Shown one piece after another: positions 1 through 54,326 of a DNA stretch of 54,326 nucleotides. The stretch spans positions 1 to 54,326 of the forward strand of contig JAVKHO010000019.1 of assembly GCA_031459915.1 (NCBI GenBank), written 5' to 3'. The position numbers and the translations under genes are program-made. Numbering within the stretch: the stretch's first letter is position 1; each line of letters opens with the position of its first letter. The DNA comes from Candidatus Tepidifontimicrobium thermophilum. Its GTDB lineage: Bacteria; Sysuimicrobiota; Sysuimicrobiia; Sysuimicrobiales; Sysuimicrobiaceae. The notes under the pieces were generated by a model. The model was not told the DNA's origin. It saw nothing but the letters and a program-made list of their open reading frames with translations, and did not search any database.

Positions 1-2
1 TG

Positions 3-179
3 CAGCGCTGCGTGCACTGCATGCTGTGCTGGCTGTACTGCCCGGACTCGGCGATCCGGGTGGCAGCCGGGCGGGTGGTGGGAGTGGACTACGACCACTG
101 CAAGGGCTGCGGGGTCTGCGCCGCAGTGTGCCCGCCCCGGGCCAGCGCCATCCGCATGGTCCCGGAGGGTGCGGCATGA
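3..179 (+). CDS. porD: 3' end of pyruvate/2-oxoacid:ferredoxin oxidoreductase delta subunit (2x[4Fe-4S]), partial
   Basis: Manual translation from nt 3: QRCVHCMLCWLYCPD...DYDHCKGCGVCAAVCP...*; two CxxCxxCxxxCP motifs; stop overlaps the porA start (ATGA). Confidence 0.85.
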   Translation, partial: QRCVHCMLCWLYCPDSAIRVAAGRVVGVDYDHCKGCGVCAAVCPPRASAIRMVPEGAA

Positions 180-1354
180 GCCGTCGCAGGGTGGGACTCA
201 CGGGCAACGAGGCGGTCGCGCTGGCGTGGAAGCAGATCCGGCCCCACGTGGTGGCGGCCTACCCCATCACCCCGGCCACCCAGATCGTGGAGCGGTTCAG
301 CGAGTACGTGGCCCAGGGCGAGGTGGACACGGAGTTCGTAGCCGCGGAGAGCGAGCACTCCGCCCTGTCCGCGTGCGTAGGGGCGGCCGCCGCGGGCGCC
401 CGCGTGCTGACCGCCACCGCCTCGCAGGGACTCGCCCTGATGCACGAGGTCCTGTACATCGCCAGCGGCCTTCGCCTGCCCATCGTCATGAACGTGGCCA
501 ACCGGGCACTGTCGGCCCCCATCAACATCCACGGGGACCACTCGGACACCATGGGGTCCCGGGACGCGGGATGGGTCCAGATCTACGCCCGCAGCGTCCA
601 GGACGCCTACGACCGCACCCTGCTGGCGGTGTGGGTGGCGGAGCGGGCCCGGCTGCCGGTGATGGTGTGTCTGGACGGGTTCACCCTTACTCACAGCCTG
701 GAACCCCTGGAGGTCTACCCGGACGAGGCGGTCCAGACGTTCCTGGGCGAGGCCCCCACGGACGGCTACACCCTGCTGGGCGGTGAGCCGATCACCGTGG
801 GGCCCCTCGCCCTGCCGGACTCCTACATGGAGTTCCGTCGGGCCCTGGCCGCGGCCATGGAGCGGGTGCCCCAGGTGCTCGAAGAGGGCGTGCGGGCCTT
901 CCGGGCGCACTTCGGGCAGGACCTGCCGTCTCTCGTGGACGCGCGGGGCACCGAGGACGCCGAGGTGGCCCTGGTCGTCCTCGGGAGCTACGCGGACGCC
1001 GTGGAGCAGGCGGCCTTGCGGGCTCGGGTGCGGGGGCAGCGGGCGGGCTTTGTACGGGTGGTGACCTTCCGTCCGTTTCCGACCACGCCCCTGCGGGAAG
1101 CGCTGGGCGGGGTGCGGGAAGTCGTGGTGCTGGAGCGGGCAGACACCCTGAGCGGCCTCGGAGGGCCCCTGGGCGTGGAAGTCCGGGCTGCCCTTTACGA
1201 TCTTGAGGTCCGGCCACGCTTCACGGACGTCATCTTCGGCCTGGGCGGACGGGAGCTGCGCGACGAGGAGCTGGACAACTTGCTGCGCGCGGGCCCTCCC
1301 GGCGGCGTGGTGTACCTGGGGGTGGAGGGAAGCCGTGTCCTTGAACTTGCGTGA
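176..1354 (+). CDS. porA: Pyruvate:ferredoxin oxidoreductase alpha subunit
   Basis: GNEAVA, AYPITP, ESEHSA, TATASQGLALM and NIHGDHSD motifs; ATG at 176 within ORF 26..1354. Confidence 0.9.
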   Translation: MSRRRVGLTGNEAVALAWKQIRPHVVAAYPITPATQIVERFSEYVAQGEVDTEFVAAESEHSALSACVGAAAAGARVLTATASQGLALMHEVLYIASGLRLPIVMNVANRALSAPINIHGDHSDTMGSRDAGWVQIYARSVQDAYDRTLLAVWVAERARLPVMVCLDGFTLTHSLEPLEVYPDEAVQTFLGEAPTDGYTLLGGEPITVGPLALPDSYMEFRRALAAAMERVPQVLEEGVRAFRAHFGQDLPSLVDARGTEDAEVALVVLGSYADAVEQAALRARVRGQRAGFVRVVTFRPFPTTPLREALGGVREVVVLERADTLSGLGGPLGVEVRAALYDLEVRPRFTDVIFGLGGRELRDEELDNLLRAGPPGGVVYLGVEGSRVLELA

Positions 1355-2258
1355 GCTGTCTCAACGGGCGCAGGGCCTGGCCCCGGGCCACCGGGCGTGC
1401 GCGGGCTGCGGGTTCCCCGTAGTGGTGCGGCTGTTGTTCGCGGTGGCCCGCCGGCCGCTCGTGGTGGTGAACGCCACGGGGTGCATGGAGGTGGTGACCA
1501 CCCTCTACCCGTACTCCGCTTGGCCAGTGCCGTACCTGCACAACGCCTTCGAGAACGCCGCGGCCACCGCTTCGGGGGTGGAGGCGGCGGTCCGGGCGCT
1601 GCAGCGGCGCGGCAGGCTTTCCTCCCCACCCAAAGTGGTGGCGATCGGGGGAGACGGGGGCACCTACGACATCGGTCTGCAGAGCCTCTCGGGAGCGCTG
1701 GAGCGCGGGCACGAGTTCCTCTACATCTGCTACAACAACGAAGCCTACATGAACACGGGCATCCAGCGCTCGAGCGCCACCCCGCAGGGCGCCCGGACCA
1801 CCACGAGCCCGGTGGGCCGGGTGCTGCGGGGGAAAGTGCAGCCCCGCAAGGACCTTACGGAGATCGTGGCGGCCCACGGGATCCCGTACGTGGCGCAGGC
1901 CAGCATCAGCCACTGGGCGGACCTGGGGCGCAAGCTCCAGAAGGCCCTGGAAGTCTCCGGCCCCAGCTTCGTGAACGTGCTCACGCCCTGCCAGCCCGGC
2001 TGGGACTACCCGCCGGAGCAGCTGGTGGAGGTGGCGCGCCGGGCCGTAGAGAGCCGCTACTGGCCCCTGTACGAGGTGGAAGGGGGGCGGTACCGCGTCA
2101 CCTACGTGCCGCGCGAGCCCGTGCCGGTGCGGGCGTTCCTGGAGATGCAGGGCCGTTTCCGGCACCTACTGGGTGACGAGGAGGCGGTAGAAGCCCTCCA
2201 GCGTTGGGTGGACGCGAACTGGGAGCGGTTGCGGGCAAGGGAAGCGAAAGACCACTAG
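1335..2258 (+). CDS. porB: Pyruvate:ferredoxin oxidoreductase beta subunit (TPP-binding)
   Basis: GHRACAGCG, TGCMEV, GGDGGTYDIG, NEAYMNTGIQRS; GTG at 1335 with GGAGGG SD. Confidence 0.9.
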   Translation: MSLNLRELSQRAQGLAPGHRACAGCGFPVVVRLLFAVARRPLVVVNATGCMEVVTTLYPYSAWPVPYLHNAFENAAATASGVEAAVRALQRRGRLSSPPKVVAIGGDGGTYDIGLQSLSGALERGHEFLYICYNNEAYMNTGIQRSSATPQGARTTTSPVGRVLRGKVQPRKDLTEIVAAHGIPYVAQASISHWADLGRKLQKALEVSGPSFVNVLTPCQPGWDYPPEQLVEVARRAVESRYWPLYEVEGGRYRVTYVPREPVPVRAFLEMQGRFRHLLGDEEAVEALQRWVDANWERLRAREAKDH

Positions 2259-2570
2259 GCGCCGCCCACGACAGACACCCTCGCCACAAGGGGCGCCAGA
2301 GAGAGAAAACGCGCTGAGGTTCGACAGCGCCCCGGATTGGCTTGCGGTCTCTGGCCCGCGGCCCGGAGGACAGCAAGGTCCCCCTTCGCGGGGCCGTCCG
2401 GTCTGCGACCGAGGGACTCCTCTCCCAACCGGATGACCGGGCAGGAGCGCAGACCCGTCTTCCTCAGCACCGTGCAGGACCGCTGAATCGAGCCTCGGAC
2501 GGATTCTGGCCGCCCGCCGGAGTTGCGTAACCTGCGCGGTGGAAGCGACGGATCGCAGGAGAGGTGACCC

Positions 2571-3458
2571 GTGGAAGGTGGAGAGCGCGCCCTTGCCACG
2601 CAGACGAGAGAATCCCGATCCGGACGGCGGCGGTTCCTGAAGACCCTGGGCGCGGGAGCCGCGACCCTGCTGGCTCTGGAGGTGCTGGAGAGCACCGCAC
2701 GACCCGCAGAGGCCGCGCCCGCGGCACCACCTGCAGCGCTCCCGGCCGAGCGCCCTCAGGAGGACGTGCTCCTGCGTATGCAGCGAGATCTCCAGAGAGC
2801 CTTGCGCAAACCCGCCCACCTGCGGCGGTGGGCGATGGTCATCGACCTGCGCAAGTGCGTGGGGTGTAGCGCGTGCACCATTGCGTGCGTCGCCGAGAAC
2901 AAGTTGCCGCCCGGGGTCGTGTACCGGCCCGTGGTGGACGAGGAGATCGGGACGTACCCCCACGTAACCCGGCGATTCCTCCCGCGCCCCTGCATGCAGT
3001 GCGACAACCCGCCGTGCGTCCCCGTCTGTCCTGTGAACGCCACCTACAAACGGGCCGACGGGATCGTGGCCATCAACTACGACCAGTGCATCGGGTGCCG
3101 CTACTGCATCGTGGCCTGCCCGTACAACGCCCGCACCTTCGACGCGGGGGAGCACTACACGGACGGCACGCCGGGACGTAGCCCCGTGGAGGAGGTGCCC
3201 AACTTCGAGTACGGGAAGCCCTGGAAGCGGGAGGGGGACGCCTCCCCCGTGGGGAACGCGCGGAAGTGCCACTTCTGCCTGCACCGGCTGGAAGCCGGGA
3301 TGCTGCCGGAGTGCGTCACGAGCTGCATCGGCCGTGCCACGTACTTCGGCGACGCGGAGGACCCCGAGGCCTTGGTGAGCGAGCTCATGCACCGGCCCAA
3401 CGCGGTCCGGCTGAAAGAGGAGCTCGGGACCAAGCCCCGCGTGTACTACCTGCTGTGA
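2571..3458 (+). CDS. ttrB: Tat-exported 4x[4Fe-4S] electron-transfer subunit (TtrB/NrfC-like)
   Basis: SGRRRFLK Tat motif; [41 protein letters not shown]...C motifs. Confidence 0.75.
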
Positions 3459-3466
3459 GGTGGGGC

Positions 3467-4693
3467 ATGCGCAGACTCTTGTACGTGGTGTGGTTGGTGG
3501 CGTTCGGGCTGGGGCTGTGGGGCGTGGGGGAGCGCCTCGTGCTCGGGCACCGGTTGGCGGCGTACGGGTCCTACGTCGTGTGGGGTCTGTGGGTGTCCGT
3601 GTACATCTACCTGATCGGGCTTTCCGCGGGAGCGTTCCTCCTGTCGAGCCTGGTGTACGTGTTCCGGGTGGAGCGGCTGGAGCGGATCGGGAAGCTGGCT
3701 CTGTTCACGGCGGTGGTGACCCTGCTCACCGCGTTGCTGTCCATCTGGTTCGACCTGGGACACATGGAGCGTTTCTACCGCGTGTACACGAGCCCGAACT
3801 TCCGCTCCATGATGGCGTGGATGATCTGGTTGTACACAGGGTACTTCCTGGTGCTGCTGGGGGAGGCGTACCTCGCCTTTCGTCCCGACCTGGTCCGGTG
3901 GAGCCAGGAGGCCGGACGGAGCCGCCTGCAGCGGACGGTGGCGCGCTGGCTGACGTTGGGTCGTACCACCCTGGAGGGGGACGTCCTGGAGCGCGAGCGG
4001 AAGGTGCTCCAGGTCCTCGCCACGGTAGGTGTGCCGCTCGCGGTGGCGTTCCACGGAGGCGTAGGGGCGCTGTTCGCCACCGTGAGCGCGAAGATGTACT
4101 GGCACCAGTCCATCGTGCCCATCCTGTTCCTCACCGGGGCCCTGGTGAGCGGGGGAGGGTTGTTGACGGCGGTCGTGGCGTTCGCGTGGCCGCAGCGGGA
4201 CGGAGAGTACCGGGAGCTGGTGAGCCTGTTGGGCCGCGTCCTGCTCCTGCTGGTGGCGGTGGACGTGCTGCTGGAGTGGGCGGAGTTCTCCATCCCGCTG
4301 TGGTACGGCACGAGCCCTGAGGGTCACCTGCTGCAGGTCGTCCTGTTCGGGCCGTACTGGTGGGTCTTCTGGGTCCTGCACCTGGGGCTGGGAACGCTAG
4401 TTCCGGTGGTCCTCCTGGTCCTGCGGCCGCGGGACCCGGCGGCCGTGGGGTGGGCCGGGCTGCTGGTAGCGGCCACCTTCCTCAGCGTGCGGCTGAATGT
4501 CGTCATCCCTGCGCAGATCGAGCCCGCGCTGCGGGGGTTGGAACGGGCGTTCACCGGGCCGCGGCTGGTGTTCTCGTACGTCCCGAGCGTGCACGAGTGG
4601 CTGGTGACCCTCTTCGTCCTGGCCACCACCGCGGCCCTCCTGTGGTTGGGAGCGCGGCTTCTGCCCCTCATGGACACGGAGGTGGCGCGATGA
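3467..4693 (+). CDS. NrfD/PsrC-family membrane anchor (TtrC position)
   Basis: [30 protein letters not shown] motifs; about 10 hydrophobic segments; lies between the B and A subunits. Confidence 0.85.
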
Positions 4694-7600
4694 CGGAGCG
4701 CAACGGAGAGAACGGTAGGATAACGCGGCGCCAGCTGCTGAAGGCGGGGGCGCTGGTGGGCGGAGGGGCCCTGCTGGGCCAAGCGGGCAGACTGCTGGCC
4801 TCGGCTCAGGAGGTGGCGCAGAGTCCGGCCGTCCAGTACCCGCTGGCTCAGGCGGAGAACCAGCTGTACTCCTCCTGCCTCATGTGCAACACCGGCTGCG
4901 GCATCAAGGTGAAGGTGCTGGACGGGGTGGCGGCCAAGATCGACGGAAACCCCTACAACCCCTTCAACCTGGTGCCGCACGTGTCGTACAAGACCGCGCC
5001 GCACCAGGTAGCCGGAGTGGATGCGCCCCTGTGCCCGAAGGGACAGGCCGGGCTGCTGAGCGTGTATGACCCCTACCGCCTGCGGGTGGTCCTGAAGCGG
5101 GCGGGCCCCCGGGGCTCGAACAAATGGCGCACCATCCCCTTCGACCAGGCGGTGCGGGAGATCGTGGACGGCGGCAAGCTGTTCGCGGACATCGGCGAGG
5201 ACCGCCACGTGCCCGGGCTGCGCGAGCTGTGGGCCCTGCGGGACCCCAAGGTGGCCAAGGAGATGGACGCGTTCGTGCGGCGCATCCGGGCGGAGAAGGA
5301 CCCGGCGAAGAAGCAGGCCCTGGTGAGGGAGTTCCAGCAGACTTTCCGCGACCACCTGCACACGCTGATCGACCCCGACCATCCAGACCTTGGGCCCAAG
5401 AACAACCAGTTCCTGTACTTCTGGGGCCGCCAGAAGGCGGGAAGGACGGAGTTTGCGCGCCGGTTCGTACAGGAGAGCTTCGGGTCGGTCAACTTCCACG
5501 GCCACACCACCGTCTGCCAGGGGTCCCTGTACTTCGCCTGCAAGGCCATGAGCGAGCAGTACGAGTTCGACGAGAAAGACGGCAAGATGAAGTGGACGAA
5601 GGGCCGCAAGTTCTACTGGCAGGCGGACACCGAGCACAGTGAGTTCGTGGTCTTCGTGGGCGCTTCTCCCTTCGAGGGGAACTACGGACCCACCAACCGG
5701 GTGCCGCGCCTGACGGAGGGGCTGGCGACCGGACGGCTGAAGTTCGCGGTTGTGGACCCGCGGCTGTCCAAGACGGCGGCGAAGGCGTGGAAGTGGATTC
5801 CCGCAAGACCGGGAACCGAGGGCGCGCTGGCCCTGGCCGTGATCCGGTGGATCCTGGACCACCAGCGGTACGACGCCCGGTACCTGCGCAACGCCAACAA
5901 GGCCGCGGCGGAGGAGGACGGGGAGCCCACGTGGTGCAACGCCACCTGGCTGGTGAAGCTGGAGAAGGGTAGGCCGGAAGGGTTCCTGCGGGCCTCGGAC
6001 CTCGGGCTGCCGGTCCAGAAGCGCAGCCAGGAGGTCAAGGGCAAGCGGGTGGAGTACGAGTTCGACCCGTTCGTGGTGCTGCGGGATGGCAGGCCGGTCC
6101 CCTTCGACCCGTACGACGAGCAGAACCCCGTGGAGGGAGACCTTCTGGTGGACACGACCCTGAACGGGATCCGGGTGAAGAGTGGGCTGCAGCTGCTGGG
6201 GGAGGAGGCACGTCGGCACAGCCTGCAGGAGTGGGCGGAGATCTGCGGGGTGCGGGCGGAGGACATCGAAGAACTGGCCCGGGAGTTCACCAGCCACGGC
6301 AAGCGGGCGGCGGCAGACATCCACCGCGGGGTGAGCCAGCACACCAACGGGTTCTACAACGTGTGGGCGTGGATGACCCTGAACGTGCTGATCGGCAACC
6401 TGGACTGGAAGGGGGGCATGGCCTCCGCGAAGGTGTACGACCCGAGCGGCGAGAAGGAGGGGCAGCCCTTCAACCTGAAGGAGCTGCACCCGAAGCGCAC
6501 CACGCCCTTCGGGGTGAGCATCATCCGGCACGAGACGAAGTACGAGGAGTCCACGTTGTTCCGGGGCTATCCTGCGAAGCGGCCCTGGTACCCCCTGTCC
6601 AGCGACGTCTACCAGGAGATCGTTCCGTCCATCGGGGACGCCTACCCCTACCCCATCAAGATCGCGTTCCTGTACATGGGGTCGCCGGCCTACTCCCTGC
6701 CCGCAGGGCACACCACCATCGAGGTCCTGAAAGACCCGAACAAACTGCCGCTCTTCGTGGCCGTGGACATCACGGTGGGCGAGACGTCCATGTACGCGGA
6801 CTACATCCTGCCGGACCTGTCGTACCTGGAGCGGTGGGAGTTTCAGGGCAGCCACCCGAACATGACGGTGAAGGTGCAGCCCGTGCGGCAGCCGGTGATC
6901 CCGCCCGTGCCGGAGACCGTGCGGGTGTTCGGGGAGGAGATGCCGATTTCCCTGGAGGCGTTCCTGCTGGCGTGCGCGGAGCGGCTGGGGCTGCCCGGTT
7001 TCGGGAAGGACGGTTTCGGGCCGGGGCAGGACTTGCGGCGGCCGGAGGACTTCTACCTGAAGATGGTGGCCAACGTGGCGGCGGGTGACAGACCCGGGGA
7101 CGCGGTCCCGGACGCCTCCGACGAGGAGGTGCGCCTGTTCCTGCAGGCCCGCCGACACCTGCCGAAGAGTGTGTTCGATCCGGAGAAGTGGAAGCGGGCA
7201 GTGGGCGAAGCCTGGTGGCGGAAGGTCGTTTACGTGCTGAACCGGGGCGGCCGGTTCCAGGAGTACCAGAAGGCCTTCAAAGGGGAGCAGCTGGCGAACC
7301 AGTACGGCACCCTGGTCAGCATTTACTCGGAGAAGGTGGCGAAGACCAAGAACAGCATGACCGGCAAACCCTTCCCTGGGCTGCCGGCCTACATCCCCGC
7401 GCCGCGGGACGCCCTCGACCGGCCGGTGGAGGACGAGAAGGCAGGCTACGACCTGCACCTGATCACTTACCGGGAGGTGAGCCACACGAAGTCCCGGACC
7501 GGAACCAACTACTGGCTGCTGGCCCTGCTGCCCGAGAACTTCGTCCTCGTGCACCGGCAGGACGCGGAGCGCCTGGGCCTGAAAGACGGGGACTTGGTGC

Positions 7601-7929
7601 GGGTGACCTCCGCGAGCAACCCGGACGGCATGTGGCCGGTGCTGGACGGCCACAGCAAGCCTATGGTGGGCCGCGTCCGGGTTACGGAAGGGATCCGGCC
7701 GGGTGTGGTGGCGTTCTCCCTGGGCCACGGTCACTGGGCGTACGGGTCCGTGGACCTGGTGATCGACGGGAAGGTGCTGAAGGGCGACGCGCGGCGGGGC
7801 CGGGGGATCCACGCAAACGCCGCCATGCGGGTGGACCCCGTGTTGAAGAACGTGTGCCTGAGCGACCCCGCAGGGGCCAGCGCGGTGTTCTACGACACGC
7901 GGGTGAAGCTGGTGCGGGAAGCTTCCTGA
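4690..7929 (+). CDS. ttrA: Molybdo/tungsto-bis-PGD oxidoreductase catalytic subunit, tetrathionate reductase (TtrA/SrdA)-like
   Basis: TRRQLLK Tat motif; CLMCNTGC...GNPYNP...LCPKG FS0 motif; HTTVCQ Cys ligand; about 1080 aa and B-C-A gene order typical of the Ttr/Srd clade; substrate not proven. Confidence 0.7.
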
Positions 7930-7964
7930 GGCACGGCCGGCGCACGAGGGTGTCCTGCAAAGGA

Positions 7965-7987
7965 TGACGGACGGAACCGGTCCGTCA
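7965..7987. promoter_or_regulatory. Palindromic operator TGACGGAC-N7-GTCCGTCA (motif B)
   Basis: Perfect 8-7-8 inverted repeat upstream of the Arr/Arx-like operon; same ACGGAC-N7-GTCCGT core as 20021..20039. Confidence 0.55.
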
Positions 7988-8022
7988 AGTCGTTTATCCC
8001 TCGGGTCAAGAACGGATTGAGA

Positions 8023-8067
8023 ATCGGTTCCGTCCCCGACCCCGTCCCGTCCGGCGGCTCGTAGCAT
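8023..8067 (+). promoter_or_regulatory. Motif A site (ATCGGT-N6-CCCGAC) plus -10-like TAGCAT
   Basis: 18-bp site 8023-8040; TAGCAT starts at 8062, 39 nt after the site start. Confidence 0.55.
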
Positions 8068-8099
8068 GTCCTCTCAGAGACGGGACCGCGGGGTGCACG

Positions 8100-10664
8100 A
8101 TGAAGCTTACGCGACGGACGTTTCTGCGGACCTCTGTCGCCGCAAGCGGCAGCCTTCTGGCCGGGCGGCTGCTGTTCGGTGATCTGGAGACGCTCCGGGC
8201 AGCTCCGCGTGGCGTCCCCGGGGCCGTGGAGGAGTGGGTCCCGACCGCATGCTGGATCGGCAAACAGGACTGCGGGATGCTGGCGCGGCGCATCGACGGT
8301 CGCGTGGTGAAGCTGGTCGGCCACCCCGGCCACCCCCGCAACCGAGGGACGCTCTGCCCCAAGGGCGCAGCTCAGATCATGGCCCTCTACGACCCCAACC
8401 GGGTGAAGACGCCCCTGATCCGCACCAACGAGAAGGGAGTCCCCGGCCGGTGGCGGCAGGCCACCTGGGAGGAAGCCCTCACCTTGGTGGCGCAAAAAAT
8501 GCGGGAGGTTCGGGCCAAGGAGCCGAGCCTTCTTGTGTGGCAGAAGGGACGCAGCAAGGCCAAGGCCTTCTACGACGAGGCGTTCGTCAAGGCCACGGGT
8601 GCGACCAGGCTGCACCACGGGGCGTTCTGCTCGGACGCGGGGTACAGGGCAGGGGAGTACACCGTCGGGATCAGCGGCGTCCTGCATCCGGACTTCCGGC
8701 ACTGCCGCTACCTGCTGGCCTGGGGCTACAACCTCACCAACGCGGGGGGTAACCAGCTCTGCTGGATCACCTGGCCGCAGCAGCTCATCCAGGCAAGGGA
8801 GCGCGGGATGAAGGTAGTGGCCGTCGACCCGCGGCTGCGGGGAACGGCCCACTTCGCGGACGAGTGGCTGCCCATCCGGCCGGGCACGGACCTAGCGCTG
8901 GCGTTGGCCCTGTGCCACGAACTCATCGCCCTGGGAGCAGTAGACCGTGAGTACCTGGCCCGGTACACCAACGCGCCCTTTTTGGTCCAGGAGGACGGCT
9001 TTTTCCTCCGTCGCGAAGGCAAGGAGCAGGTGTGGGAGCTCCGGGCGGGTGGGCCGAGGCCTCATGACGCGGGGGACGCTTCGCCAGCCCTCGAAGGCAC
9101 CTTCGTGGCGGACGGGAAGCGTGTCAAGCCGGCCTTTCAGGTTCTGAAGGAGCACCTGGCCCGCTACACCCCCGAGTGGGCTTCCGAGGTGTGCGGGGTG
9201 CCCACGGAGCAGATCCGGCGGGTGGCCCGGGAGCTGGCGGAGAACGCCCGCATCGGGAGCACGGTGGTGGTGGATGGAGTCCGGATCCCATACCGGCCCG
9301 TGGCCATCATGGCCTACCACGTGAGCCAGCAGGAGCTGGGATTCCAAGCGGTCCGGGCCATGCTGCTGGTGGTGATGTTGCTGGGCGCGGTGGGAGCGGT
9401 TGGAGGTCAGCGGCTGGACGTCGGGCCGTGGAAGGTGCACGAGAACTTCGAGAAGCTGGAACACGTTGAGATCAAGGACCCTCCGTACAACGTGTGGCTG
9501 AAGGACTCCAAGTTCTTCCCCATCAACAGCAACAACTCCTCCATCGTCGCAAAGGTCATGCAGGATCCGCAAAAGTACGGGGTCAAGCAAATCCCCGAGA
9601 TGGTCATCGTGCACATGTCCAACCCCCTGGTGGCGTTTGCGTCCACTCCGGACCTGGAGGAGGCCTACCGGAAGTTCAAGTTCGTGGTGGTGATCGATCC
9701 CTGGCTGTCGCGGACCGCGGACCTATTTGCGGACGTGGTCCTGCCTGCCAGTACCCTGGAGAAGTACGAGGGCCCGCTGGCGGCCACGGACCAGTACGTG
9801 GACGCGGTGGCCCTGCGGGTGCCGGTGATGGAACCCCTGTTCCAGAGCCGGGGGGAGATCGAGATCTACCTGGACCTGTGCGAGAAGGCCGGGGTGCTCT
9901 ACGGGAAGGACGGCTACCTGGACCACCTGAACGAGGCCCTCAAGCTGAAGGAACCCTACCGGCTCCCGGTGGACCGGAAGCCCACGGTACGGGAGATCTT
10001 CGACCGCTGGGCCAAGTCGGAGGGGATTGCCGAAGGGGTGGCCTACTTCGAGAAGCACGGGGTGAAGATCAAGGGTGCGGTACCTGCCACCAAGTTCTAC
10101 GGGTACGCCACGGACCCGCCCTTCGGCGGGGTACGGCACCGGCTGTACGGGGAGGCGCTGCTCCGCTACCGGCTGGAGATGCGCGAGCGGGGAGTGCCGG
10201 AGATCTACTGGCGGGACTACACCCCGCTTCCTACCTGGCGGAAGCCCACCATGGAGGGCTCGCCACCGGAGTACGACCTGTACCTGGTGAGCTTCAAGCG
10301 GATCGAGCACAAGCAGTCGCGCTCCTCGCAGGTGCCGCTGCTGGCGGAGCTCGCCCGGCAGGCTTACGTGGAGATCAACCCCCGCACGGCGCGGGCGAAA
10401 GGGATCCGGGACGGGGAGCAGGTGTGGGTGGAGTCCCACAACGCGGTCACCGGGGAGACCCGTCGGGTGCGGGCGGTGGCACGCTACCGGGAAAGCATCC
10501 GCCCCGACACCGTCGCCATGCCCCACCACTTCGGGGGCGTCGCCCGACACCCGTGGGCCGACGGACAGGGGCCGTCCCCCAACTCCCTGTTCTTCACAGG
10601 AGAGGGCTACGTGGCCAACACCGCGGACCAGTCCTTCCACGTGAAGGTACGGGTTTACAAGTAG
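8100..10664 (+). CDS. Tat-exported molybdopterin oxidoreductase catalytic subunit, divergent ArrA/ArxA-like
   Basis: TRRTFLR Tat motif; C-X2-G-X3-C-X27-C FS0 motif; QKGRSK and HHGAFCSD at the positions of the Arr/Arx GR motif and Cys ligand; 854 aa. Confidence 0.75.
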   Translation: MKLTRRTFLRTSVAASGSLLAGRLLFGDLETLRAAPRGVPGAVEEWVPTACWIGKQDCGMLARRIDGRVVKLVGHPGHPRNRGTLCPKGAAQIMALYDPNRVKTPLIRTNEKGVPGRWRQATWEEALTLVAQKMREVRAKEPSLLVWQKGRSKAKAFYDEAFVKATGATRLHHGAFCSDAGYRAGEYTVGISGVLHPDFRHCRYLLAWGYNLTNAGGNQLCWITWPQQLIQARERGMKVVAVDPRLRGTAHFADEWLPIRPGTDLALALALCHELIALGAVDREYLARYTNAPFLVQEDGFFLRREGKEQVWELRAGGPRPHDAGDASPALEGTFVADGKRVKPAFQVLKEHLARYTPEWASEVCGVPTEQIRRVARELAENARIGSTVVVDGVRIPYRPVAIMAYHVSQQELGFQAVRAMLLVVMLLGAVGAVGGQRLDVGPWKVHENFEKLEHVEIKDPPYNVWLKDSKFFPINSNNSSIVAKVMQDPQKYGVKQIPEMVIVHMSNPLVAFASTPDLEEAYRKFKFVVVIDPWLSRTADLFADVVLPASTLEKYEGPLAATDQYVDAVALRVPVMEPLFQSRGEIEIYLDLCEKAGVLYGKDGYLDHLNEALKLKEPYRLPVDRKPTVREIFDRWAKSEGIAEGVAYFEKHGVKIKGAVPATKFYGYATDPPFGGVRHRLYGEALLRYRLEMRERGVPEIYWRDYTPLPTWRKPTMEGSPPEYDLYLVSFKRIEHKQSRSSQVPLLAELARQAYVEINPRTARAKGIRDGEQVWVESHNAVTGETRRVRAVARYRESIRPDTVAMPHHFGGVARHPWADGQGPSPNSLFFTGEGYVANTADQSFHVKVRVYK

Positions 10665-10673
10665 GAGGTCGGG

Positions 10674-11411
10674 ATGCCGCGCTACGCCATGGTGGTCGAC
10701 CTGGACCGGTGCATGGGGTGCCGCGCTTGCATGGAGGCCTGCAAGGTAGAGAACAACACCCCCACCGCGGCCTTCTGGATGTACGTGTTCCGGTTCGAGG
10801 AGGGCGAGTATCCCAACACGTACATCTGGTTCATGCCGCGGCCCTGCATGCACTGCGACAACCCGCCGTGCGCCAAGGTGTGCCCGGTGGGCGCGCGGTA
10901 CAAGCGGGAGGACGGGTTGGTGGCCACGGACTGGGACCGGTGCATCGGCTGCCGCTACTGCGAGGTGGCCTGCCCGTACGGAGTGAACTACTTCAACTGG
11001 AAGGAGCCGGTGCGGAACTACTACCTGGACTGGGGTGAGCGCGACGTGCGGCGGGTGACGAACGGGCAGACCCCGCCCTACCGGAATCCCGACCTGGATC
11101 GGCCGTACGGGGAGGAGAAGCGCCGGGTGGCGGGTGGGGGGCGGCTCAAGGGGGTGGTGGAGAAGTGCACCTTCTGCGTGCAGCGGGTGGAGGAGGGGCT
11201 GCAGCCCGCGTGCGTCGCAAACTGCCCCGCGTTCGCGCTGCACTTCGGGGACCTGGAGGACCCGCAGAGCAGTGTCTCCCAGGTGCTGGGCCGGAAGCAC
11301 TCCTGGCGCCTGCTGGAGGAGCTGGGGACCGAGCCCCGGGTGTACTACGTGGGCGCCCACCCGGCGCACCCCGAGAGCCGGCAGATCGAGGAAGTAAAAG
11401 CGAGGGTGTAG
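10674..11411 (+). CDS. 4x[4Fe-4S] subunit, ArrB/ArxB-like
   Basis: Four Cys clusters; no signal peptide; insertion with PPYRNPD between clusters 3 and 4 resembles ArrB/ArxB. Confidence 0.8.
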   Translation: MPRYAMVVDLDRCMGCRACMEACKVENNTPTAAFWMYVFRFEEGEYPNTYIWFMPRPCMHCDNPPCAKVCPVGARYKREDGLVATDWDRCIGCRYCEVACPYGVNYFNWKEPVRNYYLDWGERDVRRVTNGQTPPYRNPDLDRPYGEEKRRVAGGGRLKGVVEKCTFCVQRVEEGLQPACVANCPAFALHFGDLEDPQSSVSQVLGRKHSWRLLEELGTEPRVYYVGAHPAHPESRQIEEVKARV

Positions 11412-11413
11412 CC

Positions 11414-12901
11414 ATGAGCGTACAGGTCCAGCGACTGCCTTACGGAGTGGGCCGGTTCCAGGTGGGCTTCTGGCTGTTCATCCTGGTCCTTCTGAGCGTG
11501 GTGGGCTGGGGAATCTACGCGTACTCCCGCCAGCTCGTGGAGGGGCTGGTGGTGACAGGCCTACGGGACATCGGGACCATGGGCGGGGCCGCCTGGGGCC
11601 TGTACATCGCCTTCGATGTGTACTTCGTGGGCGTGAGCTTCGCGGGCATCACCATGGCGGCCCTGATCCGGCTGCTGCGCCTGGAGGAGCTCAGGCCGGT
11701 GTCGCGCATGGCCGAGCTGCTGACCATCGTGGCTTTGGTCCTGGCGGCCTTCAGCGTCCTGCCGGACCTGGGCCAGCCCGTGCGGGGCATCGTGAACCTG
11801 TTGCGGTACGCGCGGCCGCAGTCCCCCTTCTTCGGCACGTTCACCCTGGTGATCTCCGGCTACCTGTTCGCCAGTCTGGTCTACTTTTACCTGGACGGGC
11901 GCCGAGACGCCGCCCTGCTGGCGCGGATCCCGAGCCCCCTGCAGGGCTTCTACCGCCTGTGGGCTGCAGGCTACCGGGATACCCCGGCGGAGCGCGAGCG
12001 GCACCACCGCGCCGCCTTCTGGCTCGCCATCGCCATCGTGCCTTTGCTGGTGACCGCCCACTCCACCTTGGGGTTCGTGTTCGGGATCCAGTCGGGCCGG
12101 CCTGGCTGGTTCAGCACGCTGCAGGCCCCTGCTTTCGTGGTGATGGCTGGCGTGTCGGGGATCGGGCTGCTGCTGGTGATCGCCGCGGTGTTTCGGCACG
12201 TGCTAGGCGAGCGGGAACGGCTGCACGAGGCGATCTTCCGGTGGCTGGGGGGTCTGCTGGCGCTCCTGGTGCTCGTTTATCTCTACTTCACGGTGGCCGA
12301 GCTACTGACCACCACGTACACGGGTCACGAGACGGAGGTCCGGCTGACGCTGGCGCTGCTCACCGGACCGTACGCCTGGCTCTTCTGGGTCAGCATGGGG
12401 GCACTGGTGCTAGGCCTGGTGGCGCTGCTCCTGCCCTACGTACCCTCTGTGGTGCCCGTGCGCGTGCCCTCCTTCCGGCCGGCCTTCACGCGTGCAGCCG
12501 GTCTGGCGGCGGCGGGCGCGGGACTGCTGCTGATGATCCACCGCCACGGCCCCCGCCTGGCTCCCGCAGCCGGAGCCGGGCCCGAACCCGAATGGGTGGG
12601 GTGGGTGCTGGCAGGTCTGGCGGTGGTGTTCGTCCTGTCGTGGTTTCCTCTGTTTGCCCGGAGCGTGGTGGCCGCGGGCGTGGCGGGAGGTTTGCTGGTG
12701 AACGTGGCCGCGGTGGGCAAGCGGCTGCTCATCGTGGTGCCCTCGCAGACGCACGGGACGCTGCTGCCGTATGGCCCCGGGTCGTACACGCCCACCTGGG
12801 TGGAGTACAGCGTCGTGGCCGGCCTGTTCGCGCTCGGCACGCTGCTGTACACCCTGTTCGTGAAGGTGTTCCCCATCATGGAGGTTGCGGAGGAACAATG
12901 A
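11414..12901 (+). CDS. NrfD/PsrC-family quinol-interacting membrane subunit (ArxC-like), enlarged
   Basis: WGLYIAFDVYFVGVS, DLGQP, QSPF, HSTLG, YTPTWVE motifs. Confidence 0.85.
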   Translation: MSVQVQRLPYGVGRFQVGFWLFILVLLSVVGWGIYAYSRQLVEGLVVTGLRDIGTMGGAAWGLYIAFDVYFVGVSFAGITMAALIRLLRLEELRPVSRMAELLTIVALVLAAFSVLPDLGQPVRGIVNLLRYARPQSPFFGTFTLVISGYLFASLVYFYLDGRRDAALLARIPSPLQGFYRLWAAGYRDTPAERERHHRAAFWLAIAIVPLLVTAHSTLGFVFGIQSGRPGWFSTLQAPAFVVMAGVSGIGLLLVIAAVFRHVLGERERLHEAIFRWLGGLLALLVLVYLYFTVAELLTTTYTGHETEVRLTLALLTGPYAWLFWVSMGALVLGLVALLLPYVPSVVPVRVPSFRPAFTRAAGLAAAGAGLLLMIHRHGPRLAPAAGAGPEPEWVGWVLAGLAVVFVLSWFPLFARSVVAAGVAGGLLVNVAAVGKRLLIVVPSQTHGTLLPYGPGSYTPTWVEYSVVAGLFALGTLLYTLFVKVFPIMEVAEEQ

Positions 12902-13134
12902 TGCGGGCGGCGTGGACGCTGCTGTTGGTGGTGGCGGGTTTTGCCCTGCAGGCGGTGAGTTACTTCTTCCTAGCGGCGCCCCTGGGGGTGCCCACCGGCC
13001 CCGTGTACAGCAACCCGCGGGTACCCTTCGCCCCGGCCGTGTTCATCCTCGGGGTGATGCTGGTGTTCCTGGCCGCGGTGGTCTACGAGTTGCTGCCGGA
13101 GTCCGGCGGGCGGACGCATCGGGGAACGGGATGA
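12898..13134 (+). CDS. Small two-helix membrane protein, unknown function
   Basis: 78 aa with two hydrophobic helices around SNPRVPFAP; ATGA overlaps with both neighbours. Confidence 0.7.
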   Translation: MMRAAWTLLLVVAGFALQAVSYFFLAAPLGVPTGPVYSNPRVPFAPAVFILGVMLVFLAAVVYELLPESGGRTHRGTG

Positions 13135-13787
13135 AAGCCCTGGCGCAGCTGCGACAGGCCATCTACCGGCTACTGGCCGCGCTGTTCCTGTACCCTACGG
13201 AGGCTCGGCGCCGCGCCCTGGTGGAGGTCCCGCGGGTCCTCGAGCCGGAGCGGGTCCTGGCAGCTTTCCCCTTCTTCCTGCCGTGGGAGCGCCTGCTGCG
13301 CGCCCTCGCCGACCTGCCGGCTAGCACGGTCCTCCAGGAGGAATACGTGCGTCTGTTCACCCCGGGCTTTGACGGCTGCCGCTGTGCTCCCTACGAGTCC
13401 GCTTACCACTGCGGGCAGGGTGGGTCCGCGAGTTGGCTGTGTGCGGAGCTGGAACGGGAGTACGCCTTCGTGGGTCTGGCCCTGTCGAACGACCCGCACG
13501 AGCCTGCGGACCACCTGGCGGTGGAGCTCGAGTACATGGCCTTTCTGTGCGGGCGGGAGGCGGAGGCGTGGGAACGCGGGACCGCAGAAGCCCGGGAGCT
13601 CCTCGGACGGGAGCGGAACTTCCTGAACCGACACCTGGTCCGGTGGGTTCCGGAGTTCGCTCGGTCCCTGCAGGACCAGGAAGCCGCGGCGGTCTACCGG
13701 GCCGGTGCGGCGGCCTGCGAGGCGTTCGTGCTGCAGGACTTGGACCTGGTGTGCCTTTTCAGCCGGATCCAGGAGGCGCGTCGGTGA
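13131..13787 (+). CDS. TorD/DmsD-family molybdoenzyme chaperone
   Basis: EYVRLF, PYESAY, EPADHLAVELEYM, HLVRW motifs. Confidence 0.9.
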   Translation: MKALAQLRQAIYRLLAALFLYPTEARRRALVEVPRVLEPERVLAAFPFFLPWERLLRALADLPASTVLQEEYVRLFTPGFDGCRCAPYESAYHCGQGGSASWLCAELEREYAFVGLALSNDPHEPADHLAVELEYMAFLCGREAEAWERGTAEARELLGRERNFLNRHLVRWVPEFARSLQDQEAAAVYRAGAAACEAFVLQDLDLVCLFSRIQEARR

Positions 13788-15346
13788 CGGCGCAGCCAGC
13801 TGCAGTCTTGATATGCGCGGACGTGGCGCGGGCAAGCCGGGTGAACCTGACCGCGGTGGAGGCGTGGCTCCAGAGGACAGACCCCCACGCGGTCGTGCGG
13901 GTCGCCGCTGGCCTGTGCGAGGGGAGAGGGGACCTCGAGTCCGTCCTGGCGCGGGACGGCGCCGGGCGGGCGGTTCTGGGGCTCTGCGGGGACGGGTACG
14001 ACGAACGCGAGCTGCAGTCCCAGTTGCGGCAGGCGGGGATCGATCCGCTGAGCGCGAGTGCGGTACGGCTAGGGCGCTGGTGCGCGGGCCTGCCGCCGGA
14101 GGCCGCCACGGAAAAAGCGAAGGTGATGCTCGCGGCGGCGGTGGCCGCGGCCCGGGCGTCCGGGGGCAGCACCGTCGCCAACGCGAAGCCGTACTTCCCC
14201 GCCCGGGGAAGCCGCCGGTCCTTCCTGCGGTTCCCTGTGCCGGCCTACCGCGTGGTCCCCTCGGTGGACGGGAGTCGTTGTGCTGCGTCCGCCGGCTGCT
14301 CCCTGTGCGTGGAAGCGTGCCCGTTCGGGGCGCTGTCGGTAGCGGACGGGCGGATCGAGCTGGACAAGGACGGCTGCGAGGGTTGCGGGCGGTGCGTCAG
14401 CGCCTGTCCCCGGGAGGCCTTCCACTTCCCGGGGTACAACCCGAAGGAAGTGGAAGCCCGGGTGCGGGTTCTGCTGGACCCGGAGGTCAGCGCCATCCAG
14501 CCGAGGGGCATCCTGTTCGTGTGCGCCTGCGCGTCCCCACTGCCATTCCTGGAGGCCGGCTGGATGCCCGTGGAGCTTCCGTGCGCCGCTATGCTGCCCG
14601 CGCACTGGCTGCTGGCGCCCCTGCTGCTGGGTGCGGTAGCTGTTGGGGTTGTGCCGTGCGAGAGACAGGGCAGCACGGGCTGCGGGCCCGCCGTCCTCCA
14701 GAAGGTGGACTTCTGCCAGGCGTTGCTCCGGCGGGCGGGGAGGCCCGCGGAGCTGGTGCGCAGCCATCCGCCCGCAGAGCAACCGCCGGGGATGGAACTC
14801 CCCGAGCCCCTCCCGCGGGCGAACGGGGAGGTCAGGTTCCAGCTGCGCCCCGAGGCTGTGGCGGCGGTGCTGTTGCGCTTTGTAGGTCATGGGGGTACCT
14901 CCGCGTGGGAGCACCCCGGCTGCCCGCTGGGCCTGGTGGAGATCAACCCAGCTACGTGCACGGGCTGCGGGATGTGCGCGATCGCGTGTCCCTCGGAGGC
15001 TCTGCAGTACGGAGAGGCAGACGGCGAGGCGTGGGTGCGCTTTGACCCGGCGCGGTGCACCGCCTGCGGGCTGTGCGTGTCCAGGTGTCCGGAGCAGGCG
15101 CGGGGGGCCATTCACGTGAGCCGGCGCCTGGACCCCGAGTCCCTGCGGGCAGGGAGCGGGCAGCTCCTTCGGACACCCCTGAGGCGGTGTGTGGCCTGCG
15201 GCGCACCCGTGGCGCCCGCGCTCATGCTGAATCGGGTACTGGAGTTGCTAGGGGAGGACGGCATCCAGCTGCAGCGGGTCCTCACCCAGTACTGCCCGTC
15301 CTGCAGGCCGCTGTGGGGGGCCCGGGAGGAGGCTCGGCGTGGGTAG
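13784..15346 (+). CDS. Cys-rich polyferredoxin (HdrA-N-like + 4Fe-4S pairs + MvhD-like segment)
   Basis: CSLCVEACP, CEGCGRCVSACP, CTGCGMCAIACP, CTACGLCVSRCP, CVACG...CPSC; GTGA overlap with torD. Confidence 0.75.
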   Translation: MTAQPAAVLICADVARASRVNLTAVEAWLQRTDPHAVVRVAAGLCEGRGDLESVLARDGAGRAVLGLCGDGYDERELQSQLRQAGIDPLSASAVRLGRWCAGLPPEAATEKAKVMLAAAVAAARASGGSTVANAKPYFPARGSRRSFLRFPVPAYRVVPSVDGSRCAASAGCSLCVEACPFGALSVADGRIELDKDGCEGCGRCVSACPREAFHFPGYNPKEVEARVRVLLDPEVSAIQPRGILFVCACASPLPFLEAGWMPVELPCAAMLPAHWLLAPLLLGAVAVGVVPCERQGSTGCGPAVLQKVDFCQALLRRAGRPAELVRSHPPAEQPPGMELPEPLPRANGEVRFQLRPEAVAAVLLRFVGHGGTSAWEHPGCPLGLVEINPATCTGCGMCAIACPSEALQYGEADGEAWVRFDPARCTACGLCVSRCPEQARGAIHVSRRLDPESLRAGSGQLLRTPLRRCVACGAPVAPALMLNRVLELLGEDGIQLQRVLTQYCPSCRPLWGAREEARRG

Positions 15347-15833
15347 GAGGCCGGAAAGGAAGGCGCGAAGGCGTGGGATCTGGGCCCTGGCGGTCGTCGC
15401 CGCTGTGGCGGGGCTCGCGGTGGCGTGGGTGGCGTGGCAGGGCAGCCGGTCCACGGCCCCGGCGGGTGCGCGGCTGACCGTGTACCAGAACCCGCGCTGC
15501 GGCTGCTGCGGTGCGTACGTGAGCTACCTCCGTGGGGCGGGCTACGCGGTCGGGGTGGTGAAGACAGAGGAGATGGAGGGGGTCAAGCGGCGGTACCGGG
15601 TGCCGCAGCAGCTCTGGAGCTGTCACACGGCAGTGGCGGGCCGGTACTTCGTGGAGGGGCACGTGCCGGTGGAGGCGGTGCAGGAACTGCTGCGGCGGGC
15701 CCCGGACTGGCTGGGGCTCGCGCTTCCCGGCATGCCCAGTGGTTCTCCGGGCATGTCAGGCCCTCGGGAAGGACCTCTGGTGGTTCAGGCCGTCACGCGG
15801 GAAGGTCTGTGGCGCGAGTTCGGCAGGTTCTGA
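15339..15833 (+). CDS. DUF411/CopG-like exported metal-binding protein
   Basis: N-terminal TM helix; CGCC, SCHT, EGHVP and PGMPSGSPGM motifs. Confidence 0.85.
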   Translation: MGRRPERKARRRGIWALAVVAAVAGLAVAWVAWQGSRSTAPAGARLTVYQNPRCGCCGAYVSYLRGAGYAVGVVKTEEMEGVKRRYRVPQQLWSCHTAVAGRYFVEGHVPVEAVQELLRRAPDWLGLALPGMPSGSPGMSGPREGPLVVQAVTREGLWREFGRF

Positions 15834-16090
15834 GCCGAGGATATAACCTGCCAGCACGATCCCATGACCGCCGAACCCGCTGATCTGCACCTCCCCGGGA
15901 CGGCATCACATCCTCGGAGGTTGCGGCTTGCCGAGCAACTGCCTTAGGAGACGCTCGATCTCCGCCCTCGGGTGGTGGTGTTGCCCTCCTGGGGTGGGCA
16001 CCCTTCGGGCAAAAGCCCTCTGGGAGGCGCATTTTATAGCGATGTTGGTTTAAGCCGCTTGCACCAACGGCCCCCGGACGCCTGGGGGGA

Positions 16091-16750
16091 CTACCGGCGC
16101 TTCACCGGTGTGCGGAAGCGGAGGTGGAAAGGCTGCAGGCCGGCGGCGGCCAGGTGCTCGGCCAGGACCAGGGGCGGTACCTGGGTGGCGCAGACGTCCG
16201 CGCGTTTCACGACCCCGTCCAGGCGGACGGAGAGGACGAGCCCCCACCGGTCGGGCTGCAGGGAGCGGAGGGCCTGCACCAGCTTGGCCAGGTCCTCCAG
16301 ACCGCCCGGTAGGGCCACGGACAGCCGGACACCGTCCAGGTCGCCGCCCCGTAGGTACACCAGGGCGTCGAAGAGGTCACTCTCGGTGACGATTCCGACC
16401 AGCTGGTCCCGTTCGACCACCAGCAGGCAGCCGATCTTGTGTCTACGGAGCAGGGACGCGGCCTCCTCCACCGGGGCGTCCGGGGTGGTGGTGTGGAGGT
16501 CGCGCACCATGACGTCCGAAACCCGCAGCTGCTCCGGCAGCTCCACCCGCCGCGCGGCGCCGTCCCCGGCGGCTGGGGGAAGGGCGGCCCGCATGAGGTC
16601 GGTCCAGGTCACCAGCCCGACCAGTCTGGTCCCGCGTAGGACCGGCAGGTGGCGGATCCGCAAGGCCTTCATGCGCTCCAGCGCCTCCTGCAGGGACGCG
16701 GTGGGCGCGATCGTGGTCGGGTTGGCGGTCATCACGTCGCGTACCAGCAT
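16091..16750 (-). CDS. CBS-pair + ACT-like protein (AcuB-like)
   Basis: MLVRDVMT...IRHLPV...KIGCLLVV...GIVTESD; ATG at 16750 with AGGAG SD. Confidence 0.8.
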   Translation of the reverse strand: MLVRDVMTANPTTIAPTASLQEALERMKALRIRHLPVLRGTRLVGLVTWTDLMRAALPPAAGDGAARRVELPEQLRVSDVMVRDLHTTTPDAPVEEAASLLRRHKIGCLLVVERDQLVGIVTESDLFDALVYLRGGDLDGVRLSVALPGGLEDLAKLVQALRSLQPDRWGLVLSVRLDGVVKRADVCATQVPPLVLAEHLAAAGLQPFHLRFRTPVKRR

Positions 16751-16823
16751 GGCGCTCCTACGGGTGTCGGCAGACTGGCCGGAAGCAACCCCCGGCGGTC
16801 CCCGCCCACCCCGCACAACCCGC

Positions 16824-16894
16824 AGTATGACCGCGCGGACCAACGGTCGGCATCGGTCCGCGCACCGATTTTCCGGATCGGGCGCGGACCCTAG
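16824..16894 (-). promoter_or_regulatory. Two motif A sites plus -10-like CATACT
   Basis: ATCGGT-CCGCGC-ACCGAT (16852-16869, perfect arms) and ATCGGG-CGCGGA-CCCTAG (16877-16894); CATACT on the minus strand starts at 16829, 40 nt from the site edge. Confidence 0.6.
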
Positions 16895-16910
16895 CGCGGC
16901 AGGGTCGGGG

Positions 16911-17183
16911 TCAGACGCCCCGGTGGCGCAGGAACTGCGCCGCGAGGCTGAGAACCCACCGGTACTGCTGGGCCGCCCGGCGGTGTGCGGTCCGTGCGGA
17001 CACCAGCTCCCTGCGGAGGGACTCCAGGATCCGGCGGTACTCCCGGGCCTCCTCCGGGTGTTCGCGCCGTGTCCTGGTCAAGCCTCCCCGGTCCTGCGTG
17101 AGCAGGCGCTGTGCAGCGAGCAGCTCCAGGCCCCACACTCCCCGTGCGGCTTCGTGCTCCGGCTTCAGATGCACAGCCACCAC
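16911..17183 (-). CDS. Hypothetical helical protein (about 90 aa)
   Basis: Fills the gap between same-strand genes; GGGGG SD-like sequence; coiled-coil-like composition; start uncertain. Confidence 0.45.
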   Translation of the reverse strand: MVAVHLKPEHEAARGVWGLELLAAQRLLTQDRGGLTRTRREHPEEAREYRRILESLRRELVSARTAHRRAAQQYRWVLSLAAQFLRHRGV

Positions 17184-17290
17184 CCCCGCGCGGCAACGTA
17201 GCCCCGCGGGCGGGAGGGAAGCGATCAGGCCCGGGCGGGAAGGGAACGGGCAGACCCGATGACGGAGGTCCTACGGGGTGTAGCGACGGG

Positions 17291-18457
17291 TTAATCCGCT
17301 CCTGCGGGAAGCCGGGCCAGCACGGTGGTGCCGACCCCGGGCACGGAGAGGACCTGGACCGTGCCGCCCACCAGTTCCGCCCGCTCCCGCATGCCCGCCA
17401 GGCCGAGGGTCCGCCGGTCGGTCTCCTGCGGGTCGAAACCTACCCCGTCGTCCCGCACCATCACGAGGAGGGTTTCGGACCGACGGTCCAGGCGGACGTC
17501 CACGCGGCTGGCCCGGGCGTGTCGGAGGACGTTGGTCAGGGCCTCCTGGACGATCCGGAACGCTACCGTCTCCACGTCCGCCGGCAAGCGGGAGTCCAGC
17601 CCGGCGGTGTCCACGTGCACGTCCAGGCCGGCCGGCCGGACGTAGGCGTCCGCGTACCAGCGTACCGCCGGGCCCAACCCCAGATCGTCGAGGATGGACG
17701 GCCTGAGTTCGTGGACCAGCTTCCGCAGTTCGTCCAGCCCCTGCTGCGCGAGGTCGTGCAGGCGGCGCAGCTGCGGGGCCAGGGGGTTCCCCTCGGACTC
17801 CGCCTGGCCGGCCAGCTGGGCCAGTTGGATGATCAGGGCCGTCATCATCTGGCCCGCGTGGTCGTGCAGGTCTCGGGCGATCCGGCGGCGCTCCTCTTCC
17901 TGAGCCACCAGCAGGCGCTGGAGCAGCTGGCGGCGGACGTGCTCCTGTTCCCGCACTTGTTCGAACAGGCGCGCCCGCTGGATGGTCACTGCCAGCTCGT
18001 GCCCCACCGCCTCCAGCATGTCCAGCTCTTCGTCGCTGAAGGTGCGCCCCGGCGGCAGCATCAGGTTCAGGATGCCCACCGTCTCGTCCTGCGCCACCAG
18101 GGGGACCGAGGCATGACGGTGTCGTTCTGCCAGCTGCGGCAGGGCCTGCTCCAGGCGGGCGCACTGGATGACGTTGACAGGCTCCCGCAGGGTCCCTTCG
18201 CGGAGCATGCTGATGCAACGGCAGTCCCCGGCCATCCTGCGCTTGCCTGCGGCGGCAAGGGGGGCCGGGAGGTTGGCGTCAGCGGCTAAGTGGAACTCGC
18301 CGGGGTTGGGGCCGTGGAGGAAGATCCACCCCGCCTCCACGTCCATCAGCTCGCAGATCCGGCGGAGAGCCCCGTCGAGGGCCTCCCGGAGGGTGTACGA
18401 GCGGTTCAGGACCTCCGAGATGCTCCGGAAGATGGCCGTCTGTCGGGCCAGCTGCAA
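17291..18457 (-). CDS. Soluble GAF + HisKA_3 sensor histidine kinase (AirS/YhcY-like)
   Basis: EEERRRIARDLHD, ELRPSILDDLGL, QEALTNVLRHA, DDGVGF, GLAGMRER; GAF domain with C-R-C-X17-C; TTG at 18457 with GGGGAGG SD. Confidence 0.85.
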   Translation of the reverse strand: MQLARQTAIFRSISEVLNRSYTLREALDGALRRICELMDVEAGWIFLHGPNPGEFHLAADANLPAPLAAAGKRRMAGDCRCISMLREGTLREPVNVIQCARLEQALPQLAERHRHASVPLVAQDETVGILNLMLPPGRTFSDEELDMLEAVGHELAVTIQRARLFEQVREQEHVRRQLLQRLLVAQEEERRRIARDLHDHAGQMMTALIIQLAQLAGQAESEGNPLAPQLRRLHDLAQQGLDELRKLVHELRPSILDDLGLGPAVRWYADAYVRPAGLDVHVDTAGLDSRLPADVETVAFRIVQEALTNVLRHARASRVDVRLDRRSETLLVMVRDDGVGFDPQETDRRTLGLAGMRERAELVGGTVQVLSVPGVGTTVLARLPAGAD

Positions 18458-18562
18458 GGGGACCTCCCCTCGCTTGGCGTGGGCATGGGCCCTCTTTATC
18501 GTACCGGAAAGGGCCAAAAAGCCCCGCCCGCCGCGGACCCTGCGGGCCGGACGGCTTTCGTC

Positions 18563-19285
18563 CTATCGGGGTACGTTCCTCCAGGGGTCTCCCGGCCAGG
18601 TTTCCATCCGCGCCTGCCGGTCGTCGAACCGGTAGGTGAGCTGGCTTTCCACGCGGACCACGCCGTCGATGGTAGCAACCCAGCGCTCCGCCAGCTCCTT
18701 GTCGGACCGGCGCTCCACCTCACCCTCCAGGGTGACCACCCCGTCCTGGACCTGGATGCGGAGACCCGAGGGGTCGATCCACAGCTCCTCCAGGAGCGCG
18801 CGGCGTACCGCTTCCTTAATTTCGTCGTCGGCGCGCACCAGGGCCCGCAGGACGTCCGCCCGGCTGACGATCCCCACCACCTGGTCCCCCCGCACCACGG
18901 GGACCCGGTTGACCTGCCGGCGCGCCATCAGAGCCGCCACTTCCCGTAGGGGCGTCTCTTCGGTCACAGTAACGACCGGGGAGCTCATCACGTCCCGGGC
19001 CACCAGCCCCTCGGCCTTCCGCTCGGCCTCCGCCAGCTGGCCCCTGCGGAACAAGCGTAGCAGCCCGGGTTCCTCCACCTCAGGTCGCTCCTTGTAAAGG
19101 AGGTCCGCCTCCGTGACGATCCCTACCAGCTTCCCCTCCGGGGAGACCACAGGCACTCCGCTGATGTGGTGGGTCAGGAGGAGCTGAGCGATCTCTTTCA
19201 CCGGAGTGTCAGGAGCCACGGTGATGACCGGTGTGGTCATCACGTCGCGTGCCAGCAGCCGGACTCGCGTGGGCGCGGTTGCCAT
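18563..19285 (-). CDS. CBS-pair + BON domain protein
   Basis: ARDVMT, ISGVPVV, GIVTEADLL; C-terminal GVVTLEG...GVVRVESQL BON signature. Confidence 0.85.
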   Translation of the reverse strand: MATAPTRVRLLARDVMTTPVITVAPDTPVKEIAQLLLTHHISGVPVVSPEGKLVGIVTEADLLYKERPEVEEPGLLRLFRRGQLAEAERKAEGLVARDVMSSPVVTVTEETPLREVAALMARRQVNRVPVVRGDQVVGIVSRADVLRALVRADDEIKEAVRRALLEELWIDPSGLRIQVQDGVVTLEGEVERRSDKELAERWVATIDGVVRVESQLTYRFDDRQARMETWPGDPWRNVPR

Positions 19286-19370
19286 GCTCCACCTCCCCGT
19301 GCGATCACCAAGGTCTTAGCCGTGAGGTTCTCTACGGCTCCGGCGGGGACCTGCCGGAGGCGTAGACAGG

Positions 19371-19838
19371 CTAGACCGCCTCCGCGCGGGCCGCCCGGGC
19401 GGCCCGCGGGGGGACCACCACCACCGGCACGGGCGACCGACGCAGCACGCCCTCCGCCACGCTGCCCAGCAGCACCCGCTGCAGCCCGGTCCGGCCGTGG
19501 GTCCCCATCACGATGAGGTCAGCGCCGAAGCGCTCCGCGGCGTCCACGACAGCCTGTGCTACGGGCCCGTCGGGCACCACCTCCACCCGGAACCGGTGGG
19601 GAAGCTCCTCCAGCTGCGCCAGGCGGCTGCGGATCTGCATCCGCAGGTTCTCCAGGACCTGGTCCAGGTACAGACTCGGAGCCTCCCGCTGCAGCTCCTC
19701 GAACCCCGCCACGTCGTAGACGTGGAAGAAGATGAGCTCAGCGCCGTAGGACCGCGCCAGCTCCGCTGCCGTAGCGCACGTGGCTTCGGTCGTCTCACCC
19801 AGGTCCACCGCCACGAGGATCCGCTCGACCTTGGACAT
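19371..19838 (-). CDS. Universal stress protein
   Basis: RILVAVD; DLIVMGTHGRTGLQRVLLGSVAE motif. Confidence 0.92.
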   Translation of the reverse strand: MSKVERILVAVDLGETTEATCATAAELARSYGAELIFFHVYDVAGFEELQREAPSLYLDQVLENLRMQIRSRLAQLEELPHRFRVEVVPDGPVAQAVVDAAERFGADLIVMGTHGRTGLQRVLLGSVAEGVLRRSPVPVVVVPPRAARAARAEAV

Positions 19839-19872
19839 GGCTGGCCTCCTCGTCGCTTTTCGTTCCAGCCCC

Positions 19873-20016
19873 AGGGTAGCCCGGGCGGAGGCACGCTGGC
19901 CATCCGGGCCGCGTCCGATGGTCCTGCCCCGTGTTCCTCCGACCTGCGCCGGACCCGGCGGGGCTGAAAAATCCGGCGTCCGCCGGATGGCTGCGGAGTG
20001 GGGCCCGCCCTAGCGT
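19873..20016. promoter_or_regulatory. Divergent usp / rrf2-nos promoters, each with a motif A site
   Basis: ATCCGG-GCCGCG-TCCGAT (19902-19919) with minus-strand TACCCT at 41 nt; ATCCGG-CGTCCG-CCGGAT (19971-19988) with TAGCGT at 20011 (40 nt). Confidence 0.6.
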
Positions 20017-20020
20017 GTAA

Positions 20021-20039
20021 ACGGACCCGACGGGTCCGT
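20021..20039. promoter_or_regulatory. 9-1-9 palindrome ACGGACCCG-A-CGGGTCCGT, candidate Rrf2 operator (motif B)
   Basis: Perfect inverted repeat just downstream of a -10-like hexamer and upstream of rrf2. Confidence 0.6.
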
Positions 20040-20089
20040 CGCGTGGGCGGCCCGCCGGGTTTTGCTGTTGCCGGCTGCGGAGGGACGTC

Positions 20090-20569
20090 ATGCGGTTCAC
20101 CCGGGAAGCAGAGTACGCCCTGCGGGCGCTAGCCTACCTCGCCTCCGTACCGTCCGGGCAGGTCCGGCCCGCCAACCAGGTAGCCGACGCGTGCGGGCTT
20201 CCGGGCCCGTTCCTCAGCAAGACGTTGCGCAAGCTGGCCCGCAGCGGCCTGCTGCGCTCCGCCCGGGGCCGCAGCCGCGGTTACGGGCTGGCCCGGAGCC
20301 CGGGGGAGATCAGCGTTCGGGAGATCCTGGAGGCGGTGGAGGGTGCCGACGCCTTCCGCCGGTGCGTGTTCTGGGACGCGGGCTGCTCCGAGGACCACCC
20401 GTGCGTCCTGCACCCCGCCTGGGCAGGGGTCCGGGCTAGCCTCCTCGCCAACCTGGAGCGCATGACCCTCGAGGATGTCAGGGCCGCGTGGTGGGCCAGA
20501 GACCCCCCCGTGGGGTGGGGCGAGCTCGCTGGTCGGAAAATCCAGAGGACGAAGGGAGGTGGACCATGA
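20090..20569 (+). CDS. Rrf2-family Fe-S transcriptional regulator
   Basis: EYALRAL, winged-helix GYGLARSP, C-X6-C-X5-C-X2-H cluster ligands. Confidence 0.9.
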   Translation: MRFTREAEYALRALAYLASVPSGQVRPANQVADACGLPGPFLSKTLRKLARSGLLRSARGRSRGYGLARSPGEISVREILEAVEGADAFRRCVFWDAGCSEDHPCVLHPAWAGVRASLLANLERMTLEDVRAAWWARDPPVGWGELAGRKIQRTKGGGP

Positions 20570-22539
20570 GGTGGAGTCGGCTTGCGTCGCTGGTGGTAGT
20601 GATGCTGGCGCTGGTGCTGGCAGGAGCTTTGGCGGGGCAGGCGCAGCGCAGCACTACGCTGCCCCAGGACGTCCAGAGCCTCATCGAGGCGAAGGGGCTC
20701 ACGCCGGACCAGGTCCGGGCAGCCATCCAGACGTACGTGCCGCCCGGCAAGTACGACGAGTACCTGATGTTCTCGTCCGGAGGCCAGGGCGGCCAGGTGC
20801 TGGTGTTCGGCGTCCCGTCCATGCGCCTGCTCCGGGTGATCGGGGTGTTCGCGCCTGAGCCCTGGCAGGGCTACGGCGTGGGCTCCGAGGAGACGGAGAC
20901 CATCCTGAACTGGCGGACCAAGGACCCGCGCCTGGCTTGGGGGGACACCCACCACCCGGCCCTCAGCGAGACCAACGGGGAGTACGACGGCAAGTGGCTG
21001 TTCATCAACGACAAGGCGGGAAGCCGCATCGCGGTCATCGACCTTCGGGACTTCGCCACGAAGCAGATCGTGCAGAACCCCAACGCGGTCAGCAACCACG
21101 GCGCCGTGGTGAGCCCCAACACGGAGTACGTGCTGGAGGTGACCCAGTACGCGGGTCCCTTCCCCTTCCGGTACGTGCCCCTGACGCAGGAGAACTACAA
21201 CCGGCACTTCCGGGGCCTGGCGACCTTCTGGAAGTTTGACCGGGGCAAGGGGCGCATCGACGTGAGCAAATCCTTCCAGATCGAGCTGCCGCCCTACTGG
21301 CAGGACCTGGCGGACTTCGGAAAGCTGGAGAGCTACGGCTGGGCCTTCTGGAACTCCTTCAACAGCGAGCGGGCCATCGGGGGCACCCTGGAGAAGAAGC
21401 CGCCCGTGGAGGTCGGCGCCAGTGCCCGGGACATGGACTACCTCCACATCGTGAACTGGAAGCGGGCCGAGGAGCTCGTGGCCCAGGGGAAGTACACCGT
21501 GATCAACGGGATGAAGGTGATCCGCCTGAAGGACGCCGTGGAGGCGGGGATTCTGTACCTGGCGCCGGAGCCCAAGAGCCCCCACGGCCTGGACGTGGCC
21601 CCGCGGGGCGACTACATCGTGGTGGGCGGGAAGCTGGACCCGAACGCCACCGTGTACAGCTTCCGCAAGATCCAGGAGGCCATCCGCAGCAAGGCCTTCA
21701 GCGGCCGGGACGACTACGGGATCCCCATCCTGAAGTTCGACGCGGTGGTGGCCGCCCAGGTGAAGCTCGGACTCGGGCCGCTGCACACCATGTTCGACGA
21801 CAAGGGCAACGCGTACACGAGCCTGTTCCTGGACAGCGCAGTGGCCAAGTGGACTCTGGGACCGCCGTACAACCCGCCGGAGCGCGCGTGGAAGCTGGTG
21901 CAGAAGCTGCCGGTGCAGTACAACATCGGACACCTGACCGCGGTGGAAGGCGACACCACGAAGCCCGGCGGGAAGTACCTGGTCGCCCTGAACAAGTGGT
22001 CCGTGGACCAGTACCGGAACGTGGGTCCCCTGCTGCCGCAGAACTTCCAGCTCGTGGACATCAGCGGCGAGGAGATGAAGCTGCTGAGCAACACGCCCGT
22101 CGGGATCGGGGAACCGCACCTGGCGCAGATCGTCCGAATGGACCGGGTGAAGAGCTGGGAGGTCTACCCGGCCGGCACCAACCCGCTCACGATGCGGCCG
22201 GACCCCAACGCGGTGAAGGCCGGGCAGCAGCGGATCGTACGGGAGGGGCGGACGGTGCGCGTGTACATGACCGCCATGCGGAGCCACTACGTCCCGGACC
22301 GCGTCCGGGTGAAGCGGGGCGACACGGTGATCTTCCACATCACCAACATCGAGCGAACCAAGGACGCGATCCACGGGTTCGCCATCGACCGGCACAACGT
22401 GAACCTGAGCCTGGAGCCTGGGAAGACGGAGACGGTGGTGCTCCGGGCGGAGCGGCCGGGCGTGTACCCATTCTACTGCACGGAGTTCTGCTCGGCGCTG
22501 CACCTGGAGATGATGGGCTACCTGGAGATCGAACCGTAG
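20566..22539 (+). CDS. nosZ: Sec-dependent (clade II) nitrous oxide reductase
   Basis: Sec-type signal with no RR motif; CuZ His motifs DTHH, NHG, PHG, GPLH, IGH, EPH; CuA motif CTEFCSALHLEM. Confidence 0.96.
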   Translation: MRWSRLASLVVVMLALVLAGALAGQAQRSTTLPQDVQSLIEAKGLTPDQVRAAIQTYVPPGKYDEYLMFSSGGQGGQVLVFGVPSMRLLRVIGVFAPEPWQGYGVGSEETETILNWRTKDPRLAWGDTHHPALSETNGEYDGKWLFINDKAGSRIAVIDLRDFATKQIVQNPNAVSNHGAVVSPNTEYVLEVTQYAGPFPFRYVPLTQENYNRHFRGLATFWKFDRGKGRIDVSKSFQIELPPYWQDLADFGKLESYGWAFWNSFNSERAIGGTLEKKPPVEVGASARDMDYLHIVNWKRAEELVAQGKYTVINGMKVIRLKDAVEAGILYLAPEPKSPHGLDVAPRGDYIVVGGKLDPNATVYSFRKIQEAIRSKAFSGRDDYGIPILKFDAVVAAQVKLGLGPLHTMFDDKGNAYTSLFLDSAVAKWTLGPPYNPPERAWKLVQKLPVQYNIGHLTAVEGDTTKPGGKYLVALNKWSVDQYRNVGPLLPQNFQLVDISGEEMKLLSNTPVGIGEPHLAQIVRMDRVKSWEVYPAGTNPLTMRPDPNAVKAGQQRIVREGRTVRVYMTAMRSHYVPDRVRVKRGDTVIFHITNIERTKDAIHGFAIDRHNVNLSLEPGKTETVVLRAERPGVYPFYCTEFCSALHLEMMGYLEIEP

Positions 22540-22543
22540 GGAA

Positions 22544-22584
22544 GGCGGGGGGGGCGGGCACCGCCCGCCTCCCCGCCGAGTTTT
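22544..22584 (+). terminator. GC-rich hairpin with short U tract between nosZ and nosB
   Basis: GGCGGGGGGGGCGGGC-ACC-GCCCGCCTCCCCGCC followed by GAGTTTT. Confidence 0.55.
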
Positions 22585-22598
22585 GAGGAGGTGCGGAA

Positions 22599-23219
22599 GT
22601 GCGCAGTCCCAAGGTGCGGGCAGGCAGAGGGGCGGTGGGGATGCCGCTGCTGGCGGCGGTGTTGCTGGCAGCCTCGCTGGTCCTGCCCTACTGGCAGCTG
22701 ACCCTGTACGCACCCCAGTACCCGGGCGGCCTGAGGGTGTTCGTGCACCTCACCCACGTGGCAGGGGATGCCCAGGAGGTAACGACCCTGAACCACTACA
22801 TCGGGATGAAGCCCCTGGAGGAGGCCGCGCCCGTGGAGCGCGCGGTGGCCGTCCCCGTGGTGTTGGTGTTCGGGGCGCTGGCGGTCCTGTCCGGTACCCT
22901 GCGGGGCCCCTGGCGGTGGCTGCTGCGTCTGCCCCTGGTCCTGTTCCCCCTGGGGTTCTTCGCGGACCTGGCTGCGTGGCTCTGGTACTACGGCCACTCC
23001 ATGGACCCCGCGGCACCCATCCGGCTGGAACCCTTCATGCCCGCCATCCTGGGCCGTGGGGTGATCGCGCAGTTCCGGACAGTTGCGAGCTTCCACGTAG
23101 GGTTCTACCTGGCCCTGGCGGCGAGCCTGGTGGCCCTGTACGACCTGTGGCGGAAGCGGGTCCAGCAGGAAAGGGTGCCCGTACGGATCGGCGGGCCGGC
23201 GGAGGTGGCCGCCCGGTGA
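22599..23219 (+). CDS. nosB: NosB-like membrane protein of clade II nos clusters
   Basis: W..LYAPQYPGGL, LNHYIGM, WYYGHSMDP motifs; 4 TM segments; directly after nosZ. Confidence 0.85.
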   Translation: MRSPKVRAGRGAVGMPLLAAVLLAASLVLPYWQLTLYAPQYPGGLRVFVHLTHVAGDAQEVTTLNHYIGMKPLEEAAPVERAVAVPVVLVFGALAVLSGTLRGPWRWLLRLPLVLFPLGFFADLAAWLWYYGHSMDPAAPIRLEPFMPAILGRGVIAQFRTVASFHVGFYLALAASLVALYDLWRKRVQQERVPVRIGGPAEVAAR

Positions 23220-24568
23220 GCTGGGCACTGACCGCGGCCGCGGTGCTGGTGGCGGCCCTGTCTGCGGCCGGGTCTGGCATCGCGGCCAGCCTGCAGGCGC
23301 TGGTGGACGCCGCGCCTGCCGGTTCGGAGGTGGTAGTGCGTGGGGTGGTGCGGGGGCCGGTGGTGATCCGCAAGCCGTTGCGGCTGGTGGGCGAAGCCGG
23401 AGCTGTGGTGGACGGCGGCGGGCAGGGGACCGTAGTCCGGGTGGAAGCCCCCTACGTTTACGTGGCGCGGCTGGCCCTCCGCAACAGCGGCTCGGAGCTC
23501 AATACCGAGGACGCGGGCGTGTTTGTGGGGGCTCCCGGGGTCGTGCTGGAGGACCTGGTCCTGGAGGACGTGCTGTTCGGCCTGAACCTGAAGCAGGCGC
23601 ACCGCGCCGTGGTCCGGCGGGTGCGCATGTCTGGCAAGCCCCTGCCCCTCAACCGACGTGGGGACGGCGTACGCCTTTGGTACAGCCAGCGGGTTACCCT
23701 CACCGACGTGCAGGTGGAAGGGATGCGGGACGTGCTCCTGTGGTTCACTGAGGACTCCGTCCTGCACCGGTTGCGGGTCCGGGGTTCCCGGTACGGGGTG
23801 CACTACATGTACGCGCACCGCACGCCGCTGCTGGACAGTACCCTGGAGGGGAACGCGGTGGGGGCGTATATCATGTACAGCACGGGCGTGCGGGTGGAGG
23901 GAAACCGCTTCCTCCACAACCGCGACGTCCCCGGGGTAGGGCTGGCCTTCAAGGAGTCCGACGCGGTGGTCGTGCGCCGCAACGCGGTGGTGGGCAACCA
24001 CGTGGGGCTGTACCTGGACGCCACGCCCATGGGTGGTGACGGGCGGGGCCGGTTTGAAGACAACGTGGTGGCGGGAAACGGTGTGGGCGCGGTCCTGCTC
24101 AGCAACGTGACCGGCAACACCTTCACCGGAAACGTGTTTGAGGCCAACGGGGAGACGGTGCGCACCGAGGGGGGCGCCAACGCCCGTAACCGGTGGTGGG
24201 AGTCCGGCCGGGGCAACTGGTGGGACGGTTACGCGGGACTGGACCTGAACGGGGACGGGGTGGGCGACTATCCCTACCGGCTCCGCCGGTGGTTCGAGTC
24301 GGTCGCGGACACAGTGCCGACCTCCCGCGTGCTCCACGGCAGCGCCGCGGTGGCCGCCCTGGAGCGGGCAGCGCAGGCGGTCCCCCTGTTCCCGCCCCAC
24401 GTGGTGGTGGAGGACCAGTACCCACTCGTCCGGGCCCCCGTCCCGGCTGAGTTCCTCCACACGGAGCGGTCCGGGGCGTTCGCGGCAGCCTCTGCCGCGG
24501 TGGCCGCCGTGGGCGTGACGGGGATCTGGCTCGCGGCACGGCGGAGGGCGTGGGAGGTGCGGCTGTGA
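23216..24568 (+). CDS. nosD: N2O reductase maturation protein NosD
   Basis: RGDGVRLWY, RYGVHYMY, GNWWDGY.G.D.NGDGVGD.PY beta-helix motifs. Confidence 0.92.
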   Translation: MSWALTAAAVLVAALSAAGSGIAASLQALVDAAPAGSEVVVRGVVRGPVVIRKPLRLVGEAGAVVDGGGQGTVVRVEAPYVYVARLALRNSGSELNTEDAGVFVGAPGVVLEDLVLEDVLFGLNLKQAHRAVVRRVRMSGKPLPLNRRGDGVRLWYSQRVTLTDVQVEGMRDVLLWFTEDSVLHRLRVRGSRYGVHYMYAHRTPLLDSTLEGNAVGAYIMYSTGVRVEGNRFLHNRDVPGVGLAFKESDAVVVRRNAVVGNHVGLYLDATPMGGDGRGRFEDNVVAGNGVGAVLLSNVTGNTFTGNVFEANGETVRTEGGANARNRWWESGRGNWWDGYAGLDLNGDGVGDYPYRLRRWFESVADTVPTSRVLHGSAAVAALERAAQAVPLFPPHVVVEDQYPLVRAPVPAEFLHTERSGAFAAASAAVAAVGVTGIWLAARRRAWEVRL

Positions 24569-25410
24569 TCGCCTGGCGCAGTGTCACCGTGCGGTACCGG
24601 GACCGCGTGGTGGTGGACCAGGTGTCCCTGGAGGTGCCGTCCGGGCAGCGGGTGGCCCTGGTCGGCCCCAACGGGGCGGGCAAGACCACGCTGTTGCGGA
24701 CCCTGGTGGGCTTGGTGCCGTATGAGGGCACCGTGGAGGTGGACGGCTTAGACGCTCGCCTCGAGCCTGTGGAGGCCCGGCGCCGCATCGGCTACGTCCC
24801 GCAGCTGATGAGCTTCCCCCAGCACCTGACCGCGGCGGAGGTGGTAGCGCTGGCACAGGAACTACGGGGAGCAGTGCCCGACCCTGCGCCGCTTCTGCGG
24901 GAGGCAGGCCTGACAGAACACGCCCGCAAACCCGTGCGGGAACTGTCCGGCGGTATGCTCCGTCGCCTCGGGGTCGCGGTGGCACAGGTGGCCGACCCTC
25001 CGGTCCTGGTACTGGACGAGCCCACCAGCTACCTGGACCGCGAAGGCGAGGCCAGGCTGGTCCAGTGGCTGCAGGCCGCCGCGGGGAAGAAGACGGTGGT
25101 GGTCGCCAGCCACCAGCTCCGCGGCCTGGACCGGCTGGTAGACCGCGTGGTGGTACTGGACCAGGGGCGCGTGGTACGCGACCTGCCGGCGGAGCAGTTG
25201 CGTGCGCTGCACTGGCTTGAGGTGGTGGTGCCGCTGCCGGCGCCTGGGGAGCTGCCGGAGGAGGTGCGGGTGGTGGCGCGGCGCAATGGCGCGGTGCACC
25301 TTCGGGTGCCGGACCACCGGCTGCGGGAGGTCCTCGACGCCCTGGAGGGCCGGCCGGTGCAGGTGCACGAGCCGCCGGTAGAGGACCTGCTCCGGGAGGT
25401 GCTGGGGTGA
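24565..25410 (+). CDS. nosF: ABC transporter ATPase NosF
   Basis: GPNGAGKTT, LSGGM, LDEPT; position in the nos cluster. Confidence 0.88.
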   Translation: MIAWRSVTVRYRDRVVVDQVSLEVPSGQRVALVGPNGAGKTTLLRTLVGLVPYEGTVEVDGLDARLEPVEARRRIGYVPQLMSFPQHLTAAEVVALAQELRGAVPDPAPLLREAGLTEHARKPVRELSGGMLRRLGVAVAQVADPPVLVLDEPTSYLDREGEARLVQWLQAAAGKKTVVVASHQLRGLDRLVDRVVVLDQGRVVRDLPAEQLRALHWLEVVVPLPAPGELPEEVRVVARRNGAVHLRVPDHRLREVLDALEGRPVQVHEPPVEDLLREVLG

Positions 25411-26234
25411 GGACGTGGGCCGTCCTGGCTCGGTGGGACGCGCGGGCCGCTCTGCGGGACCGCTGGCTGTGGGCGCTTGCGGCCGCCTTCGGGACCCTGA
25501 CCCTGGCCGCAGCAGCTCTGGCGCTTTCCGGCCTGCGGGTGGTGGGGCTTTCGTCCTTTGACCGTGCGGCAGCCGCCCTCGTGCACCTCTCCATGTTGTT
25601 CGTGCCGCTGATGGGTCTGGTGCTGGGCAGCCTGTGGATCGCCGGGGATCGTGAGAGCGGCGCTCTGGACTTCTTACTGGCGCAGCCCGCGGACCGCTCG
25701 GCACTGTACGTGGGCCGCTACGTGGGCCTGGCCGGAGCTGCGGTGAGCGCCACGTGGATCGGCTACGGCGCTGCAGGCCTGGTGCTGGCGTGGGGCGCGG
25801 GCACCGACCGGCTAGACAGCTTCCTGTGGCTGGTGGTCTTGTCCACGCTGCTGGCGCTAGCCTCCGTGTCGGTAGGCCTGGCCATCTCTGCCGCTTCCCC
25901 CAACCGAGGACGGGCTCTGGGAGCGGCGTTGCTGGCGTGGCTGGCCCTCGCCGTGCTCACAGACCTGGGGGTCCTGGCCAGCGTGGTGGCCCTGCGGCTC
26001 CCGCCCGTCGTCCTCCTGGCCCTGGCGTCGGCAAACCCGGTCTCCGCGTTCCGGATAGCGGGGTTGCTGGTGGTCACCCGGTCTCCTGAGCTCCTCGGCC
26101 CGGTGGGGTTGGTGGCCACAGACCGCTTGGGGCCCGTGGGAGCCGCGCTGACCCTGTGCGGCGTCCTCCTCTTGTGGGCGGCAGGTGGCCTCGCGGTCGG
26201 GCTCCTGAGGTTCCGGAGGACGGCCGGGCCTTGA
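25407..26234 (+). CDS. nosY: ABC permease NosY
   Basis: 6 TM segments, DRESGALDFLLAQP, NPVSAFR. Confidence 0.88.
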   Translation: MRTWAVLARWDARAALRDRWLWALAAAFGTLTLAAAALALSGLRVVGLSSFDRAAAALVHLSMLFVPLMGLVLGSLWIAGDRESGALDFLLAQPADRSALYVGRYVGLAGAAVSATWIGYGAAGLVLAWGAGTDRLDSFLWLVVLSTLLALASVSVGLAISAASPNRGRALGAALLAWLALAVLTDLGVLASVVALRLPPVVLLALASANPVSAFRIAGLLVVTRSPELLGPVGLVATDRLGPVGAALTLCGVLLLWAAGGLAVGLLRFRRTAGP

Positions 26235-26611
26235 GGTGGTTCTGGCTGGCCGCGGTCCTGCTCCTGGCTGCCTGCGGGCAGCGGGCGTCTGCGAAGGTGG
26301 AGGGAGACGGGTGGGTCGCGACTCTTGAGTGGACCCCTCAACCCCTGAAAGCTCTCCGGCCCGCGCAGCTCGTCCTGCGCGTCCACGACCGGTCAGGCCG
26401 GCCCTTGATCCTGGGGGGGCTAGAGGCGCGGGCGGACATGCCCGAGATGTCCCACGAGCCGGACCCTGTACGTTTTCGGAGGAGCTCAGAGGGGACCTAC
26501 GAGGCGAGCCACAATTTCTCCATGGACGGCTTGTGGAGGATCCGGGTGACGGGCCGGTGGGACGGCGGGACTCTGGAGGCGACGTTCCACGTTACCGTAG
26601 GCGGTCCGTAA
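26231..26611 (+). CDS. YtkA/FixH-like lipoprotein (Met/His copper-binding candidate)
   Basis: Lipobox LAAC; DMPEMSH and FSMDGLW motifs; TTGA overlap with nosY. Confidence 0.75.
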   Translation: MRWFWLAAVLLLAACGQRASAKVEGDGWVATLEWTPQPLKALRPAQLVLRVHDRSGRPLILGGLEARADMPEMSHEPDPVRFRRSSEGTYEASHNFSMDGLWRIRVTGRWDGGTLEATFHVTVGGP

Positions 26612-26638
26612 CCCGCGTGCCGGTTCGGGGGTGCGGCC

Positions 26639-28450
26639 ACGCGAGAGGAGCCGACCGAGGGAGAAGATCAGGCCTTCCAGCGGGCGCGGGCCTGGTTCGG
26701 CGGTGATACCCTGCGCGCCGAGGTGTTCCTGCGGAGGTACGCCCTACGGGACCTGCAGGGCCGGCTGCAGGAGTTCACGCCGGAGCAGATGTGGGACCGC
26801 GTGGCGGGCTTCGTGGCCCGCGCGGAGGAAGGCCGGCCCACCTGGCGGGCCCGCTTCCGTGAGCTGCTGGAGGGGTTCCGGTTCGTCCCGGGAGGTCGGA
26901 TCCTGTTCGGGGCAGGCAACCCCAGGCGTGTGACCCTGTTCAACTGCTACTACGTTCCCATCCGGGAAGACTCCATCGCAGGGATCACCCGCTGGATGGT
27001 GGAGGCGGCGCGGACGTACGCCTCCGGCGGCGGTGTGGGTACGAACGTTGACGTGCTGCGGCCCCGGGGAGCATCCACGGCCAGTGCCGGCCTGGTGGCC
27101 AGCGGCCCGGTGAGCTTCATGGAGGTGTTCAGCGCGCTGACCGGGGTGATGGGCTCTGTGGAGGGGCGGCGGGGCGCCCTCATGATGACCCTGCGGGTGG
27201 ACCACCCGGACGTCCTGGAGTTCGTGAGCGCGAAGTCCGACCCCCAACGGACTCGAATCCAGCACGCCAACGTGTCCCTGCGGGTTCCGGATGAGTTCTT
27301 TGCGGTCCTGGACGTGGACGGGGACCTGCGGCTGTGGTTCCGGACGCCCCGGGAGGTCGTGGAGCGCCGGGTGCCGGCCCGGCGCGTGTGGGAGGCTCTG
27401 GTGGAGGCGGCGTGGGCCAGCGCGGAACCCGGGCTTTTGTTCTGGGACACGGTGGTGCGGGAGTCCACCGCCCAGTACGGGGGCCTCGAGGTCGAGGGCG
27501 TGAACGTCTGCGGGGAAGTCCCCATGGAGCCCTACGGAGCCTGCAACCTGGGCAGCGTGAACCTGGGGGCGTTCGTCAAGGACCCCTTCGGCCCCCGCGC
27601 CCGGATGGACTGGTCCGCCCTGGAGGAGGCAGTACAGCTCGCGGTGCGGTTCCTGGACGACGTGGTGACGGTGGGGGCTCCTCGACATCCCCTGCGGGCG
27701 CAGCGCGAGGCGTCCGAACGGAGCCGCCGCGTGGGCCTGGGGGTGATGGGTCTGGCAGACGCCCTGGCCATGCTGGGGGTCGCCTACGGGTCGGAGGAGT
27801 CGGTGCGCTGGGTGGAGGAGTGCTTCCGGCGGTTGCGGGACAGCGCGTACGCGGCCAGCGTGGAGCTGGCGAAAGAGAAAGGGACGTTTCCGGTCTTCGA
27901 CGCCGTGAAGCACGAGCGCAGCCCCTTCATACAACGTTTGCCCGCCGAGCTGCGCCGCGCCATCCGACGGTGGGGACTGCGTAACGCCGCGCTGCTGGCC
28001 GTGGCCCCCACGGGCTCGATCTCCCTGCTGGCGGGCGCTTCCAGCGGCATCGAACCCATCTTCGGGCTGCGGTACACGCGCCTAGTTGGGGGCCAGCGCC
28101 TTCCCGCGCAGCACCCCCTGGTCGCCCTGTACCGTCACCACACGGGCAGGGGAGACCCCGACTGGCCGACTGCCCACAGGATCGACCCTCTCCGCCGGGT
28201 GCGGCTGCAGGCCGCGGCGCAGCGCTACGTGGACCAGAGCATCTCGTCCACGGTGAACCTCCCGGCCTCCGCGGGGCCGGAGGTGGTGGAGACCGTCTAC
28301 CGTTCCGCGTGGGAGATGGGGTGCAAGGGAATCACCGTGTTCCGGGAAGGTAGCCGGGCCGCGGTCCTGGAGACGCCGGGGACCTCGCCCGTGGCGGTGT
28401 GCACGCTGTGCGAGCCGGGGTTGCCGCCGGACGGAACGTCAACGCCGTGA
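26639..28450 (+). CDS. nrdJ: Class II (B12-dependent) ribonucleotide reductase; start uncertain (ACG 26639 or GTG 26723)
   Basis: FVPGGRIL, LFNCY, GGGVG, RRGALM, NVCGE, ACNLGSVNL, APTGSIS, SSGIEP, C-terminal CTLC; no adjacent nrdB or nrdG. Confidence 0.85.
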   Translation, partial: TREEPTEGEDQAFQRARAWFGGDTLRAEVFLRRYALRDLQGRLQEFTPEQMWDRVAGFVARAEEGRPTWRARFRELLEGFRFVPGGRILFGAGNPRRVTLFNCYYVPIREDSIAGITRWMVEAARTYASGGGVGTNVDVLRPRGASTASAGLVASGPVSFMEVFSALTGVMGSVEGRRGALMMTLRVDHPDVLEFVSAKSDPQRTRIQHANVSLRVPDEFFAVLDVDGDLRLWFRTPREVVERRVPARRVWEALVEAAWASAEPGLLFWDTVVRESTAQYGGLEVEGVNVCGEVPMEPYGACNLGSVNLGAFVKDPFGPRARMDWSALEEAVQLAVRFLDDVVTVGAPRHPLRAQREASERSRRVGLGVMGLADALAMLGVAYGSEESVRWVEECFRRLRDSAYAASVELAKEKGTFPVFDAVKHERSPFIQRLPAELRRAIRRWGLRNAALLAVAPTGSISLLAGASSGIEPIFGLRYTRLVGGQRLPAQHPLVALYRHHTGRGDPDWPTAHRIDPLRRVRLQAAAQRYVDQSISSTVNLPASAGPEVVETVYRSAWEMGCKGITVFREGSRAAVLETPGTSPVAVCTLCEPGLPPDGTSTP

Positions 28451-28918
28451 GGTCTCGAGGCAACGGGACGTCCGCCCCACGTGGATGCCGTTGGTGACCC
28501 CGCGGACCCCGGGCACCTGCTCCACCGCCTGCTCTGCTCGCTCTCTGTCCTCCACGCTGGTCACGCAGCCGCACAGCGTGACCCAGCCCCGCTCCACGCT
28601 GGTCCGCACCTGCCGGTGCTCCCGCACCGCCCGCTGCAGGGCGCGCCGCACCGCCCGGCACAGCTCCACGTCCGACTCGGGCGCCGTTCCGGAGCCCGGC
28701 AGCTGGACATGATTCACCACGTCCAGCACCCCGGGCACCCGGTGTGCAGCCTCCTGAGCCGCGTGCTTGGCGACCGCGCTGTGCACAGTGCCGGTCAGGA
28801 TGGCGATGCCGTCCCGGACCTCCACCTCCACAGACCGCGGGTCCACCCTCCCGTCCGTGGACAGCTGGCGGACCACCCTGCGGTGGCGCCGGTGGTCAGC
28901 TACCCGTCCTTCGGGCAT
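28439..28918 (-). CDS. Dual BON-domain protein
   Basis: Two repeats of G.(A/V).L.G.V...VPGV..V.N; ATG at 28918 with GAAGG SD. Confidence 0.8.
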   Translation of the reverse strand: MPEGRVADHRRHRRVVRQLSTDGRVDPRSVEVEVRDGIAILTGTVHSAVAKHAAQEAAHRVPGVLDVVNHVQLPGSGTAPESDVELCRAVRRALQRAVREHRQVRTSVERGWVTLCGCVTSVEDRERAEQAVEQVPGVRGVTNGIHVGRTSRCLETSRR

Positions 28919-28997
28919 GGCACCTTCCCGCGAGCGGTGAGTTGCGTGGCGCTGCCAGCATACACCCGGCCGGCCAAGCAGTCCAGACTGACCGCGG

Positions 28998-29699
28998 TCA
29001 GCGGATCCAGGAGAACGGGTCGCCGGTACTCGCCGGGCGGCGGTCGTCGAACCGGTACACGAGCTGGCTGCGTACCCCCACCACGCCGTCGATGCCGGCG
29101 ACCCAGCGTTCCACCAGCTCCTTGTCGGACCAGCGGTCCACCGAGCCCTCGAGGTACACCACCCCGCCCTCCACCCGGACCTGCACGGTGGCAGGGTCGA
29201 TCCACAGCTCACGGAGGAGCGCCTCACGCACCGCCCGCTCCAGCTCCGAGTCCTCCCGGGCCAGCGCCTTGATCACGTCCGCCCGGCTGACGATGCCGAC
29301 CACCTGCCCGCCGCGGACCACGGGCAGCCGGTTCACCCGGTGTCGGGCCATAAGCCGCGCGGCCTCCCGGAGGGGCGTGTCCTCCTCCGCGGTGATGACC
29401 GGCCAGGTCATCAGGTCCCTGGCCACGACACCTTCCCTCTTCCGCAACCCCTGGGGGTCAGGCCGGAACCACCAGCCGCCCTTTTCCTCGGGCAGCTCCT
29501 TGTACAGGAGGTCCGCTTCCGTCAGGATGCCCACCAGCTCCCCGGACTCCGAAACCACAGGCACGCCGCTGATCCGGTGGCGGAGCAGCACTTCCGCGAC
29601 CTCTTTTACGGGAGTGTCTTCCTTCACAGTCACCACGGGGCTGGTCATCACGTCCCGGACCCGCAACCGACCCACGGCTCGCTCCTGCACACCAACCAT
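28998..29699 (-). CDS. CBS-pair + BON domain protein (paralog of 18563..19285)
   Basis: Same architecture and long shared peptides. Confidence 0.85.
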   Translation of the reverse strand: MVGVQERAVGRLRVRDVMTSPVVTVKEDTPVKEVAEVLLRHRISGVPVVSESGELVGILTEADLLYKELPEEKGGWWFRPDPQGLRKREGVVARDLMTWPVITAEEDTPLREAARLMARHRVNRLPVVRGGQVVGIVSRADVIKALAREDSELERAVREALLRELWIDPATVQVRVEGGVVYLEGSVDRWSDKELVERWVAGIDGVVGVRSQLVYRFDDRRPASTGDPFSWIR

Positions 29700-29724
29700 G
29701 GCTTTCCTCCTTCCTCCCACCGTC

Positions 29725-29849
29725 AGGCTACGTGAGAGGAGCTCCGCCCACCATCGGGCCGCGGCCGGAAATCAGGATCGGGCCGCGGCTGGATGGGTCG
29801 GGGCAGTGACCCGAAGTATGCTGGTCCCGGACGGACCCGAGGGGTCCAC
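29725..29849. promoter_or_regulatory. Divergent promoter with two motif A sites and one motif B site
   Basis: ATCGGGCCGCGG direct repeat at 29753 and 29777; TAGCCT (minus, 29730) and TATGCT (plus, 29817) each 40 nt from a site; ACGGACCCGAGGGGTCCAC at 29831. Confidence 0.6.
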
Positions 29850-29866
29850 GGAGGGGAGGGAGGACG

Positions 29867-30244
29867 GTGGAAGCGCGGGACATCATGAGCAAGGACGTGA
29901 TCGTGCTGACGCCGGACATGGACGTGCAGGAAGCCGCCGACCTTCTGGTGCGCTACCGGATCCACGGGGCACCCGTGGTGGACGCCAACGGGATGCTGGT
30001 GGGGATGGTGAGCCTGGTGGACCTGGTGGGGAAGGCAGGCGGCACGGTGCGCGAGATCATGACGCCTGACCCCGTGGTGGCGATGGAGGACACACCGGTG
30101 GAGGAGCTGGCGCAGCTGATGCTGGACGAGATGGTGCGGCGGGTGCCCATCGTGCGGGGCGGCCAGGTGGTGGGGATCGTGAGCGCCAGCGACGTCGTGC
30201 GGGTGTACCTGGACGAGGTGCGGGGCCGGCGGACGGCCGGGTAG
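29867..30244 (+). CDS. Stand-alone CBS-pair protein
   Basis: ARDIMS, IHGAPVVD, VRRVPIV, GIVSASD. Confidence 0.88.
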   Translation: MEARDIMSKDVIVLTPDMDVQEAADLLVRYRIHGAPVVDANGMLVGMVSLVDLVGKAGGTVREIMTPDPVVAMEDTPVEELAQLMLDEMVRRVPIVRGGQVVGIVSASDVVRVYLDEVRGRRTAG

Positions 30245-30269
30245 GATAGGGCGACCGCGGACGGGCGGC

Positions 30270-30752
30270 TTATAGGACGATGTCCTGCGTGGCGTACCAC
30301 CGCCGGAGCACGAAGATCTGCGCTGCGTGGTAGGAGGTGTGGGTGCTCAAGTCCACCAGGGCTTCCCTCCAGGTCACGGAGTTTTCGGGCGCGGGGGCGT
30401 CCAGGACGCCGGGGTCGGCGTTGCGGATCGCTTCGGCACACTCCAGGTGCGCCTGTTCCACCTCGCGACGGATCTTTTCCCAGGCCTCCGGGGTGGGTGG
30501 CACCTCCGGCCAGTCCTGGCCAGGGTGGGGGAAGCGGTCGGGCTGCAGGTGGTGGGCGGTCCACCGGCACCAGTAGGCAGCGTGGGACGCCAGCTCCGCG
30601 ATGGTCCGCTGGCTGGTGACGGGCCTCCAGTGCGCCTCAAGAGGGCTGACCCCCTCCAGGGCCTGTGCCAGGCCTCGTCCTGCCCAGTTGCCTTCGCGAT
30701 AGGTGCGGACCAGTCGGTCCGCCAGCCACGCCAGCTCCGTCCGTGCGTCCAC
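30270..30752 (-). CDS. DinB-family protein
   Basis: TIAELASH and HTSYHAAQI metal-binding His pattern. Confidence 0.85.
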   Translation of the reverse strand: MDARTELAWLADRLVRTYREGNWAGRGLAQALEGVSPLEAHWRPVTSQRTIAELASHAAYWCRWTAHHLQPDRFPHPGQDWPEVPPTPEAWEKIRREVEQAHLECAEAIRNADPGVLDAPAPENSVTWREALVDLSTHTSYHAAQIFVLRRWYATQDIVL

Positions 30753-31025
30753 GGTGTGACACCTCCCGCGCGTAGGTTCTGCACCCTTACCCGTGGTCCT
30801 GCGCTGCCGGCAGACCTGACCCCTTGCATTCTTCCGGTGCGGCGCCCGGAAACGGCTGGTCTTGGAGGGGATCCGCCGCGTACGGGACCGAGCGGCTCTG
30901 TCCGCCTCCGGTCCTGCCGTGCTCGGCAGCTGGGGCCGTGGAGGCTCCGAGGACGGTCTGTCTCGCGGACGCGGCAGCGTTCGCTTCAGCCGAGACGGGC
31001 CGGCCGGAGTGGCGACGCGGAACCG

Positions 31026-31634
31026 CTAGACCAGACCCAGCTCCCGGAGCACCTCCAGCACGGGCGGGAGGGGGTCCCGCCACAGCTCCTCCACCCGTAG
31101 CCAGAGTCCTTCGATCACCTCGGACCGGTACACCCCGTCCGGGCCTGGCCGGCGGCGGTCATACCGACCGTCCGGGCCCAGCGCGAAAAAGTCCGCCCGC
31201 TGCCAGTCCGGGTCCAGGATCCAGTACTCCCGCACCCCGCCCGCCTCGTACTCCGCCAGCTTCTCGCCCCGGTCGCGCAGCCGGGTCTCGGGGGAGACCA
31301 CCTCCACCACCAGGTCCGCGGGGCCGTCGAGGTAGCGGTCGCGGAGCCGCCCCAGATTTTCTGAGGCCACGAACAGGAGGTCCGGCTCCCTGCCGGGCAA
31401 GTCTGGCCCCGTCTTCATCTGGAACGGCGCGCTTAACACGAGCCCCAGGCGGTGGGCCTCGACGTAAGCACGCAGGATCGCCGTAAGGAAGTCCGCGAGG
31501 TCCTGGTGCCTCCTCGACGCAGGGCTCAGCAGCACCACCTCCCCGTCCACCCACTCCGCCCTCGTGTCCTCGTCACACCACGCGAGGAACTCCTCGTACG
31601 TGAGTGCCCGGGGCGGCAGCTCGAGCTTGCCCAT
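31026..31634 (-). CDS. Uma2-family putative endonuclease
   Basis: TYEEFL, EWVDGEV, EPDLLFV, DLVVEVVSP, GVREYWILDP. Confidence 0.9.
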   Translation of the reverse strand: MGKLELPPRALTYEEFLAWCDEDTRAEWVDGEVVLLSPASRRHQDLADFLTAILRAYVEAHRLGLVLSAPFQMKTGPDLPGREPDLLFVASENLGRLRDRYLDGPADLVVEVVSPETRLRDRGEKLAEYEAGGVREYWILDPDWQRADFFALGPDGRYDRRRPGPDGVYRSEVIEGLWLRVEELWRDPLPPVLEVLRELGLV

Positions 31635-31700
31635 AGCCCATCCCTCCCTACCCATGCTAACCCATGTGGCTCAGCCTACGAGATTGCGGCAGTGGGCGGT

Positions 31701-32807
31701 TCAAGCTTCGGGACCCGACCGCGCGGTGCGGACGGTGTTGCGCAGAAATAGCAGGACCGCCGCGGTGTTCAGCACCACAGCCCAGCGCCGCCCTGGTCCC
31801 CATGCCGCGAGGCCGGCGGCAACCCGCAGAAGCAGCGAGAAGTGCAGGAGCAGGAGGTGGCCGTAGAAACGGGGTGAGAACCGGATCTCGCCGCCCAGGA
31901 CCGAGGGCCAGATGATGGGCGCGTGGGCGAACACCATGCTGAACACGAACCCGAGGAACAGTGCGTGTATCTCCGCGTCGTAGCGCAGACCTGCGGGGAC
32001 TCCGGGGCTCGAAAGCCACAGGAGCCCCGCCACGAGCAGCCAGGCGTATGCCGAGAGCAACGCCACGGCCGCGAACCGCGGAAGACCCGGGGTGCGCACA
32101 GTACGCCGGGCCACGTCGAACCGCGCAAGCCACAGGGCCCAGGCTACAAACGCCGCGCCCGAAAGGCGCAGCCCGAGGACGGGCTGCGCCAGGGAGACGA
32201 GCGACGCCGCGCCGTGCAGCAATGCGATCCCTGCAAAGGCGTGCCAGCCCCAGCGGGGTAGCCGCGTCAACCGGCTGAGCTCCAGCCGCTCGCCCACGAT
32301 GGTGAGCACCAGAAACCCGGCCCAGCAGGTCACCCACGCAGCTACGGGGAGTCCCGCACCCCAGGCGAGGGTACCGAGGAGCCACGCGGCGCCGCCTGCC
32401 GCCATGACCGTGGTGAAGGGAGCAGGCTGGAGCCGGAGGACGTACAGGTACGCGCAGCTGAGTGCCGCGCCCGAGAGGGCGAACAGCAGGACCGCTAGCT
32501 GGCGCGGAAGTCCCGCGAGTAGCGCCACGGCTCCCACTCCCGAGAGGGCCGGAGCCAGGAACGTCCACGTACGCCGGAGTGCTGCGGCACGCTCCAGCGC
32601 GATGAGGGTTCCGAGGAACCCGCTGATCATGAGGGCCGCATGGTCCGCCAGCCCTGCTCCGGCCAGTTCCGGGAGCGGCCAGCCGGCCCGCCGGAGCCCC
32701 ACCCACATGCCCACCAGGAGCGACAGGCCCCCGGGCACGAGCAGCGGGAGCCGCGCTGTACGCCGGCTTTCCGCGTGTACCGCGCCGGTACCCGTCGCCG
32801 CGCGCAC
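31701..32807 (-). CDS. Polytopic membrane protein, NnrS-like
   Basis: About 12 TM segments; HAALMISGFLGTLIALER, TIVGERLEL, HALFLGFVFSMVFAHAP; GTG at 32807 with AGGAGG SD. Confidence 0.6.
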   Translation of the reverse strand: MRAATGTGAVHAESRRTARLPLLVPGGLSLLVGMWVGLRRAGWPLPELAGAGLADHAALMISGFLGTLIALERAAALRRTWTFLAPALSGVGAVALLAGLPRQLAVLLFALSGAALSCAYLYVLRLQPAPFTTVMAAGGAAWLLGTLAWGAGLPVAAWVTCWAGFLVLTIVGERLELSRLTRLPRWGWHAFAGIALLHGAASLVSLAQPVLGLRLSGAAFVAWALWLARFDVARRTVRTPGLPRFAAVALLSAYAWLLVAGLLWLSSPGVPAGLRYDAEIHALFLGFVFSMVFAHAPIIWPSVLGGEIRFSPRFYGHLLLLHFSLLLRVAAGLAAWGPGRRWAVVLNTAAVLLFLRNTVRTARSGPEA

Positions 32808-32815
32808 GGGCCCTC

Positions 32816-33529
32816 CTACGTCCCGACGGGTTTGCCAATCCGCACCCGCCACACCTCCGGTCCTTGCTCCAGGTACTGCCACGTGAACTGCCCCGGCAGC
32901 TCGGCGGCGAACTGGTAGTAGAGGGGCTTGGGGTCGTGGTCGTTCACGAGTTCGAAGGCCTCACCAGGACCCAGCGCGTGGAATGTCTGGAAGATGAGGG
33001 GGTGGCGCTGTGGCGGAGGCAGCCGGCGCACGTCCACCACCCTCGAGCGGGTCTGGTCCGCCGGGGCAGCCGGCTGCTCGTGCATGGCATCCAGCAAAGC
33101 GTCCTGTTGCGCCTCCGAGAGGTGTGCCTCCACCAGGGGCAGGTACACCCGTTCCTCCTTCTCCAGGTGGGCGTCGAACAACGCCAGAAGACCCAACGTC
33201 TCCCGGCGCAGGTGGTCGGGCCAGGCGAACTCACCGCGCCGGGAGTCCGCCACCGCTGCCTCGATGCGCCGCACGTGGTCCTCGATATAGGTGTGGTCGA
33301 GCCGCATGGTGGCGGTGGGATCCTCGTGTAACCGTAGCAGGGGGGCCACCGCGGGGTACAGGTGTTGCTCCTCCGCACGGGCGTGGGGGAGCAGCTCTTC
33401 CCGAAGGAACCGGACCAGGCCCTCGAGGTCGGCCCGCTGGGGGTCGCGCCCGACTTCGGAAGCCAGCCGGTCCAGGCGCTCCTTTAGCTGGCGGTGGTGC
33501 GCTCGGAATGCCTCTCCAAGTCTCGACAT
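32816..33529 (-). CDS. Hemerythrin (HHE) + DUF2249 fusion protein
   Basis: HH...PHARAEE...DH...HLEKEE; C-terminal DVR...RHPLIF...NDHDPKPLYYQF...GPEVW. Confidence 0.85.
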   Translation of the reverse strand: MSRLGEAFRAHHRQLKERLDRLASEVGRDPQRADLEGLVRFLREELLPHARAEEQHLYPAVAPLLRLHEDPTATMRLDHTYIEDHVRRIEAAVADSRRGEFAWPDHLRRETLGLLALFDAHLEKEERVYLPLVEAHLSEAQQDALLDAMHEQPAAPADQTRSRVVDVRRLPPPQRHPLIFQTFHALGPGEAFELVNDHDPKPLYYQFAAELPGQFTWQYLEQGPEVWRVRIGKPVGT

Positions 33530-33534
33530 CTCCC

Positions 33535-34581
33535 TCACCTCCGAACGGGTTCGAGCTGCGGGGCCAGCGTCCGGCCTAGCTGCCGGAACCGGCGCGAGAC
33601 CTCAAGCTCCGGGTGCGCCCACACCACGGGCTCCCCCCGGTCCGCGCACTCCCGCAGCAGGGGGTCCAGGGGGATCTCCGAGAGCAGGGGAATCCCCAGT
33701 TTGTCCGCCGCCTGGCGACCCCCGCCGTGCCCAAAGGGGTAGAGCCGCTCCCCCGCTGGGTCGGGGCGGTACCAGGAGAAGTTCTCCACGACCCCCGCCA
33801 CCCTCAGCCGGACTTTCCCCGCCATCCGGGCCGCCCGGAGCGCCACCTCCACCGCGGCGGGCTGCGGGGTGGTGACCACCACCCACTCTGCGTAGGGGAG
33901 CTCCTGCGCTACGGTCAACGCCACGTCCCCGGTACCCGGCGGGAGGTCCAGGAGGAGGACGTCCAGGTCCTCCCACGCCACCTCGTGCAGGAAGGTCCGC
34001 AGGGCCTTGTGCAGCATGGGACCGCGCCAGATCACGGCCTCCTCTGCATCCGCCAGCATCCCCATGGTCACCACCTGGACCCCGTTGCGGCGGGCCGGCA
34101 CGATGCGGCCCTGCCGGACTTCCGGCCGCTCTCGAACCCCCAGCATGCGGGCGATGCTGAACCCGTAGACGTCCGCGTCCAGGACGCCCACCCGCAGGCC
34201 GTCCAGGGCCAGGGCGGCTGCGAGGTTGGTGGTGATCGACGACTTCCCCACGCCGCCCTTGCCGCTCGCGACGCCGAACACCCGGGTGGCCAGGCGGGGC
34301 CTGCGGTCCGCAGCCGTTGGGGTTGGGGCGCGGGTGGCCGGCGGTGCGACCCGGACCACCTCCACAGTCCGCACGCCGCCAAGCTCCAGAACGGCCCGGC
34401 GGACCTCCCGTTCCAGGATCTCCTGGGTGGAGGAGTCGAGGTGCTGGATCCGGAGGGCGATCCCGACCACGTCCCCGGAGGCGGTGACGTTCTGCACGAG
34501 GCCGAAGGACACGATGTCCCGGCTGTAGCCGGGGTAGCGCACCCTCCGCAGCGCCTCCCACACGCGGTCGCGGAGCTGCAT
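33535..34581 (-). CDS. mrp: Mrp/ApbC (NBP35) family ATPase with N-terminal DUF59 domain
   Basis: SGKGGVGKS, DADVYG, WRGPM, DLPPGTGD, VTTPQ; CXXC absent. Confidence 0.88.
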   Translation of the reverse strand: MQLRDRVWEALRRVRYPGYSRDIVSFGLVQNVTASGDVVGIALRIQHLDSSTQEILEREVRRAVLELGGVRTVEVVRVAPPATRAPTPTAADRRPRLATRVFGVASGKGGVGKSSITTNLAAALALDGLRVGVLDADVYGFSIARMLGVRERPEVRQGRIVPARRNGVQVVTMGMLADAEEAVIWRGPMLHKALRTFLHEVAWEDLDVLLLDLPPGTGDVALTVAQELPYAEWVVVTTPQPAAVEVALRAARMAGKVRLRVAGVVENFSWYRPDPAGERLYPFGHGGGRQAADKLGIPLLSEIPLDPLLRECADRGEPVVWAHPELEVSRRFRQLGRTLAPQLEPVRR

Positions 34582-34947
34582 CTACCCCTCCCAGCCCAGC
34601 TGGCGCTTGGCTTCCGCGGACATCATGTCCGGGTGCCAGGGCGGGTCCCACACGAGCCGCACGTCCACCTCCCTGACCCAGGGGACGTCCCGGCGCACGG
34701 AGAAGTGGATGGCGTCCAGCACGTAGCTGTGCAGGGGACAGGCGGGCGTGGTCATGGTGACCGCCACGCGCACCATCTCGTCCTCTACGGTCACGTCGTA
34801 CACGAGCCCCAGGTCCACGATGTTGATCCCGAGCTCGGGGTCCACGACCTCACGCAGAGCCCCCCACACCTGGCGGTCCATCGTGCCGGTCGCTTCGATG
34901 GGTTCTCCGGCGGCTTGCGGCACAGACTCCTGACGCGGCTCAGACAT
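34582..34947 (-). CDS. SufT/PaaD-like (DUF59) metal-sulfur cluster assembly factor
   Basis: DPELGINIVDLGLVY, MTTPACP, WDPPW motifs. Confidence 0.9.
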   Translation of the reverse strand: MSEPRQESVPQAAGEPIEATGTMDRQVWGALREVVDPELGINIVDLGLVYDVTVEDEMVRVAVTMTTPACPLHSYVLDAIHFSVRRDVPWVREVDVRLVWDPPWHPDMMSAEAKRQLGWEG

Positions 34948-35395
34948 GGCTCCCCATCCCCAGCAGCCCCCGGCGCTGCAGGTAGTCGCGGCCCAGGCCT
35001 TCCAGGGCCGAGGCGGGCAGCTCCTCCTCGGCCATCGGGAAGACCGCCTCCTCTTCTGCGAAGAAGTGCTGTTTGGCCAGCCCGGCTACGTTGAGGAGCT
35101 GCTCGCGGGCGCGTTGGAGGTCGCCCGTGCGGCCGATTTCGTCCAGGGCGCCGTCGATGTCGTCGTGCATGGTCCGCATTCCCCGCACCGCGGACTCCGC
35201 GCGCGGGGTGGTTCGCTCCAGCGGGTCGAACAGGAGGTCATCCTCCACCTGTGCGTGGGAGCGGATCGCCTCCGACAGCAGGTCACGGTACGCTCGGACC
35301 TCCTCCAGCCCGGCGTGCGGGGCCAGCTCCTCCACGCGGTCCAGCAGCGCGTACAGGACGCCGTGCTCGCCCAGCAGGTAGGTCACGATGGACAT
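34940..35395 (-). CDS. Hemerythrin-like (HHE) protein
   Basis: GEH...SHAQVED...MHDDI...QHFFAEEEAVF; ATG at 35395 within ORF 34940..36040. Confidence 0.8.
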   Translation of the reverse strand: MSIVTYLLGEHGVLYALLDRVEELAPHAGLEEVRAYRDLLSEAIRSHAQVEDDLLFDPLERTTPRAESAVRGMRTMHDDIDGALDEIGRTGDLQRAREQLLNVAGLAKQHFFAEEEAVFPMAEEELPASALEGLGRDYLQRRGLLGMGSHV

Positions 35396-35589
35396 GGGCC
35401 TGCCTCCGTGAGTTCGCGCAGGAACGTCTCCAGAGGGACGCGGTACACTCGCGCGACTTCCTCCAACGTCTCGAAGGGTGCCAGGGCGCAGCCGGGACAG
35501 GCCATCCGTCTGCGCAGGAACACCCACACGGCTCCGGGCCGCTCCCGGAGGACTTCGGAAACCTTGCGCGCCGGGTCCACGGGGACCAT
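35383..35589 (-). CDS. DUF1858 (ScdA-N-like) small protein
   Basis: V.EVL...P...VF...MACPGC....ETLEEVA pattern. Confidence 0.75.
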   Translation of the reverse strand: MVPVDPARKVSEVLRERPGAVWVFLRRRMACPGCALAPFETLEEVARVYRVPLETFLRELTEAGPCPS

Positions 35590-35627
35590 TGCGGCCCCAT
35601 TTCAACCCGGCCCGCGGTGGGTTGTCT

Positions 35628-35641
35628 TTGCGCGGGGTCAA
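35628..35641 (-). promoter_or_regulatory. Crp/Fnr (DNR/NnrR-type) box TTGCG-N4-GTCAA
   Basis: Resembles TTGAT-N4-ATCAA; centred about 45 nt upstream of the DUF1858 ATG. Confidence 0.55.
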
Positions 35642-36498
35642 CCGACGGAGGCCCGCTTTGAAGGTGGCTCCGCCGCAGCCGGGAAGCTGTGCCGGACCAC
35701 CGCGACTTTCTCCGCAGCGTCCTGGAAGAAGTAGCCGGAGCCGCCTTCCCCCACGATGCGCACCAGGCGCGAACCGTCCAGCACCCGGATCCCGGCCAGC
35801 ACGTGCACCCCGCGGTCGAAGAAGGGCACGGGCCACAGGGCGGTGGTGGGGCCGGCCAGGACCAGCCTTCGGGCCCGCCTGCTGGCTTCCAGCAGGTCGT
35901 CCACGCCTCCCTCCACCAGGGTGGAGCCCGTGAGCAGCACCACTGTGGCGGCGCTCAAGACCTCCCGCGCGTGTTCGGGAGACCTCCACAGGGGCCTTTC
36001 GTCCTCCCGGAGGGCCTCCGGGTGGCGGTCCACCACCCACAGCTCCGCCACCCGCCCCTTAAGGGCGCGCACGAACGGCGCGAACGCCCCCACCATGGCC
36101 ACCCGGTCCTCTGGATGGACGTCCGCCGCTTCCAGGGCGTCCGCTCCCGGCACCATCGTGCCCCCGGGAACTCCGAATCGCTCCACCGCCAGGGAGGACA
36201 GGGCGTTCAGGGCCGCCACCCCCACGGCCCGGCGGAGGGGCACGGGAGAGGTGGCGTACTCCGCCAGCTCCCACGCGCCGCATCCCGCCATCCGGCCCGC
36301 GGGCGGCGCGCACGCCGCCGACCGGGGGCAGCACACCGCGTCTACCAGGCCTCGCGGGGTGAAGGCCACGCCCACGTGGCCGGTGGACAGCTGCACCGCG
36401 GTGTAGAACACGCCGACCCGGACATCCCGTGCCGTCAGGCCGGCGTCCGGAAGGCGCCGCCGTAGCTCCTCCGTCCAGGCCCGTATCAACGTGGTCAC
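35638..36498 (-). CDS. DUF364 Rossmann-like putative heavy-metal chelation protein
   Basis: VGVFYTAV, AVGVAALNA, VAMVGAFAP, TGSTLV, GPTT motifs. Confidence 0.8.
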   Translation of the reverse strand: MTTLIRAWTEELRRRLPDAGLTARDVRVGVFYTAVQLSTGHVGVAFTPRGLVDAVCCPRSAACAPPAGRMAGCGAWELAEYATSPVPLRRAVGVAALNALSSLAVERFGVPGGTMVPGADALEAADVHPEDRVAMVGAFAPFVRALKGRVAELWVVDRHPEALREDERPLWRSPEHAREVLSAATVVLLTGSTLVEGGVDDLLEASRRARRLVLAGPTTALWPVPFFDRGVHVLAGIRVLDGSRLVRIVGEGGSGYFFQDAAEKVAVVRHSFPAAAEPPSKRASVG

Positions 36499-36593
36499 GG
36501 TGACCCCTCCTTTCGACCTCCCAGCTTCTGTGTAGCACCCCTGGCGCGCGACCGCGAGTTGCCCGCGGCGCCTGCAGCCGGGATGATAGGGGC

Positions 36594-37310
36594 GTGGGTG
36601 TCGGCCTGCTGCAGCGGTGCGTGCTGTTCGAAGGCCTTCCCCGGGAGGCCCTGGAGGAGGCGCAGGGAGAGGGCCGACGCGTGGTCCGGGTGCGGGGCGA
36701 GTGTTTCTTCCAGCAGGGGGAGCCCGCGCGGCACGCCTACGTTCTTCTGTCCGGGCGGGTCAAGCTGCAGGCGGTGCACCCGGACGGCCGGGTGGTCATC
36801 CACCGCACCGCGGGCCCCGGTGAGGTGTTCGGCGGGCTCGCGCTGCTGGGGGAGCAGACCTACCCGGTGTCCGCGGAGGCGTGGGAGGTGTGCGAGGCGC
36901 TGGCGTGGACGGGCGAGCAGCTGCGCCAGATGGCGCTGCAGCACCCGCAACTGGCCCTGAACCTGCTGCGGATGGCGGCTGAGCGCGTGCGGGACCTGCA
37001 GGCGCGGGTGGAGGAGCTGGTGGCCGACCGGGTCGAGCGGCGGATCGCGCGGGCGGTACTCCGCCTGGTCCGGCAGGCGGGCCGGCGGACGGCGGAGGGC
37101 GTGCTCATCGACCTGCCGCTGTCGCGGGAGGACCTGGCGAACCTCACGGGCACCACCCTGTTCACCGTGAGCCGGGTGTTGAGCCGGTGGGAGGAGCGGG
37201 GGATCGTGGCCGCGGGCCGGCAGCGCCTGGTGGTGCGGGTGCCCCACGCCTTCGCGGAGATCGCGGAGGACCTCGAGCAGCCCCCGAACCCCTCGGCGCG
37301 GCCGGGGTGA
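36594..37310 (+). CDS. Crp/Fnr family regulator (DNR/NnrR/HcpR-like)
   Basis: FFQQGEP, GRVKL, GEVFG, VERRIA, HTH GTTLFTVSRVL; no FNR N-terminal Cys cluster. Confidence 0.9.
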   Translation: MGVGLLQRCVLFEGLPREALEEAQGEGRRVVRVRGECFFQQGEPARHAYVLLSGRVKLQAVHPDGRVVIHRTAGPGEVFGGLALLGEQTYPVSAEAWEVCEALAWTGEQLRQMALQHPQLALNLLRMAAERVRDLQARVEELVADRVERRIARAVLRLVRQAGRRTAEGVLIDLPLSREDLANLTGTTLFTVSRVLSRWEERGIVAAGRQRLVVRVPHAFAEIAEDLEQPPNPSARPG

Positions 37311-37329
37311 TCCGTCCGAAGGAAGCCTT

Positions 37330-37343
37330 TTGGCCGAGATCAA
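37330..37343 (+). promoter_or_regulatory. Crp/Fnr box TTGGC-N4-ATCAA
   Basis: 8/10 match to TTGAT-N4-ATCAA; TAAGGT at 37365; GTG start at 37380. Confidence 0.6.
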
Positions 37344-37379
37344 AGACGTCCGGACCCCACGCGGTAAGGTGAGGGTGCG

Positions 37380-37883
37380 GTGTACCACCTGAGCGTGTTC
37401 CTGCACGTCCTGAGCGCCGTGGTGTGGGTCGGGGGGATGCTGTTCCTGGCTTTGGTGGCCGTCCCCGTCCTGCGGGGACTTCCGGACCGTCCCCGCGCCG
37501 ACCTGGTGGCCCGGATGGGAGAGCGCTTCCGGCCTGTGGCGTGGACCTGCATCGTCGTGTTGCTGGTGACCGGAATCCTGAACCTCGCCTACCGGGGCGT
37601 GAGCTGGGAGAGCGTGGCGACGGGGAGGCTATGGCAGAGCCCGTTCGGCCACGTGCTGGCGTGGAAGCTCGTCCTGGTGGCGGCCATGGTCGTGCTCAGT
37701 GCGTGGCACGACTTCCTCCTGGGCCCGGTCAGCGCGGAGTTGGCCCGGCGCGCCAACCCGGGCGACGAAAAACTCCACGCGGCCCTGCGGCGGCGGGCCG
37801 CGTGGGTGGGTCGGGTGAACGCGGTGCTGGCCCTGGGCGTGTTGGCCTCCGCGGTGATGTTGGTCCGCGGCCTTCCACGGTGA
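37380..37883 (+). CDS. CopD/DUF4149-like four-TM membrane protein
   Basis: HVLSAVVWVGGMLF, KLVLV...HDF motifs. Confidence 0.75.
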   Translation: MYHLSVFLHVLSAVVWVGGMLFLALVAVPVLRGLPDRPRADLVARMGERFRPVAWTCIVVLLVTGILNLAYRGVSWESVATGRLWQSPFGHVLAWKLVLVAAMVVLSAWHDFLLGPVSAELARRANPGDEKLHAALRRRAAWVGRVNAVLALGVLASAVMLVRGLPR

Positions 37884-37938
37884 GCCCTGACGAGTACAGC
37901 TGTGCTTGCCGTCCGCGTGGGACGGCACGCGTAAAAAC

Positions 37939-39276
37939 TCATGTCTTCGGGTCCACGACGGACGGGCTCGGTGATGGCTGCGGGGTGCGAACGAGTACCG
38001 CCACGATCCACGAGAAGGCGATCCCCGCAGCGTAGACCGCGCATCCCACGGCGAACAGGACAGCGGCCACCCGGGCGGGCGCTGCGCCGCCGGCGAGGAC
38101 AGCGGCCGGCAGGAGGCTGCCCCCGGAGGCTGTGAGGGCAAACGCGGTGACCCCCCACCGCGGGAAGTACGGCGCAGCAAGCCGCGGGACGTCGTAGGCG
38201 GACAGCCCTTGGGCGTACCGGTAGTACCACATGAGGAACGGTGTGACCTTGTACAGCTGGCCCATGATGGCCAGGGTGACCCAGCCGCACAGCACCAACA
38301 CGGCCGCCGCCGCGGCCAGGCGCCTCCCCTCCACAGGGAGCAGCCCTGCAGCCCACAGCAGCCCTGAGGCGCCGGCGAGGACCGTCTGCGCCGCGATGGC
38401 CCACCAGTGCCAGTTGGTGAGGTCGGGAGAGGTCTGCCGGGCTCCCCGCAGGAACCGGTACAGGTCCCCGGCGTAAGCGAGGGCGGCTGCGCTCAGGAAC
38501 AGCGTGGCCAGGCGAGCAAGCGCCGGGTCCCCGCGGACCGCCGCCAGCACGAACGACCCCACGGAGGCGTTGACGAGCCCCAGCAGCGGCACCACGCGCT
38601 TTTCGGGCAGGGTGCGGACCCCGGTGAACCGGGGCAGCAGGTAGTAGGACACCGCCACCACCAGCTGGACGAACCAGCCCACCAGCCCGGCCGCCGCGTG
38701 CACGCCGAGGCCGAGGTACGTGTACAGGGCCGGCCAGAAGCGCAAGTTCCAGTTGAGCGCCATCAGCCCGCCCCACAGGACGGTGAAGAACAGGAAGCCC
38801 AAGCTCAGCAGCACCCCCGTGGCGGGCGGGGGCCACCGCCGGCGGCGTGGAACCAGGCGCAGCAGCGCGGCCAGGAACACTATCACGGACAGGAGGACTA
38901 CCAGGCCCCCGACTGCAGCCCACCCGGGCCGGCCGGCCAGCAGGCCGAGGACCACCGCCAGGACCCCGGCCGCGGTGAGGCCGAACTGTACCACGGCGGC
39001 CGCGCCGGGTTTGGAGGAGACCCCGAGGACCGCGGGGAGCATCTGATGCAGGGCACCCATGGCCACCAGGGTACCCCAGCCGAGGGTGAGCAGGTGGTTG
39101 GCGGCCAGTACGGAGTAACTTCGCCACTCACCTGCCGCGAGCGCGGCGGATACCCACAGGACCATCAGCCCCGCGGCCGGCAGGAGCGCGCAGGCGGCGG
39201 CGGGGAACAGCGCGGCAGGGGTCATCCCCGGCAGGCCGGCCAGGGCTCGGAGACGCAGGTGCGGGCCCGTGTCCAT
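37939..39276 (-). CDS. Polytopic membrane protein with threefold H..GW repeat (NnrS / HCO-subunit-I-like)
   Basis: HLLTLGW...GALHQMLP; HAAAGLVGW...SYYLLP; VLCGW...GQLYKVTP; about 12 TM segments. Confidence 0.6.
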   Translation of the reverse strand: MDTGPHLRLRALAGLPGMTPAALFPAAACALLPAAGLMVLWVSAALAAGEWRSYSVLAANHLLTLGWGTLVAMGALHQMLPAVLGVSSKPGAAAVVQFGLTAAGVLAVVLGLLAGRPGWAAVGGLVVLLSVIVFLAALLRLVPRRRRWPPPATGVLLSLGFLFFTVLWGGLMALNWNLRFWPALYTYLGLGVHAAAGLVGWFVQLVVAVSYYLLPRFTGVRTLPEKRVVPLLGLVNASVGSFVLAAVRGDPALARLATLFLSAAALAYAGDLYRFLRGARQTSPDLTNWHWWAIAAQTVLAGASGLLWAAGLLPVEGRRLAAAAAVLVLCGWVTLAIMGQLYKVTPFLMWYYRYAQGLSAYDVPRLAAPYFPRWGVTAFALTASGGSLLPAAVLAGGAAPARVAAVLFAVGCAVYAAGIAFSWIVAVLVRTPQPSPSPSVVDPKT

Positions 39277-39377
39277 AATCGTCTTGCGTGCCCGCGCTAT
39301 CGTATCACGGGGGGCGACCGGGCTTGGTACGTCTGTTGCTCCAGGCCCGTCAGAAACGCCCGGGGGGAAACGTTGCT

Positions 39378-41660
39378 GTGGGGGAACGGGGCCGAAACGT
39401 TTGGGCCGCAGGGCCTCTGCTGACGCTGGCGGCGGCGGGGGCCGTAGAGCTCGTGGACCGGTTCTTGGTCCACATTCCCACTCCGGGAGTTGTCGTTCTG
39501 TTAGCGGCCGCTTACGCCGCCTACCTGGGAGGGTTCCGGGCTGGGCTCGCCAGCTCGCTGGTGGCGGTCCTGTACTCCGCGTGGACCCTGTCCGAGCCTG
39601 GAGCCGTGTTCCACTACGCGCCCGAAAGCGCGGTTCGGCTGGCGGTCCTCCTGGCTGCCACCCCCGGTACGGCGCTGCTGGTAGGGGTCCTTCGGGACCG
39701 GCTGGTGCGGGAGACCCTCCGGGCCGCGGAGCTGCACGCTGAGCACCGACGCCGCAGTCTGGAGGAAGCGTTCGGCGTGCTGTTCCGGCACAACCCGCTG
39801 CCCATGTGGGTGTACGACGTGGAAACTTTGCACTTCCTCGCGGTGAACCGGGCGGCGGTAGCCCATTACGGGTACAGCGAGGAGGAGTTCCTCCGCATGC
39901 GGATCACCGAGATCCGCCCGGAGGAGGACGTGCCCAGGTTGCTGGAGGACATCCGGCGTCCCCGCCCGGAGTTCCAGCAGTCCGGGGTATGGCGGCACCG
40001 GACCAAAGACGGCCGCGTGCTCCACGTGGAGGTGAGCTCCCACCGGCTGGAGTTCGCGGGCCGCCCGGCAGTGCTGGTGGTGGCCCAGGACGTCACGGAC
40101 CGCGTGCGGACGGAACAGGCCCTCCAGGAATCGGAGGAGATGTTCCGCAACCTGGTGGAACACTCGCCCCTGGGGGTCTTCGTCCTGCAAGACGGGCGCG
40201 CGGTGTACGTGAACCAGGCCGCCGCCGCCATCTTCGGCGACACCGTGGACCAGGCACTGGCCCTGCCGGCGGTGCGGGAGCGGGTGCACCCGGACGACTG
40301 GCCCACGGTGGAGCGTGAGCTCGGACGGGTCCTGGCCGGAGACGCGCCGCACGTTAGCTTCGCTGCCCGGGGGCTGCGGCGGGACGGCACCATGGTCCAC
40401 GTGGAGGTCCACGGAGTCCGGACCACCTTCCGTGGCCGGCCGGCGGTTCTGGGGACCCTGACCGACGTCACCGCGCGGCGGCGGGCCGAGGAAGCGCTGC
40501 GGGAGTCGGAGGAGAAGTTCCGGAGCCTCGTGGAGCAGTCCCTGGTAGGCGTGTACCTGATCCAGGACGGCGTGTTCCGCTACGTCAACCCGGCCCTAGC
40601 GACGATCTTCGGCTACACCCGACAGGAGCTGCTGGAGGGGATGGGTCCCAGGGACGTAACCCACCCAGAGGACTGGCCCCTGGTCCAGGAGAACCTGCGG
40701 CGTCGGCTGGAGGGCGAGGTGGAAGCGGTGCAGTACGGGTTCCGGGGTGTCCGAAAGGACGGCCGCGTAATCCACGTGGAGGTCCACGGCCGGCGCACCG
40801 TCTACGAGGGCCGGCCCGCGGTCATCGGAACCCTGGTGGACGTGACGGAGCGAAAGCAGGCGGAGGAGGCCCTGCGCGCCCTCACGCAGGAGCTGGAGGA
40901 GCGGGTGCAGGAGCGCACCGCCCAGCTGGAGGCAGCCAACCGAGAGCTGGAAGCGTTCAGCTACTCCGTGGCCCACGACCTGCGGGCTCCCCTCCGCAGC
41001 ATCGACGGGTTCAGCCAGGCCCTCTTGGAGGACTACGGGGGGCAGCTGGACGAGACCGGACAAGACTACCTGCGGCGGGTGCGGGCCGCGAGCCAGCGGA
41101 TGGGGGAGCTGATCGATGACCTGCTCAGGCTCTCGCGGGTGGCCCGGTCTCCCATGCAGCTGCAGGAGGTGGATCTCAGTGCCCTGGTGGCCCGCATCGG
41201 GGCGGAGCTGCGGCAGCGTGCGGCAGGGCGCGCGGTGGAGCTGCGGGTGCAGGCGGGCGTGGTCGCCCGGGCCGACCCTAAGCTCCTGGCGGTCGCCCTG
41301 GAGAACCTCCTGGACAACGCGTGGAAGTTCACTGCCCCTCGGCCGCAGGCGCTGGTGGAGTTCGGCGTGGTCCAGACCGAGGGCGGGCTCGCCTGTTTCG
41401 TGCGGGACAACGGCGTGGGGTTCGACCTGCGGTACGCGGACAAGCTGTTCGCCCCCTTCCAGCGGTTGCACAAACCGTCGGAGTTCCCGGGAACCGGGAT
41501 CGGGCTCGCCACGGTACAGCGCGTGGTGGCCCGTCATGGGGGGAAGGTGTGGGCGCAGGCGCAGGTGGACGGGGGTGCTACCTTCTACTTCACCCTACCG
41601 GGGTTGGAGGTGCGCGGTGCAGCCGAGACGGATCCTGCTGGTGGAGGACAACCCGGATGA
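39378..41660 (+). CDS. Membrane-anchored triple-PAS sensor histidine kinase
   Basis: 3-4 TM segments, three PAS/PAC repeats, FSYSVAHDLRAPLR, NLLDNAWKF, DNGVGF, GTGIGL; start approximate. Confidence 0.9.
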   Translation: MGERGRNVWAAGPLLTLAAAGAVELVDRFLVHIPTPGVVVLLAAAYAAYLGGFRAGLASSLVAVLYSAWTLSEPGAVFHYAPESAVRLAVLLAATPGTALLVGVLRDRLVRETLRAAELHAEHRRRSLEEAFGVLFRHNPLPMWVYDVETLHFLAVNRAAVAHYGYSEEEFLRMRITEIRPEEDVPRLLEDIRRPRPEFQQSGVWRHRTKDGRVLHVEVSSHRLEFAGRPAVLVVAQDVTDRVRTEQALQESEEMFRNLVEHSPLGVFVLQDGRAVYVNQAAAAIFGDTVDQALALPAVRERVHPDDWPTVERELGRVLAGDAPHVSFAARGLRRDGTMVHVEVHGVRTTFRGRPAVLGTLTDVTARRRAEEALRESEEKFRSLVEQSLVGVYLIQDGVFRYVNPALATIFGYTRQELLEGMGPRDVTHPEDWPLVQENLRRRLEGEVEAVQYGFRGVRKDGRVIHVEVHGRRTVYEGRPAVIGTLVDVTERKQAEEALRALTQELEERVQERTAQLEAANRELEAFSYSVAHDLRAPLRSIDGFSQALLEDYGGQLDETGQDYLRRVRAASQRMGELIDDLLRLSRVARSPMQLQEVDLSALVARIGAELRQRAAGRAVELRVQAGVVARADPKLLAVALENLLDNAWKFTAPRPQALVEFGVVQTEGGLACFVRDNGVGFDLRYADKLFAPFQRLHKPSEFPGTGIGLATVQRVVARHGGKVWAQAQVDGGATFYFTLPGLEVRGAAETDPAGGGQPG

Positions 41661-42060
41661 TGTGGCCCTGACCCTGCGGGCCCTCCGCGCCCACCGGGTA
41701 GCCAACGAGGTGGTGGTGGTGGAGGACGGCGTAGAAGCTCTGGAGTACCTGTTCGGCGAGGGCCGGTATGCAGGCCGGGACGTGCGCGACCTGCCCGCGG
41801 TGGTGCTCCTGGACCTGAAGCTCCCCCGGGTGGACGGGCTGGAGGTGCTGCGCCGCATCCGGGCGGACGACCGCACGCGGCTGGTCCCCGTGGTGATCCT
41901 CACCTCGTCTGAGGAAGAGCAGGACCTGCTGGCGGGCTACTCCCTGGGTGCGAACAGCTACGTGCGCAAGCCGGTGGACTTTCAGCAGTTCGTGGAGGCG
42001 GTGCGGCAGCTAGGGCTGTACTGGCTGCTGCTGAACGAAGCGCCCCCGCCGCCCCGGTGA
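41617..42060 (+). CDS. Single-domain response regulator (Rcp1-like)
   Basis: ILLVEDNPDD, LLDLKLP, LTSS, ANSYVRKPV. Confidence 0.9.
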   Translation: MQPRRILLVEDNPDDVALTLRALRAHRVANEVVVVEDGVEALEYLFGEGRYAGRDVRDLPAVVLLDLKLPRVDGLEVLRRIRADDRTRLVPVVILTSSEEEQDLLAGYSLGANSYVRKPVDFQQFVEAVRQLGLYWLLLNEAPPPPR

Positions 42061-42064
42061 CGCC

Positions 42065-43951
42065 ATGGCGCAGGAGCTTCCCCCCTCGGTGCTGCGTGCC
42101 CTGCTGGTGGAGGACCGCGACGATGACGCAGTGCTCCTGGTGCGGCTGCTCCAACGGGAGGGGTACGCGGTCCAGTGGGGGCGCGTGGACAGCGCCCAGG
42201 GCCTCGAGGCGGCGCTGGTGGAGGGTGTGTGGGACGTGGTGCTGTGCGACTTCCGCATGCCGGGATTCGACGCGCACCAGGCCCTGGGGATCGTCCGGGC
42301 CCGCGACCCCGACCTGCCGTTCATCGTGGTGTCGGGCACGGTGGGGGAAGAGATCGCCGTGGACATGATGCGGGCCGGCGCCAACGACTACGTGATGAAG
42401 GACAACCTCACCCGCTTGCCCGCGGCGGTGGCTCGGGAGCTGCGCGAGGCCGAGGACCGGCGGGCGCGGCGCTTCGCGGAAGCGCAGCTCCGGAGGCTGT
42501 CCCAGGCGGTGGAGCAGGGCCCCGCCATCGTGGTGGTGACCAACGCGCAGGGGCGGGTGGAGTACGTGAACCGCCGGTTCGTGGAGCTGACCGGGTTCAC
42601 CCCGGAGGAGGTGGTGGGCACGTCCGCACACCTCCTGGCGGAGCCCCCGGACCCGCAGGCCCGGGCGGAGCTGGAGCAGGCACTGGGCTCAGGGCGCTGG
42701 TGGCGGGGGGAAGCCCTGGTGCGGCGGAAGGACGGCAGCCGTTTCTGGGCGGTGTTCACCGTCTCCGCGGTGCGGGACCCCCGGGGCAACGTGGTCCACC
42801 ACGTAGTGGTGGCCGAAGACGTGACGCCCCTGAAGGAAGCCGAGCAGCGCGAGCGGGAACTGCGCCACCGGCTGGAGCGTCAGGTGGAACGCCTTCAGGC
42901 CCTGCGGGCGATCGACGTGGCCATCACGAGCAGCCTGGACCTGCAACTGACCCTCAACGTGTTGCTGGACCAGGTGACCACCCAGCTCCGCGTGGACGCG
43001 GCCTCCATTCTCCTCCGGGAGCCCGGGACCTACACCCTGCGGCCTGCGGCAGTCCGGAATCTGAAGACGGTGGGGCAGGAGCGGGTCCGGCTGGGCGAGG
43101 GCGCTGCGGGCGAGGCGGCGGTGCGGGGCGACCCTGTGCGCGTGCCGGACTTGGCGGAAGCACCGGGGCAACGGGAGCGGTGGCTGGCGGCCGAAGGGTT
43201 CCGGGCGTACTGCGCGCTACCCCTGGTGGTCAAGGGCGAGGCGGTAGGCCTCCTGGAGGTGCTGTCCCGTTCTGAGCTGCCGGAAGACCCCGACTGGTGG
43301 GGCTTTCTGGAGGCGGTGGCGGGGCAGGCGGCGGTGGCCGCGGACAACGCGCGACTGGTTGAGGAGCTGCGGCGTGCCAACCTCAACCTGCAGCTGGCCT
43401 ACGACGCCACCCTGGAGGGCTGGTCCCGGGCTCTGGACCTGCGGGACCGCGAGACCGAGGGGCACACCCAGCGGGTTGCGGACCTGACGGTGCGGCTGGC
43501 GCGGGCCATGGGGGTCCCGGAGAGCGCCATCGTGCACGTCCGGCGGGGCGCGCTGCTTCACGACGTCGGAAAACTCGGGATTCCGGACGCCATCCTCCTC
43601 AAGCCGGGCCCGCTCACCGAGGAAGAGTGGGACATCATGCGCAGGCACCCTGAGTACGCGTACCGCTGGCTGTCCAGCATCGAGTTCCTGCGCCCCGCTC
43701 TGGACATCCCGTACTGCCACCACGAGCGGTGGGACGGCAAGGGCTACCCGCGGGGGCTGCGGGGTGAGGAGATTCCTCTCGCGGCCCGCATCTTCGCGGT
43801 GGTAGACGTGTTCGACGCCCTGACTTCCGACCGGCCGTACCGCAAGGCCTGGAGCCGGGAGGAGGCGCTGCGTTACATCCGCGAGCAGGCCGGCTCCCAG
43901 TTTGACCCCCGGGTGGTCGAGGTTTTCCTGCGCGAGGTGGGCGAGCCCTGA
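42065..43951 (+). CDS. REC-PAS-GAF-HD-GYP cyclic-dinucleotide phosphodiesterase
   Basis: Receiver LVED..D..P; PAS; GAF; LHDVGK, HHERWDGKGYP, DALTSDRPYR. Confidence 0.9.
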   Translation: MAQELPPSVLRALLVEDRDDDAVLLVRLLQREGYAVQWGRVDSAQGLEAALVEGVWDVVLCDFRMPGFDAHQALGIVRARDPDLPFIVVSGTVGEEIAVDMMRAGANDYVMKDNLTRLPAAVARELREAEDRRARRFAEAQLRRLSQAVEQGPAIVVVTNAQGRVEYVNRRFVELTGFTPEEVVGTSAHLLAEPPDPQARAELEQALGSGRWWRGEALVRRKDGSRFWAVFTVSAVRDPRGNVVHHVVVAEDVTPLKEAEQRERELRHRLERQVERLQALRAIDVAITSSLDLQLTLNVLLDQVTTQLRVDAASILLREPGTYTLRPAAVRNLKTVGQERVRLGEGAAGEAAVRGDPVRVPDLAEAPGQRERWLAAEGFRAYCALPLVVKGEAVGLLEVLSRSELPEDPDWWGFLEAVAGQAAVAADNARLVEELRRANLNLQLAYDATLEGWSRALDLRDRETEGHTQRVADLTVRLARAMGVPESAIVHVRRGALLHDVGKLGIPDAILLKPGPLTEEEWDIMRRHPEYAYRWLSSIEFLRPALDIPYCHHERWDGKGYPRGLRGEEIPLAARIFAVVDVFDALTSDRPYRKAWSREEALRYIREQAGSQFDPRVVEVFLREVGEP

Positions 43952-43956
43952 AGCAG

Positions 43957-44008
43957 ATCGGGTGCGCGCCCGACCTGCCGAACCCGCGGAATCGGGTGTG
44001 CGCCCGAT
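43957..44008. promoter_or_regulatory. Two motif A sites upstream of the oxidase operon
   Basis: ATCGGG-TGCGCG-CCCGAC and ATCGGG-TGTGCG-CCCGAT, 34 nt apart. Confidence 0.6.
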
Positions 44009-44060
44009 GCCCCCAGCCGGCCCGGCCGTGCTGACTTAAGGTCAACCGCACGGCGAGCGG

Positions 44061-44852
44061 GTGCTGGCGATGCGTGTGGGCGTCCTCGCGGCGTGGTGGC
44101 TTGTCCTGACAGGACTGCTGGTGTGGGCCGCTTCCCGGTTTCAGGGGTTCCCCCTGGCCGCGGCCCGGGAGGCCGCGGTGGCCGACCACGCGTTCCGCTT
44201 CCTGATGCTCATGGCGAGCCCCGTGTTCACCCTGGTGATGGCGGCGTTGCTGTACAGCGTGCTCAGCCGGCGGGGACAGGGAGACCCTCCCGAACCGCCC
44301 CCCTACGTCCCGGAGCACCCCGCGGTCCCGCGGGTGTGGTTCGCCCTCACCGCCGCCCTCGCCGCTTACGTGATCTACAACCCGGGACTGGTGGGCCTCG
44401 CGGAGATGCGGGAAGTCCCCCTCAGCCAGTTACTGGGCAGCAGTCCCGGCGGCCGCGTGCGGCTGGCGAGCCTGGGCGGTGCGGAGGGGGATCTCGTGGT
44501 GCGGGTGCGGGCGAGCCGCTGGCTGTGGCAGTTCGAGTACCCCGAGCAGGGGATCGCCGCGCGGGAGCTCGTGCTGCCCGTTGGGCGTCGCGTCCGGTTC
44601 GAGGTCACCGCCACGGACATCGTGCACAGCTTCTGGGTCCCTGCCTTCCGGACGAAGATCGACGCGGTTCCCAACCTCACCACGTACCTGCACGTGACCC
44701 CGACCCGCACGGGGTCGTTCGAGGAGAGTGTGGACCTGCGGGTGCAGTGCGCGGAGCTGTGCGGCGTGGGCCACGCCCTCATGGCCTCCCCGGTTCGGGT
44801 GCTGGAGCCCGAGAAGTTCGACGCCTGGGTAGCGCAGCAGGCACGGAGGTGA
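44061..44852 (+). CDS. coxB: Heme-copper oxidase subunit II (CuA)
   Basis: WLWQFEYP, DIVHSFWVP, CAELCGVGHALM. Confidence 0.9.
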   Translation: MLAMRVGVLAAWWLVLTGLLVWAASRFQGFPLAAAREAAVADHAFRFLMLMASPVFTLVMAALLYSVLSRRGQGDPPEPPPYVPEHPAVPRVWFALTAALAAYVIYNPGLVGLAEMREVPLSQLLGSSPGGRVRLASLGGAEGDLVVRVRASRWLWQFEYPEQGIAARELVLPVGRRVRFEVTATDIVHSFWVPAFRTKIDAVPNLTTYLHVTPTRTGSFEESVDLRVQCAELCGVGHALMASPVRVLEPEKFDAWVAQQARR

Positions 44853-44856
44853 GCGG

Positions 44857-46686
44857 GTGCGGGTTACAGGCCCGGTCCTGAAAGGCCTTCTGTACGGAGC
44901 CGTGGGCTACGTCCTGGGCGGGCCGGTGCTGGCCGCGGTGGTGCGCGCCGCGGGCGGTTCCTTCCCCTTCGACCTGGAGCTGGCCGCGGGATCGGTCCTG
45001 GGGACGGTGGGCTGGCTGGCCGGCGTGGGCATGTGGGACGTGTGGGCCCGGGGCTGGTTCGGGCTGCCCCTGCGGTCCTGGCCCGAGGACGACGGGGTGG
45101 CCCGGTACTTCCGGTTCACCACCGACCACAAGGTCATCGGGATCCAGTATCTGGTGACGTTCCTGGGGCTGCTGTTTCTTGGTGGGGCCCTGGCCATGCT
45201 GATGCGGTGGGAGCTCATGCGGCCGGGGATGCAGCTGCTCACCCTCAACGGGTTCAACCAGGTGATGAGCCTGCACGGCATCATCATGATCGCGGTGGCG
45301 GTAGCCATCCTCCTCGGCGGGCTGGGGAACTACTGTGTGCCGCTGATGATCGGCGCCCACGACATGGCCTTCCCCCGGGTCAACGCCCTGAGCTACTGGC
45401 TCACGCCTCCCGTGGCGGTGATGCTGCTGGCAAGCCTCCTGGTGGGAGGCTGGGACTCCGGGTGGACCGCTTACCCGCCCCTCAGCACGGTGAACGCCCC
45501 CGGACAGGTCCTCATGATCGTGGCGGTGGTGATCTTCGGCTTGTCCAGCATCCTGGGCGGGATCAACTTCCTGGTGACCATCGCCCGCATGCGGGCGCCC
45601 GGGATGACGTGGGGCCGGTTGCCGATCTTCGTGTGGTCGGTGTTCGCGGCGTCCCTGCTGAGTTTCGTCGTGACCCAGTACCTGGCCGCGAGCCTGCTGA
45701 TGGTCCTGCTGGACCGGGTGGCGGGGATGAGCTACTTCCACTTCGCCCGCGGTGGGACCCCCGTCGTCTACCAGCAGCTGTTCTGGTTCTACTCGCACCC
45801 CGCGGTGTACATCATGATCGTGCCCGCCTTCGGGGCCGCCCTGGAGGTGATCACCCACTTCGCCCGGACGCCCCTGTACGCCTACCGGTGGGTGGTGGGG
45901 GCGTTCCTGGGCATCGTGGGGCTCAGCACCATCGTGTGGGCGCACCACAACTTCACCAGTGGGATGCCCGACTGGATGCACGCGCCCATGCTGGCCACCA
46001 CGGAGGCCATCTCGGTTCCCACGGGGCTGGTGTTCCTGTCGGCGCTGGGGACCCTGCTGCGGGGGAGGCTATGGCTGCGCACGCCCATGCTGTTCGCGCT
46101 GGCGTGGGTGTGGAACTTCCTCATCGGGGGGATCACGGGGATCTTCAACGCGGACGTGGCCACAGACCTGCACCTGCACGACACGTACTTCGTGGTGGCC
46201 CACTTTCACTACACCATCATGGGCGGGGAGATCTTCGCGCTGCTGGCGGCCGTGTACTACTGGTACCCGAAGATCACGGGCCGCATGTACGACGAACGCC
46301 TCGGGAGGCTGCACTTCTGGTGGAGTTTCCTGGCGTTCAACGCCACGTTCTTGCCCATGTTCTGGGCGGGGCTGCACGGGATGAACCGCCGGATCGCGGA
46401 CTACCCGGCGGCCCTGGGTAGTGTGAACCTGTGGACGAGCCTCGCGGCTTTCCTGCTGGGCGCGAGTTTTCTGGTGTTCCTGTACAACTTCGTGGTGAGC
46501 TGGGTGCGAGGCCCGAGGGCGGAGGCCAATCCGTGGCAGGCCTCCACCCTGGAGTGGCAGGTACCGAGCCCGCCGCCGGTGGAGAACTTCCCGGCCCCAC
46601 CCGCGGTGGTGGGAGCCCCCTACGTGTACGGGATGCCAGGAGTCCGTCACGCGGTCCTCGGGGCAGCGGGAGGGAGCGAACGGTGA
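44857..46686 (+). CDS. coxA: Heme-copper oxidase subunit I, A2-type variant
   Basis: DHKVIG, HGIIM, DMAFPRVN, FWFYSHPAVY, WAHH, HDTYFVVAHFHY, GMNRR. Confidence 0.92.
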   Translation: MRVTGPVLKGLLYGAVGYVLGGPVLAAVVRAAGGSFPFDLELAAGSVLGTVGWLAGVGMWDVWARGWFGLPLRSWPEDDGVARYFRFTTDHKVIGIQYLVTFLGLLFLGGALAMLMRWELMRPGMQLLTLNGFNQVMSLHGIIMIAVAVAILLGGLGNYCVPLMIGAHDMAFPRVNALSYWLTPPVAVMLLASLLVGGWDSGWTAYPPLSTVNAPGQVLMIVAVVIFGLSSILGGINFLVTIARMRAPGMTWGRLPIFVWSVFAASLLSFVVTQYLAASLLMVLLDRVAGMSYFHFARGGTPVVYQQLFWFYSHPAVYIMIVPAFGAALEVITHFARTPLYAYRWVVGAFLGIVGLSTIVWAHHNFTSGMPDWMHAPMLATTEAISVPTGLVFLSALGTLLRGRLWLRTPMLFALAWVWNFLIGGITGIFNADVATDLHLHDTYFVVAHFHYTIMGGEIFALLAAVYYWYPKITGRMYDERLGRLHFWWSFLAFNATFLPMFWAGLHGMNRRIADYPAALGSVNLWTSLAAFLLGASFLVFLYNFVVSWVRGPRAEANPWQASTLEWQVPSPPPVENFPAPPAVVGAPYVYGMPGVRHAVLGAAGGSER

Positions 46687-46883
46687 GGCCGGACCGTTTG
46701 CCGGAGAAGTTGAGCGTGGGCGGCCGGGTGTTCGGCGCCCTGGGGGTGCTGACTGCAGTGGAGTGGTTCGCCGCACGCTGGCCCGGGGCGCTGTTGTGGC
46801 TGACCCTCATCGCCCTGGGCAAGACCGCCCTGATCGCGGAGTACTTCATGCACTACTCCCAGCTGGTCCGGCCGGAGGAGTGA
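46683..46883 (+). CDS. Heme-copper oxidase subunit IV
   Basis: LTAVE and K..LI..YFMH motifs; GTGA overlap with coxA. Confidence 0.75.
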   Translation: MRPDRLPEKLSVGGRVFGALGVLTAVEWFAARWPGALLWLTLIALGKTALIAEYFMHYSQLVRPEE

Positions 46884-46884
46884 G

Positions 46885-47451
46885 ATGCACCCCGCGGAGG
46901 CTGCAGGACGCCTGAGCGCTCACGAGCTGCAGAACGCCCGCCTGGGGCTGTGGCTGTTCATCGTGTCGGAGGCGGCGCTGTTCAGCGCCTTCATAGCGGC
47001 CCGGTACCTGAACCTGGGGACTTCCCGCCCTGAGGAGCTCAACCAGCTCCTAGGTCTGGGGATCACCGGGGTGCTGCTGCTCAGCAGTCTGACCGCCTAC
47101 CGCGCCGAGACGTGCATCGCCCACGGAGACCGCCCGGGCTTTCTGCGGAATGTCCTATGGACGGTCCTGCTGGCGGGCGTGTTCCTGGTGGGCGTGGTGG
47201 TGGAGTGGGGGGAGGGTTTCCACTACTTCCCGCCCTCCACCCGGTACGGCACGAGCTTCTTCTCCCTGACGGGGCTGCACGGGCTGCACGTGCTGAGCGG
47301 AGCGGTGCTGCTGCTGGGCATCTACCTCCACGGCCGGCGCGGCCGGTACGGGCCAGGCGAGTACTGGCCCGTGGAAGGCGTGGTGAAGTACTGGCACTTC
47401 GTGGACGTGGCTTGGGTGTTCATCTACCCGACCCTTTACCTGGTGGGGTGA
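46885..47451 (+). CDS. coxC: Heme-copper oxidase subunit III
   Basis: WLFIVSE, TGLHGLHV, YWHFVDVAW. Confidence 0.92.
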   Translation: MHPAEAAGRLSAHELQNARLGLWLFIVSEAALFSAFIAARYLNLGTSRPEELNQLLGLGITGVLLLSSLTAYRAETCIAHGDRPGFLRNVLWTVLLAGVFLVGVVVEWGEGFHYFPPSTRYGTSFFSLTGLHGLHVLSGAVLLLGIYLHGRRGRYGPGEYWPVEGVVKYWHFVDVAWVFIYPTLYLVG

Positions 47452-47455
47452 CGCC

Positions 47456-48169
47456 ATGACCCTGACGGTGGAACTGAGCCACGTGGTGGACGCCCTGAGC
47501 CGGGAGGCGGGTTGCCCTCTGGTGGTGGCAGGGCCGGACGGTACGGTGCTGGCGTCGGCGGTGCGCTACCCTGTGCCGTGCTTTTCTGCGCCCGAGTTCA
47601 CGGGGATCTGTCCTGGGGCCCGGGCGTTCGCCGAGCATCCGGCTGCAGGGGCTGTAGTGCGGCAGTGCCCCAAGAACGGCCAGGCCCACGTGGTGGTGAG
47701 CGTGGACAGACAGCCGCGGGCGGTGGTGCTGGCGGAGCTGTGGCTGGCCGCTGCCCGGGGGGCCCGGGCTCGGGCGCGCCGCGCGGCGCGGGTGCTGGCG
47801 GGGATCGTGCGGGAAGCGCTCCCGCAGCGTGCGCCAGACCCGGAGGTAGCGGCTGAGGAAGTGCCGTCCGAGCTGTTACGCCGGGCCCTGGCGGACGGGC
47901 GGCTCAGCCCCGGGGGGCTGCGGAGACTACGGGCCCGGTACCGGCTTTCGTGGCGGGAGCTGGAAGTCCTCGTCCTGTACTACCTCACCGCGCACGGACC
48001 TGACGGGCGGGCCCGGGCTTCCGTGGGAGAGGCCCTGGGGCTGACCGAGGGCACCGTCCGGGAGTACGTCCGGCGCCTGCGCCGCAAGCTGCGCCTGCGC
48101 TTCCGCAGGTCCCCCGAGATCTGGGCCTGGGCTCAGGCGGAGGGACTCGTGGGGGAGAACGGGCGGTGA
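47456..48169 (+). CDS. Putative regulator: Cys-containing PocR-like sensor + LuxR-like HTH
   Basis: LSWRELEVL...LGLTEGTVREYVRRLRRKL; N-terminal domain with four Cys. Confidence 0.6.
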   Translation: MTLTVELSHVVDALSREAGCPLVVAGPDGTVLASAVRYPVPCFSAPEFTGICPGARAFAEHPAAGAVVRQCPKNGQAHVVVSVDRQPRAVVLAELWLAAARGARARARRAARVLAGIVREALPQRAPDPEVAAEEVPSELLRRALADGRLSPGGLRRLRARYRLSWRELEVLVLYYLTAHGPDGRARASVGEALGLTEGTVREYVRRLRRKLRLRFRRSPEIWAWAQAEGLVGENGR

Positions 48170-49293
48170 ACCGTCCCGTGGCGACCTCCCCTGCCGGGCT
48201 GGGGCAGCGGCGGCGGTACGTGTTCGACCGGGCGCCGCTCTTGATCTACTGGGAGCTCACCCGGGCGTGCGACCTGGCCTGCCAGCACTGCCGCGCGGAA
48301 GCCGTACGCGACCGTCACCCTCTGGAGCTGTCCACGGAGGAGGGACGCCGCATGCTGCGAGGGGCCACCGCGTTCGGCGATCCCCTCCCACACTGGGTGC
48401 TCACCGGGGGCGACCCCTTCAAACGGCCGGACCTACCGCTGCTGGTAGAAGAAGCCCGTGGCCTGGGATTTGGCGTGTCCCTGGCGCCGAGCGCCACACC
48501 CCTGGTGACTCGTGAGGCCGTCCGAAGCCTGGCGCGGGCCGGTGTGCAGGCCATCTCCCTGAGCCTGGACGGTGCTACGGCGGAGCGCCACGACGGCCTC
48601 CGCGGGATTCCCGGTTGCTTCGACTTGACCCTGCGCTTGGCCCGGTACGTGCGGGAGGAGGGGGTCGCCCTGCAGGTCAACACCCTCGTCACCGCCGCGA
48701 CCGTGGACGACCTGCCTGCCCTGTACCAGTTGGTGCGCCGCCTGGACGTGATCCGGTGGAGCCTGTTTTTCCTGATCCGCGTGGGACGCGGGCGGATGCT
48801 GGAGGAGGTCAGTCCGGAGGTGGCCGAGCGCCTGTGCCACTGGCTGTTCGACCTGAGCCGGGAGTCTTGCTTCGCGATCAAGACCACGGAGGCCCCCCAC
48901 TACCGCCGCGTGGCGCTGCTGCGGATGCTCCGGGAGGGCATGACCCTCCCGGAGATTGCCAGGACGTCCGTGGGGCGCGGGTTTGGGGTAAGGGACGGGA
49001 ACGGTATCGTGTTCGTGTCGCACGTGGGCGAGGTCTACCCGTCCGGTTTCCTGCCCCTGCGGGCCGGCAGCGTCCGGGAACGCAGCCTGGTGGAGGTGTA
49101 CCGTTCCTCGGAGGTGATGGTACGGCTGCGGGACACCGACCGGCTGAGGGGAAAGTGCGGACGCTGCCCGTTCCGGGAAATCTGCGGGGGCTCGCGGGCC
49201 CGCGCGTACGCCCACACGGGTGACCCCATGGGCAGCGACCCCCTGTGCCCCTACGAGCCCCTGGAGACCGCGGCTGCGCCTGGTGGGCCGTGA
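48166..49293 (+). CDS. Radical SAM/SPASM protein, AhbD/NirJ-like
   Basis: WELTRACDLACQHCRA; C-terminal GKCGRCPFREICGGSRARAY...DPLC. Confidence 0.85.
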   Translation: MNRPVATSPAGLGQRRRYVFDRAPLLIYWELTRACDLACQHCRAEAVRDRHPLELSTEEGRRMLRGATAFGDPLPHWVLTGGDPFKRPDLPLLVEEARGLGFGVSLAPSATPLVTREAVRSLARAGVQAISLSLDGATAERHDGLRGIPGCFDLTLRLARYVREEGVALQVNTLVTAATVDDLPALYQLVRRLDVIRWSLFFLIRVGRGRMLEEVSPEVAERLCHWLFDLSRESCFAIKTTEAPHYRRVALLRMLREGMTLPEIARTSVGRGFGVRDGNGIVFVSHVGEVYPSGFLPLRAGSVRERSLVEVYRSSEVMVRLRDTDRLRGKCGRCPFREICGGSRARAYAHTGDPMGSDPLCPYEPLETAAAPGGP

Positions 49294-49356
49294 GGGACTC
49301 GAACCCCCGACGCCCGGGTTAAAAGCCCGGCGCTCTGCCCGCTGAGCTAACGGCCC
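49281..49356 (-). tRNA. tRNA-Lys(TTT)
   Basis: GGGCCGTTAGCTCAG...CCGGG-CT-TTT-AA-CCCGG...GGTTCGAGTCC...ACGGCCC-A-CCA; 76-nt cloverleaf with encoded CCA. Confidence 0.96.
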
Positions 49357-49364
49357 CGGAGGCG

Positions 49365-49405
49365 ATTGTAACACCCCGGGCGGGCGTGGCGGCGCTCGGT
49401 ACAAT
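49365..49405. promoter_or_regulatory. Divergent TACAAT -10 elements for the tRNA and DMT genes
   Basis: ATTGTA at 49365-49370 (minus-strand TACAAT, 8 nt before the tRNA 5' end) and TACAAT at 49400-49405. Confidence 0.55.
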
Positions 49406-49438
49406 AGGCGCAGCCCGCCAGCTGTCCGGGAGGCACCT

Positions 49439-50326
49439 TTGAGCGGGGAAGGGTACGCGCTTCTGGCCGCCTTCGCGTTCGCCCTCAGTACGGTGTTCAC
49501 GAGGCAGTTCGCCGTGGGGTCCAGAGGGCGGCCTCCTGTGCGGCCGGAGGTGGGCGTGTTGGTGAGCCTCAGCACGGATCTCGTCCTGTTTGGGAGCCTG
49601 GCCACGGCCGAGCTGCGGCGGGGCGCGGGCGCGCAACTCACCTGGCAGTCGGCGCTCCTGTTCATGGTAGGCGCGGTGGTGGCCAGCATGCTGGGCCGTA
49701 ACCTCGCCTACGTGAGCGTGCAGCAGGCCGGTGCGGGGCGCTCCACCGCCATCCGGCTGTGCAACACCCTGTTCGCAGCCGCGGTGGGGTGGGTTTGGTT
49801 GCACGACCTGCCGCGCCCGTGGCAGGTGGTGGGGGCGCTTTTGATCACCACGGGACTCTGGCTGGTGGTCACCGAGCGGGAGGGTTGGGTGGAGGGGGCG
49901 AGCTGGATGGGCGTCGCCACCGCGGTGGGCGCCGCGGCCGCGTTCGCGCTGGGCGACACCGCCCGGCGGGCCGCACTACACGTCACTCCCTCGCCACCCC
50001 TGGGAGCGTTCGTGGGCGTCTGTGCGGCGCTGCCGGCCCAGCTGCTGTACCTGAGGCCGTGGCGCTGGCCGCGGGAGTTCCTGCGACACGTGTGGCGGCC
50101 GGACGTGCTGGGAAGCGGTTTCTTCAACACCGTGGCGTTGCTGCTCCTGTTCTTCGCCTTCCAGCGCACGCCCGTGGCGAACGCGGCGGCCCTGTACAAC
50201 CTGCAGGTGCTGCTGGTGATCGTGCTGGGACGGTGGATGCTCCGGGGTGAGGACCCAGGAGGGGGGCGGCTGGTGCTGGGCAGCGTCCTGGCGGTGGTGG
50301 GGGCGGGGCTCGTGCTGTGGGGCTAG
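49439..50326 (+). CDS. DMT/EamA family transporter
   Basis: 10 TM segments in two EamA-like repeats. Confidence 0.8.
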   Translation: MSGEGYALLAAFAFALSTVFTRQFAVGSRGRPPVRPEVGVLVSLSTDLVLFGSLATAELRRGAGAQLTWQSALLFMVGAVVASMLGRNLAYVSVQQAGAGRSTAIRLCNTLFAAAVGWVWLHDLPRPWQVVGALLITTGLWLVVTEREGWVEGASWMGVATAVGAAAAFALGDTARRAALHVTPSPPLGAFVGVCAALPAQLLYLRPWRWPREFLRHVWRPDVLGSGFFNTVALLLLFFAFQRTPVANAAALYNLQVLLVIVLGRWMLRGEDPGGGRLVLGSVLAVVGAGLVLWG

Positions 50327-50399
50327 ACTTGCTGCCGGCCCGTTGCGGGTCCGCCTATGCTAGGGGTGAATCGCAAACATCGTCCGGAGGTGGAGTCGG

Positions 50400-50603
50400 A
50401 TGGCAGAGGTGACCATCACCCCGCGCGACAACGGTCCGTACCTGGTGCGAGGGCCAGTGCGCTTGGTGGACGCGGACGGCCGCGAGTGGCCGTCGGACCG
50501 CGAGGTGGTCGCGCTGTGCCGGTGCGGCGGCAGCTCCAACAAGCCTTTCTGCGACGGCACGCACGCCCGGATCGGTTTCCAGTCGCAGTGCCGGGCCCCG
50601 TGA
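50400..50603 (+). CDS. CDGSH iron-sulfur domain protein
   Basis: NGPYLVRG and LCRCGGSSNKPFCDGTH. Confidence 0.92.
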   Translation: MAEVTITPRDNGPYLVRGPVRLVDADGREWPSDREVVALCRCGGSSNKPFCDGTHARIGFQSQCRAP

Positions 50604-50636
50604 GCCTGCGGGCGGCGCGCCTGTAGGAGGTGGCGG

Positions 50637-51434
50637 TTGCCGGAGCTGTACCTGCGCGGGTGGAGGTTTCACTACGCGGAGTGGGGGACCGGATTGCCCG
50701 TGGTGCTCGTCCACGGATTCCCCCTGTCCTCGGAGATCTGGGCCGAGGTCGCCGTGCGCCTGGGGGACATCTCCCGAGTAGTGGCGCCCGACCTGCGCGG
50801 CCACGGGGACTCCGAGGCCCCGCCGGGCCCGTACTCCATGGACGACCTCGCGGAAGACGTGGTGGGCCTGGCAGACGCGCTCGGGTTTGAGCGGTTTGTC
50901 CTGGGCGGCCACTCCATGGGCGGGTACGTGGCGTTCCGGGTGGCGGCCCGCTGGCCGGAGCGCCTTTCGGGCCTCGTGTTGGTGGCCACCCGCGCCGAGG
51001 CGGACACCGAGGATGGCCGGGCCCGGCGCCGGAAGGCCATCGAGAGGATTCAGGTCGAGGGAGCCTCGGCATTCCTCGCGGACTTCCTGCCGAACCTGGT
51101 GAGCGACCAGACGCGGCGGAGTCGTCCAGAAGTGATGGCGCGGTTGTGGGAGGCCGCCCACCGGGTGCCCGACCGCGCCCTCGTGGCCTGCCTTCAGGGC
51201 ATGATGGACCGGCCCGACAGCCGGCAGCTGCTGAAGCAGCTGTCGGTGCCGGCACTCGTGGTGGCGGGCGAGCAGGACGCCGTGGTGCCCGTGGAGTCCG
51301 CCAGGGCCATGGCGGAGGCCTTACCGAGGGCGCGGCTGGTGGTGGTGGCGGGGGCTGGGCACGTGCCCAGCGTGGAGGCGCCCGAGGCCACGGCGTCTGC
51401 CCTGCGGGAGTTCCTGTCCGCGTTGAGGGCCTGA
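50637..51434 (+). CDS. Alpha/beta-fold hydrolase
   Basis: HGFP, DLRGHG, GHSMGG nucleophile elbow, GEQD, AGH. Confidence 0.9.
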   Translation: MPELYLRGWRFHYAEWGTGLPVVLVHGFPLSSEIWAEVAVRLGDISRVVAPDLRGHGDSEAPPGPYSMDDLAEDVVGLADALGFERFVLGGHSMGGYVAFRVAARWPERLSGLVLVATRAEADTEDGRARRRKAIERIQVEGASAFLADFLPNLVSDQTRRSRPEVMARLWEAAHRVPDRALVACLQGMMDRPDSRQLLKQLSVPALVVAGEQDAVVPVESARAMAEALPRARLVVVAGAGHVPSVEAPEATASALREFLSALRA

Positions 51435-51437
51435 CGC

Positions 51438-52322
51438 TTACAGCAAGGCCAGCTGCCGGGGAGCGGGAGGCGGCTGCAGCACCGTGCCCGCCCTGAAGCG
51501 GGCTCGGTTCCTGGATTGCGCCACCCGCAGGGCGATCTGGCGGCGGTAGCTGGAGGGCGCGTAGCGCCGGGGGTAAAGGTCCCGGTACGTGGGCAGGAGC
51601 TGAGGGTAGCGGGCCTCCAGGAACCTCCAGAAGGCGTCGCGGGTGACCTCCCCGAGGTGCAGGACGTTGTGGGCCACGAAGTGAGCCCCGCTGTCTGCGG
51701 CCGCGCGGATCACGGCGTCCAGGTTCTCGGCGCTGTCGGTGAGCCCTGGCAGCACAGGCGCCAACAGCACGCCCGTACGCACCCCCGCCTCTGAGAGCTG
51801 TTGCACGGTCCGCAGTCGGTGCCGCGGCAGGGCCACGTTGGGCTCGATCTGCCGGGCCAGCTCCGGGTCGAGGGTCACCAGGCTGATGCAGACAGTTAGT
51901 CCCGCCCTGCGGGCCAGGTCCTGCAGGATGTCCAGATCGCGCAGGACCAGGGGTGAACGGGTCACCAGGCTGGCGGGGGTCCGGAACTCAACGAGGACCT
52001 CCAGAATGCCACGGGTGATCCGGTAACGGGCCTCTGCGGGCTGGTAGGGGTCGGTGGCGGTGCCCACGGCGACCAGTTCACGCTTCCACGATGGCCGCGC
52101 GAGCTCCGACCGGAGTACCTGCGGGGCGTTCACCTTGACGAAGATCCTGGTGGACCAGCCCCTCACCCCGTCCTCGTCCAGGAACCAGTGGGTGCGGCGG
52201 GCGTAGCAGAACGGACATCCGTGGACGCAGCCGCGGTACGGGTTGACGGACCAGGCGAAACCCATCCCGCACACGCGGTTGAGCACGCTCTTCACGTGGA
52301 CCTCTACCAGCTCCGGCGGCAT
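51438..52322 (-). CDS. SplB-like (Rv2578c-type) radical SAM DNA-repair protein
   Basis: NPYRGCVHGCPFCYAR, GTATDPYQP; start placed at ATG 52322, downstream of a clear promoter. Confidence 0.85.
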   Translation of the reverse strand: MPPELVEVHVKSVLNRVCGMGFAWSVNPYRGCVHGCPFCYARRTHWFLDEDGVRGWSTRIFVKVNAPQVLRSELARPSWKRELVAVGTATDPYQPAEARYRITRGILEVLVEFRTPASLVTRSPLVLRDLDILQDLARRAGLTVCISLVTLDPELARQIEPNVALPRHRLRTVQQLSEAGVRTGVLLAPVLPGLTDSAENLDAVIRAAADSGAHFVAHNVLHLGEVTRDAFWRFLEARYPQLLPTYRDLYPRRYAPSSYRRQIALRVAQSRNRARFRAGTVLQPPPAPRQLALL

Positions 52323-52334
52323 GGCCCCGCGGCC

Positions 52335-52363
52335 AAGATAGGGTACATCTGTTCGCATGTCAA
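52335..52363 (-). promoter_or_regulatory. Sigma70 promoter TTGACA-17-TATCTT enclosing a LexA-type box GAAC-AGAT-GTAC
   Basis: Minus strand reads TTGACA TGCGAACAGATGTACCC TATCTT. Confidence 0.75.
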
Positions 52364-52689
52364 CGGTCGGGCTCCGCCTCCTCGGTTCCAGTGAGGAGAG
52401 TAAGGGTGGCACCGAACCGGCGGACCATCTCCGCGGCGTCCCGCCCCGCCTCCGCCATGGCCGGGCTCCGGAGTGCCTCCCGTAGGTGCTCTTCTGTGGC
52501 AAAGGTGGCCTCAAAGATCTGGTAATAGGGCACCTCCCCGCCCAAGGGCGACCCGGTAATGCGGGTCACCGAGTAGGACTGGAGGTTCGGCCAGCGCTTC
52601 ACGATCCCGAGGTGGGTGTTCCGGTAGTGCGCGTCGAACCCGGGAACGTCTTGCGGTTTCCCCCACAGGGCGACGAGCTTTGCGGCCAT
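52360..52689 (-). CDS. EthD-family protein
   Basis: KLVALW.KP.D...FDAHY...H motif. Confidence 0.8.
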   Translation of the reverse strand: MAAKLVALWGKPQDVPGFDAHYRNTHLGIVKRWPNLQSYSVTRITGSPLGGEVPYYQIFEATFATEEHLREALRSPAMAEAGRDAAEMVRRFGATLTLLTGTEEAEPDR

Positions 52690-52777
52690 ACGGACCCCCC
52701 GCTGCGGTTTGACACCATCCTGGCCCTACCTCGGCGACCGGTCAACTGCCCCTTAGAATGTGGGGAGGGGTGAGCAC

Positions 52778-53125
52778 ATGGCACTGGTCCTGAGCTTCCG
52801 GTGCGGCCGCTGCGGCAAGGAGTACGCGGTGTACTATCCGAAGGCCGTGGTCTACCCTTTGTACGGCCAGGGGACGCGGGAGCAGGGCGCCCGGGAGGAC
52901 GAGCGTGAGGCCCAAAGCGGCGCCCTGCGGGCCCTGCAGGAACGGGCGGAGCAGCAGGGGAAGACGTGGGTGAACGCGGGGGAACAGCAGCAGGTGGTGT
53001 GCACGTGCGGAAAGACTCTGAACCTCGACCTCGCCCAACACCCCAGGGTCCCGCAGAGCCGGCCGGCAGCCACGCGCCAGGTGGGGCTCATCCCGTTCGG
53101 CCCCGTGCACAGGAAGCCCTCGTGA
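52778..53125 (+). CDS. Hypothetical Zn-finger-like protein
   Basis: CGRC and CTCG pairs; GGAGGG SD. Confidence 0.6.
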   Translation: MALVLSFRCGRCGKEYAVYYPKAVVYPLYGQGTREQGAREDEREAQSGALRALQERAEQQGKTWVNAGEQQQVVCTCGKTLNLDLAQHPRVPQSRPAATRQVGLIPFGPVHRKPS

Positions 53126-53206
53126 CCGCTCCCACCCGCGCGGGCCCGTCTCCGTGCGGGAGACGCCGCCTGCGCCGTAGAAGACCATTCCCGAAGGAGG
53201 ATCGCC

Positions 53207-54326
53207 ATGGCCGTGAACCGACTCGACCTCCGGGTCGCCCCCGAACGCTTGCGTTGGGTGTGCGACCCGGGTCAGCTGGAGTTTGAGACCGTCGCGGAGC
53301 TCCCGCCGGAGCGGTCCCTGGTGGGGCAGGAGCGGGCCGTTCGGGCCCTGGACTTGGGTCTGTCCGTCCAGCAGCCCATGTTCCACGTGTTCGTGGTGGG
53401 CCCCGTGGGCACGGGCCGGACCACCTACACCCAGACCAAGGTCCGGGAGCTGGCCCGCACCCAGCCCACGCCTCCGGACTGGTGCTACGTGTACAACTTC
53501 AAGGACCCCAACCAGCCCCTGGCCCTGAGCTTCCCGCCCGGGGAGGGACGTCGGTTCGCGGCGGCCATGCAGTCCCTGGTAGAGGATCTGCGGAACGCGA
53601 TCCGCCAGGTGCTGGCCAGCGAGCACTTCGAAACGGTCAAGCGGCAGACGCTGGAGCGCCTGGAGGGGGAGGCAAACCGGGTCTGGCAGGAACTGGAAGC
53701 GTTCGCCCGGCAGAAGGGCTTCCTCATCCAGCGGACCCCTCTGGGCATCACCACGATCCCCATGAGTCCCTCCGGGCAGCCCATGACCCAGGAGGAGTTC
53801 GACCGGCTGCCGGGGCTCATCAAGGACCGTCTGGCCCAAGCCAACCGGGAGCTGCAGGAAGAGGTGGCGGAGGCGGTGCGCAAGGTCCGCGGGATCGAAC
53901 GCCAGGCGCGCGAGGCGGTGGCCCAGCTGGAACGGGAGGCGGTCCTGGCGGCCATCCGGGACCCCATCCAGCGTCTGCGGGACCGGTACCGGGACCTCCC
54001 GGCGGTGGTGGCATACCTGGACGCCCTCCAGGAGGACGTGCTGGAGCACAAGGACGCTTTCCGGGAGGAGGAGGGGCAGCCGCAGCTGCCCCCACCCCTT
54101 GCGGCCCTGCGGCGCAGCGTCCTGGAGCGCTACGAGGTGAACCTCCTGGTGGACAACAGCGACCTGCAGGGTGCCCCCGTGGTGTTCGAGACGAACCCCT
54201 CGTACTACAACCTGTTCGGCAAGGTGGAGTACCGGGGCGAGCTCGGCACCATGGTCACCGACTTCCGGATGATCCGCCCGGGAGCGGTCCACCGGGCCAA
54301 CGGGGGCTTTTTGATCCTGAACGCGA
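53207..54326 (+). CDS. LonC/LonB-like protease, N-terminal part (runs off the window)
   Basis: Manual translation: LRWVCDP...VGQERAVRAL...GPVGTGRTT...DWCYVYNFKDP...YEVNLLVDN...NLFGKVEY...HRANGGFLIL; AGGAGG SD. Confidence 0.88.
   Translation, partial: MAVNRLDLRVAPERLRWVCDPGQLEFETVAELPPERSLVGQERAVRALDLGLSVQQPMFHVFVVGPVGTGRTTYTQTKVRELARTQPTPPDWCYVYNFKDPNQPLALSFPPGEGRRFAAAMQSLVEDLRNAIRQVLASEHFETVKRQTLERLEGEANRVWQELEAFARQKGFLIQRTPLGITTIPMSPSGQPMTQEEFDRLPGLIKDRLAQANRELQEEVAEAVRKVRGIERQAREAVAQLEREAVLAAIRDPIQRLRDRYRDLPAVVAYLDALQEDVLEHKDAFREEEGQPQLPPPLAALRRSVLERYEVNLLVDNSDLQGAPVVFETNPSYYNLFGKVEYRGELGTMVTDFRMIRPGAVHRANGGFLILNA

Follow-up and report, generated by a model that had tools for sequence, protein, structure and literature searches.

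An 18-bp palindrome recurs in front of genes for anaerobic respiration and stress in the window (the whole stretch of 54,326 nt analysed here), which comes from an uncultured bacterium of hot springs. This raises the question of what binds it and to which signal the binder responds. The initial annotation had proposed a NarL/LuxR-type activator with a box that it did not recognise, and our analysis supports this proposal. The box is probably the operator of a NarL/FixJ-family regulator that a GAF-domain kinase, probably with an Fe-S cluster, would activate under low O2, a signal suggested from gene content only.

The box and its promoter geometry

All nine reported copies of ATCSGG-N6-CCSGAT (9/9) were found at their positions, together with two copies that had been overlooked, at 8000 and 2487. 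The copies and the accompanying palindromes are as follows.

2487..2504, plus strand: extra candidate box (13.0 bits) before the tetrathionate-reductase-like (Ttr-like) operon; TAACCT 24 nt further on
8000..8017, plus strand: extra box (11.9 bits), in tandem with the 8023 box
8023..8040, plus strand: box upstream of the Mo-enzyme operon; -10 TAGCAT at 8062 (21 nt)
16852..16869, minus strand: proximal box of the CBS gene; -10 CATACT at 16829 (22 nt)
16877..16894, minus strand: distal tandem box of the CBS gene, 25 nt from the 16852 box, start to start
17224..17241, minus strand: weak site preceding an 87-aa ORF
19902..19919, minus strand: box for the USP - CBS/BON - kinase operon; -10 TACCCT at 19878 (23 nt)
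19971..19988, plus strand: box for the Rrf2-nos operon; -10 TAGCGT at 20011 (22 nt)
20021..20039, no strand: second palindrome, ACGGACCCG-A-CGGGTCCGT, across the start site predicted for the Rrf2-nos operon
29753..29770, minus strand: box for CBS/BON and BON genes; -10 TAGCCT at 29730 (22 nt)
29777..29794, plus strand: box for the CBS gene at 29867; -10 TATGCT at 29817 (22 nt)
43957..43974, plus strand: distal cox box
43991..44008, plus strand: proximal cox box, perfect consensus
44030-44046: third palindrome, downstream of the proximal cox box

The refined consensus is ATCGGGY-N4-RCCCGAT; a -10 hexamer of the form TAnnnT comes 22 nt further downstream, and the box centre lies at about -43.5. 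Three copies had been described as having perfect arms, which holds for them as inverted repeats, but only those at 19971 and 43991 match ATCSGG-N6-CCSGAT exactly; the arms at 16852 are the self-complementary ATCGGT/ACCGAT. The six -10 hexamers assigned earlier were confirmed, with starts 21–23 nt past the box, and the cox copies lack TAnnnT at this distance, as had been claimed. The weaker site at 17224 does have TACGTT 23 nt away, but its matrix score is only 3.1 bits. Homologues of the 87-aa ORF downstream come after strong boxes in the genome G035, and the ORF itself has a sub-threshold match in the ESM Atlas (0.76).

The copies are concentrated between genes. With at most one mismatch allowed, six sites fall within the 3,747 intergenic positions of the window and none within the 50,562 coding positions, as divided by our own gene calls, which bears out the expected enrichment. 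A matrix built from the genome of another family, whose sites had first been picked with the window matrix, finds nine sites of at least 12 bits in 3,679 intergenic nt, against a Markov-2 null mean of 0.035 and a maximum of 2 in 1000 runs. The loose pattern with two mismatches gives 24 matches where 10.7 are expected, so that half of these are noise. In the organism's own whole genome the count of ATCSG-N8-CSGAT (14) is no higher than that of other spacers (2–17); in the G035 island it is 26, against at most 2 for other spacers. The reversed-pattern genome control contains TAG and is therefore weak, and spacer and Markov controls were added. Strict boxes number 6 in the 2.6 Mb of the own genome and 26 in the 3.2 Mb of G035, and an Rfam search of the sequence returned tRNA only. 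The noise among the two-mismatch matches and the absence of a spacer excess in the own genome as a whole are what would be expected if the copies had arisen by chance or formed a repeat of GC-rich DNA that plays no part in regulation. This explanation is refuted by the footprint and the spacing, and the intergenic enrichment, the fixed -10 spacing, the Markov null, the phylum-wide counts and the mere 2 and 3 strict boxes in two Mycobacterium genomes of 6.7–6.8 Mb all oppose it; we give it practically no weight.

A TAnnnT hexamer at 21–24 nt follows 10 of 24 own sites, 19 of 31 G035 sites and 63 of 121 other sites, as compared with at most 2, 2 and 7, respectively, in control windows. Among 70 promoters with a 22-nt spacer TTGACA is absent, and a purine peak that was not selected for (89% at one position) lies about 8 nt past the hexamer. 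The class II geometry proposed earlier, in which an inverted repeat near -43.5 replaces the -35 consensus, is thus supported for predicted start sites; the sole raw RNA run (X21) holds 16 reads and no start signal, and the X2 contigs, which are informative on neither starts nor levels, cover the targets. According to the available part of one account, E. coli NarL activates yeaR from -43.5 (PMC10853779).

The second palindrome at 20021..20039, which has another copy at 29831 by the CBS-gene box at 29777, is a candidate repressor operator with Rrf2 as its putative binder. The proximal cox box is followed at 22–23 nt by a conserved TGn-T(G/C)ACYT, and TAnnnT at 22 nt is absent from both box-bearing oxidase promoters.

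Target genes and reach of the regulon

The genes associated with the boxes in the window, or in the case of por with a box in relatives, are listed below.

21..2258, plus strand: por (2-oxoacid:ferredoxin oxidoreductase) operon, truncated at the edge of the contig
2571..7929, plus strand: Ttr-like operon, below cut-off
8100..15346, plus strand: Tat-type Mo enzyme, Fe-S subunit, NrfD anchor, chaperone and ferredoxin-like protein
16091..16750, minus strand: CBS-domain gene
18563-19285, minus strand: CBS-BON gene upstream of the kinase
19371-19838, minus strand: USP gene upstream of the kinase
20090..28450, plus strand: Rrf2, clade II (Sec) nosZ, nosD, ABC genes, then nrdJ
28439..30244, divergent: BON, CBS-BON and CBS genes
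44070..47451, plus strand: heme-copper oxidase subunits II, I (YSHPAVY), IV and III

Anaerobic respiration together with USP, CBS and BON genes had been named as the target set, and this is upheld, although two of the enzymes are read differently here. The Mo enzyme had been called Arr/Arx-like; its best solved relative is thiosulfate/polysulfide reductase (2vpw, E 4e-45), closer than ArrA (E 6e-31), and it reaches no curated cut-off. The supposedly variant oxidase carries YSHPAVY, which we take to be the motif of an ordinary A2-type oxidase, and its boxes may activate or repress the genes. The nos-nrdJ region has TIGR04246 and TIGR02504 above cut-off, and nrdJ, which begins 112 bp past the nos/ABC genes, is presumably co-transcribed with them.

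Orthologous promoters retain the box arms, as a footprint check should show. Those at 16852 and at 19971 are each conserved in 5 relatives, and all 7 other same-family loci keep both cox boxes, which the single other-family locus lacks. The description of the regulon as island-wide proved too narrow, for the boxes reach across the own genome and the phylum: of 94 Sysuimicrobiota (CSP1-3) genomes, 74 contain box plus -10, and the control gave a single hit. Beyond the window boxes precede nirK-like, Nar-like, sqr, second-oxidase and hydroxybenzoyl-CoA-reductase-like genes; the other oxidase (FGHPEVY, contig C20) lacks one, its best score being 5.1 bits. In a metagenome scan (80 of 120 stretches) box-plus-10 matches before lineage-like targets were mixed with matches before unrelated genes. 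A literature search that covered few subscription papers, with RegPrecise outside its scope, yielded no description of an ATCGGGY-N4-RCCCGAT box, and the term 'two-component' was not found in the accessible parts of two papers on the phylum (PMC11604079, PMC11962464).

Candidate regulator and sensor kinase

Three further features of the window bear on the question of the binder.

17291..18457, minus strand: cytoplasmic GAF-HisKA_3-HATPase sensor kinase with C-x-C-x17-C, the proposed sensor
35628-35641: candidate Crp/Fnr site TTGCG-N4-GTCAA
36594..37310, plus strand: Crp/Fnr protein, rejected as box binder

The box is most likely bound by a two-component activator whose sensor relies on cysteines and probably holds an iron-sulfur cluster. 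Relatives encode a protein with receiver and GerE HTH domains together with a HisKA_3 kinase as its partner, and the best candidate is the orthologue of L021:7809-8462, a NarL/FixJ-family protein whose recognition helix, KTVQTHR, may resemble that of NreC. Its matches among cluster representatives are unnamed NarL-type proteins, and a quick tree, which gave long-branch warnings, parts the paralogue clades. Because the gene is missing from the organism's own assembly, its presence here is something we infer. In relatives the regulator and a box sit just upstream of por, and the gene is divergent from por in 6 of the 8 same-family loci holding it. In G002, the nearest relative (POR 97–98% identical), the first 59 codons of the regulator are 97% identical to the L021 protein, and its start lies about 800 bp left of the position matching window base 1, with a box in between. 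Contigs from two runs, with X7 as a possible source, reach 2,874 and 1,928 bases beyond base 1, and the own gene most likely lies in the gap, about 0.8–1.5 kb left of base 1.

Within the window the GAF kinase is the likely partner of such a regulator. In 8 of the 19 loci shown, the orthologue of the kinase has a NarL-type gene next to it. The kinase has one Cys-bearing GAF domain with only three cysteines conserved in the sensor region, and C-x-C-x17-C is kept in 118 of 121 proteins; a search of the ESM Atlas with this domain returned generic GAF clusters only. The same regulator and box could instead serve a redox or sulfur-stress regulon, the kinase sensing sulfide, NO or cluster oxidation, which we consider unlikely. 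The presence of just three conserved cysteines, a box at sqr and boxes at two oxidases are consistent with such a role, whereas the nosZ, POR, nrdJ and hydroxybenzoyl-CoA-reductase-like targets are genes typical of anoxia. The available part of one paper describes B. licheniformis NreB as a three-Cys [2Fe-2S] protein that senses sulfide and turns on sqr, but its sensor is a PAS domain with CX2CX11C as opposed to a GAF domain with C-x-C-x17-C (PMC13478379); a further point in favour is that oxidised AirS is the active form according to one review (PMC8774646).

Occurrence across genomes links regulator and box. Among genomes at least 90% complete, at least three box-plus-10 matches are present in 38 of 47 with the regulator and in 1 of 11 without it, a count that leaves out G000 and G023, includes related and hence not independent genomes, and is confounded because box-poor genomes also lack the targets. 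Stand-alone copies of the regulator have a box within 330 bp upstream in 17 of 25 cases, KTVETHR paralogues in 0 of 4. Seven of the 47 combine the same helix with at most one match, five of them belonging to genus g7. Neither regulator nor kinase orthologue was found in G001 (94% complete, 95–97% identical at shared genes), which retains intact boxes at sqr and at a C4-type oxidase. Since G001 is also missing por, nosZ, CBS-BON and the window-type cox, an unbinned or recently lost island would explain this.

G001, with boxes but no detectable regulator, and g7, with the regulator but almost no boxes, could also mean that a transcription factor encoded off the island binds the box and that the NarL-type regulator is one of its targets, as could similar box-plus-10 matches before unrelated genes in other metagenome contigs. 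From the subset of the own genome's regulators that was examined, this seems quite improbable: the orphan NarL-type C13 protein (phospho-Asp replaced by Glu) occurs in only 7 of 41 genomes and is absent from the box-rich G035, G036 and G031, the C10 regulator has a kinase of its own, and the geometry and self-promoter boxes suit a NarL-type protein.

The Crp/Fnr protein of the window is a far poorer candidate, and we think it very improbable that it binds the box. Its gene does lie within the island, and the N6 spacing resembles that of CRP sites if the box is read as TCSGG-N6-CCSGA in the CRP frame. However, 25 of the 41 genomes yielded no such protein, among them G035 (97% complete, with 26 strict boxes), G036, G033 and G009, and its orthologue loci have a TTG-N8-CAA site in five cases and a box within 170 bp upstream in 0 of 9. 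It was rejected for this lack of co-occurrence and for having a candidate TTG-N8-CAA-type site of its own. Other Crp-family proteins, compared as a group, occur in box-rich and box-poor genomes alike, and a search for Rex found none.

Proposed switch and its relation to known systems

In the NarL-type reading that we prefer, the cytoplasmic GAF kinase, whose three conserved cysteines probably carry an Fe-S cluster, would autophosphorylate under low O2 and pass the phosphate to the NarL/FixJ-family regulator. A regulator dimer would then occupy the box, which spans about -52 to -35 and leaves no room for a -35 consensus, and would act as a class II activator by recruiting sigma70 polymerase. 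The genes turned on would be those for the respiration of N-oxides and sulfur compounds, for POR and nrdJ, for aromatic reductases that are sensitive to O2 and for the USP, CBS and BON proteins, and the kinase operon, under its own box, would provide positive feedback. The nos, nirK-like and Nar-like promoters have a second palindrome that spans the predicted start site and through which a repressor probably acts as well.

It is tempting to extend this to most Sysuimicrobiota, in which one three-cysteine Fe-S GAF kinase and a NarL-type activator replacing FNR may govern the aerobic-to-anaerobic switch, with the second operator gating Nar-like, nirK-like and nosZ promoters; we propose this tentatively, at slightly less than an even chance. 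If true, what each uncultured member switches on in anoxia, N2O reduction included, could be read from DNA. The accessible parts of two papers characterise the phylum as one of facultative anaerobes in which nosZ and nirK are abundant (PMC11604079, PMC11962464). An uncultured phylum would gain a candidate for its master redox switch, together with the box and the targets, and the regulon would predict when these organisms consume N2O. The novelty would lie in the breadth and in the combination of sensor, regulator and box, the NarL-type class II design being ordinary.

The kinase recalls AirSR (YhcSR) of S. aureus, likewise with a cytoplasmic kinase and an N-terminal Cys cluster. The AirS motif is given as C-x7-C-x-C-x17-C in the available part of a review (PMC4601167), and the C-x-C-x17-C of the window kinase equals its last three cysteines, the first being absent. 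This likeness concerns the published cysteine motif only, and the targets differ, here being respiratory and dormancy-type genes. As far as the accessible texts go, reviews conflict on whether it is the presence or the absence of O2 that makes AirS active (PMC8774646 versus PMC4601167); for a thermophilic AirS-type sensor, the targets found here would predict the polarity of this disputed response. Staphylococcal NreBC likewise pairs an Fe-S kinase (here a putative one) with a NarL-type activator, but NreB has a four-Cys PAS domain in place of GAF, and no NreA was seen here. In excerpts of two papers the palindrome to which NreC binds under anoxia, at nar, nir and narT, is described as GC-rich (PMC8139620; PMC4601167), and it is by that description only that the operator was set beside our box.

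The initial annotation had called the regulon DosR-like, which stands for gene content and logic but not for the box and the kinase type. DosRST of M. tuberculosis and OsdKR of Streptomyces coelicolor share with the system proposed here a NarL-family activator, a GAF/HisKA_3 kinase, USP, CBS and nitrate-reductase targets and a box in front of the sensor operon itself; as in DosR/DevR regulons, the targets found here include USP and CBS genes and genes of anaerobic metabolism. The box arm ATCGGG resembles TTSGGG, but the box has GGG-N6-CCC in place of the GGG-N8-CCC of TTSGGGACTWWAGTCCCSAA (DosR) and AGGGCCGATCGGCCCT (OsdKR). Boxes differ from TTSGGGACTWWAGTCCCSAA at 11–14 of 20 positions, and the genome contains no DosR-like site with up to 4 mismatches. 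The DosS/DosT GAF domains match the window kinase at E 0.09–0.5 over the C-terminal strand only. The tuberculosis DosR system was thus rejected, its box being absent and its tandem heme GAFs being replaced by a single Cys-GAF.

E. coli NarL, from the portions of the literature available, binds yeaR and ogt as a dimer centred at -43.5 or -44.5 beside the -35 element and has tandem sites at some promoters, as here. It differs in its AT-rich 7-2-7 box, as against the GC-rich 7-4-7 box here, and in its periplasmic nitrate sensor, as against a cytoplasmic sensor. The design of the proposed switch is a familiar one, NarL-type class II activation; the box itself appears to be new.

Distribution and geometry of the box

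The palindrome first noted as ATCSGG-N6-CCSGAT (the box) is real and conserved, serving as the activator box of a probable low-oxygen regulon across most of a phylum. All nine copies in the window, which is one complete contig of a 2.6 Mb genome (71% GC, 96% complete), and the six -10-like hexamers were confirmed at the positions of the initial annotation. Gene calls come from a home-made codon model, so intergenic borders are approximate; annotation used Pfam and NCBIfam. With at most one mismatch, the box favours intergenic DNA: 6 sites per 3,747 intergenic positions against 0 per 50,562 coding positions in the window, and 9 per 191,651 against 34 per 2,348,606 in the rest of the genome. Outside the window, the nine-site matrix at 14 bits showed a 17-fold intergenic enrichment (7 versus 5 matches). 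As counter-evidence, about half of the loose-pattern matches are noise, and a spacer control across the whole genome was flat, with no excess for the box spacing.

G035, a related genome of another family, contains 31 sites in 180 kb as compared to 0–4 in five Markov controls. The refined consensus of these sites, ATCGGGY-N4-RCCCGAT, is only partly independent because the window matrix had picked them; the G035 matrix finds 9 sites in the intergenic DNA of the window (null mean 0.035). Most G035 boxes are located in an island of about 160 kb (G035:C1:668000-830000) with a kinase-regulator pair at its end. In orthologous promoters the arms are kept while spacers and flanks drift. Of 94 genomes in the phylum (Sysuimicrobiota, CSP1-3), 74 carry the combination of box, N21-23 and TAnnnT; the own genome is counted, and one unpublished genome is counted as a non-match. 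The control gave 1 match.

The frequency of TAnnnT peaks 22 nt from the box. Counting hexamers at 21–24 nt gives 10 among the 24 own sites, 19 among 31 in G035 and 63 among 121 sites in other loci, against at most 2, 2 and 7, respectively, in the control windows. Across 70 oriented promoters the -35 consensus is absent and an unselected purine peak lies about 8 nt beyond the hexamer. Together with the 22-nt spacer, these features predict a box spanning about -52 to -35, with its centre at -43.5 to -44.5, which agrees with the class II-like placement (centre near -43) proposed initially. E. coli NarL is described as acting from the same centre at yeaR and ogt (PMC10853779).

Target genes and additional promoter elements

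The regulon had been regarded as island-wide; boxes precede many genes outside the window as well, and it is thus genome-wide. Most names of the outside targets are best matches under curated cut-offs.

Box targets
Window: Mo-enzyme operon; Ttr-like operon; CBS; USP-CBS/BON-kinase; Rrf2-nosZ-nrdJ; CBS/BON; heme-copper oxidase (cox)
Window 2487: extra box before the Ttr-like operon, hexamer spacer 24
Outside the window: cupredoxin and NirK-like gene; Nar-like type II Mo enzyme; type III-like sqr; second heme-copper oxidase; SCO/PCuAC chaperones; UbiD cluster; hydroxybenzoyl-CoA-reductase-like genes, upstream of benzoyl-CoA-reductase-like genes; a USP paired with a gene that we take to be DoxX-like; glutamate dehydrogenase

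In relatives, the 2-oxoacid:ferredoxin oxidoreductase (POR) operon por is also preceded by a box. No box was found upstream of the FGHPEVY oxidase on contig C20. In the Mo enzyme (8100-10664), the Fe-S motif is unusual (CWIGKQDC) and the Mo-ligand segment reads HGAFCSD; the enzyme falls under every curated cut-off, and its nearest solved relative is thiosulfate/polysulfide reductase. A box or weak box precedes four of five copies of a family of small helical proteins (83–123 aa), which start near a (P)EHR motif and match no Pfam family.

Small helical family
Window 16911-17174 (-)
G000:C3:7255 and G000:C10:26816, own genome
Two copies in G035

Window 2251-2780, which takes in the por-ttr intergenic DNA and the beginning of ttrB, is nearly identical to L040:14461-14990 of G010, a genome of another genus, despite only 79% identity of POR alpha; recent transfer or bin mixing may account for this. 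An Rfam search of the intergenic region gave no match.

Further palindromes point to additional regulatory inputs. One of them, CGGACCCG-N-CGGGTCCG, shows partial conservation and directly follows the -10 over the predicted start site at Rrf2-nos, CBS and NirK-like promoters and, more weakly, at Nar-like. It is a candidate operator, for which the Rrf2 protein would be the obvious binder. The cox boxes, kept in 7/7 other same-family loci, are followed in these loci 22–23 nt on by TGn-T(G/C)ACYT, and also by GTTGACCT-N-AGGTCAAC. The cox promoter is unlike other box promoters and may be co-activated or repressed.

Palindromes
Window 20021-20039 and 29831-29849 (CBS), G000:C1:50291, and upstream of G000:C22:17511: CGGACCCG-N-CGGGTCCG
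Window 44030-44046: GTTGACCT-N-AGGTCAAC, conserved in the family's cox promoters

TGAC-n-GGTCA-like stretches resembling the cox palindrome flank the box of the second oxidase (C4). Within the cox operon, a gene with a weak LuxR-type HTH (47456-48169) precedes a radical SAM protein, and a tRNA gene (49284-49356, minus strand) directly follows the operon. In sqr promoters (L161-L166, L171), the box is preceded by a conserved palindrome of the type ATACCCTAC-N-GTAGGGTA, a candidate sulfide-responsive repressor site.

Sensor kinase and candidate regulators

Window 17291-18457 (-): sensor kinase, GAF-HisKA_3-HATPase, no evident membrane segment
L021:7809-8462: NarL-type response regulator orthologue, helix KTVQTHR

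C-x-C-x17-C is kept in 118 of 121 kinase proteins. S. aureus AirS is described as binding [2Fe-2S] via C-x7-C-x-C-x17-C (PMC4601167); C-x-C-x17-C matches its last three cysteines, and its first cysteine is missing from the window kinase. This likeness, together with the weak match to the GAF domains of DosS/DosT, suggests that the kinase is an Fe-S sensor. AirS is active when oxidised according to one review (PMC8774646) and is called an anoxic regulator in another (PMC4601167), and the three-Cys cluster of B. licheniformis NreB is described as detecting sulfide (PMC13478379). The signal is uncertain, with low O2 favoured by the target set.

The own assembly holds eight GerE-type matches and two HisKA_3 kinases; no partner regulator gene adjoins the window kinase, and the regulator was absent from the assembly (best match 41% identity). 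Eight of the 19 loci examined in relatives place a NarL-type gene next to the kinase orthologue; among the eight same-family loci with this gene, six have it divergent from por. The left end of the window falls inside porD. In G002 (POR 97–98% identical) the regulator N-terminus lies about 800 bp to the left of the position matching the window start, with a box between; contigs of two sequencing runs reach 2,874 and 1,928 bases beyond window base 1. A box lies upstream of 17 of 25 stand-alone regulator copies and of 0/4 KTVETHR paralogues. At the regulator's own promoter the hexamer is 24–26 nt from the box (four loci, counted by eye), so autoregulation may be positive or negative.

Among genomes at least 90% complete (G000 and G023 left out; kin not independent), at least three composite matches occur in 38 of 47 with the regulator (median 6) and in 1 of 11 lacking it (median 0). 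Seven of the 47 have at most one match, five of them from genus g7, where the regulator adjoins a longer kinase paralogue in the three examined. All five box-poor genomes looked at lack nosZ, and the correlation is therefore confounded by gene loss. In G001, neither kinase nor regulator orthologue was found, despite boxes retained at sqr and the second oxidase. This genome also lacks por, nosZ, CBS-BON, window-type cox and the Crp/Fnr gene, the whole content of the window, which fits an island unbinned or recently lost.

Other binders were considered. The window's Crp/Fnr protein (TLFTVSR helix) was found in only 16 of 41 genomes and not in several box-rich ones; a TTG-N8-CAA site precedes the divergent operon in 5 of 9 orthologue loci. 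With the hemerythrin operon it forms a separate, probably NO-responsive unit. In an orphan NarL-type regulator, found in only 7 of 41 genomes, Glu replaces the phospho-acceptor Asp. Rex was not found.

Window 35628-35641: Crp/Fnr-type site TTGCG-N4-GTCAA, before the hemerythrin/DUF59/Mrp/DUF2249 operon (unit 32816-37310)
G000:C13:23897-24535: orphan NarL-type regulator, ahead of polysaccharide genes

Comparison with known systems

The system was initially called DosR-like. It works like DosR and is not a member, since 11–14 of 20 positions differ from the DosR box as given in PMC2275270; the DosR box is absent from the own genome. The OsdR box, like that of DosR, is given as GGG-N8-CCC (PMC5069765). 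The available text of two papers describing the facultative metabolism of the phylum (PMC11604079, PMC11962464) does not contain the term two-component. The type of mechanism is already known. The NreC operator probably has similar GGG arms, and the box may be close to it. NreC is described as a binder of a GC-rich palindrome (PMC8139620); the system is similar to NreBC in its working and is not a member. What is new here is the combination of sensor, regulator and box, which appears undescribed in the literature searched, and a regulon covering most of a phylum.

Follow-up and report, generated by a model that had tools for sequence, protein, structure and literature searches.

A molybdoenzyme operon of Candidatus Tepidifontimicrobium thermophilum with a three-cysteine FS0 motif and a distinct pocket: a possible oxyanion oxidoreductase

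What does a molybdoenzyme act on when its active-site pocket differs from that of every reference sampled? The question is raised by an operon at positions 8100 to 15833 of the window, i.e. the whole stretch of 54,326 nucleotides analysed here (Candidatus Tepidifontimicrobium thermophilum, contig JAVKHO010000019.1).

Organization and transcription of the operon

2571..7929, + strand: upstream Srd/Ttr-like B-C-A molybdoenzyme operon, a separate context
7965..7987, + strand: hairpin between the upstream B-C-A operon and gene A, terminator-like or an operator
8100..10664, + strand: catalytic subunit A, 854 aa, with Tat signal, FS0 motif, pocket and predicted Mo ligand
8250..8273, + strand: codons of the FS0 motif CWIGKQDC, residues 51-58 (C-x2-G-x3-C in 189/196 family sequences)
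8538..8558, + strand: WQKGRSK, aligned to ArrA RGRY 163-166
8613..8636, + strand: HHGAFCSD, aligned to ArrA H189...C193 and SoeA HGGFCS
10674..11411, + strand: B subunit, 245 aa, 16 Cys, Fer4, four predicted [4Fe-4S] clusters (68/74 related loci)
11414..12901, + strand: NrfD-type membrane anchor C, 495 aa, about 12 hydrophobic segments (56/74 loci)
12898..13134, + strand: small conserved two-helix membrane protein (45/74 loci)
13131..13787, + strand: TorD/NarJ-type chaperone, PF02613 (55/74 loci)
13784..15346, + strand: polyferredoxin, 520 aa, 31 Cys (45/74 loci)
15339..15833, + strand: DUF411 membrane-anchored protein, PF04214 (2/74 related loci)

Domain profiles (Molybdopterin, Molydop_binding and Molybdop_Fe4S4; Fer4) bear out the gene order A-B-NrfD-small membrane protein-TorD-polyferredoxin-DUF411 given by the first-pass annotation, and both of its pocket motifs lie within the 854-residue reading frame. 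Its description of the genes as mostly translationally coupled also stands, since the junction gaps from gene A to the DUF411 gene are +9, +2, -4, -4, -4 and -8, with overlaps at four of the six junctions. The DUF411 gene, listed in the same string, does overlap the operon, yet its occurrence in 2 of 74 related loci rules it out as a core subunit. By its three domains, its B and NrfD partners and its chaperone, subunit A is a member of the DMSO reductase / CISM superfamily.

In the anchor, K436-R437 is invariant. The small two-helix protein, for which Pfam and NCBIfam profile searches gave no family match, is probably a fourth subunit, judging from synteny. The polyferredoxin, in which a signal peptide was looked for and none was seen, is probably a cytoplasmic maturation or electron-supply factor, and is also encoded in 4 of 12 ArrA-like loci. 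It had been likened to the extra ferredoxin of arx clusters; however, it matches ArxB2 over only 71 aa (41%), within a ferredoxin segment, which rules out orthology.

The operon is transcribed in sense at 7-42x depth in one hot-spring metatranscriptome (run X6; the mapping covered four of seven runs, and X4 and X5, with 7 and 2 reads, are uninformative). Ten RNA molecules have one end at 7950, close to the hairpin, and a search of 7850-8150 returned no sigma-70 promoter match. The catalytic subunit of the upstream operon scored 515 bits with the TtrA HMM, below the 1750 cut-off, and clusters with TtrA in the tree.

The catalytic subunit

Subunit A carries a Tat signal motif, TRRTFLR, and such a motif was matched in 155 of the 196 family sequences (120 protein hits and 76 locus ORFs; the sets overlap and some sequences are incomplete). 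Its most unusual feature, which the first-pass annotation did not include, is a three-cysteine FS0 site: in C51-W-I-G-K-Q-D-C58...C86 the second cysteine is replaced by glycine. C221, a family-specific loop cysteine, is retained in the same clade as the three-cysteine motif and is possibly a replacement ligand. FS0 may hold a [3Fe-4S] or non-cysteine-ligated cluster, or it may be completed by C221, the second option being the more likely. Literature searches (subscription papers and bioRxiv supplements lay outside their view) returned no mention of the motif, and one small supplement scanned for motifs had none either.

The pocket residues are K149-G-R151-S-K153 and H173, and C177 is the predicted Mo ligand. 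As QKGR[S/G]K is present in 188 of the 196 family sequences examined, the motif is not due to chance; the second motif takes the form HHGGFCSD in 12 of them. GRSK aligns with ArrA R163-Y166, and H...C with ArrA H189 and C193. The ArrA positions R165, H189 (H173 here) and C193 (C177 here) are conserved in subunit A, whereas Y166, K198 and Y210 are changed to S152, Y182 and V194. The G-R...H...C pattern is common to SoeA, Arr/Arx and the Srd/Ttr-like neighbour and is missing from PhsA and PsrA; since it extends to SoeA and the Srd/Ttr-like neighbour, it is not arsenic-specific.

Distribution and published names of the family

The family is conserved and widespread, with 74 related loci in many phyla, archaea included. 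Members were found in Chloroflexota, Sysuimicrobiota, Methylomirabilota, Actinomycetota, Methanoperedens and haloarchaea, from hot springs, aquifers, sediments and oxygen-poor seas. Two Ca. Methanoperedens members, ASW-1_01618 and ASW-3_00934, were labelled SreA by Leu et al. 2020 through clustering with Aquifex SreA (PMC7327174); the label of these putative 'SreABC' is phylogenetic, and no assay accompanies it in the passages concerned. In the supplement rows QKGRSK and H-G-A-[F/Y]-C-S-D appear in both and CWIGKQDC in ASW-3_00934, while the N-terminus of ASW-1_01618 differs (MCWNTC) and is possibly chimeric. Judged by its motifs (QKGRSK, H-G-x-[F/Y]-C-S-D and GGNxxC[W/F]), subunit A belongs to the same family as these putative 'SreABC', so far the only name in print for it. 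Literature searches of the scope given above found no functional assay of the family, and the ESM Atlas offered generic Psr/Phs-type names only. Of the earlier proposal of a new periplasmic oxyanion oxidoreductase, the predicted Tat export, the NrfD anchor and the pocket of its own agree with the enzyme type, but the claim of newness has to be tempered, as members had already been printed as putative SreABC.

Sensor genes and arsenic context

A PhnD-fold protein was found in 25 of the 74 loci, and 24 of these proteins keep the arsenite-binding Cys and the Tyr/His/Asp pocket positions of AioX, with a kinase and/or regulator adjoining the operon. The one family-linked X protein compared with the PDB matched ArrX best (198 bits; AioX 154, PtxB 82), and the family-linked X proteins intermix with ArrX from ArrA-like loci. 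In published binding work (PMC5908839), AioX, ArxX and ArrX took up oxyanions of arsenic, and ArrX took up phosphate as well; no Sb, Se or S ligand that was tried was bound. A Methanoperedens 'sreA' preceded by arrXSR-like genes is described in a 2026 preprint. Around a haloarchaeal Natronorubrum homologue (35%) the same six genes are flanked by arsR, an arsC-like phosphatase gene and arsDA, and acr3 occurs in 4 of 74 loci versus 1 of 12 ArrA-like loci.

A reverse control weakens the X sensor as proof of an arsenic substrate. Among 38 Chloroflexota regions around such X genes, a Srd/Ttr-like enzyme was present in 23, a Psr-like one in 3, a member of this molybdoenzyme family in 1 and ArrA/ArxA in none; the remaining 11 had no catalytic subunit in view. 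The X sensor thus moves between enzymes and is no marker of a known arsenic enzyme.

Neither an ArrX-type sensor nor Acr3, ArsB or ArsP was found in the host genome (96% complete), where the only ArrX candidate was the PhnD of a phnCDE-type ABC transporter. Across the order, 9 of 61 genomes had an Acr3 match, and 0 of the 14 that bear the family did, with a no-overlap chance of 0.08 among kin that are not independent. The host carries menB above the cut-off with an adjoining UbiA/MenA gene; a search for futalosine genes found none.

Proposed function

A membrane-bound respiratory complex is very probable from this architecture, and oxygen-atom transfer involving an oxyanion is likely. Our best reading, which we put forward tentatively, is a periplasm-facing, menaquinone-linked oxygen-atom-transfer enzyme that reduces an arsenic-group oxyanion. 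A, B and C, perhaps with the small membrane protein, would form a respiratory complex on the outer face of the cytoplasmic membrane. Maturation of A in the cytoplasm would fall to TorD and probably also to the polyferredoxin, after which folded A and B would be exported through Tat and dock on C. Menaquinol would be oxidised at C, and the four B clusters and the modified FS0 would relay the electrons to a Cys177-ligated Mo/W-bisPGD, the predicted cofactor. A cationic pocket (K149, R151, K153, H173 and R183) would hold a small oxyanion, from which this centre would remove an oxygen atom. The likeliest substrate is arsenate, a thioarsenate or antimonate, which would be reduced as the terminal electron acceptor. 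A bolder form of this proposal, possible though doubtful, is an independent respiratory arsenic-group reductase, unrelated to Arr/Arx inside the superfamily and missed by arrA markers, in which the proximal cluster has been rewired, a distant loop cysteine taking the place of the lost FS0 ligand.

We counted in favour of our best reading the Tat motif (155/196), the host menB, the kept ArrA R165/H189/C193, the G-R...H...C pattern, X sensors beside 24/74 loci, the Natronorubrum ars genes, the acr3 counts, the preprint and the sense transcription. Counted against it were the reverse control, the lost ArrA Y166/K198/Y210, a host with no sensor or exporter, the 0/14 for Acr3 and a closest characterised lineage, SoeA/bSreA, that is a sulfur enzyme.

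Phylogenetic placement and alternative readings

The tree and the AU tests comprised 51 sequences and 719 columns with short searches; the SoeA references were plasmid homologues identified via motif and context. In this DMSO-reductase-family phylogeny, whose references did not include AnrA and SrrA, the family nests in no characterised clade sampled. This is consistent, as is the pocket comparison, with the first-pass view of a pocket signature of its own, with substrate and direction open. Its nearest neighbours are uncharacterised clades: the closest sister clade (P0131/P0166) had no names and no telling neighbour genes, and a large non-Tat neighbour clade may be 'PadB-like', a label given no weight here.

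The main rival, which we regard as possible if rather unlikely, is a periplasm-facing counterpart of SoeABC that oxidises sulfite to sulfate and delivers the electrons to menaquinone, or acts on a related sulfur oxyanion. Sulfite oxidation to menaquinone is downhill, and such a function fits the absence of arsenic exporters in the host. The SoeA/Aquifex SreA pocket reads GRDQ...HGGFCS, to be set beside the HHGGFCSD of 12/196 family members. SoeA is the top-scoring characterised reference with the family profile (255-266 bits, above ArxA at 183-195 and ArrA at 159-188), and two insertions of the family, absent from Arr/Arx, are common to SoeA and to a mostly non-Tat clade. Of the constrained trees, family plus SoeA alone escaped rejection (AU p=0.086). 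Yet the ML tree does not contain this sister pair, identity to SoeA is just about 30%, and no sulfur-handling gene recurs (rhodanese in 2/74 loci and in none of the 23 cluster representatives scanned). Moreover, ArrX-type sensors bound no sulfate, thiosulfate or tetrathionate, sulfite being absent from the tested list (PMC5908839).

Unlikely, too, is another oxyanion (selenate, selenite, tellurite, phosphite or a halogen oxyanion) or an unconsidered substrate, perhaps handled in series with the Srd/Ttr-like enzyme. The pocket, unlike all sampled references, and the uncharacterised nearest neighbours would suit it. A Srd/Ttr-like operon adjoins the family operon in the window and in loci L017 and L020, and that enzyme elsewhere keeps the same XSR and FmdE-like neighbours. 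However, the adjacency is rare (3/75), just 6 of the order's 14 genomes with the family have a Srd-like gene as well, and selenium- or phosphite-specific genes were not seen nearby. Subunit A scored 72 bits with the TtrA HMM, its gene order is A-B-C and not B-C-A, and the tree constrained to family plus TtrA/SrdA is rejected (AU p=0.019).

A sulfur or polysulfide reductase, as the printed SreABC label has it, is improbable. Two members bear that name in Leu et al. 2020, and the best NCBIfam and PDB matches are PhsA and PsrA (Thermus, PDB 2VPZ, 158 bits). Nevertheless, the PhsA score of 265 bits lies far below the cut-off of 694, the family plus Psr/Phs tree is rejected (AU p=0.004) and Psr/Phs are without the G-R pocket; as for the label, Aquifex SreA sits in the cytoplasmic bSreA/SoeA lineage, so it is not transferable to the family.

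Most improbable of all is the first-pass proposal of a deep-branching Arr/Arx sister with an altered pocket: K-G-R and H...C do align with ArrA, and A-B-C-D with a ferredoxin and XSR recalls arx clusters, but in the ML tree the family falls outside Arr/Arx, and the AU tests (p=0.0014 and 0.0007) reject sisterhood; also against it are two insertions that Arr/Arx lack, a profile that favours SoeA, an identity of 25-27%, an ArrA HMM (NF041714) score of 143 bits against a cut-off of 1600 (RGRY-bearing loci 930-1197) and the separate clade, with support 100, of the true deep Arr/Arx relatives (P0249, P0258, P0264, L112 and L113).

Significance

The sulfur-reductase label, taken over from a cytoplasmic enzyme, already underpins claims of sulfur-dependent methane oxidation. 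If arsenic-group reduction is true, arrA-based surveys overlook a set of arsenic mobilisers; if sulfite oxidation is, the family would be an outward-facing counterpart of Soe. Under either reading, the three-cysteine FS0 with its candidate replacement ligand is an electron-relay variant open to test, and Natronorubrum bangense, which has a distant homologue, is in culture.

Comparison with known systems

PsrABC (Thermus, PDB 2VPZ) and PhsABC share the A-B-C layout and are the best PDB and NCBIfam matches; they differ in a pocket without G-R and in having no insertions, with subunit A under the PhsA cut-off and the grouping rejected. As in ArrX/AioX/ArxX modules, the family-linked X proteins retain the Cys and pocket positions, although the Tepidifontimicrobium host has no such sensor. 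ArrAB (Shewanella ANA-3, PDB 6CZ7) and ArxAB (ORIO, skB26) are alike in a Tat-exported, Cys-ligated A and a four-cluster B (by prediction in the family), an NrfD anchor, TorD, the R165/H189/C193 positions and, in family relatives, XSR regulation. ArrA differs in (R/K)GRY at 163-166 versus KGRS here and in Y166, K198 and Y210, which are not kept; the ArxA motif XGRGWG is absent from subunit A, and the family departs from both in its FS0 without the second cysteine and in its separate clade. SoeABC and bacterial SreABC (Allochromatium, Aquifex) share the G-R and H-G-x-F-C-S pocket and the two insertions, and give the best profile score among characterised references. SoeA, however, is cytoplasmic, without a Tat signal, and has a canonical CxxCxxxC and a DmsC-type anchor, whereas subunit A combines a Tat motif, an NrfD partner and a three-cysteine FS0.

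Operon organization and transcription

The operon at 8100..15833 is genuine and expressed, and it encodes a member of a widespread, apparently untested CISM family that had previously been seen under a borrowed label. The seven open reading frames of the first-pass annotation, together with the motifs WQKGRSK and HHGAFCSD (8538-8636) of the catalytic subunit, were confirmed in place, with gaps of +9, +2, -4, -4, -4 and -8 bases at the six successive junctions. The features of the window, with operon genes assigned by Pfam and NCBIfam unless stated, are:

2571-7929, plus strand: second molybdoenzyme operon B-C-A, Srd/Ttr-like (TtrA HMM 515 of 1750)
8100..10664, plus strand: A, Mo/W-bisPGD subunit (854 aa)
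10674 to 15833, plus strand, in order: B, four-cluster protein; C, NrfD; two-helix protein (no Pfam or NCBIfam assignment); TorD-type chaperone; polyferredoxin; DUF411 protein
20090-26234, plus strand: Rrf2 regulator, nitrous oxide reductase NosZ (PF18764), probable nosD/F/Y genes
31701-39276: hemerythrin/DUF2249, Mrp-type ATPase, DUF364, Crp/Fnr regulator, CopD-like and unassigned multi-TM genes
44061-47451, plus strand: haem-copper oxidase subunit II, I and III-like genes (COX1 match)

Taken together, the molybdoenzyme, NosZ and haem-copper oxidase genes give the window the look of a respiratory island. In the stranded hot-spring RNA run X6, sense reads covered 8111-15923 at 7-42x and antisense reads at 0-4x, and the strand switched at the minus-strand genes past 15924; since reads were counted at no less than 95% identity, strains near-identical to this one transcribe the operon. 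Contigs from run X1 span parts of the operon, and X4 and X5 gave almost no operon signal (four of the seven runs were compared). The Srd/Ttr-like operon was transcribed in X6 above the level of the target operon. Within the interval 7930-8099, positions 7965-7987 span a perfect hairpin, a comparable motif occurs near 8022-8035, and RNA ends cluster at 7950.

Family distribution and core genes

Searching with A gave 1255 matches among 8000 scored candidates, the best 120 of the 1255 being 66-100% identical. Genome scans confirmed 378 of 448 stretches and yielded 74 loci from Chloroflexota, Sysuimicrobiota/Armatimonadota, Methylomirabilota, Actinomycetota, Nitrospinota, Bacillota and several archaea. 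The gene is patchy in the host's order (14/61 genomes), and a record named Ca. Sysuimicrobium calidum holds a fragment of 98% identity. Partner counts in the 74 loci, many of which end at contig edges, were B 68, C 56, TorD 55, small TM gene 45, polyferredoxin 45 and DUF411 just 2, so the family core comprises six genes. The NrfD anchor is lacking at L011, L019, L023, L054, L055, L057, L063 and L064, and in some of these NrfD-less loci the place between B and TorD is taken by a small membrane protein with no assignment; an additional small ORF separates A and B at L047, L053 and L056. In the near relatives P0127 (SESLGAA) and P0132 (DSLGEAA) the Mo-ligand Cys is apparently absent, and these may be non-catalytic or differently ligated forms.

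A three-cysteine FS0 motif

A feature not mentioned in the first-pass annotation is the motif of the proximal Fe-S cluster (FS0), which in A reads C51-W-I-G-K-Q-D-C58...C86, compared with C-x2-C-x3-C in the references. Across 196 family sequences (overlapping sets, fragments included), the pattern C-x2-G-x3-C was present in 189, the other seven having no pattern match, and the loop Cys of GGNxxC (C221 in A) in 191. Representatives were clustered at 50%, and 117 of them could be scored. All 11 motif carriers (one of them binned separately) had a Cys in the loop, down to 30% identity, against 11 of the 106 without the motif, at scattered positions. Because the carriers form one clade, this co-occurrence amounts to one event, and no statistic is attached to it. 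The GGNxxC loop presumably lies near FS0, as in other superfamily structures. Our preferred inference is that C221 replaces the lost FS0 ligand; alternatively, D/E57 could be a ligand, or the cluster could be [3Fe-4S].

Active-site pocket and the arsenic reading

The pocket was compared with structure 6CZ7, using the residue list in a legend of PMC13685797. ArrA R165, H189 and C193 are kept in A as R151, H173 and C177, whereas Y166, S190, K198 and Y210 are replaced by S152, G174, Y182 and V194. The G-R...H...C pattern also occurs in SoeA and in the upstream Srd/Ttr-like enzyme, and is absent from PhsA and PsrA; we take this pocket to serve oxygen-atom transfer on XO3/XO4 couples in general. 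The host carries menB with an adjoining prenyltransferase gene. Judged by redox potentials, an enzyme coupled to menaquinone would reduce As(V), Sb(V) and Se(VI) and would oxidise sulfite.

A substrate of the arsenic group is our tentative first choice. A PhnD-fold gene occurs in 25 of the 74 loci; one product is a plain PhnD, and in the other 24 (X-type) the AioX Cys and pocket positions are conserved, their genes lying beside the operon together with those of a HisKA_3 kinase, a response regulator or both. The single family-linked X protein compared with the PDB matched ArrX best, and such proteins are intermixed with those of ArrA-like loci. Moreover, in Natronorubrum a homologous set of the same six genes lies within an ars neighbourhood, and acr3 was found in 4/74 family loci versus 1/12 ArrA-like loci and 1/38 control regions. 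Other findings speak against arsenic: in the host genome (96% complete), neither an ArrX-type sensor nor an Acr3, ArsB or ArsP match was found, and Acr3 was detected in 0/14 family-bearing genomes of the order versus 9/61 order-wide.

In a reverse control, 401 Chloroflexota genomes were searched with a family-type X protein, giving 35 carriers and, from 40 matches, 38 regions (seed genome and one fragment omitted), 33 of which keep the X Cys pattern. Beside the sensor stood a Srd/Ttr-like enzyme in 23 regions, a Psr-like one in 3 and a family member in 1; ArrA/ArxA was found in none of the 38, and 11 had no catalytic subunit in view. Clearly, the X sensor singles out neither the family nor a proven arsenic enzyme. 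The control cuts both ways: arsP occurs in five closely related regions, and the Ttr/Srd clade contains an archaeal arsenate reductase.

The Srd/Ttr-like enzymes of these regions are of the type encoded directly upstream of the target operon; the pocket of that upstream enzyme is distinct (WGRQK...HGHTTVCQG). In Chloroflexota, ArrX-like sensors have this type as neighbour more often than any other, FmdE-like and arsP genes often accompany it, and it is a candidate for an alternative reductase of arsenate or selenate. Further molybdoenzymes were also observed. At L154, L159 and L160, X, kinase and regulator genes precede a B-C-A operon that belongs to a further unnamed clade of Psr-like enzymes (HSNLCDVSRK), with acr3 and arsR also present at L160. 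The host encodes another unassigned Cys-ligand enzyme (G000:C10:54922-58137; VGRP...HTNVCSSS) on a long branch in the tree.

Phylogenetic placement and other readings

Trees were built with FastTree (69 sequences) and IQ-TREE (51 sequences; 20 rows removed, 2 added). Arr/Arx was represented by ArxA from ORIO and skB26 and by RGRY-bearing ArrA-like loci (930-1197 bits, none above the strict cut-off). The other references were PhsA, TtrA, DmsA, FdhA and SoeA-type plasmid proteins, the last recognised by the motif GRDQ...HGGFCS, which resembles that of Aquifex, and by an adjacent xsc gene. The family formed a separate clade outside Arr/Arx (support 1.0 and 99.7, respectively), adjoining unnamed clades. 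AU tests, based on short tree searches and a single-matrix model, rejected grouping with Arr/Arx (p=0.0014; second search p=0.0007), Psr/Phs (p=0.004) and Ttr (p=0.019), and did not reject grouping with SoeA (p=0.086). Two insertions, one of ~60 aa at 286-346 and an IGST...PYRP segment near 385-400, are common to the family, SoeA and neighbour clades; Arr/Arx and PhsA have neither, and Ttr/Srd-like enzymes lack the second. The strict family profile scored SoeA at 255-266 bits, PhsA at 217, ArxA at 183-195 and ArrA at 159-188, and some unnamed deep Arr/Arx relatives at 233-279.

The insertions shared with SoeA are consistent with sulfite or a related compound as substrate, which we hold possible, if on the unlikely side. 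Some other substrate seems unlikely. A sulfur or polysulfide enzyme, to which the published labels point, is improbable. The Ca. Methanoperedens proteins ASW-1_01618 and ASW-3_00934 are listed as sulfur reductase SreA through clustering with Aquifex SreA (Leu et al. 2020, PMC7327174), and both bear the family motifs. Wells et al. 2023 (PMC10100899) assign bacterial SreA, like SoeA, to the cytoplasm, as does PMC8076601, and a 2026 preprint (10.64898/2026.01.21.700959) reports a related sreABC that has arrXSR-like genes upstream. In the literature searched, with most subscription journals outside its coverage, neither an assay of the family nor a mention of the FS0 motif was found. The proposal of the first-pass annotation, a sister lineage of Arr/Arx, is very improbable given the separate clade in both trees, the AU rejections and the two insertions missing from Arr/Arx. 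The family resembles Arr, Psr and Soe in layout, yet is a member of none of them.
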